From NCBI RefSeq assembly GCF_004010195.1, contig NC_057757.1, forward strand, positions 6,852,142 to 6,895,119: DNA of 42,978 nucleotides, given 5' to 3'. The notes below the pieces were generated by a model. The model saw nothing but the letters and a program-made list of their open reading frames with translations, did no database searches and was not told the DNA's origin. Source of the DNA: Chiloscyllium plagiosum. Taxonomy: Eukaryota. The translations under genes and the position numbers were made by a program. Shown in pieces: positions 1 through 42,978 of the stretch. Position 1 is the stretch's first letter; the number at the start of each line of letters is the position of its first letter.

Positions 1-70
1 GGAAACTTTTAAACATCTGCCGTTTGTCTATGCCTGCGGAATAATTTCTGCACTTCTCTCTTCTTTGCAG

Positions 71-969
71 TTAATGTAGTAACCATCTTGATCCTTACTC
101 GGGGAAATTGTGGTCTGTCTAAATGTGTAACCCATTACCTGGTGGCCATGGCAACCGCAGATCTATTGGTCATTATCATTGATCTGATATTGCGTCAGAT
201 ACCTATCGTTTATTGGGAAGGATTCAGCATTTTCCGAATAATTCCCTTGTGCAATATCCATGCCGTTCTGCTTTATGCAGCCACAGACAGTTCTGTCTGG
301 TTCACTGTAACTTTCACCTTTGATCGATTTGTGGCCATTTCTTGCCAGAAGCTGAAATCTAAATATTGCACTGAAAAGACAGCAACTGTTGTCATAGGAA
401 CAGTGACAGGGTTGTGCTTTGTGAAAAACATTTTCTGGTATTTTCTGTACACACGTGAATATTAGCTTTCAAACAGTTCTTGGTTTTGCCGTGTGGCTCT
501 CAGAGTATCCCATTCACTGGTCTGGGCCATCGTTGAATTAATCCATTACATACTAACACCATTCGTTCCATTTATTCTGATTCTTCTCCTCAATGCAATG
601 ACGGTCAGGCACATATTAATGGCCAGCAGAGCACGCAAGAGACTTCAGTATCGGAGCAACATTGAGAGTCAAAGTGACCCAGAGATGGGCAGTCGAAGGA
701 AATCCATGGTTCTGCTGTTTGTGATATCGGGGAACTTTGTTCTGCTGTGGGTGGTGTTCATGGTTTGTTCTATACTGAGACGATTAGATTACTTGGAATA
801 TTCTGTTTCTGTACCAGCGTTCGTTCGAGAAATTGGCATCATGCTCCAGCTTTTGAGCTGCTGCACGAATACTTTTATTTACACTGTAACCCAGAGGAGG
901 TTTAGAGAGGAGTTGAGAAATGGAGTGAATTATTCCCTTTCATGGATGGTCAAACTATGTCGATGCTGA
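71..969 (+). pseudogene. GPR139/GPR142-like GPCR copy A, exon 2 (exon 1 lies upstream of the window), with one premature stop
   Basis: Acceptor ttctttgcag ends at 70, followed by phase-1 (V)NVVTILILTRGNCGLSKCVTHYLVAMATADLL...FTFDRFVAI...SCCTNTFIY. ORFs 88-465 and 493-969 are in the same frame, separated by TAG at 463-465 where the paralog at 24002-24897 has Trp (YWLSNS). Confidence 0.88.
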
Positions 970-1264
970 GAATTCGCGTTTCACAACCATATCTTGTGCT
1001 TTTGTGTCATGCTCTGCTCATTATTTATATTTTGGAAATCGTTCAATCTGAAATACTAATTGATGTTACATCCCTGGGCTGGGTGGTCACTGTTTATGTT
1101 CATTATTATTGCCAGGGACAGGTATTAGCTCTCCATAGCTCTGAGTTTGTCACATACTTCCCCAGCAACACCAACCCTTCTACACAGCCCACTTGTCGGC
1201 ATAAGGCTCAAATGAGCTCTCCATGGGGGAATGAGCCCTTGTTGAGATCCTTGCTCAATAAAGA

Positions 1265-1737
1265 GCCACTGCTGGTGTTCCTGGCCTGGTCAGGTAGGCC
1301 ATAAACAGGGGCTATGGAGGTGTCATTATGGTCAATCGTCTGCCCCACTTCCACGATTACATCTGGGTTCTGGTGTCCCTGGAGAGGGAGCACGCAATGT
1401 CTATGAATATCCTTTGGGTTTTCAGAGAGAGGTAGGCACTGCAGGGTTTGGAGTGCTTTATTTCCCCCTCCAATTCTATTTTGATTTAATCCCTGCCCTC
1501 CCTCTCAATTTTTTTTGATCGCATTAGCATTGCCCTTTGTTGAGAAAGGCACTGCTTGCGACTGGCCATTCGGGTTTTTTCTTATCTTCTTGCTGATAGA
1601 AAATGAATAAAGGTTTCTGCGCTCGTTGCTCTCCATTGTGTCCTACACCTGCACACACACACACACGACATGGGTGCAGAGGAAAAATAAGCTGTTTGGC
1701 GGTAGCGTGGGAGGAAAGAAAAAAAGAGAAAAAAAGG
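1265..1737 (+). mobile_element. Tx1/L1-clade LINE 3' fragment (ORF2 C-terminus, 3' UTR and A-rich tail)
   Basis: 1340-1489 reads LPHFHDYIWVLVSLEREHAMSMNILWVFRER*ALQGLECFISPSNSILI*, resembling Tx1-type ORF2 ends. It is followed by AATAAA, (CA)n and an A-rich end. Confidence 0.6.
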
Positions 1738-1924
1738 GAAAATTCCCATTGCTTTGCAATGTCCTATTATTTGGCATGTGTTTATCCCAACATTGTTGGC
1801 AACTTTCTTTCATCACTGAGCCATGTCCTTATTGAATGGTGGAGCAGACCTGATGGGTTAGATCATCCGACATAGACCAGGATGGGAACAGGCCCTTCGG
1901 CCCACAATGCTTTCGGAAACGGGT

Positions 1925-2077
1925 GACATGGGGGGAGCATGGTCGGCGGGGCTAGGGGTGAGTGACGTCAGCGGGGGCAGAGGTGGCACATTCGGTGGCA
2001 AACATGGGGGCAGAAGTGACCTTCTGGGTGGTGTCGGCAGAAGCTGTGCCTCTAACCGGAGCAAGTTGTTCAGATGG
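1925..2077 (+). promoter_or_regulatory. Putative ZNF622 promoter and first exon ending in ATG-G
   Basis: GC-rich patch with a GGCGGG box, perfect CRE TGACGTCA (1963-1970), degenerate YY1/ETS-like AACATGGGGGCAGAAGTGAC (2001-2020), and ATGG|GTGAGT donor (2074-2083). Splicing to the acceptor at 6083 gives in-frame ATG GCA ATG TCT. Confidence 0.55.
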
Positions 2078-2589
2078 GTGAGTCAGAATTCCCCATTTCC
2101 AACTCCAAATTGGGGGAAGTTTTCAGAGCGTTTTGGGTTGTCGCGGAAGCTTCAATTTGTTTGGCAGTTCCATCGCAGTCTACTGCAAAAGGACATCTAC
2201 AAGGTCCGAATGAACAAATGCAACAGCAGCCTTCCTTTTGGAAGGTCCAAGCCAATATGATTTGTCACAGATACGGACTCATTTACCCCAGTCATCTCAA
2301 GGATTTATGGTCTTTGTTTCTCATTAAACATGAAAAATGTGGTGCAGTTCTTTGTATTGTTATATCCTGCCATTCCCCCAACCTAGCAGAGATATTTTTA
2401 TTATCCCCATCCGTCCATCATCTGGTTGGTGAAACAATATTTACAACATTAGCGCCATTATTGCTATTGTGGTGTAAGGGACCTCTCTTACCATAGCTCC
2501 CGTTTGGTTGTTATTAGGACCTGTTATGATACAGGGATATGATGTTGAATGGCCGGTGTTGGGTTGGGGTGGATATATGGATAGGCAGC

Positions 2590-2712
2590 TGAAGGGCTTT
2601 TGTCTGAAACCTTGATTCTCCTGCTCCTCGGATACTGCCTGGCCCACTGTGCTTTTCCAGCACCACACTCTCGAATCTGATCTCCAGCATCTGCAGTCCA
2701 CACGTTCTCCTA
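2590..2712 (+). mobile_element. Penelope-like element terminal fragment with decayed hammerhead remnant
   Basis: gaagggcttttgtctgaaac...ccagcatctgcagtccacac...cctag matches the same terminus at 4110-4239, 8705-8920 and 38362-38460. Confidence 0.65.
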
Positions 2713-3296
2713 GCTGAACCAAATCAGCCTCACTATCACTGAAATTGCAATATACTGAAATATTGCCCGAACCAGACATTAAGATTAACAGATCTTTGCC
2801 AAGTTTGACTCATTGTTAATTTTTGTTAAATAAAGTAACTTTAACAAAACAAAAATGAGAAATGACTCACATTCATGCGCCCTGGCAGACAGACACAGTT
2901 GAGGGATAAAATAAAAAGAAAATAAAGCAACTGTTTATTGAACTGGAAAATTATGATTCTGCTGATAAGTGCCTGACTTTCATGAAATCCTTGGGCAATG
3001 GATTGTTCATTTCCTTTTAGAACTGTTTATCTTGCTTGAAATTTGAAGTCATCAATTAATGCAAACAGTTTCCGCAGATGTGTGGGAATAACTTATTTCT
3101 TGCTGTTCTTTTATCAGAATATTCGACAATTTGATGACTGGATAGAAAACTAGAGAAAGTAAAACTAAGCCACTGAAAGTTTCCCAAAATCCTCTGCTTC
3201 CAGCTAAAATCCAATCAGGAACTATTCTTTTCTTTTTGTAGTTACTGTTCTGTCTGATTAGCTGGCCAACACCAATCCTCCCTTTATTCATGAATT

Positions 3297-3982
3297 CATA
3301 AGACCATGAGACATAGGAGCAGAAATTAGATCATTCAGCCCATTGAGTCTGCTCTACCACACAATCATGTTTAAGACGTTTCTCAACCTCAGTCTCTCAT
3401 TTCTCTCTGGAACCCTTGATCCCCTTTATACTCAAAAACTTATCTATCTTAGCGTTAAATATACTCAATAACGTGGTCTCCACAGCCTTGTGTACCAGTG
3501 AATCCCATCGATTCCCCACTCTCTGGCTGAAGAAGTTTCTCCTTACCTCCGTTCAAAAAGCTCTTCCCTATACTCCAAAGCTATGCCCTACTGTCCTGTC
3601 TCTCCAACCAGTAGAAACATATTCCCAACATCTAGTCTGTCCAAACCATTCAGTATTCTGGAAGTTTCAGTTAGATCTCGTGTCATCGTTCTAAACCCAT
3701 TGAATATAGACCCAGAGACCTCAAAACTTCCTCACATGTTGAGCTATTCGTTCCTGGAACCATTCTCATGAATCCCCCTGAACACGCTCCAGGGCCAATA
3801 CATCCTTCCTGAGATGTGGGTCACAAAACTGCACACAATACTCCAAATATGGCCAGACCAGAGCCTAATAGAACCTCAGAAGAAATCCCTCCTCTCAATA
3901 TGGATGCCATAATTGCATTTGCTTTCCTAACTACTGACTTAACCTGAGAGGTTGCCTTGAAGGAATCCTAGATTAGAACTCC
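3297..3982 (-). mobile_element. CR1 LINE 3' fragment
   Basis: Short-repeat tail cataagaccatgagacatagg, 3' UTR, and degraded ORF2 end on the minus strand (ctctggtctggccatatttggagtattgtgtgcagttttgtg, LVxPYLEYCVQF-type). Confidence 0.8.
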
Positions 3983-3984
3983 TC

Positions 3985-4239
3985 TCCGACCTATCACCTT
4001 CATCCCCACCTCCACCCACCTATTGCACTCTTAGCTACCTTCTCCCCAACCCCAACCCTCTCCCCCCAACCATTTATCTCTCCACCCCGGAGGCTCCCAG
4101 CCTCATTCCTGATTAAGGGCTTTTGTCCGAAACTTCAATTTTCCTGTGCCTCAGATGCTGCCTGACCTGCTGTGCGTTTCCAGCACCACTCTAATCTTGA
4201 CTCTGATCTCTAGCATCTGCAGTCTTCACTTTCACCTAG
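3985..4239 (+). mobile_element. Penelope-like element 3' end with degenerate hammerhead
   Basis: C-rich tract, then cattc-CTGATTA-A-GGGC-TTTT-GTCC-GAAAC and the shared terminus. Homologous to the 3' end of the GIY-YIG-bearing element at 38362-39190. Confidence 0.75.
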
Positions 4240-4302
4240 ATTCAGGAGGGAATTCAAGTGTGTGAGATCTAGCCAGCTATAAATATAGCCAGCAATGTTA
4301 AC

Positions 4303-5945
4303 ACCATAAGACCATAAGAAATAGGAATGGAAGTAAGGCCATTCGGTCCATCAAGTCGACTCCATCATTCAATCATGGCTGATGGGCATTTCAAAGCCAC
4401 TTACCCTCACTCTCCCCATATCCCTTAATTCCTTGTGAGATTACGAATTTATCAATCCCTGCCTTGAAGCCATTTAACGTCCCGGCTCCACTGCACTCTG
4501 TGACAATGAATTGCACAGGCCCACCACTCTGGCTGTAGAAATGTCTCCTCATTTCCATTCTAAATTGACCCCCTCTAATTCTAAGCCTGTGCCCATGAGT
4601 ACCAGTGCCACAGTCTGACGGAAACATGTTCCCAACGTCCACCCTTTCTAAGCCATGCAATATCTTGTCAGTTTTTATTAAATCTTCCCTCAAACTTCTA
4701 AACTCTAACGAATACAATCCAGGATCCTCAATTGTTCATCATATGTTCGGCCTACCATTCCAGGGATCATCCGTGTGAATCTCTGCTGGACACGCTCCAA
4801 TGCCAGTATGTCCTTCCTGAGGTGTGGGGCCCAAAACTGGATACAGTATTCTAAATGTGGCCTAACCAGAGCTTTATAAAGTCTCAGTAGCACATCACTG
4901 CTTTTACATTCCAACCCTCTTGAGATAAATGACCATGACTCAACCTGCAAGTCAACCTTTAGGGAATCCTGTACTCGCACACCCAGATCCATTTGTACTT
5001 TGGCTTCATGAATTTTCTCACTGTTCATAAAATAGTCCATGCGTGTATTTTTTTTTCCAAAGTGCAAGACTTCATATTTGCTCACATTGAATTTCATCAG
5101 CCATGTTCTAGACCACTCTCCTAAACTGTCTAAATCTTTCTGCAGCCTCCCCACCTCCTCAGTACTACCTGCCTGTCCACCTAACTTCGTATCATCGGTG
5201 AACTTCACCAGAATGCCCCCAGTCCCTTCATCCAGATCATTTATATATAAAGTGAACAGCTGCGGCCCCAACACTGAACTCTGCGGAACCCCACCTGTCA
5301 CCGGTTGCCATTCTGAAAAAGAACCTTTTATCCGAACTCTCTGCCTTCTGTCAGACAGCCAACCCCCAATCCATTCACATAGCTCACCTCGAACACCATG
5401 GGCCCTCACCTTACTCAGCAGCCTCCGTGAGGCACCTTATCAAAGGCTGTTTGGAAGTCTAGATAGATAACATCCACTCGCTTTCCCTGGTCTAACCTAC
5501 TTGTTACCTCTTCAAAGAATTCTAACAGGTTTGTCAGGCATGACCTCCCCTGACTAAATCCATGCTTACTTGTTCCAATCCGACCCTGCACTTCCAAGAA
5601 TTTAGAAATCTCATCCTTAATGATGGATTCTAGAATTTTACCTGCAACCAAGGTTAGGCTAATCAGCCTATAATTTTCCATCTTTTGTCTTGATCCTTTC
5701 TTGAACAAAGGGGTTACAACAGCAATTTTCCAATCATCTGGGACTTTCACTGACTCCAGTGATGTTTGAAAGATCACAACCAACACCTCCACTATTTCCT
5801 CAGCTACCTCCCTCAGAACTCTAGGATGTAGCACATCTGGGCCAGAAAATGTATTAATTTTTAGACCTTTTAACTTTTCAAGTACTTTCTCCTTTGTAAT
5901 GGCCACCATACTCAACTCTGCCCCTTGGCTCTCCTTAATTGTCGA
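4303..5945 (-). mobile_element. CR1 LINE, 5'-truncated, RT domain to 3' tail
   Basis: Minus-strand ORFs 5415-5915, 4705-5409 and 4391-4717 contain NYRLISLT, QGRSCLTNLLEFFE, YLDFQTAFDKVPH, GVPQSSVLGP, FTDDTKL and LVRPHLEYC. Tail ccataagaccataag. Confidence 0.95.
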
Positions 5946-6084
5946 GTGAAGCAGATCTTGCTAACAGCAAAGATATGGCGCTTGGACTCCAGATTTGATT
6001 TTTAATGGACAATGACAATAATGTTTGTTCTTTGTGGACCTGATTTATTTTTCTGTGTTCTATATTTTATTTTTGTTTTAAGCA

Positions 6085-6694
6085 ATGTCTTCCTACACCT
6101 GCATCACGTGTCATGTGGCTTTTGGTGATGCTGAGATTCAGAGGTCACACTACAAAACAGATTGGCACAGATATAACCTGAAGCGTAAAGTCGCAGAAAT
6201 GCCTCCAGTGACAGCTGAAAACTTCCAAGAACGTGTATTGGCCCTGAGATCAGCTGTAGAAGAGAAGAAAAAGGGGACTGCCACAGACTGCACATCTTGT
6301 GGTAAAAGATTCGCCACCTTCAATGCCTATGAAAATCATTTAAAATCCAAGAAACACCAGGATGCAGAAAAGAAGTTCGCGAGCATTGCAAATAAACAGC
6401 TGGAAAGGCTGAATGTGAAAAATTTGGAGATGGGGATAAGCGAGGATGGAATGGACAAAGATACCGTGAATATAGCCATTCAGCAGGCGGTAAAAGCTCA
6501 GCTGGCTCCCTCCACAAGGAAATGGACTGTTGTCCCAGTAACTGAAGACGCTTTGTCACAAGTCACAGTTAGCAGCCAACAAAACAAGAAGCCTGACAAA
6601 CCACCTCGGTTACTCTGGTTCGGACAGCAAGCTGCAAAATTGGACCAGCTCGAGTCATTTGAGGAGGAAGTGACGATGGAGGATGAAGATGATG
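6085..6694 (+). CDS. ZNF622: ZNF622 main N-terminal coding exon (two C2H2 zinc fingers, acidic tract), open frame
   Basis: MSSYTCITCHVAFGDAEIQRSHYKTDWHRYNLKRKVAEMPPVTAENFQERV...CTSCGKRFATFNAYENHLKSKKH. Acceptor AG at 6081-6082, phase-1 donor GT at 6695. Confidence 0.92.
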
Positions 6695-6923
6695 GTAAAT
6701 AATGGCAAATCAGCATCTTGTTTCTGGTTCAGTTTTAACAAGTGTCTAGAGAATATGTCCCCTGCACTAAAGTTTCCTCCTTTCACTTTTTAAGACATAT
6801 TCTAACTCCAAAGCACAAGGTAACTCATTTGGCAAATCACCAGTGCTTATTTCAATAGAGTGGAGAGTGCATCCTAACAAGCAGCATGTGATGACTGTAC
6901 GCTCAGACTACCTCAGACCATAA

Positions 6924-7215
6924 TTAGATTAGATTACTTACAGTGTGGAAACAGGCCCTTCAGGCCCAACAAGTCCACACCGCCCTGCCGAAACGCAACC
7001 CACCCATACCCCTTACCTAACACTAGGGGCAATTTAGCATGGTCAATTCACCTAACCTGCACATCTTTGGACTGTGGGAGGAAACCGGAGCAAACCCACG
7101 CAAACACGGGGAGAACGTGCAAACTCCACTTAGTCAGTCGCCTGAGCCGGGAATTGAACCCAGGTCTCTGGCGCTGTGAGGCAGCAGTGCTAACCACTGT
7201 GCCACCGTGCCGCCC
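6924..7215 (-). mobile_element. tRNA-derived SINE (HE1/V-SINE-like)
   Basis: Minus strand begins gggcggcacggtggcacagtggttagcactgctgcctcacagcgccagagacctgggttcaattccc (A/B boxes) and ends in a CR1-like 3' end with (atcta)n tail. Confidence 0.9.
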
Positions 7216-7411
7216 AGTTTGTGCATTAAACACATTTTGGTAATGTTGTAGTAATGCCTTACTGACAAAAGGTAATATTTGTGAACATCTGATACTTCTG
7301 CAGCCTCAATTATTTAGAATTTCTTTTATAAGAGTTGCGACTTGTATTTCCTGTAACAAAGGTGTTCTCAGTAATAAATCAATTCACTTCTGGGTATGTT
7401 AATTTTAATTT

Positions 7412-7710
7412 CAATGATTTATTGTCATGTGTGCTGAAGTACAGTGAAAAGCTTTGTTTATGAGCAGTACAGGATGTACAGATCAGAAAGGTTTAGACTG
7501 AGGTTTGCCGGTTGCATTGCACAGGGTGAGCACTAGGCAAGAGCGACGTTAGCAAGGCTAGCATTATTTGAAGTTAGAGACTTCATTCATCAGTCTAATA
7601 ACATCCAGGAAGAAGCTGTTCCTGAACCTGCTGGTGCGTGTGTTCAAGCTTCTGTATCTTCTGACTGACAGAAGAGGTTGTAGGAGATTTGCACTGTACT
7701 CCTGGTCATA
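7412..7710 (-). mobile_element. Rex1/Babar-like LINE 3' fragment
   Basis: ggaagaagctgttcctgaacctgctggtgcgtgtgttcaagcttctgtatc and tttattgtcat resemble Rex1-type 3' ends. Confidence 0.55.
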
Positions 7711-7897
7711 TCAAGGACCTTGTTAAATTGAGCTGCATTTGTTGACTGGGAAAATGTTGCCAGCTCTGAATATATTCACACTTACACATTTGTACTGAGA
7801 TTTATATCAAATAGAACACTGTTATATATATTACAAATTTAAAAGTGCTTTTGGTTTCAACATGCCTTTGGTTTCGACTTTGCACTTTTTCTGCTAG

Positions 7898-8125
7898 GTG
7901 AATGGGAGGATGTGGATTCTATCTGTGATGAGGAGGAACATTTTAAAAACGAGAGCCGAGCTGAAGTCTCTCCATCTGGCAGTATTCAAGTAACAAACTG
8001 CTTATTTTGTTCACATCACTCTCGATCTCTATTTAAAAATATTGATCATATGACAAAGTTGCACGTTTTTTTTATTCCTGACATTGAATATTTAGTGGAG
8101 CTAAAGGGTTTGATGAAGTACATGG
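7898..8125 (+). CDS. ZNF622: ZNF622 coding exon (third zinc finger)
   Basis: ctgctag|GT GAA TGG GAG GAT...NCLFCSHHSRSLFKNIDHMTKLHVFFIPDIEYLVELKGLMKYM G|gtaagt; 228 nt, phase 1 at both ends. Confidence 0.9.
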
Positions 8126-8704
8126 GTAAGTAAGAATGAAATGTACATTTTAACAATGTTCTTAATGGCAAATTAATCTACCTAATTTTTAATAAGACAT
8201 AAAGAGTCAGATTAAATCAGGTCTCTTCGGAAAATTGTCTGATCTAAGTGTGACAATTAAAACCGGTCATGTCAACTGAAAGGGTGGTTGTCATGCTGCA
8301 TTGAATCTTCATATACAGAGATCCAGGCCTAGTGGAACAGGGGTCTTTTGATCTTTTTACCTCTAACAGTGTAACTAACATCCCTTTCCCATCTGTGTTG
8401 CTATGGAGAACTGCCAAGCAGAGCGAACATAAAAGAACACTCAACAAACTCATGGACTAAACGTTGGCATTTTCTACAAGTGCAGTATTAATATTTTACA
8501 TATAAACTGAGAATTTGGTGAAAATTAATCTGGTGTCAACGGAACTTGAGTGAGCAATGGGACTTTCCTTAATCTGATGGTTTCACATTCATGTCACTGA
8601 GATGAGTGAAGACTCAGAAATTTAAGTCGATCATCAGTTGCTCATCATACTCAGAGAACTATGACTCATTTTAACGCATAGCAAACTGACCGTCAAAAGA
8701 CAAT

Positions 8705-8920
8705 AGGTGAAAGTGATTATTGCTGATGCTGGAGATTAGAGTCAAGATTCGAGTGGTGCTGCAAAAACACAGCAGGTCAGGCAGTTTTGAGGAGCAGGAA
8801 AATTGACGTTTCAGGTAGGAGCCCTTTCCTGATGAAGGGCTCCTGCCCGAAACATTGATTTTCCTGCTCCTCAGATGCTGCCTGATCTGCTGTGCTTTCC
8901 CAGCACCACTCGAATCTTGC
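8705..8920. mobile_element. Short palindromic Penelope-derived insertion with hammerhead core and 11-bp TSD
   Basis: caaaagacaat at 8694-8704 and 8921-8931. Inverted arms span 8743-8919. CTGATGA-A-GGGC-TCCT-GCCC-GAAAC starts at 8829. Confidence 0.85.
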
Positions 8921-9092
8921 CAAAAGACAATGCTTAAATGAATTTACAACTCAGAAATGTTCAATTGTAGAGAATGTATTTTTAATTGTTTGGTTTCAAA
9001 ACTTCAGCTTGAGATGCTAAAAGGTTTTGGCTGAGGTTTATTTAGCATTATATAAGTAGCTGCTTGTGATGTTTGCAATTTTACTTTTGCAG

Positions 9093-9254
9093 GAGAAAAG
9101 GTTGGTCTGGGAAACGTTTGCCTGTGGTGCAATGAGAAAGGGCGGTCCTTTTACTCGACTGAAGCTGTCCAAGCTCATATGGTTGACAGCAGCCATTGTA
9201 AACGCTTCACAGATGGAGAGCTACTCTTGAATTTGTAGACTTCTATGAATTTAG
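9093..9254 (+). pseudogene. ZNF622: ZNF622 exon (fourth zinc finger) with frameshift
   Basis: tttgcag|(G)EKVGLGNVCLWCNEKGRSFYSTEAVQAHMVDSSHCKRFTDG, then GA-GCT ACT CTT GAA TTT GTA GAC TTC TAT GAA TTT AG|gt. One base is missing near 9219, giving TAG at 9236-9238. Confidence 0.88.
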
Positions 9255-10099
9255 GTAACAAATTGGGTTTTTCATAATTTGCATGTCTTTTGAAGGGAAG
9301 TGATCCAACATTTGTTAGGAATAAGGGCACTATTTTGAAAGTGTTTAGCATTTGACACTTTAACCTAATGTTGGTCAAATTGCCTTGACCTCTCATCATC
9401 CACATTTTTCAATGCTTTGCTCAACGCCACTTACTTCAGCATTTGTTTATGGATTAAAACTAGTTTGCTTAGATACACACTCCCAAACACAAACTGTCTA
9501 GCCCAGTGCTTTCCAAACTTTTACCATTTTGACCACATAGCAAGACATGAAAATTGTTGTGACTTCTAGGTATTGTAAGAGATGCTGGGAAGCTCGGGCC
9601 TGTTAGTGAGAGCACAGCTGTTACAACTTGAGTGGATCTCCATGATGGCCACTGCTACTCAAAACTTGGGACATCAGAATTTCAGTTTTTCGCATTTAGG
9701 ATCATGGCCCCCATTTTGGGAAGCTCTGGACTGACCTTACGATAGGCATGCTTTCTCATCTGATTTGATGATCTCATCCCCAACCAATCCTTGACTATCA
9801 TCCATTCTTCCTCACCATGGTTGCCCCATCTATGCACTTCTGAACAAGGGGAACAAACTTGGAGGATAGCTATAATTACTTTGATCACTTAACTCTGTAA
9901 AAGGCACCCTTGACTATTCAGCAACTATCTGTAGGGCAGTCATAACTCTAGGTTTCAAGTACTCCTTTAAAATTGGTTTCTCCATCTCTGCACACAGTGA
10001 TCTTTATGTGCCCGAACTAAAGTCTTATGCAGCTGCCACATGACTTGCCAACATTTTGAAATCAATTCCACGACCGATGAAGACAAGCAATGCATTACG

Positions 10100-12088
10100 C
10101 CACTTTTAGCATCACTTCTGCTTGTGCTGCCACTTTCAGGAAGCTATGGACTTGCACCCCAAGATGTCTCTGTATATAGAACGTACAACAGTATAGTACC
10201 AGAACAGGCCATTCAGCCCATGATATAATGCAGATCATGACTATGGACATGTAGAAGGGATTAATTGAATTTAGCCAGTTAAATTAATCCCTTCTATCTG
10301 TCCATAGTCAATATCCTTCTATTCCTCGCTTAATCATGTGTTTTTCTAAAGGTACCTTAAACACCCTTATTCAATCTGCTTCCACTACTATCCCTGACAG
10401 CGTGTTCCAGGCACCTACCACTCTGTTTTAAAGAAACGTCTTGCCCCCTCACAGCTCCTTTGAAATTTTCCCCCTTACCTGATTATATGCCCTGTAGTCT
10501 TAGATGTTTCAGCGCTAGGAAAAGATTGACTGTCAACATGTTCTATGCCTCTCATAACTTTATGAACTTCTATCAGGTCTCCCCTCTGCCTCCATTGCTC
10601 CAGAGAAAGCAACCCTAAGTTTGTCTCGCCTCTCTTTATAGCTCATACTCTCTAATCCAGGCAGCAGCCTGGCAAAACCTTTCTGCACCCTCTCAAAAGC
10701 CTCCACATCCTTCCTGTAGTGTGGTGACCAGAACTGAACACAATACTCAAAGTTTGGCTAAACCCAAATTGATAGAGCTACAATTTCATTTCCTTACTCT
10801 TGTATTTGATGCCACAGCCAATAAAATGAAGCATGTATATGCCTTCTCTATCATCCTATCTACTAATGTGACTATTTTCAGGGAGCTATAGACTAGGACC
10901 CCAAGATCCCTCTGTACATCATTGCTGTTAAGGGTCCTGCCATTATACGTTCCCTTAACATCTGATCACTCAGTGTAACACCTTGTGCTTGCCTGGATTA
11001 AAGTCCATCTGCCATTTCTCCGACCATGTCTGGAACTAATCTATATCCCACTGTATCTTTTGACAACCTACAGTATTCACAACCCCCCCAATCTTTGTTT
11101 CATCTGCAAACTAACAAATCTATGTTTTCATCTGAGTCACTTATATAAATCGCAAACAGCAGAGGTCCCATTACGGATCCCTGCGGAACGCCACTGGTCA
11201 CGGACCTCCAGCCTGAGAAACACCCTTCTCCTACTACCCTCTGCCTTCTATGGGCAAGCCAATTCTGAATCCCCACGCAGTGGATCCAAGCACGCATCTT
11301 AATCATCTCTGTGAGCCCACCATGAGGTACTTTGTCAAAGTCCATGTAAACAATATATACCGCTCTACCCTTATCAGTCACCCTGTCATCTCCTCAAAAA
11401 AATCAATCAAATTAGTAAGATATGAACTGCCCCACACAAAGCCATGTTGAGCGGTCCTAATTAAGCCATGCCTTTCCAAATGCATGTAAATCCTATCCCA
11501 TAGAATCCTCTGCAATAACTTCCTGGTCACTGGTCTATAATTTCCTGAATGATCCCTATTTCCCTTCTTGAACAGAGGAACAACATTAGCTCAGGTCAGT
11601 CCTCAGGTTAGAGCAGATACAAAGATCTTTGTATCTTTGGCAGGGCTTCTAAAAGTCCTGCCATTTGCTGTATGCTTTCCTCCTGCATTTGACCTCCCAA
11701 AATCTACGACATCCCATTGGTCCAGATTAAACTCCATCTACCATTGCTTTACCCACTTTCTAACTGGCCTACATCCTGATGTATCATTTGATAACTTTCC
11801 TTACTATCCACAACTCTACCAATTTTCATTGCAAACTTTCTGATTAGACCACCACATTTTTTTCACCTAAATCCTCTGACTTTTTACAAACAGATCCCAG
11901 CACTGATCCTTCCAGAATACCACTGGTCACAGACCTCCAGTCAGAAAAGCATTGTCCACGGCTGCCATTTGTCTTCTGTGACTAAACCAGCTTTTCCCAA
12001 CTTGCCAACTCACCATGGATTCCATGTGACTTAATCTTCTGGACCGACCTATCATGAGGGACCTTGTCAAACGCTTTGGTCAAGTCAA
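10100..12088 (-). mobile_element. Degraded CR1 LINE fragments (at least two pieces)
   Basis: Minus-strand DKVPHG...SGVPQGSVMGPLLF (11100-11381), a CR1 3' end near 10177, and a second RT piece at 11640-12088. Confidence 0.85.
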
Positions 12089-12094
12089 TGTGGG

Positions 12095-13310
12095 CAATAT
12101 AATGACATCAAATTTGGGAGACAAGACTTATATACTTAATGCTGAAAAAGTGCAGCAGGTCAGGCAGCATCCAAGAAGCAGGAGAATCGACGTTTCGGGC
12201 ATGAGCCCTTCTTTAGGAATCCAGCATCTGCAGTACTCACTTCCTCCTTATGTACTTAATGGTAAGGTTCTGTGGAGTGTTGCTGAACAAAGAGTCCTTG
12301 AAGTGCAGGCTCATAGCTCCTTGAAAGTGAAGTCACATGTAGATAGGATAGTGAAGAAGGCACTTGGTATGCTTTCCTTTCTTCATCAGAGCATTGAGTA
12401 TAGGAGTTGGAAGTCATGTTGAAGCTGTACAGGATATTGGTTAGGCTACTTTTGGAATATTGCATTCAATTCTGCTCTCTCTGCTACAAGAAGAATATTG
12501 TGAAACTTGAAAGTGGCCAGAAAAGATTTACAAGGATATTGCCAGGTTTGAAGTATTTGAGCTATAGGGAGAGGCTACATTGGCTACTTTCTCCGGAACA
12601 TCAGAAGCTGAGGCGTGACCTTATAGAGATTTATAAAATCATGCGGGGCATCGCTAGATTAAGTAGACATGGTCCTATTCCTGGGATGGAGGTATTCCAA
12701 AACTAGAGGACATAGGTTTAAGGTTAGAGGGGAATGGTTTAAAAGGGACATGAGGGGCAACTTTTTCATACAGGTGGTTGCACGTGTATGGAATGAAGTG
12801 CCAGAGGAAGTGGTGGAGGCTGGTACAATTACAACATTTAAAAGGCATATGGATGGGTATATGAACCGGAAGTGTTTGGAGGGATATGGGCCAAATGCTG
12901 GCAAATTGGACTAGGTTACTGGCTTTTATTGGTAGAGGAATTGAGTTCCGGAGTACTGAGATCATATTGCAGTTGTATAAGACTCTGGTGCGGCCGCATC
13001 TGGAGTATTGTGTGCAGTTTTGGTCGCCATACTATAGGAAGGATGGGGAGGCACTGGAACGGGTGCAGAGGAGGATTACCAGGATGTTGCCTGGTATGGT
13101 AGAAAGATCGTATGAGGAAAAGCTGAGGCACTTGGGGAGGTGGGCTTGGGTCGGCGCAACATCGAGGGCCGAAGGGCCTGTACTGCGCTGTATTCTTCTA
13201 TGTTCTATGTTCTATGTTCTATGTTCTATGTTTATCTTGGACATCTGATCGGCATGGACGATTTGGACTAAGAGATCTGTTTCCATGTTGTGTATCTCTA
13301 TGACTCTAAT
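12095..13310 (+). mobile_element. CR1 LINE 3' portion containing a nested second CR1 (about 12919-13230) and a Penelope insert
   Basis: LVRLLLEYCIQF and TRGHRFKVRG. The nested copy has LVRPHLEYCVQFWSP, an internal deletion near 13138 and a (ttctatg)n tail at 13196-13230. Confidence 0.88.
12142..12246. mobile_element. 105-bp Penelope-derived insertion with 15-bp TSD
   Basis: cttatatacttaatg (12127-12141) and cttatgtacttaatg (12247-12261) flank a minus-strand hammerhead-bearing segment (gacgtttcgggcatgagcccttctttagg) joined to a plus-strand terminus (ccagcatctgcagtactcacttt). Confidence 0.8.
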
Positions 13311-14724
13311 GGAAGTCAATAAATGTTTACACATGTCATATATTCTAAGGTTATTTGGTTATCTCCTGTATTAGAACTTATCAAAAACCTTCTGAAAATC
13401 TGAGTGCACTGCAGGCAGAAATTACACCTTTGCTACTTTGTTCAGATAATCCACACATAAGGACAACTGGCAGGCTGTTGAAAATACATTCCCATTCATA
13501 CATTTGTATCAACCCTGCCCAGTTATTTTCTCAGTGCCCATTTGCCAACAGCTTTTACAATAAATCATTAATTTCCAACTATTTACATTGTATCTTAAAT
13601 TCGCCATTCCCTACTTTCTCCTTCTGTCCCTTCTTAAACAGTAGGGTATACACCTGCACCCTTTCACATTGCAGACACTGTCCCCAAGTTTACGTATTGG
13701 CCACCAACACCATCCAGTATCACCATGCTCCCTTTGTTCGTTGTTCTGAACATGTGTCCTGGTGATTTGTCAATTTCGCATAAGATTAATTTCACCAGTA
13801 CTCCTTTGTTTGCACAATACTTCTTTCTCAGTTCATCATTCTCACGAGTCCCTTCGATTCCGAAAATTTATGGGCAATTTTGTATTCCATGGAAACTGAC
13901 ACAGAGTCACGATTTGACCCCTTCTACCATTTGAACAGGAATCAAAAATACATTTGCCTGCGAACAGTTTTTTTAAGAGATCTTGAGCATCAATATATTT
14001 GTAATATGTTTAGAGTTCACCACATTACCCTTGAAACACATCGATCTTTAATTCATAGGATTTCTTTTTTTGTTTTCAAAGTATGAATCACATTAATTGT
14101 GTGCTTTCTCTTGGCATTTCTCTCTGACTCCCTCTCTTGCTATCTTACTGTACTTTTGTCAATCTGAAAGTTCATCCATGTGAAGACTTGTGCCTTTTTA
14201 CGATCACCTCTGTATATTTTTTACGTCTGTTCACCCATTTGTTTGCATTTTGCTATTATCATGTTTGGATATTTTGTTGGATCATTAATAACTTCCATTT
14301 TCAGTGTACATCAATAGAAGCCTCACAGAAATAAAGCAAATCCCTAAGAAAGATGCCTGGAGTCTTTTTTCTTCAAGAATGAGGTAGGTACGGCTTCTGT
14401 GGCTAAAGGGATTGGGGATATGGAGGAGATCAGGATTAGAGCATTGAACTCAACAACCACTCCTGATTATATTGGGTGGTGGAGCAGGCTCAAGGGTTAA
14501 ATAGATGACTCCTGCTCCTATCATCCCTGTTTCTATCACTCAAAACTGTTTTCCCTCCACAAATGTTGCTAGACCTGCTGAGTTTCTCTAGCAGTTTGTT
14601 TGATTTAGTCCAGCCCTCACTGTTGTGTCCAGTTCTGTGCAGAAATGATGGAGAGGACGTAAAATGGAAGATTTCAATGTTTCCCCGAAGGCTTCCCTCA
14701 AGGAAATCGACATTGATGTTAATC

Positions 14725-14980
14725 ACAGAATCCCCACAGTGCAGAAGAGGCCATTCAGCTGATCAGGTCATCACTGATCCACCAAAGAGCAGCCAACCCC
14801 ACCACCCTATTGCTGTCACCCATCTGTACCGTGGCTAATCCAACTCATCTGCACATCTGTGGACTGGAGGAGGAAGCCAGAATACTCAGAGGAAATACAC
14901 GCAGACACAGGGAGAACATTCAATCCAGTTGCCCAAGGTTACACTTCAGCCCAGGTCCCAGGCAGCAGTGCTAACAACTG
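14725..14980 (-). mobile_element. HE1/V-SINE-like SINE, diverged
   Basis: Similar to 6924-7215 (ctgcacatctgtggact, gcagcagtgctaac). Confidence 0.75.
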
Positions 14981-15497
14981 ATCCAGTGCGCGGGGAGTGG
15001 GAGACCCTGGTTCAGGAGACACTGCCTTACAGGAAACTCCTGTCAGAAGGGACACAACTCCTTGAGAACACCTGCCAGGAAGAAGAAGGACAGAACAGGA
15101 ACCGGAGAAAGGAATGCCAGCGATTTCAAGACCAGAGACCAATTCGACCTTCCTGGAAATACCTGACAAACGTATGGTGGGAGATGTGGCTCTAGGATTG
15201 GGATCATCAGCTTCTCAGAGCTCCACAGAACCCGTGACCAGTGACACGTAAATTCCAAGGGGGTCAATCACACTTGTCAGTGAGTGATTACCAATGATGA
15301 CGGCACCAAGGAGATATAATCATTAAACTGGAGCCACTATTGCAATCTAACATGATCCCTTATACAAACCATATCCCCAGCACATTCATTCTTAATTAAT
15401 ACATTTCAATACTTGTACTTTGTAACATTTTGTGGAAAAGATAGACTCTGGTGGGGCCAGGTCATAAATCAGGTGGGATATGGGATACAAGCAAGAC

Positions 15498-16385
15498 CTA
15501 ATGGTGGGAAACACTCGGTATCTCTGATTTTCTCATGAAATGAGACATTGCTTTCAGTGGATATCGCACCCCATTGATGAGCTGTTCTCGAAATTCCCTC
15601 TGGCTCACTGCATAAATACATGTGTTTGGGCAGCAGCTCCAAAGGAGGAGCATGGGACTGGGTTTGGTCAAGGATAGACATGGGGTCACGGAAACCATGT
15701 GAAGAATAATGGTGTGTGACATGAATTAGTAAAACGTAGATGACATAGGAAACCCATAGATGACAGACCCTCTCCAGTTCTCCATCTCAGGACCATTTTG
15801 ATTTGGATGATTCCGTCTGCTCTGTAATCTCTGATGGATCTTACTGGATGCTAAAATGGGACGGACTGTCAGTACATTAAGCTGCAATATCAGAAATATT
15901 GGCAGCAGTGGTGTGAAACAGCGGTGAAACCAAGTATATGCTATCCAAGCATTTACATCATAAAAATCCCACTTTCTATTGCAACCTCCTGGTACATTGT
16001 CCTTTCTAGTTGTGAATTCATGAGCATAGTACCAAGGTATGTTCTTTAAACAGAACAAGGGACAGATCGATCCGATGATGGCAATTGTTGTTCTTTCACT
16101 GCAGTATTTAGTCTTGAACTCCTGGCAACAAATGGCAACAAACCGATCAAAAGTGAAACCAACTATGAGCCAGACTGAAATATCGGTGAAAGCATCATTT
16201 AGAATGGATTGGATGGAGCAGACTGCAGTAATGATCAGAAAGTTAGTTGGGATAAAAGAGGCTTTAATTCGAGTCAGGATCCTGTAATTGAGGTTGAGCA
16301 AGTAGATCAACCACTGCCATGGCCATCAAATACCAAGTGAGAGACTTAGAGCTGTGGGCGTGGGTCACAATCGTCAACAAGTTGG
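15498..16385 (-). pseudogene. GPR139/GPR142-like GPCR copy B, exon 2, multiply frameshifted
   Basis: Acceptor ttttgcag|, then (A)NLLTIV...YLMAMAVVDLL / TDISVWLIVGFTFDRFVAICCQEFKTKYC...TPLLPIFLIL / SCCPNTCIYAVSQREFREQLINGVRYP, broken across several ORFs. Confidence 0.88.
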
Positions 16386-16554
16386 CTGCAAAAGAGAAAT
16401 AAGTGGAGATGCTGAATAATAAATCAACAAGGCAGCTGGAGCAAGTACTTACATACCAGAACAGTTCCAAAGAAATGGAAGGCCAAAGTGATGGCTTACT
16501 TTTAAGAAAGATGGAAAAGTGCAAATAGGAAATTATAGCTAAGTGAATTAACAT

Positions 16555-17890
16555 TGGTAGTACACAAAAGGAAGGGATCTATTATAAAGGATTTACTAAC
16601 CGGATACCTTAAAAAGGATACTTCAAAACTCACAACATGATTAGGCAGAATGAGCACACATTATTGAAAGCAAAATGATATTGTGAGATCTGAGATATTC
16701 TGAGAATTTAGATTGTGCAATGGATATGAAGGTTGTTTGATGATTGTCTGTTCAGGCATCAAAGAAAGGTAACAAGCTTTGATATGTTTGTATTGTGAAA
16801 GTATGACTTAAGGTGTACTATTAATGCAATTGCTTTGGACTGAGAATTTATTAATTAATTGAAAACAAAAATTGATAATTAACTGGACATTGTTGATTTG
16901 GTGACCTGTACTTAGTGACACACCGCAAGGGCAAGCAGCTTCTGACAAACTGTGTTAATATTTGAGGCGTGCAATGTGTGCAGCTTATCCATGCTTTCTA
17001 ATTATACAAAGTTGAAGGTAATAACTGGAAGTGGGGAAGAGACAGAGGAAGCTCTGTGGAATACAGACACATTGGAAGAGTGGAAAATAATATTACAGAC
17101 AGAGAAAGATGTGTTCAGTTGTAAACATATGCATGTCCCAAAGGAAGATTAAAGACAACGTATTTATTGACTGGTGAGAAGGTTCATTTTATTGGTGTGT
17201 GCAGGTACCTGGCTCTCCTTGCACATCATAGAATCACAGAGCCCCTCTACTGCAGAAGGAGGCCATTCAGCCCATTGACTCCACACCAACCCTTCAAACA
17301 GCACCCTTCTCACACCCAGTCCCCTACTGTATCCAGTAACCCCATATTTACCGTGGCTTATCTACCTAGCCTACACATCCCTGAACACTATGGTCAATTT
17401 CAATATGGCCAATCCACCTAACCTGCACATTTTTATGACTGTGGGGGGAAACTGGAGCACCCAGAGGAAACCCACGCAGACACAGGGAGAACGTGCAAAC
17501 TCCACAAAGACAATTGCCTGAGGCTGGAATCGAACCCAGGTCTCTGGTAGCTGTGAGGCAGCAGTGCTAACCACTGAATCAGTGAAAGTTAATGTGAACA
17601 CGAGAGAGGCAGTAAGGAAGTCAAATTGTTCATTGATATCAGTCACAACTAGATTAAGATGGAAGAACAAGGATTGCAAGTAAATTGTAGCAAGCCCCAA
17701 TTTTAAATGAAAAAAGAATGAAAATGCTGATTTGTGTGTCCGTTTTGTGCAATTAATAACATCTCGGTTAGACCACAGCTGGTGTCCTCTGATCAGATCT
17801 GATATCCTGAGCTAAAGATGGACATAGTTTCTCCAAAGGGACTGAAATGACGTAACAACAGATTATTTCCTGAGATACCCAGAGTGTTAT
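16555..17890 (+). mobile_element. Highly decayed CR1 LINE remnants
   Basis: Residual RT-region motifs (attaggcagaatgagcac, agtgacacaccgcaaggg, tcggttagaccacagctgg), interrupted by a SINE. Confidence 0.55.
17227..17577 (-). mobile_element. HE1/V-SINE-like SINE
   Basis: ggagaacgtgcaaactccac...gaacccaggtctctgg...gcagcagtgctaaccactg, shared with 6924-7215. Confidence 0.88.
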
Positions 17891-18622
17891 ATTGTTGACA
17901 ATGTTTGTAAAAACCCAACTGATTCACCAAAATCCTTTAGGAAAGGATAGCTGGCATTCTTACACAGCCTGGGCAACGTATGACTCCAGACCCACAACAA
18001 TGGGCTGACTCCTAACTGCCCTGTGGGTAATAAATGCTGACTGATAGTTCTTAGGGCTAAAGGGTTTAGGGAGAAAGCAGGAACAAGACTGAGTTGGATG
18101 AGCAGCCACGATCATATTGAATGGCGGAGCAGACTCAAAGGGCTGAATGACCTACTCCTGCTCCGATTTCCTCTATTTCTGTGTTTAGTCAGTGACTTCC
18201 ACACCCCCTGAATGAATCAAACAGATTCTAATCATAAATCAACAGCACAGTGGTAGGGGTTGATTCGCTCAGTGATTGGGAAGCTGGTTTGTAATGTGAA
18301 GCAATAACTGACAACATGGTTTCACTTCCTGCTCTAGCTGAGGTTATCCTGATATTCCCTTCTCAACCTCACCTAAGAAATGGTAGTCATCAGATTATAT
18401 TCCAAGCCTGGTTGAAGGCTTGATACTTCCCATATTTTAATTAAAGGCTATAACTGTGCCTTCATCAGAGATTACAATAAAGCAATACTCTGAATGAAAT
18501 AGTGATATGGAAGACAAAAAACATTTACTTCAGTTCAGAAATGGGTAAAGAAAATACTTGAATAGCAACTTCGATAAGAGCAGCAACACAGACAGAACAT
18601 ATTTAATAGTGGAAGAGACCTC

Positions 18623-18693
18623 CTGGGGATTCCAACAGCTGCTCGAATTATATAGTAAATGAGTACTGTCTGCACAATGGCTGGCCATTTCAC
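18623..18693 (-). pseudogene. Probable exon 1 remnant of GPCR copy B
   Basis: GTG KWPAIVQTVLIYYIIRAAVGIP aligns with IQRIYYPVLAAVGVP of copy C exon 1. The start appears mutated to GTG and the GT donor is lost (ccccag gaggt). Confidence 0.7.
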
Positions 18694-19140
18694 AAAAGGA
18701 CACTCTGTGAAAAGCACTCCCAATTTGTCTAAGTAAGTGGCCTTTGACAAGAGGCTCCAACTGATTCGGGGTGATGGGGAACGCAGAGTGAGCCTTCCTT
18801 TCTAACTGAGAGAAAGCTCCTGTGGGATCACAGCACAGGTGGAGCAGTGATATTCCTTCTGGCTTTCCATTCTCCATTATGTATGAGCCCCTCGTGAAAG
18901 CAAATCCAACTGAGACAGCAGTGTTGCAACAGATTAGGATTACAATTTGTCACACTTATTTCTCATGTCTGCCACTGCACCAATTGAATGGTTGATATGC
19001 TTTTCACAAAATAAGATTCAAACATTTATAAAATGTATTTGTGTGAGGACAAGCTTGTGATTGGATTGGCACAAAACACATTCAGAACAACAAGATTTTT
19101 TGAGATTTGTGGGGAAAATAACACTTGAACTGCCAGGGCG

Positions 19141-19465
19141 CTAAGGCTCCTCAGACAGCACCTTTCAAACACACAATACTCATGAAGGACAAGGGTAGCA
19201 GATGCACGGGAACACCACCACCCCCTCCCCCACTTCAAGTTCCCCTCCAAGCCACTCACCATCCTGACTTGGAAATATGTTACTCTTGTGTCAATGTCAT
19301 TGGGTCAAAATCCTGGAATTCCCTCCTTATTGGTATGGTGTGTGCCCCTAAGTCACACGGACTATAGCAGGTTCAGTAAGGCAGCTCACTCCCACCTTCT
19401 CAAGGGACAACTAGAGATGGACAATAAATGCTGACCCAGCCATTGACAGCTGTGTGCTATGAATT
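19141..19465 (+). mobile_element. CR1/L2-group LINE 3' end
   Basis: caagttcccctccaagccactcaccatcctgacttggaaat...gggtcaaaatcctggaattccctcc...aataaatgctg. Confidence 0.65.
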
Positions 19466-19736
19466 AAACAATCAAAGGTGGTAAATTGTGTTTATTGAAA
19501 TGAAATTAGAATAAATTCCTTTTCGGGAAAGTAAAGATGTCATCAGAAGTTACAGATTACAACAAGAAGAAAGACTACACCTCTCTTTTCCAAAGGTTCA
19601 GCAGCAGTAACAGGGACTTGTAAATCAAACAGAGAGGTCATGGAGCAGAACATCTGTGGAAATCGACATTCCTCAGGATTCTGTGGGCTCCATAAAGGAT
19701 TCAAGTTACTTTACAGCATTTTAAAACACGGGAAAC

Positions 19737-19781
19737 TCTCACTGATGACGTTACCTAGTCATGGTGATGAAACGTCTGAAA
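19737..19781 (+). ncRNA. Minimal type I hammerhead ribozyme within a Penelope-like fragment (about 19715-19858)
   Basis: tca-CTGATGA-c-gttacc-tagtcat-ggtgat-GAAAC-GTC-tga: intact core, stem II, palindromic ACGT stem III, GUC cleavage triplet, stem I tca/tga. Confidence 0.7.
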
Positions 19782-20019
19782 ACAAACCTTCCAGCTCAAT
19801 GAACTAACTTACATACTTATCATCAACCTGAGCTTCAAATCTTCTCAAAAATCACTAACAATTATTATCCATTCTCCCAAGTTTCACTTTTATACTTTCA
19901 ATGATATCCGTGAAGTGCCGGCCGAGGGAGAAAACACATTTCAGGGAGGGGTTCAGGACATTCAAATACTTGGGCCAGCACCTCTAATCAGTTAGATTAC
20001 ACTCGTGGTATCTCACAAT

Positions 20020-22120
20020 CATTTTCCCTCTGTTGTTTAACGTTGCTGTTATCACGACCAAACCAGACTGTATTGATATAAAAAGAGCAAAACCTGGAGA
20101 AATTGGATCTTGAGAGAGATACAATCTTGTATCAAGAGGGGAAAAAGGAGAGTTATGGCAGATACTTAGAGAACAAGACAGCAGAAGCCCTGAAGGAGCA
20201 TAGACCTGCTATAGTCCATGTGACTTAGGGGCACACACAATACCAATAAGGAGGGAATTCCAGGATTTTGACCCAACGACATTGACACAAGAATAACATA
20301 TTTCCTAGTCAGGATGGTGAGTGGCTTGGAGGGGAACTTGAAGTTAGGAGAGTATAAGGGAGTCATGAAAGGATACTAGCAGGAAAAATAAAGGAAAATT
20401 CTAAGACATTTTGCAAGTACATTCAGTATAAAAGGGTAGGGATAGAAAGAGTTGGGTCTGCTGACGACCATGCTGGGACTGTGTGCATAGAGCCAGATGA
20501 TGTGAGCAGGATTCTAAATGAAGAATTTGCATCTGTGTTCACAAGTGAGAATAATGATGGGCCAATCAAGAAGAAGGATTGAAAATATTCGAAGAAATTA
20601 GCATCAAGAGACAGGAGGTTGTGAGTAGTCTTGCTCTCTTAAATATAGATAAATCTGTAGAACAGAATGGAATGTATTGCAGGTTATTGAGAGAGGTAAG
20701 GGAAGAAATAGTAGGGGGACTGGCAATAATTTTCAGATCCCCTCTGGCCACAGGATAGATACCAGATGTCTAGAGGGCAATCAATGTCGGATTGTTATTC
20801 AAGGAGGGAGCAAAGGATAAACCAGGAAACTACAGGCCAGTCAGTCCAACCTCAGTGATAAGGAAACTAATCTAAGTGATTCTAAGGAACAGAATTAATC
20901 TGCATTTGGAGAGGCAGGGATTAATCAAAAAGAATCAGTGTGGTTCTATTAAGGGGAATTCATCTCTGGCAAACTGGGCGTAATATTTCAGAGGGAACAA
21001 GCTGTGCACTTGAAGGCAATGCTTGGACTTCAGCAAGGCTTTTGTTAAGATCCTGCGTGGGAGACTGATAGCTAAGGTAAGAAAGCAGGGGATCCAAGGA
21101 AATTTGACAAATGTGATCCATAATTTACTGAGTGGCAGGGAGAAGTGGGTGATAATTGAGGGATGTTTTTGTGAGCGCCTCTTGGGAAGTCTGTGTCCAA
21201 TAGGATCCAGCAGGGGGCAGTGTTGGGGCCCTTTGCTGTTTATGATTGATATGAATGATTGAGACTGGAATGGAGGAGGGTTGGTCAGTAAGTTCTCGGA
21301 GGATACAAAAAATTTTGGAGTGGTAAACAGTGAAAATGCTAGCCTTAGATTACAGGAGGATATAGTTGGGCTGGTCAGATGGGCTGATCAGTGGCAGATG
21401 GCATTCAATCCGGATGAGGGGAAGGTGATGCACTTGTGCAGAACAAGCAAGGCAAGGGGATACACGATGAATGATAGGAACCTGGGAATCATCAAGGATC
21501 AGCGGGACAATGGTGTGCATGTATTCCAGTTTTCTTAAGGTATCAGGACAGGGGATAAATTAGTTAAGGAGGCATTTGGGACACTTGCCTTTATGAGTTG
21601 AGGCAAAGAGATTAAGAGCAAGCAGGTAATTCTGGAATTGTGTACAACGGTGGGTGGACTACATCTAGCGTATTATGTGCAGTTCTGCAATCCACATTAC
21701 AGGAAGGGGGTGTGATAACACTGGAGACGGTGCAGAAGAGATTTCCCTGGATTTTGCCTAGGCTGGAAAGTTTCAGTTACAAAGACAGATTGGACAGTTT
21801 CCATAGAACTGAGCAGATTGAGAGGAGCCATGATTGAGATGTGTAAAATCATGAAGGGCGTAGACAGGGTGGACAGGAAGGAAGCTTTCCCCGTGTAGGA
21901 GGAATTAATAACCCATACAGAATTATGATAAGGGGCAGAAGGTTGATGTGAGAAAAAGCATTTTCACTCAGAGGGTGAAAGAGAACCTGGGCTCACTGTT
22001 TGTAAGGGTGGGAGAGGTAGGCATTCACATAACATTGCAGGAATATTTAAATGTGCATTTACGGTGCCAAGGCTTACAAGGCTATGGGTCAGGTCCTGGA
22101 AAATGGAGTTAGAATTGATG
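20020..22120 (+). mobile_element. Degraded CR1 LINE (ORF2 to 3' end)
   Basis: ccaggaaactacaggccagtcagtc (PGNYRPVS), DFSKAF, SKFSEDTK, WADQWQMAFN; many stops. Confidence 0.85.
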
Positions 22121-22142
22121 ATAGACTAAAGCATTTTCCCAA

Positions 22143-22915
22143 CTACAGAAGATAATTTAGGATGCTTTCTATGGTGGACCTATATACGTTTATAGGAGTC
22201 CATGTGGATGTACTGAATTTCCTTAGCCTCCTGAGGAAGTGGAGATGTTGTTGAGCTTTCTTGAGCGTTGCGTTGACGTGATTGGACCAGGACAGATTGT
22301 TGGCGATCGTCACTCCCAGGAACGTGGCGCTGTCGACCATCTCCTCCTCAGCCCCACTGATCCAGACAGGGGCGTGCTCTCCACTCTGCTTCCTGAACTC
22401 AATGACCAGCTCTTTCATTTTGCTGAGATTGATGGGGAGATTGGTGTCTTTACACCATGCCAGTAAGCACTCAATCTCTTTCCTGCCTTGTATGTTGTCA
22501 CTTGTTTCAAATCCGGCCTACACCGGTGGTGTTATCAGCAAACTTGTAAATGGCATTGGGTTGGAATTTGGCCGCACAGTGAGTGCATAAGGAGGATGTA
22601 GGAGGGCTGAGTGCACAGCCTTGTGGGCCACTGGGATTGAGGATTACGGAGGAGGTGGTGTTGTTGCTTATTCTTACTGATTGTGGTCTATGGGTCAGGA
22701 AGTTGTGGAGTGAGTTACAGAGAGTGGGGCTTGGGGGTGGGGGAGAGGTGAAGAGAGAATGGGTGGGTGGCAGGGGCAGATGCCAAAACATTGGTCTCTG
22801 AGTATGAAGATGAATTTGTTTGGAATTATGGTGTTGAAGGTGGAACTGTACTCGGAGTTTGACACAGGTATCCTTGTTAACCAGATGTTCCATGGCTGAG
22901 TGTAGGATCACTAAC
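22143..22915 (-). mobile_element. Rex1/Babar-like LINE RT fragment
   Basis: GPQGCALSP, KFADNTT, KELVIEFRK, FLGVTIANNLSWS, KKAQQHLHFLRRLRKF, YRSTIESIL. Confidence 0.85.
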
Positions 22916-23186
22916 TGCAAATGTAAAGTGTTGCGACAGTGTAAACATCAGGACTTCAATCAGTTATTGCAGATGAAAAGAAGCAACAATAACTCTGTCA
23001 GGAATAAACAGGGAAGGGACAAGGACAAGCTGTTACACAGGAATTGAAAGCAATTCTCCATACCTGGGAAAAGAAGGAGTTGAAGTTCCATAAACAAACC
23101 TGTTTAACACCCGTTTGATAAGTGGTTGCTATATGCCACAAGGACAATGATTGCGTGGCAGAGGAGTTTAAGGAGCTGCTCACAGG

Positions 23187-23597
23187 AAAGCTGTGTCTTC
23201 AAACAGACGAGTCAATGCCAAATGGAACAGGGAGTAAGGAAGCTCCTGTTAGCGGACAAGCTGCTGACTTACTGGCTCCACAGGAATAGTCAGTATTGTG
23301 AATGAAAGGATCTAAAGGATTATCAATTTTTTTAATCACAAACTTGAAGGACTGAACATTGTATAAGAATTCAACTCCAGGATTCGTCCGGGGCAGAACT
23401 CTGGAAAACTGCACGAGGTTCGACCCTGTACATCCAGAGACAGACACTGTGGTTAAAATCCGAGCTCAACTCCACCAAAAATAGATAAGTTGGGTTGGGA
23501 GGCTTAAGTTGCTGACTTGAGAGGCCTTAATTTGGCTGCTACATGCAATAAGGTTTAAATAATTGTTTCAGTATTCGATTGTCTGTGAGATTTCTTA
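23187..23597 (+). repeat. Unclassified ~410-bp LTR-like repeat, copy 1
   Basis: Colinear blocks shared with 25491-25907: aaagctgtgt, tcacaaactt, ttaaatwattgtttcagta, gtgaratttctta. Confidence 0.6.
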
Positions 23598-25490
23598 ATA
23601 TGTCTCCTACTTGAAGGCAGCTGATGGTTATTTACAAACAATAGTGCATTCGACTACAGAGAGAAGGCCATAGAGTGACACTGAGTGTGTTGAACTCTCT
23701 CAGAGCTAGCACAGACAGAACAGCTGCATGGCCCCTGTCTGTGCTGTAATATTTCCATAATTCTGTAAGGAACACCCAAAGTGAGGACAGACAGTGTGAA
23801 CCGAGGCTGTGTTGCTGTGATTTTTTCACAACCACAGCTTACTCCCACACTACCCCTGAGCTGAAAGCTGGTGTTGCATTGTATATAGACACTCAAAGGT
23901 CTTCAGCAAGGATCAAGCGCATATAAAGCCTGGGATCTCAGATCAGAACCTTAATCCTGAGAAAATATATATTTAGTGTTCCAAACATTGGCAAATAAAC
24001 ATCATCGAATTACTTCGACCAACTTTGTGAAGGGATACATTATTCCATTCTTCATCTCTTCTCTGAATTTCCTCTGGGTAACTGCATAAATAAAGGTGTT
24101 TGTGCAGCAGCTCAGGAGCTGGAGCATGAAGCCAATCTCTCTTACAAATGTTGGCAGAGGAACTGGGTATCCCAAGTAATCAAATCGTTTCAGTATGGAA
24201 TAAGCAATGAACACCACCCATAACGTGATGAAATTACCAGATATAATAAATAACATAATCATGGATTTCCTCCGACTCCCCATCTCTGGGTCACTGACAC
24301 TGTCCCCAGTCGTCTGAGCCCGGAGTCTCCTGCGAGCTCTGTTGGCTAATATAATGTTTCTGACTGTCAATGTGTTTAACAGTAGAATCAAAATAAATGG
24401 AATGAATGGTGTTATGATGTAATGCATTAATTCAACAATAGTCCAGGTAATCGATGCACTTACATTTGGATGTACTCGACAAAACCATGGACTATTAGAA
24501 AGCCAGTATCGGTTGTAGTACATGAAATACCAGAAAATGTTCTTCAAACCACTCAGCACAGTCACTGTTCCTAAAACTACACCCGCTGTTTTCTTGGTAC
24601 AATGTTTACTTCTCAGCTTTTGGCAACATATGGCCACAAACCGATCAAAGGTGAACGTGACCGTGAACCAGACAGAGCAGTCTGTGGCTGCATAAAGCAG
24701 AACAGCGTGGATGTTACACAAGGAGACATAATGTAGGAAAAGAAACTCCTCCCGATATGTGATAGGAATTTGCCGTAGTATCAGATCGAAGATAATGACC
24801 AGTAGATCCGCTGTTGCCATAGCCACCAGCTAATGAGTGACACATTTGGAAAGACCACACTTCCCCTGAACCAGGATCGTTATTGCAATCACATTAACTT
24901 GAAAGAAGAGGACAAATAAATTCATTTATTGCTCAGATATGATGAATAATTTTTTTTTTGCTTTATTTAAAGTGAAATACTGAAACTCATTCTTAATGGG
25001 TTGCCCATGCTTTTGCATCAAACTGAAAACTTATCACAAACTTGATATGATACCTTCCATCCAGAATGGATTTTAAATGTGGTGCTTGTCAGAGAATGGA
25101 AAAACTGCAGTCAAAGGCAATGATAACTATGCAGCCAAAAAAAAATCACAAAGACAGGTGTGACAATGTAAAATTCACACTTTCATAACTGTTCATGGAT
25201 TGAATGAATCAAAAAGAATAACTTGTTACACACGTAGAGAAGTAGTGATGAGCCTCGAATAGACCATTTCTTGGGATGAAAGGGACAATGTGAAACTGTT
25301 GTAATAGCAGTTACAACAACAGGTGCATTGACCATCCCTGGGAAGGAGTTACGGAACCAACACAAACAATCAGTTCCCTCAGTCAGAGGACATGCCACTT
25401 GCTCTGAGATCTGCTCTCTCTCTTTCCAACTGAGCGATTAAGACCTGCCTGCAGCAGTGATGTCCTGAAGGAAAGGGGTTAATTGCAGGC

Positions 25491-25907
25491 AAAGCTGTGT
25501 TTTAAACAGGCAGCTAACCCTGAATGTAACCAGAAACAAAGGAGTTACTTCTGGTGAGAAGGTAAGCTGCAGTCTTGAGGTCTCCAAAAATATACTCAAT
25601 GCTGAGGATCAAAAAAATCTATTGAATCATCAATAATGCCACTTCACAAACTTCAAAGAAAGAAAATTGTTTAAGGATCCAACAGCAGAACAACTCAACT
25701 GCAGACTTTCGAAGACCAACTCTGGACAAAGATCAAACCCTGGATACTTCCAAAGACAGACCACGGTTGATTGAAATCCTGGACAGATCTCACCATTAAT
25801 TGGGTAAGAGCTAAGTTAGATCGTGTGCCTTATACCTGCTTACTTGAGAGATCTTAATAAAGTTTTAAATTATTGTTTCAGTACTTGACTTTATGTGAAA
25901 TTTCTTA
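25491..25907 (+). repeat. Unclassified ~410-bp LTR-like repeat, copy 2 (in the GPCR copy C intron)
   Basis: Diverged direct copy of 23187-23597; contains AATAAA at 25856-25861. Confidence 0.6.
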
Positions 25908-26184
25908 CTAAGTAGCGAAATGAAAGATGAATTGCGCTGAGTTTACCCACAAAACATGGATCGGTGAAAGATGATTAAAACAAATGTTTTTAGCAATTAC
26001 AAAAGGAGTAACTTTGTAAATTGGAGCCACATTTTCTAACAAGAGAGAAATGTTGGAACAGAAATGAGCCATTCAGAGTCTTTGGTGCTTTGATCGATTC
26101 AAGTGGGCCGATGGATACATTTTGTGAATTGCTCATTACTTCTTCTTTAACCCCATTCTCAGAGGAAACCGTTTGAATGGCAAT

Positions 26185-26340
26185 TTTGAAAGAAGCAAAG
26201 AGAAAAACAGCATGAAAGATACTGAGAAAGTAACAAAGAAATGCAGGAAGAAAGAGAAAAGGAGGAAAGATGGAAAGAAAGAAAGAGGGAGAAAGATGGG
26301 GAGAAAGAAAGAAAAAAGAAAGAGAGAAAGAAAGAAGCGA
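26185..26340. repeat. Purine-rich (GAAA-like) low-complexity tract
   Basis: Runs of gaaa/gaga. Confidence 0.8.
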
Positions 26341-26719
26341 CTAATGGACGAATTCTTTTTTTTCACTTCACAAATGATAAGGTGTTTGTGAATTTTTATC
26401 GAAAAACAGAATTCTTATTGATGGCTGGTCATTGCTGAAATGCAAGGAAGAACAAAAAAGTGGAAAAAATAATTAAGATATCACTTATGATTAAATTCCA
26501 ATTTTTGAAACATCATCCTTCACGTGTAACTTACCCGGGACACCAACAGCAGCTAAGACCGGGTAGTAAATCCTCTGTATATCAGTGATCGCCCACAGAA
26601 TCTTCAGCTTTACCATAAAGCTAAGAGACATGGTTTCCCTTTGGAAAGTAATAGTTAGTTTGATGATGCTTGTCAAGGATTAGCCAGTTCTCTCTTTGAG
26701 ACAGTGAGAAAACTTCCAT

Positions 26720-26727
26720 TATTTATA
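26720..26727 (-). promoter_or_regulatory. TATA box of GPCR copy C
   Basis: TATAAATA on the minus strand about 90 nt upstream of the ATG at 26631. Confidence 0.6.
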
Positions 26728-28044
26728 GGAGGGAGAATTCATCAGATCAGAAAATCAGTTCCCAAGTTAATGGAGCCCAAAAACAACTACAAACAAAAGC
26801 AATTAAATTAACAGCTACTGTAAGGGGAATTTGTACATGAGCAGGGCGTGTCCTGACCAGTTCACCCTATCCCTTCTCCACCATTACAAGGATTGGTCCA
26901 AATCTGCATGTTAATAGAGTGGTCCATGTTCGACAATTCTAACAAAGGTATCTTCTGAAACAATCAATTGTGGAAAGCAAGAACAAACATTGTACAGAAA
27001 TTATAATGGGGGAATATAATTGTCAGTATATAGGCTGATCCAGTGTTGGCATAATTCAATGCGGACGTTCAATGAGGTTACAACCATTGATTTCCCCACT
27101 AACAATGTCCTGGAGCCATTGATGAGAAACTTAACCGAATGAACCACGTAATCCTCTGGCTTTTTTAGTAACTCGTGGGTTGCGGGTGTGTCTGGGCGTG
27201 GAAGCATTTATTTCCCACTCCTAGTTATTCTCAGAAGGTGGGGATGAGCTGCCTTCTTAATCACTGCAGTCCATGTGCTGTAGGGAGATGGACACTACCA
27301 ACAGCAAGTCAGAAGTTTGGACTACTGCACTAAATAACTCACCTCCTGTCTCCCCAAAGCCTAACATCTGCAAGGCAAAGGTCAGGAGTGTGATGGAATC
27401 CTCCCCACTTGCCTCGACACTTCATATCAGGCCCTTTCCCATTTGCAAAGACTCAAAATATCCCCTGCAGTGGCAAGGAGAGACCTGGGCAATTTAAAAA
27501 CATTGAGGTAGTAACAAGTATCAAAGAGTTCATTTTGGTCAGAGGATCACAAAGGGACAATATAATAAAGAGCAGACAATTCTAAAGGGGTTACAGGAGA
27601 AGCAGAGCCTGAGCAGTTTGTACATTTGTCATTAAAGGTGGAAGAGGGAGTGCAGTAAATGTACACCAGGCTGATATCTGGGAGGGCAGGGCTGCTGTAT
27701 GAGGAGAGATTGGTACAACTGGACCTGGATTCAACGACATTTAGAAGGATGGGAGGCAGACAGTCATTCAGAAGTTATTGGGAACACAAGGTTTTATTAC
27801 CAAGGGCATATGAGAAATAAGGAAGCTATGTTCAATGTGTATTGGACACAGAGTCTCCTGGCGCAGACTGTCGGGCCTGGTTTAATGTCACACTTTGGCA
27901 AAGATGTAAAGACGTTAGAAAGAGAGTGAGGAACAGATTCATGAATATAGGTGAACCATGAGGGACCTCAGTTAGGTGAATAGAATCGAGGGATTGATAT
28001 TGTTTATCAAACAGAATAAGAAACATGAATTGTTGGATTAATAT

Positions 28045-28960
28045 GAGTCATAGAGTCATAGAGAAGTACAGTATGAAAACAGACCCTTTGGTCAAATTTG
28101 TCCATGCTGACCAGATCTCCCAACCTAATCTAGTCCCATTTGTCAGCACTTGGCCCATATTGCTCTTAATACTTCTTATTCATAAACCCATCCAGATGCT
28201 TTTTAAATGTTATAATTCTACCAGCTTCACCACTTCCTCTGGCAGCTCATCCCATACATGCACCATCCTCTGCATGAAAATGTTGCCTCTTAGGTCCCTT
28301 TTATATATTTCCCCTCTCACCCTAAACCTATACACTCTAGTTCTGGACTCCTCCACCCCAGGGAAAAGACTTTGTCTATTTATCCTATCCATACCCCTCA
28401 TGATTTTATAAACTTCTAGAAGGTCATCCCTCAGCCTCCGATGATCCAGGGTAAAAATCCCCAGTCTATTCAGCCTCTCCCTATAGCTCAAACGCTCCAA
28501 CCTCGGCAACATGCTTGTAAATCTTTTCTGAACCCTTTCAAGTTTCACAACATTTTTCCGATAGGAAGAAGACCACAATTGTACATAATATTTCAAAAGT
28601 GGCCTAACCAACGCACTGTACAGCCACAACATGACCTCCCAATTCCTATACTCAGTGCTCTGACTACTAAAGGAACACATACCAAACACCTTCTTCACTA
28701 TCCTATCTACATGCAACTCTAGATTCAAGGAGCTATGAACCTGCACGCCAAGGTCTCTGTTCAACAACACTCCCTGGGACCTTACCATTAAGTGTATACG
28801 TCCTGCACTGATTTCCTTTTCCAAAATGCAGCACCTTGCATTGATCTAAATTAAACTCCTTCTGCCACTCCTCAGTCCATTGGCCCATCTGAACAAGATC
28901 CCGTTGTCCTTTAAGATAACTTTCTCTGCTGTCCACTACACCTCTAATTTCGGTGTCACC
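28045..28960 (-). mobile_element. CR1 LINE 3' fragment
   Basis: ORFs 28210-28824 and 28733-28981 (DLGVQVH, LVRPLLKYYVQLW); gagtcatagagtcatag tail. Confidence 0.92.
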
Positions 28961-29214
28961 TGGTGTCATATGGGTATACAAAACATGGGTGTTCCAGACA
29001 GAGTTTAGAATGAATAAATAATTTTCCCATTGATGACAAATACATCAACACAGATTTGAAACCCCATTGGTGAAAGAAGCAATGGAGACATGGGAAAAGG
29101 CCAGTCCTGCAGCTAATTGCTTACCTCTGGGTGCACTGCCTCAGATTATGTTGGAGAGAGATTCAATGGAGGTGTTCAGGAGGGAAGTGGTAGAGCCATA
29201 GCCAATGGCTGTTG

Positions 29215-29595
29215 TTATGTCCAATTATCAGGGGCATAGACAGCGTAGACAGGAAGGAACATTTCCCCTTGATGGAGAGAGCAATGCCTGAAGGGGAGGG
29301 GGTGCAGTGTCGATTTAAGTTAAAGGGCAGCATGTTTAGAGGCGATGTGAGAAAAAAAATCCTTTTCACCCACATGGTGGTGGGAATCTGGAACTTCCTG
29401 CCTGGAGAGACAGACACATGCACAACATTGAAGAGTTATTTAGATAAACACATGTGGTGCCAACGCACACAAGGCTATGGGCCAAGTGCTGGAAAATGGG
29501 ATTACAATAGATAGATGGCTGTTTCCGACTGGCATGAATGTGATGGGCCAAAGGGCCTTTTTACAGTGGAGTCGGCCTCTATGACTCCATGACTT
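29215..29595 (+). mobile_element. CR1 LINE 3' end
   Basis: IIRGIDSVDRKEHFP...MVVGIWNFLP; tail ctatgactccatgact. Confidence 0.8.
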
Positions 29596-29635
29596 AATTC
29601 AGCATGTTGACCAAGGATCCCCCTTCATCCCCACC

Positions 29636-30293
29636 TGTGATGGTGCTGTCACTTTCAAAAGGTTATTTTATCCTGGGTTGTTTTTTGAAGAGAGGTTGTA
29701 AAAGCAGAGGTGCTGAACTGGTTCTGTATATGGCTCGAGTAAATAACTTAGGAGGCCTTTAGATTTTTCTTTCAAAGGTTGGAACAATGAAAGCAACTTC
29801 AATGGGAGTGACCAGCTTTCACAGCCCAGGCTTTCTCGTTTGTTTTTAGCTGTAGCAGTCAGACGCGTCTGGGGTCCCAGAATAATTGAGAGCTTCAGCG
29901 AATGATTCCCAGCTGCTACTTTCTCTGGAATCTCTCTTGATGCTTTCTTCCTCCTGGATTGAAGAACTGCATATAAGAAACTCTGTGTCTGAGATTGCCA
30001 TTCTGCCAAGAGGTGTGCTTATGTGATGTTACTGTATTGGAACAGTTCATTAGTAATAAGTATTGCATTTATTATTCAGTTACGTTTTCCAATAGTTGAG
30101 CTTTTCTAAATTCCTCTTTATTTTGTTTGTATTTTAATGATAGTGTTTAAATAAATTGTGTTTTGCTTAAGTTGTTTGACCAATTGCATTGTATCTGGAA
30201 CACACACTTCACATCTACCTTTAAAATAAGAAAAGGTGAGGGTCTCGGCGACCTTCGTAAAATACCTTGAGGGATCTGGGCTGGTCCATTACA
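29636..30293 (+). mobile_element. 5' LTR of a Gypsy (Gmr1-like) retrotransposon
   Basis: Starts TGTGATGGTGCTGTCACTTT, ends ccattaCA, has an internal AATAAA, precedes gag-like sequence, and its start matches the LTR at 42144 (minus). Confidence 0.7.
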
Positions 30294-31157
30294 AATGAGG
30301 GGGATCTATAATTTCAAGTTGGGTTTAGGATTGTTGGACTCGAAGGCAGCGAGTGGGAGGTGTTAGTGTTTTTTTTAATTTTGGGTGTTTAAACCTTTTT
30401 AAACAAGGTGTGCCTTGTGTGGTCATGGCTCTTTCGCTCACTAAATGTTTTCTGAGGGTGGACTAAGTGACTTTGTGGGGTTCGCAAAATGCTGAGCAAG
30501 GCAAAGCTGTCGAGGTTGGCAGACAACCTGGAGCTGGGGTTGGCAGGGTCTGCGAGAATAGGGGACGTAATTGCAGCAATAGCTCAACATTTAAAATTGT
30601 TGGAAATGCCATTGAAATCTTTGGAAATGGCTGGAATTCAAATGCAGATGAGGCAGCTTGAACATGAAAAGGAAATGTAACAGTGTGGATTAGGATTAAA
30701 AGCAAGGAAACAGAAAAGGGGAGAGAATTTCAACTCGGAAGCTAGCAATTAGAGAAGAAAGGTGACTTAAAAGGGTGTGGGTGAAGGTAGAAGGTAAGTT
30801 TAGTGAGCAGGATAATGATAACGAGCAAACCCATTGTAGCCAAAGGCCTGGTGGGGATCTGTTTAAACATGTCCAAGCGTTGCCTAAGTTTGACAAGACA
30901 GATGTAGAAGTCTTTTTCATTTCACTTGAGAAAGTCACTCAACAAATGAAGTGCCCGATGACCCTGTGGTATTGTTGATTGAAACAAAGTTGGTGGATAG
31001 AGCCAGTGAGGTATTTGCATCACTATCAGAGGAGGTAACTGAGGAGTATGAGGAGGTGAACAAAGCCACCTTGAATACATATGAGCTTGTGCCAGAAGCC
31101 GACAGACAACACTTCAGGAATCTAAGGAGGGACCCTGGTCAAATATACATTGAGTTT

Positions 31158-32341
31158 AGAACATAGAACATAGAACAAAACAGCGCAGAACAGGCCCTTC
31201 AGCTCTCGATGTTGCGCTGACCTGTGAACTATTCTCAGCTCATCCCCCTACACTATCCCATCATCATCCATGTGCTTATCCAAGGATTGTTTAAATGCCC
31301 CTAATGTGGCTGAGTTAACTACATTGGCAGGTAGGGCATTCCATGACCTTACCACTCTCTGAGTAAAGAACCTGCCATCTGTCTTAAATCTATCACCCCT
31401 CAATTTGTAGTTATGACCCCTCGTACAAGCTGACGTTATCATCCGAGGAAAAAGACTTTCACTGTCTACCCTATCTAATCCTCTGATCATCTTGTATGTC
31501 TCTATCAAATCCCCTCTTAGCCTTCTTCTCTCCAATGAGAACAGACCCAAGCCTCAGTGTTTCCTCTTAAGACCTTCCCTCCAAACCAGGCAACATCCTC
31601 GCAAATCTCCTCTGCACCTTTTCCAATGCTTCCACATCCTTCCTGAAATATGGCAACCAGAACTGTACACAATATTCCAAGTGTGGTCGCACTAGCATAT
31701 TGTATAGTTGCAGCATAATATTGTGGCTCTGGAACACAATCCCTCTACCAATGAAACCCAACACATCGTATGCCTTCTTAACAGCACTATTAAACTGGCA
31801 ACTTTCAGGGATCTATGTACATAGACTCCAAGATCCCTCTGCACATCCACACTACCAAGAATATTTCCATTGACCCAGTACTCTGCCTTCCTGTTATTCT
31901 TCCCAAAGTGAATCAACTCACATTTAGCTGCATTGAACTGCGTTTGCCACCTCTCAGCTCAATTCTGCAGTTTATCCAACCTGTAACATTCTTCCAAACT
32001 GTCCACGACTCCACCGACTTTAGTGTCATCTGCAAATTTACTAATCCATCCATCTATGCCTACGTCTAAGTAATTTATAAAAATGACAAACAGCAGTGGT
32101 CACAAAACAGACCCTTGTGGCCCACCACTAATAGCCGGACTCCAGACTGAATATTTTCCATCAACCACCACTTGCTGCCTTCTTTCAGAAAGCCAGTTTC
32201 TAATCCAAACTGCTAAATCACCATCAATCCCATGCCTCTGCATTTTCTCCAACAGCCTACCATGTGGAACCTTATTAAAGGCTTTACTCAAGTCCATATA
32301 TACCACGTCAACTGTCTTAACTTCATCTACATGCTTGGTCA
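31158..32341 (-). mobile_element. CR1 LINE 3' fragment inserted in the Gypsy gag
   Basis: (agaacat)n tail at 31158; LVRPHLEYCVQFW; YMDLSKAFNKVPHGRL. Confidence 0.92.
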
Positions 32342-32477
32342 CCATCTTTGGACTGCGGGAGGAAACCAGAGCCCACAAAGGGAGAACGTGCAAACTCCAC
32401 ACAGTCAGTTGCTTGAGGCGGGAATTGAACCCAGGTCTCTGGCGCTGTCAGGCAGCAGTGCTAACCACCATGCCACC
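32342..32477 (-). mobile_element. HE1/V-SINE-like SINE, 5' half
   Basis: ggagaacgtgcaaactccacacagtcag...gaattgaacccaggtctctggcgctg...gtgctaaccac. Confidence 0.85.
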
Positions 32478-33677
32478 CATATGTGGTGGGAAACAGAATA
32501 AACCATTGAATTTTGTTGAAGTGGTAAAGGGAAACACAGTGGAAGCTTAAAAGCTGCACCAGAATGTACAGCCATGTCAGAGGTTGCTTGAGAAGAAACT
32601 GCCAGATCTTCTTAAACGATTTATTTACGTGAGTAAGGTTTATTTGCAATGGCTAGGAGCAGCAGGTAAAGAAATCACAGTTTTCAGAGATACAGGTGCA
32701 TGTCTGTCTTTAGAGTCATAGAGTCATAGAGATGTACAGCACCGAAACAGATCCTTTGGTCCAACTCGTCCATACTGATCACATAACCCAACCTAATCTA
32801 GTCCCACCTGCCAGCACCCGGCCCATATCCCTCCAAACCCTTCCTATTCATATGGGTACATCCAGATGCCTTTTAAATGTTGCAATTGTACCAGCTTCCA
32901 CCACTTCCTCTGGCAGCTCAGTCCATACACGTACCACACTCTGCATGAAAACGTTGCCCCTTATGTCTTTTTTATATCTTTCCCCTTTCACTCTAAACCT
33001 ATGACGTCTAGTTCTGGACTCCTCCACCCCAGGGAAGAGACTTTGTCTATTTATCCTATCCATGCCCTTCTTGATTTTATAAACATCTATAAGGTCACCC
33101 CTCAGCCTCCGACACTCCAGGGAAAACAGCCCCAGCCTCTTCAACCACTCCCTGCAGCTCAAATCCTCAAACCCGGGCAACATCCTTGTAAAACTTTTCT
33201 GAACCCTTTCAAATTTCACAACATCCTTCCAATGGGAGGGGACCAAAATTGCATGCAATATTTCAAAAGTGGTCTAACCAATGTCCTGTAGAGCCGCAAT
33301 ATGACCTCCCAACTCCTGTCCTCAATACTCTGACCAATAAAGGAAAGCATACCAAACGCTTTCTTCAATATCCTATCTACCTGTGACTCTACTTTCAAGG
33401 AGCTATGAACCGGCTCTCCAAGGTCTCTTTGTTCAACAACACTCCCTCGCACCTTACCATTAAGTGTATAAGTCCTGCTAAGATTTGCTTCCCCAAAATG
33501 CAGCACTTCGCATTTATCTAAATTAAACTCCATCTGCCTCTTCTTAGCCCATTGGCCCAACTGATCAAGACCCCGTTGTAATCTGAGGTAACGTTCTTCA
33601 CTGTACACTACACCTCCAATTTTGGTGTCATCTACAAACTTACTAGCTATCCCTGTTGTGCTCACATCCAAACCATT

Positions 33678-33971
33678 GGACAGCACGGTGGTTAACACTG
33701 CTACCTCACAGCACTAGGGACTTGGGTTCAATTCCCACCTTGGGCAGCTATCTATGTGGAGTTTGCACATTCTCCCTGTGTCTGTGTGGGGATGCTCTGG
33801 TTTCCCCCCACAATCCAAAGATGTGCAGGTTAGGTGAATTGGCCGTGCTAAAGTGCATTAGTCAGGGGTAAATGTAGGGGAATGGATCTGGGTGGGTTGC
33901 TCTTCAGAGGATCCGTGTGGGCTTGTTGGGGCTGAAAGGCCTGAAACCACACTGTGCAGAATCTAATCTAA
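33678..33971 (+). mobile_element. HE1/V-SINE-like SINE nested in the CR1 RT
   Basis: ggacagcacggtggttaacactgctacctcacagc...gggttcaattccc...aatctaatctaa. Confidence 0.88.
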
Positions 33972-36900
33972 AAATGATTTATGTAAATGACGCAAAGTAG
34001 TGGACCAGCATGATTTTTGTGGCACTCCACTGGTCACAGGCCTCCAGTCTGAAAAGCAATCTTCCACCACCACCCTCGGTCTTCTACCTTTGAGCCAGTT
34101 TTGTATCCAAATGGCTAGTTCTCCCTGTATTCCATGAGATCTAACCTTGCTAACCAGTCTCCCAGGGGGAACCTTGGTGAACACCTTACTGAAATCCATA
34201 TAGATCATGTCTACCGCTCTGCCATTAGATCTTTGCCTTTTTGTTGCCACTTCAAAAAACTCAATCAAGTTTGTGAGACATGATTTCCCGCGCACAAAAC
34301 TATGTTGACTATCCCTAATCAGTCCTTACCTTTCCAAATACATGTCCGTCCTGAGCCTCAGGATTCCCTCCAACAACTTGCCCATGACCGTCGTCAGGCT
34401 GATTGGTCTATAGTTACCTGGCTTGTCCTTACCACCCTTCTTAAACAGTGGAACCACGTTAGCCAACCTCCAGTCTTCCGGCACCTCACCTGCAACTATT
34501 GATGATACAAATATATCAGTAAGAGGCCCAGTAATCACTCCCCTAGCTTCCCACAATGTTCTAGGTTACACCTGATCAGGTCCTGGGGATTTATCCACTT
34601 TTATGTGCTTCAAGACATCCAGTACCTCCTCCTCTGTAATATGAACATTTTTCAAGACATCACCATCTATTTCCCTACATTCTATATCTTTCATTTCCTT
34701 CTCCACAGTAAACACTGATGCAAAATACTCGTTTAGTATCTCCCCCATCTCCTACAGTTCCAGACAAAGGCTGCCTTGCTGACCTTTGAAGGGCCCTATT
34801 CTCTCCCTAGATACTCTTTTCTTTTCCTTAATGCATTTGTAAAAACCCTTTGGATTGTCCTTAACTCTATTTGCCCAAGCTATCTCATGACCCCGTTTCG
34901 CCGACCTGAATTCCCTCTTAAGTATACTCTGCCTTTATACTCTTCTAAGGATTCACTCGATCTATCCTGTCTATACCTGACATATGCTTCCTTCCTTTTC
35001 TGAACCAAACCCTCAATTTCTCTAGTCATTCAGCAGTCCCTGTACCTACCAGCCTTTCCTTTCACCCTGACAGGAATATACTTTCTCTGGACTCTCGTTA
35101 TCTCATTTCTGAAGGCTTCCCATTTTCCAGCCGTCCCTTTACCTGCGAACATCTGTCCCCAATCAGCTTTTGAAAGTTCTTGCCTAATACCGTCAAAATT
35201 AGCCTTCCTCCAATTTCGAACATCAACTTTTAGATCTGGTCTATCCTTTCCCATCACTATATTAAAACTAATAGAATTATGATCACTGGCCCAAAGTGCT
35301 CCCTTACTGACACCTCAGTCACCTGCCCTGCCTTATTTCTCAAGAGTAGGTCAAGTTTTGCACCTTCTGTAATAGATACATCCACATACTGATTCAGAAA
35401 ATTTTCTTGTACACACTTAACAAATTCCTCTCCATTTAAACCTTTAACACTATGGCAGTCCCAGTTTATGTTTGAAAAGTTAAAATTCCCTACCTTTACA
35501 ACCCTATTATTCTTACAGATAACTGAGATCCCCTTACAAATTTGTTTCTCACTTTCCCACTGACTATTAGGGGGTCTATAATACAATCCCAACAAGGTGA
35601 TCATCCCTTTCTTATTTCTCAGTTCAACCCAAATAATTTCCCTAGATGTATTTCTGGGAATATCTTCCCTCACTACAGCTGTAATGCTATCCCTTGTCAA
35701 AAACGCCACTCCCCTTCCTCTCTTGCCTCACTTTCTGTCCTTCCTGTAGCATTTGTATCCTGGAACATTAAGCTGCCAGTTCTGTCCATCCCTGAGCCAT
35801 GTTTCTGTAATCACTATGATATCCCAATACCATGTTCAGAACCATGTCCTGAGTTCATCTGCCTCCCCTGTTTAATTTATCAATCCTACCTTGTTCTCTG
35901 CTTTGTCCCTGCCTGCCTGGACTGTTGACTCACTTCTCAACTGTACCAGTCTCAGATTGATCTCCTTCCTCACCATCTCCCTGGGTCCCACCTCGCCCCC
36001 CACCCCCCCACCTTACTAGTTTAAATTTTCCTGAGCAGGTCTAGCAAATTTCCCTGCCAGTATATTAGTCCCCTTCCAATTCAGGTGAATCCATCCTTCT
36101 TGTACAGGTCTCTTCTACCCCAAAAGAGATTCCAATGATCCAGAAATGTGAATCCTTCTCCCATACACCAGCTCCTCGGCCATGCATTCATCTGCTCTAT
36201 CCTCCTATTTCTGCCCTCACTAGTTTTAGCACCGGGAGTAATCCTGATATTACTACTCTCAAGGATCTCATTTTTAAATTCCTGCCTAACTCTCTGTAAT
36301 CTCCCTTCAGAATCTCATCCTTTTCCCTTCCTATGTCGTTCGTTGCAATGTGGACAATGACCTCCTGCTGGTCCCTCTCCCCTTGAGAACATTCTGCACC
36401 CTCTCTGAGACATCCTTCATCCTGTAACCAGGGAAACAACACACCATTCTAATTTTTCGCTGCTGGCCACAGAAACGTCTGTCTGTGCCTCGGACTAGAG
36501 AGTCCCCTAACACAATTGATCTCTTGAAACCTGACATACCCCTCATTACATTCGAGCCAATCTCAATACTAGAAACTTGGCTGTTCGCGCTATATTCCCC
36601 TGAGAATCCATCACCCCCTACATTTTCCAAAACAGCATACTTGTTTGAAATGAGGATAGCCACAGAAGACTCCTGCACAACTTGCATACCTCTCTTACCT
36701 TTCCTCGAGTTAACCCATCAATGTGACTGTATCTGCAACTTTTCCCCCTTCCTATAATTGCCATTCTTCACATCCCCTTCCTCTTGTAAATTCCTGATTG
36801 CCTCTAACTGTCTCTCCAACCGATCCATTCGATCGAATAGGATTCACAACCAAGGCCATTTATTGCAGATATAATCTTCAGTAACACGTAAACTCTCCCT

Positions 36901-37305
36901 AAACTCCCACTCTACTAAAGGCCAGTTTTGCTTCTTTGAATCTACAGACCAGAAAATGGGACTGTCTTATTCCTCTACAAAACACTGCTCCAGGCAAACT
37001 TAATACTTATTGCTTAATTTTTAAAGTTTAATCAAGAGACATATCTCAATAAAACACCTAATCAAGAAAGAACCCACTCTACTCACTGCTGCAGACTTAC
37101 TGTAAGGGCACACTTAAAAATATTCACTTATCTGTTTCTGTGCTGTAATCTCTCCCAAACAGGTTCCTCCAAGATTAGTTGTGAATTTCGCTGTTTGTTA
37201 AGTTTTCCTGGACACAATCCGATGTCCAGTGATACGTGAATTCAAACAGCAAAGACAGTAACTGTGCAGGTTCACTGCTGTGTCAGTTAGCAGTGTGGGT
37301 TTCTT

Positions 37306-37347
37306 TCTCTCTCTCTCTCTCTCCCTTCCTCTCTCTCTCTCTCTCTG
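37306..37347. repeat. (CT)n microsatellite
   Basis: Interrupted CT run within the CR1 5' region. Confidence 0.9.
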
Positions 37348-38361
37348 TCTCCTGCACTGCCTGACCATGTGCTGCCTCTGTCTGTCCATCTTTTTTAAAA
37401 GTGCTGTTGTTTTGACATTTTTTTTCTCCAAATTCCAAAACAGTGCAACAGCACATAAAACAGTAATTGCTGTTCCTGGAATTTGAGGAAATCACCTCCA
37501 ACACCGAAAACACCACAAAAAAGGAGCATTCTGTTACAGCCAGAAATGTTTCCTGTCCTCCATCTTGGATTACCCGGTTGAGAGATGAGGAGGTGTGCAA
37601 TTCAGAAAGGCTGTTGCCAGAAAGAGTGGTAAAATGTGGAATTCATTGTAAGAGGAGAAGTGCTTCATTGTGTAGAGTGAGGTTGGAGTGTCCAGTGAAC
37701 CGTGGAGAAGTGGCGATAGGAGTACTGGAGAAAATCTCAGTTGTCCTTGTTAATGACATAGCTGGATCACAAGGAGCAGTGCTGCCTATTGTGTTTGAAA
37801 AGCCAGTGAGGAACCAGGCAGCTGCGGTATTGCAGGAAGTATATCCTAGGATTCTTCCTGACTATTTGGTACAAAGGACACAAAGCCCCAGGTTGAAGCA
37901 GGAGGAGAAATCAAAGAATACAGATAAGGAAGTTGAAATACAATTATCAGAGACCACGTTTGATCAAATGGTTGAGAAGAAAAACAAAAAAAGGTGAAGG
38001 GCAAAGTGGATATTTTTAGTGCAGAGAAATTAACTGAATTACAACAGAAAGATGAAAAACTGAAGCCATTGTATCATAAAGCAAACAGAGAAGTAGATTC
38101 TGAGTGTATTCCAGAATGTTACTATCTTCAAAATTACCTCGTGATGAGGAAATAGAAACCATCACATATTCAGGCAGATGAGAAATGGGGAAAAGTTCAT
38201 CAAGTTGTATTGCCAGTGAGTTACAGAAAGGAGGTGTTGCGGGTAGCAACATGAATTACCAATATGAGGTTATTTAGGAGTAAGGAAAACTCAAGCCAAA
38301 ATACAAAAACATTGTTATGAGCCTGGACTGCATAAGGATGTAGTTAAAATTTGCCAGACAG

Positions 38362-39190
38362 CGCGTTGAAAAGTGTGGAGCTGGAAAAGCACAGCAGGTC
38401 AGACAGCATCCGAGGATCAGGAGAGTCAACGTTTCAGTCATAAGCCCTTCATCAGGAATGTGGGGGGGAAGGGGGCTGAGAGATAAACAGGAGGGTGGGG
38501 GGAAGGAAGCTGGGAAGGCAATAGGTAGATGCAGGTAGAGGGTGATTGTGATAGGCCAGAGGGGAGGATGCGTGGGAAGGAAGATGAACAGGTAGCACAG
38601 GTCAAAAAGGCGGTGCCATGTTTGATCTGGGATGAGGTGGGGGGAGGGGAGATTTAGAGACTGCTGAAGTCGATGTTGATGCCGTGTGGTTGGAGGGTCC
38701 CAAGCTGAAAGATGAGGCATTCCTCCTTCAGTTGGCAGGTGGCTTGGATGTGGCAGTGGAGGAGGCCTAGGATGTGCATGTCCTTGTTGGAGTGGAGGGG
38801 AAGTTGCTGTATTCAGCTATAGGGCAGTGGGCTTTTTGGGTGCGTGTGTCCCAGAGATGTTCCTTGAAATGCTCTGCAAGTTGGCGTACTGTCTCCCAGA
38901 GGTAGAGGAAACCACATCGAGAGCAACAGACACAGTATACGAGGTGTTTGGATGTGCAGGAAAGTCTCTGCCAGGTGTGAAATGATCCTTTGGGGCCTTG
39001 GGGGAAGGTGAGGGGGAAGGTACTAGGTGTGGAGGGTGGGTTGGTGTGGGGCATGGACCTATCAAGGGAGTCATGGAGGGAATGGTCCCTGCGGAACGGA
39101 GACCGGGGGAGGTAGGGATATATCTCTCTGGTGCTGGGGTCTGAGTGCAGATGGCAGCAATGGCTGGGGATATTGTGCTACATCCGGATA
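38362..39190 (-). mobile_element. Penelope-like element 3' part: GIY-YIG endonuclease, 3' UTR and hammerhead motif
   Basis: SCTSKHLVYCVCCSRCGFLYLWETVRQLAEHFKEH (38767-39054). Minus strand 38460-38425 reads cattc-CTGATGA-A-GGGC-TTAT-GACT-GAAAC-GTT. Confidence 0.9.
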
Positions 39191-39191
39191 T

Positions 39192-41790
39192 TAGAACATA
39201 GCAGTACAGGCCCTTCAGCTCTCGATGTTGCGCCAACCTGTGGAACCAATCTGAAGCCAATCTAACCTACACTATTCCATTCTCATCCATATACCTATCC
39301 AATGACCATTTAAATGCCCTAAAAGTTGGCAAATCTATTATTATTGCAGGCAGTGAGTTTCACACCCCTACTACTCTCTGAGTAAAGAAACTACCTCTGA
39401 CATCGGTCCTATATCTATCACCCCTCAATTTAAAACTATGTTCCCTCGTGCTTGCCATCGCTATCTGAGGAAAAAGGCTCTCCCTGTCCACCCTATCTAA
39501 CCCTCTGATTATCTTATAAGTCTCAATTAACTCACCTCTCAACCTTCTTCTCACTAATGAAACAGCCTCAAGTCCCTCAGTCTTTCCTCATAAGACCTTC
39601 CATCCATACCAGGCAATATCCTAGAAAATCTCCTCTGAACCCTTTCAAAGCTTCCACGTCCTTCCAATAATGCGGTGACGAGTACTGGTATGCAATGCTC
39701 CAAATGTGGCCACACCAGAATTTTGTACAGCTGCAGCATGATCTTGTGGTTCAGAAACTCAATATCTCTTCCAATAAAAGCTAAACACTGTATGCTTTCT
39801 TAACAACCCTATCAACCTAAGTTGCAATTTCAAGGATCTATGTACCTGGACACCGAGATCTCTCTGCTCATCTACACGACCAAAAATCTTACCATTAGCC
39901 CAGTGCCCTTTATTCCTGTTGCTCCTTCCAAAGTGAATCACCTCACACTTTTCCGCATTAAACTCCATTTCCCACCTCTCAGCCCAGCTCTGCAGCTTAT
40001 CTGTGTCCCTCTATAACCTAAAACATCCTTCATCACTATCCACAACTCTACCGACCTTAGTGTCATCTGCAAAGTTACTAACTTGTCCTTCTATGCCGTC
40101 ATCCAGCTCATTTATAAAAATGACAAACAGCAGTGGACCCAAAACAGATCCTTGCGGTAAACCACTAGTAACTGAACTCCAGGATGAATATTTCCCATCA
40201 TCCACCACCCTCTGATCTAAACTGCTAAATCACTTTCAATCCCATGCGCCGATTTTGTGAAATAGTCTACTGTTGGGAAACGTATCAAACATCTTACTGA
40301 AATCCACATACAACACATCAACTGATTTGTCCTCATCCACCTGTTTGGCCACCTTCTCAAAGAACTCAATAAGGTTTGTGAGGCACAATGTACCTTTCAC
40401 AAAACCATGTTGACTATCCCTAATCAACTTACTTCTTTCTAGATAATTGTAAATCCAACTTCTTATAACCCTTTCCAACACTTTACCCACAGCTGAATAT
40501 GGCTCACAGGTCTAGACTTTCCAGGGTTGTCTCTACTTCTCTTCTTGAACAAGGGCACAACATTTGCCATCCTCCAGTCTCCTGACACTATTCCTGTAGA
40601 CAATGACAACAGTAAAATCAGAGTCAAAGGTTTGACAATCTCCTCCCTGGCTTCCCAGAGAATCCTAGGATAACTCCCATCTGGCCCAGGGGAGATATCT
40701 ATTTTTAAACTTTCCAGAATTGCTAACACCTCCTCCTTATGCACCTCAATCCCATCTAGTCTAGTGGCCTGTATCTTAGTGTTCTCCTCAACCACATTGT
40801 CTTTTTCTCGTGCGAATACTGATGAAAAGTATTCATTTAGAACTTCCCCATCTCCTCCGACTCCACACACAACTTCCCATGACTGATCCTATCTGCCAAT
40901 GACTTCTCATGTCCCTTCCTGGCTCTTCCCAGCTCTCTCTTTAGGTCTTTCCTGGCTAACGTGTAACTCTCAAGTGCCCTAACTGAGCCATTGTATCTCA
41001 TCCTAACATAAGCCTTCTTCCTCTTGACATAGGTTCAACTTCCTTAACAAACCTCGGCTCCACATTCAACAACTTCCTCCCTGCCTGATGGTTATATACT
41101 CATCAAGGATCCGCAGGAACTGGTCTATGAACACAATCCACATTTCGATTGTACCCATCCCCTGCAGTTTCCTTCCCCATCCAATGCATCCTAAATCTTG
41201 CCTAATCACATCATAATTGCCTTTCCCCTTTTGTGGTATATACCTAGAACTTTTGTGGTACATACCTATCTCTTTCCATTGTAAACATAACTGAATTGTG
41301 GTCGCTATCACCAAAGTGTTTACCTACCTCCAAATCGAACACCTGGCCGGGTTCACTATCCTGTGCCAAATCTAATATGGCCCTGCCCCTTGTTGGTCTG
41401 TTTACCTACTATGTCAGGAAACCCTCCTGTATGCATTGGACAAAAACTGACCCATCTAAGGTACTTGAACTATAGTATTCCCAGTCAATATGTGGAAAGT
41501 TAAAGTCCCCCATAACAACCATCCAGTCACTGTTCCTCCTATTGAGGATCATCTTTGCTATCCTTTCCTCTACATCTCTGAAACTACTTGGAGGCCTACA
41601 GAAACCTCCTAACAGGGTGACCTCTCCTTTCCTGTTTCTCACTTCAGCCCGTACTACCTCAGTGGACGAGTCCTCAAACATCCTTTCTGCCACCGTAATA
41701 CTGTCCTTGACTAACAGTGCCACACCATCCCCCTTTTACCATTTTCTCTGTTCTTACTGAAACATCTAAATCCCAGAACCTGCAACAACC
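39192..41790 (-). mobile_element. CR1 LINE (EN plus RT to 3' end), degraded
   Basis: VVMGDFNFPHIDW, QHGFVKG, SGLPQGSVLGPLLF, FADDTKVG. Confidence 0.93.
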
Positions 41791-41794
41791 ATCA

Positions 41795-42144
41795 CAACCA
41801 TTATAACCGACCAGATACAGTAATTATTCCTAATTAACTGCTCCAATACAGTAGCATCCCATAAACATACCCCTTGGCACAAAGGTAAATTCAAACACAG
41901 AGGGAACCACACCCAGAGAGAGATTTCAGAGAAAGGTAGAGGAATCCTTTACTGAAGCTTGCATCTCCCCTGGAGTTGCATCTTGTGACTGCTCTAGCTA
42001 ATAAAAACTAGAAATAACCTGAACTGGGAGAACTGGCCACTCCCCTTCCATTATTAAACTAGACCCTTCAGCCCCTCTGCCTTTATGACCCTTGCCTTCA
42101 AACCAAGGACACAATAACCTTCTTAAAGTGACAGTGTCATCACA
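41795..42144 (-). mobile_element. Partial Gypsy LTR related to 29636-30293
   Basis: Minus strand starts TGTGATGACACTGTCACTTTAAGAAGGTTATT versus TGTGATGGTGCTGTCACTTTCAAAAGGTTATT. Confidence 0.65.
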
Positions 42145-42344
42145 CAGATGAGAGGGAAGCAGCACTGATGATACCGTTGATATAACGGAGAAAGAATTAT
42201 GGGTAGGGGCAGAAACAGGAGCAGAACAAGGAAAGTTCCACATACCCCACAAAGAGACAGAAGAAAGTGGGGCCAACGCAGGTTCCCTTGACAACCCGGC
42301 TGACCTGAAGAAAGTGGGAGGAATCAAAAGAAAAGTTGCTCAGG

Positions 42345-42595
42345 GTGAGGATGAGCCCATCACAGGGATAAAACGGAGAGCTTTGCTGGTTACAGGACTT
42401 TCAGCCTCAGGGAGTGGAAGGTCAGGAGGGATGGTGAATATATGACAGGGAAATGGGGCTGGGCTAGGGAATGGATTCAGAGGGAAGGGGAGGGGAGGAA
42501 AGTTCCAGAAGGCTGTGGGGATCTCGAAGTTGTTGCAGCTTGTGTGCCTTGATGCCTCAGAGGAAAAGGAAAGGAAGAAGTTTCTCAGGAGGTGA
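42345..42595 (-). mobile_element. Penelope-like ORF N-terminal fragment
   Basis: GIKAHKLQQL and PCHIFTIPPDLPLPEAESPVTSKALRFIP resemble the pre-RT region of Penelope ORFs (LSKGLxFxP motif). Confidence 0.6.
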
Positions 42596-42843
42596 CAGGT
42601 GACACTGCAATGTAAGTCTCTCTCTTCATCTTTCCCATTGCCATGAGCTCTGTGTTCCATTCGTTTTCCTTATCTTCACCTTTCTGTTGATCGGCTTCGT
42701 TGGCTTCACCTTCTTCCCAGTGCCGGAGACTCGGAGAAAGATCTTTGACCAGATTGTGGCCATTTTCTGCAGAAACCCTTATCTCCTGGATCAGGAATTC
42801 AAGCAGAACAGCACCTCACTCACATACCTTGATGTTGGCTCCA

Positions 42844-42978
42844 GAGTGTGAGAGAGGGAGTGGGAGAGAGGGAGTGTGAGAGAGGGAATGTGAGAGAGGG
42901 AGTGTGAGAGAGGGAGTGTGAGAGAGGGAGTGTGAGAGAGGGAGTGAGAGAGAGGGAGTGTGAGAGAGGGAGTGAGAG
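42844..42978. repeat. 14-bp minisatellite (GAGAGAGGGAGTGT)n running off the window
   Basis: About nine near-identical tandem units. Confidence 0.95.

Follow-up and report, generated by a model that had tools for sequence, protein, structure and literature searches.

Three broken receptor genes at a Chiloscyllium plagiosum locus belong to a large chondrichthyan family of GPR139-related orphan receptors

The window analyzed here, a 42,978-nt stretch of the Chiloscyllium plagiosum genome (GCF_004010195.1, NC_057757.1, positions 6,852,142-6,895,119 of the forward strand), contains three two-exon class A GPCR copies (A, B, and C), all of which are broken. Copy A enters the window on the plus strand with its second exon (71..969), which runs from the end of TM1 to the C-terminus behind a phase-1 acceptor at 70/71, is nearest to Stegostoma protein P0044 (90.2%), and is interrupted by a lone premature TAG at 463-465, at the start of ECL2. 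Copy C lies on the minus strand, with a 97-nt phase-1 first exon (26535..26631) that spans the ATG to GxP plus one base and is directly followed by a GT donor, and a second exon (24002..24897) that begins at an AG acceptor and is nearest to Stegostoma P0002 and P0003 (85-86%). Spliced copy C comprises 330 codons with a single in-frame TAG at codon 55 (24832-24830), in the ICL1/TM2 region. Copy B, also on the minus strand, is decayed. Its first exon (18624..18723; 33 codons plus one base, ending in GIP), located by tblastn with P0131 (E 0.008), has lost its start, with TTG at the place of the start Met of the relative P0131, and its splice donor, which reads GG and not GT. Its second exon (15490..16385, 3′ end approximate), nearest to P0131 of Pristiophorus at 52-53%, carries three frameshifts (near 16302, 15761, and 15660) as well as deletions in ICL1 and TM6.

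These splice sites, stops, and frameshifts, together with passage of the Pfam 7tm_1 cut-off by all four GPCR pieces of the window, bear out a sequence-only reading of the window that had described three disrupted two-exon class A copies. That reading had also noted DRF in place of DRY and NTxIY in place of NPxxY, and both are present throughout: DRF is common to A, B, and C, and in TM7 copies A and C both read NTFIY and copy B reads NTCIY. The phase-1 intron after GxP that it ascribed to all three stands for copy C and, by acceptor phase, for copy A, whose GxP is not visible since exon 1 falls before the window start; copy B keeps GIP plus one base and has lost the donor. No fourth copy emerged from a tblastn search of the window with 271 proteins, which matched only the three loci and repeat-like pieces. 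Three broken copies out of three is a count for this window and not a genome-wide pseudogene rate, and the high pseudogene rate previously claimed does not follow from it.

An AlphaFold model of the intact relative P0002 (pLDDT 84.9) has GPR139 as its best fold match in the PDB, and the class A landmarks are nearly invariant in 120 close homologues (D3.49 in 120, R3.50 in 119, C3.25 in 120, the ECL2 cysteine in 120, N7.49 in 119, Y7.53 in 119). By fold, Pfam 7tm_1 match, and class motifs, these are 7TM class A (rhodopsin-like) GPCRs. Phe replaces Y3.51 in 114 and Thr replaces P7.50 in 119 of the same homologues; neither substitution marks the expansion described below, since human GPR139 likewise has no Pro in NPxxY and a sister subfamily with one gene per species shares the Phe after D/ER.

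Between copies A and B lies an unrelated passenger on the plus strand, a ZNF622-like fragment (6085..9254; human ZNF622, E 3.9e-66) with exons at 6085-6694, 7898-8125, and 9093-9254 and a frameshift in the third. Many repeats are also scattered among the receptor copies. A TATA-like 8-mer on the minus strand (26720..26727), about 90 nt upstream of the copy C ATG, is a plausible core promoter, and the sequence-only reading had counted a TATA promoter as evidence for a chemosensory family; the 8-mer occurs three times in the window against 1.13 expected, and 16 of 100 shuffles reach three, which is not above chance.

To call A and C close paralogs, as had been proposed, overstates their relationship. 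The two are 69.7% identical, A (90%) and C (86%) are nearer to two separate Stegostoma genes than to each other, and the tree rejects them as sisters (p-AU 7.6e-6); they are old paralogs. Their dN/dS is 0.22 over 295 codons, a value from one pair only. At 93 conserved columns copy A departs three times and copy C not at all, against a homologue median of one, and these few departures imply that their two stops are recent. New copies in the family arise, diverge, and die, A and C having died recently and B long ago, and as dead genes the three are of interest only as evidence of such turnover. From a DNA run of a matching organism, 1132 contig pieces fell on copy C, and 798 of these matched at 90-95%; none among the matches listed covers the copy C stop (24832-24830), the nearest starting at 24837. 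Summed contig depth in run X1 reached 42,048 at 24540-24663 versus 8.4 at 23672-23795, which is not a copy number but a sign of many similar pieces, and nothing more.

Copies A, B, and C are members of a large chondrichthyan family whose genes are annotated as 'probable GPR139'. A homology search returned 1954 clusters at the 90% identity level, and the best 120 of these, the portion examined, match copy C at 63-87% identity. Of the 120, 118 carry a name, and every named one comes from a shark (47 Heptranchias, 32 Heterodontus, 17 Pristiophorus, 10 Stegostoma, and 12 others), with the proviso that isoforms and unplaced duplicates can raise such cluster counts. Within the same best 120 the genes are physically clustered in several shark orders, with 11 Heptranchias rows on one 29.8-Mb contig, 14 Heterodontus rows on one 19.5-Mb contig, and six Stegostoma rows on one 15.9-Mb contig. 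The family is also deep, reaching E<=1e-30 in 116 clusters at 50% identity. Name look-ups for 21 family representatives gave a chondrichthyan in every case, among them skates, rays, and Callorhinchus; because Callorhinchus has a member, the family is wider than the elasmobranch repertoire to which it had been assigned, although the family itself stands. A recognizable exon 1 motif is present in 64 of 120 gene models, the rest missing the short first exon, and in those 64 the N-terminus is short, with N1.50 at residue 34 (median). Two metagenome scans for further loci gave 72 and 58 pattern matches and no confirmed relative. The receptor radiation is apparently undescribed: no published account of the expansion appeared in the literature searched, where most subscription papers lay out of reach, 12 of 24 supplement files of a whale-shark study held no match for the family, and a zebra-shark preprint has no occurrence of 'GPR'.

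In phylogenetic analysis, 30 chondrichthyan rows and two salamander rows group together (support 99/97), and the one-per-species subfamily is set apart (100/99). One catshark row falls outside the chondrichthyan group in the best tree, and chondrichthyan monophyly without the salamander gene, which sits on a long branch (1.79), is neither rejected (p-AU 0.26) nor established. Both trees lack GPR139 and GPR142, because the amphioxus-protein search that was run yielded 10 proteins, none of them a vertebrate GPR139/142. Pairwise scores place the shark family at 126.9 bits against the salamander gene and 121.2 against a coelacanth orphan versus 47.5 against human GPR139. Against human GPR139, higher scores than that of the shark protein go to proteins from amphioxus (100.8 bits), to the coelacanth orphan (70.4), and to the salamander (53.2). 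GPR139 is nevertheless the best human match and, by sequence, profile, and fold, the nearest characterized receptor; a profile search of solved structures gave it 124 bits and the next receptor 88. Identity to human GPR139 is about 27-30% by sequence (~79/295 query residues) and 22-23% by fold alignment, where zebrafish and human GPR139 share 70% (PMC7318219). We rejected GPR139 orthology on this identity of under about 30% and on the absence of the polar residues that bind Trp/Phe, and by sequence comparison we place the family in the GPR139/GPR142/FMRFamide-receptor-like branch without regarding it as orthologous to GPR139. With GPR139 it shares two exons (PMC7318219), an aromatic residue at 3.33, His 5.42, Trp 6.48, and a TM7 motif without Pro, whereas R6.51, N7.39, and P6.50 are replaced, position 3.25 is Cys and not the Asp of human GPR139, and many copies stand against one.

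A closer counterpart may exist among non-mammalian orphans. GPR210A/B and an unnamed third subtype were described next to GPR139/142 in coelacanth, gar, and fishes (Rinne et al. 2019, PMC6504862), in a paper whose accessible text has no occurrence of 'shark' and reports no expansion. Three non-mammalian lineages appear here too (the one-per-species subfamily, the salamander gene, and an anchovy gene), and in coelacanth the model P0276 is interrupted immediately behind GIP, where the same TM1 intron would be expected to lie. The shark family/salamander group and the one-per-species orphan may both be 'GPR210', a link that we infer since the Ensembl identifiers of that study were not matched to the proteins used here (one supplement file searched).

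The ligand pocket was compared within and between subfamilies using 26 positions, which we take to be pocket-lining from generic class A numbering, against 55 other positions in the extracellular half of the TM bundle. Among 43 subfamily representatives the pocket is the more variable region (2.71 vs 2.04 bits elsewhere, p 0.0003), whereas it is the more conserved among the 120 close homologues (0.68 vs 1.00 bits) and among 120 one-per-species orthologues (0.73 vs 1.16 bits); the three sets are unequal in divergence (49%, 77%, and 70% TM identity) and their rows are not phylogenetically independent. This pattern of a pocket conserved within the A/C subfamily and most variable between subfamilies suggests many different ligands. 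It points to different ligands, not to external ones. The earlier view of a clustered GPR139 relative in birth-and-death turnover is upheld, the family being large, and its pocket variation resembles that of a multi-ligand repertoire. The aromatic cage is retained in the A/C subfamily (Y/F3.33 in 117, H5.42 in 118, and W6.48 in 120 of 120).

We propose that intact paralogs would signal via G proteins, that each subfamily would keep its own pocket under purifying selection, and that the family, given pockets that differ between subfamilies, would read many different ligands. These would most likely be external or microbial peptides or small organics, sensed at an epithelium of the nose, mouth, gills, skin, or gut. 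On that view the family would amount, broadly speaking, to a repertoire of chemoreceptors that evolved independently out of an ancestor resembling a neuropeptide receptor. Its likeness to the OR, TAAR, V1R/ORA, V2R/OlfC, and T2R families lies in clustering, birth and death, a short N-terminus, and a variable pocket; it differs in an intron within TM1 and in Pfam matches to 7tm_1 alone in the shark copies. Membership in any of those families was not borne out by sequence, the nearest solved receptors being GPR139 and peptide receptors. A similar clustered, lineage-specific expansion of this receptor branch is reported in snails, in the Lymnaea FMRFamide/Srw-like receptors (available portion of PMC11589774); that of sharks differs in having arisen separately, within vertebrates. 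Among Atlas neighbors of the family, 16-74% of members have the Srw domain PF10324, and no Srw match was found by Pfam in the window proteins themselves. Nematode Srw is an invertebrate expansion of FMRFamide/Srw-like receptors. As to expression, a single-cell library of one sample, tissue not stated, gave 21 partial reads in ~13 million records in run X21 and none in X22; the reads could be genomic, and as none is 99% alike or better they derive from paralogs. A catshark brain and olfactory library has no GPCR among its 50 most specific genes, according to the accessible part of PMC11979771.

The evidence for clustering, turnover, and pocket diversity fits equally well a fast-evolving, MRGPR/FPR-like repertoire on leukocytes or mast-like barrier cells that detects microbial or damage peptides, for which the absence of MAS1 and related receptors from cartilaginous fishes (PMC8455134, as far as its text was available) would leave room. 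We consider such an immune role unlikely: GPR139 and GPR142, the nearest characterized relatives, are neural or enteroendocrine (PMC7318219), and the single A-C dN/dS gives no arms-race signal. The family could instead serve endogenous peptides of neuroendocrine or reproductive function, having multiplied as FMRFamide-like receptors did in euthyneuran snails (PMC11589774, available portion), and the branch does contain peptide receptors (PMC12208981), the Atlas neighbors are labeled 'FMRFamide receptor', and the TM3 and ECL2 cysteines are kept in 120/120 close homologues, whereas Asp occupies the TM3 site of human GPR139. Dozens of subfamilies with differing pockets and frequent gene death are, however, a poor match for a limited set of hormones, and the hormone-type look here belongs to the one-per-species sister subfamily, in which R6.51 is present in 119/120; we judge this origin quite unlikely.

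Aromatic amino-acid sensing of the GPR139/142 type, which the sequence-only reading had favored, would accord with the retained cage and with GPR139 as best human match, but R244 and N271, the two polar residues with which GPR139 grips the backbone of the amino acid (PMC5430874), are replaced in the sharks, with R6.51 in 0/120 and N7.39 in at most 1/120 close homologues, and the Trp/Phe pocket residues F3.33, W6.48, N7.39, and R6.51 occur together in 0/43 representatives, making it very improbable. Mostly neutral proliferation, in which repeat-rich regions undergo segmental duplication that drives up copy number while only few copies matter, would agree with three broken copies out of three and with the broken ZNF622 fragment and many repeats among them; against it stand subfamilies common to several shark orders and batoids, the dN/dS of 0.22, and the conserved A/C pocket, and we find it very improbable. 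That A, B, and C come from a chondrichthyan-expanded orphan GPCR family under birth-and-death turnover we hold with high confidence, whereas the external-chemosensor function, suggested by sequence patterns, falls somewhat short of an even chance. The explanation as a whole, in which the window preserves dead copies of an expanded, multi-ligand family of external chemosensors, appears to us evenly poised and is the best available.

Sharks are credited with few olfactory receptors (PMC11979771) and with comparatively few GPCRs (PMC8455134), and the known catshark repertoire comprises 8 OR, 3 ORA, 3 TAAR, 2 TARL, and about 35 V2R genes (PMC11979771), as given in the accessible parts of these sources. 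At least 47 clusters named for one species, among the best 120 of 1954, contradict this few-receptor, GPCR-poor picture, and the family may have been overlooked because its automatic label reads as one known gene and many models miss exon 1. It is possible, if doubtful, that chondrichthyans possess a further large chemoreceptor repertoire, at least the size of the V2R family, sparsely expressed in olfactory, taste, or solitary chemosensory cells and derived from a neuropeptide-receptor-like orphan that salamanders kept at low copy and that was not seen in mammals; if true, the notion that a few dozen receptors are all that sharks smell with would need revision.

Six-frame translation revealed three GPCR-like loci in the window, and tblastn with 271 collected proteins recovered no fourth copy there; together with splice sites and Pfam 7tm_1, passed by all four GPCR pieces scanned, these analyses confirmed the three disrupted receptors proposed in the sequence-only reading. 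Copy C lies on the minus strand as exon 1 (26631-26535) and exon 2 (24897-24002), joined across a GT-AG phase-1 intron directly after GxP, and its spliced form comprises 330 codons with a single stop at codon 55. The TATA-like 8-mer that precedes copy C is present, although its frequency is not above chance. Copy A (plus strand) is represented in the window by exon 2 alone, which spans 71-969 behind a phase-1 acceptor and carries a single stop (463-465). Copy B (minus strand) has an exon 1 at 18723-18624, located via its sawshark relative P0131, with a TTG start and a GG donor, and three frameshifts in exon 2. Just upstream of copy B sits a 141-nt inverted repeat, 96% complementary (19232-19372 and 20204-20344, arms 831 nt apart), perhaps marking the termini of a young DNA transposon.

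Three exons of a ZNF622-like gene lie at 6085-9254 (plus strand; human ZNF622, E 3.9e-66); their splice phases are correct, and exon 3 contains a single-base frameshift. A weak motif scan of the window found no later exons, and the piece probably arose as a partial duplicate that was brought in among the receptor genes. Many decayed reverse-transcriptase-like frames and dispersed repeats, resembling CR1-type LINEs, occupy 4400-5960, 10600-13250, 28000-35700 and 39200-41700, and frames with a GIY-YIG-like stretch (38274-39266, plus strand) hint at a Penelope-type element. The ends of many public models of the shark family match repeat fragments of the window.

Copies A and C are 69.7% identical. 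In the careful tree (44 rows), copy A clusters with Stegostoma P0044 and Heterodontus P0027 (100/99), copy C with Stegostoma P0002 (100/100), and sisterhood of A and C was rejected (p-AU 7.6e-6); their duplication thus predates the horn shark/carpet shark split. Their dN/dS is 0.22 over 295 codons, and at 93 columns that at least 95% of 120 homologues conserve, A shows three departures and C none (homologue median 1), so that both worked until recently or their stops are alleles or errors. Copy B belongs to another subfamily, with sawshark, skate and ray proteins (95/89), and its long branch (0.78) implies an old death.

A search with the long frame of copy C yields 1954 clusters, formed at 90% identity, with E<=0.001. 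This number is not the family size, since isoforms can swell it and other GPCRs may be among the rows beyond the best 120. Composition was counted on those best 120 of 1954, of which 118 are named, all from sharks: 47 Heptranchias, 32 Heterodontus, 17 Pristiophorus, 10 Stegostoma and 12 from six other species. Within the same 120, the closest rows of a species sit together on one small contig (Heptranchias, 29.8 Mb, 11 rows; Heterodontus, 19.5 Mb, 14 rows; Stegostoma, 15.9 Mb, 6 rows), and further rows are found on different contigs of greater size. When clusters are formed at 50% identity, E<=1e-30 is reached by 116 proteins, and the family representatives looked up by name were chondrichthyan in 21 of 21 cases, skates, rays and Callorhinchus included. 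Stegostoma supplies the proteins nearest to A and C (86-90%), which suggests a carpet shark as host. From a DNA run of a matching organism, 1132 contig pieces align to copy C, 798 of them at 90-95% identity and with the main concentration in the TM3 region, a pattern that fits many paralogs without giving a copy number. Public models often get the short first exon wrong, its motif being present in 64 of 120.

Among solved receptors, human GPR139 comes closest in both sequence and fold. Whereas GPR139 keeps 70% identity between zebrafish and human (PMC7318219), the shark protein shares only about 27-30% with human GPR139, counted on the alignment, and its score against GPR139 (47.5 bits) lies below those against a salamander gene (126.9) and a coelacanth orphan (121.2). 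Judged by sequence, the chondrichthyan family is not GPR139. A conserved subfamily of about one gene per species (P0240, P0241, P0280-P0397; also labelled 'GPR139') is headed by the coelacanth orphan and has members in sharks, sturgeon, teleosts, amphibians, turtles and squamates, with mammals and birds absent from the named rows among the 120 listed of 145. Two of its models carry the name of TMEM183A isoforms, which suggests that the gene adjoins TMEM183A. In a quick tree (98 rows) and the careful tree, both built without true GPR139/142, the chondrichthyan family joins the salamander gene (96; 99/97) and the one-per-species subfamily stands apart (100; 100/99). Among bony vertebrates, relatives within the shark-family clade were found in salamanders alone (P0235, P0272-P0275; three species); the shark family shares a DxEMxxR-type ICL3 motif with one of the two salamander proteins examined, and four of four outgroup proteins lack it. 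Beside GPR139/142, Rinne et al. (PMC6504862) named GPR210, an orphan whose three subtypes occur in coelacanth, gar and fishes; to judge by this distribution and three-way split, it probably covers the shark, salamander and one-per-species lineages.

Activation of GPR139 by Trp/Phe needs F109, W241 and N271, with R244 and N271 modelled as binding the polar part of the ligand (PMC5430874). With positions mapped through the alignment to GPR139, the 120 close homologues of copy C keep the aromatic/His positions (Y/F3.33 in 117, H5.42 in 118, W6.48 in 120); R6.51 occurs in none and N7.39 in at most one. Among 43 between-subfamily representatives, R/K6.51 occurs in four, N7.39 in two and all four features in none. 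Because K6.51 and N7.39 are kept in three of three salamander proteins and R6.51 in 119 of 120 one-per-species proteins, the polar pair was apparently lost with the expansion. We compared entropy at 26 positions, assumed from a generic list to form the pocket, with 55 other extracellular-half TM positions: it was lower within the A/C subfamily (0.68 versus 1.00, p 0.011) and among one-per-species orthologues (0.73 versus 1.16, p 0.041) and higher among the 43 representatives (2.71 versus 2.04, p 0.0003), p values that are generous because the sets differ in divergence and rows are related. The intracellular half stays conserved (1.06). The strongly conserved one-per-species pocket makes a single endogenous ligand likely for that subfamily.

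Proteins of the shark family are already in databases under an automatic name. Our literature search, PMC12208981, PMC12294341 and bioRxiv 10.1101/2022.10.17.512540 included, found no description of the expansion; subscription papers and supplements, including catshark expression tables, may bear on this. Small olfactory repertoires (PMC11979771) and few GPCRs (PMC8455134) are stated for sharks. Receptor radiations are of a known kind, and that of sharks appears to be undescribed.

Intact members pair a conserved signalling face with a short N-terminus and subfamily-specific pockets, and one was modelled as a 7TM receptor (pLDDT 84.9); they would signal via G proteins, each subfamily binding its own ligand class. 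Varied pockets, clustering and turnover are most familiar from receptors that detect outside chemicals (OR, TAAR, V2R, T2R). Sensing by immune cells is an unlikely alternative, and a role as receptors for endogenous peptides is slightly less probable. Amino-acid sensing of the GPR139 type is very improbable, given that the R6.51/N7.39 pair is replaced in close homologues, and near-neutral copying of the family marginally more so. Expression was sampled in two RNA runs from one single-cell sample, tissue not stated: X21 (about 2% read) gave 21 partial reads, from paralogs, and X22 (about 6% read) none. The top 50 genes of a catshark brain and olfactory library contain no GPCR (PMC11979771), which argues against an abundant olfactory role, V2Rs being equally missing there. 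Related receptors have expanded likewise in snails (PMC11589774). The shark family may sense external or microbial chemicals at an epithelium, a reading to which we give close to even chances.
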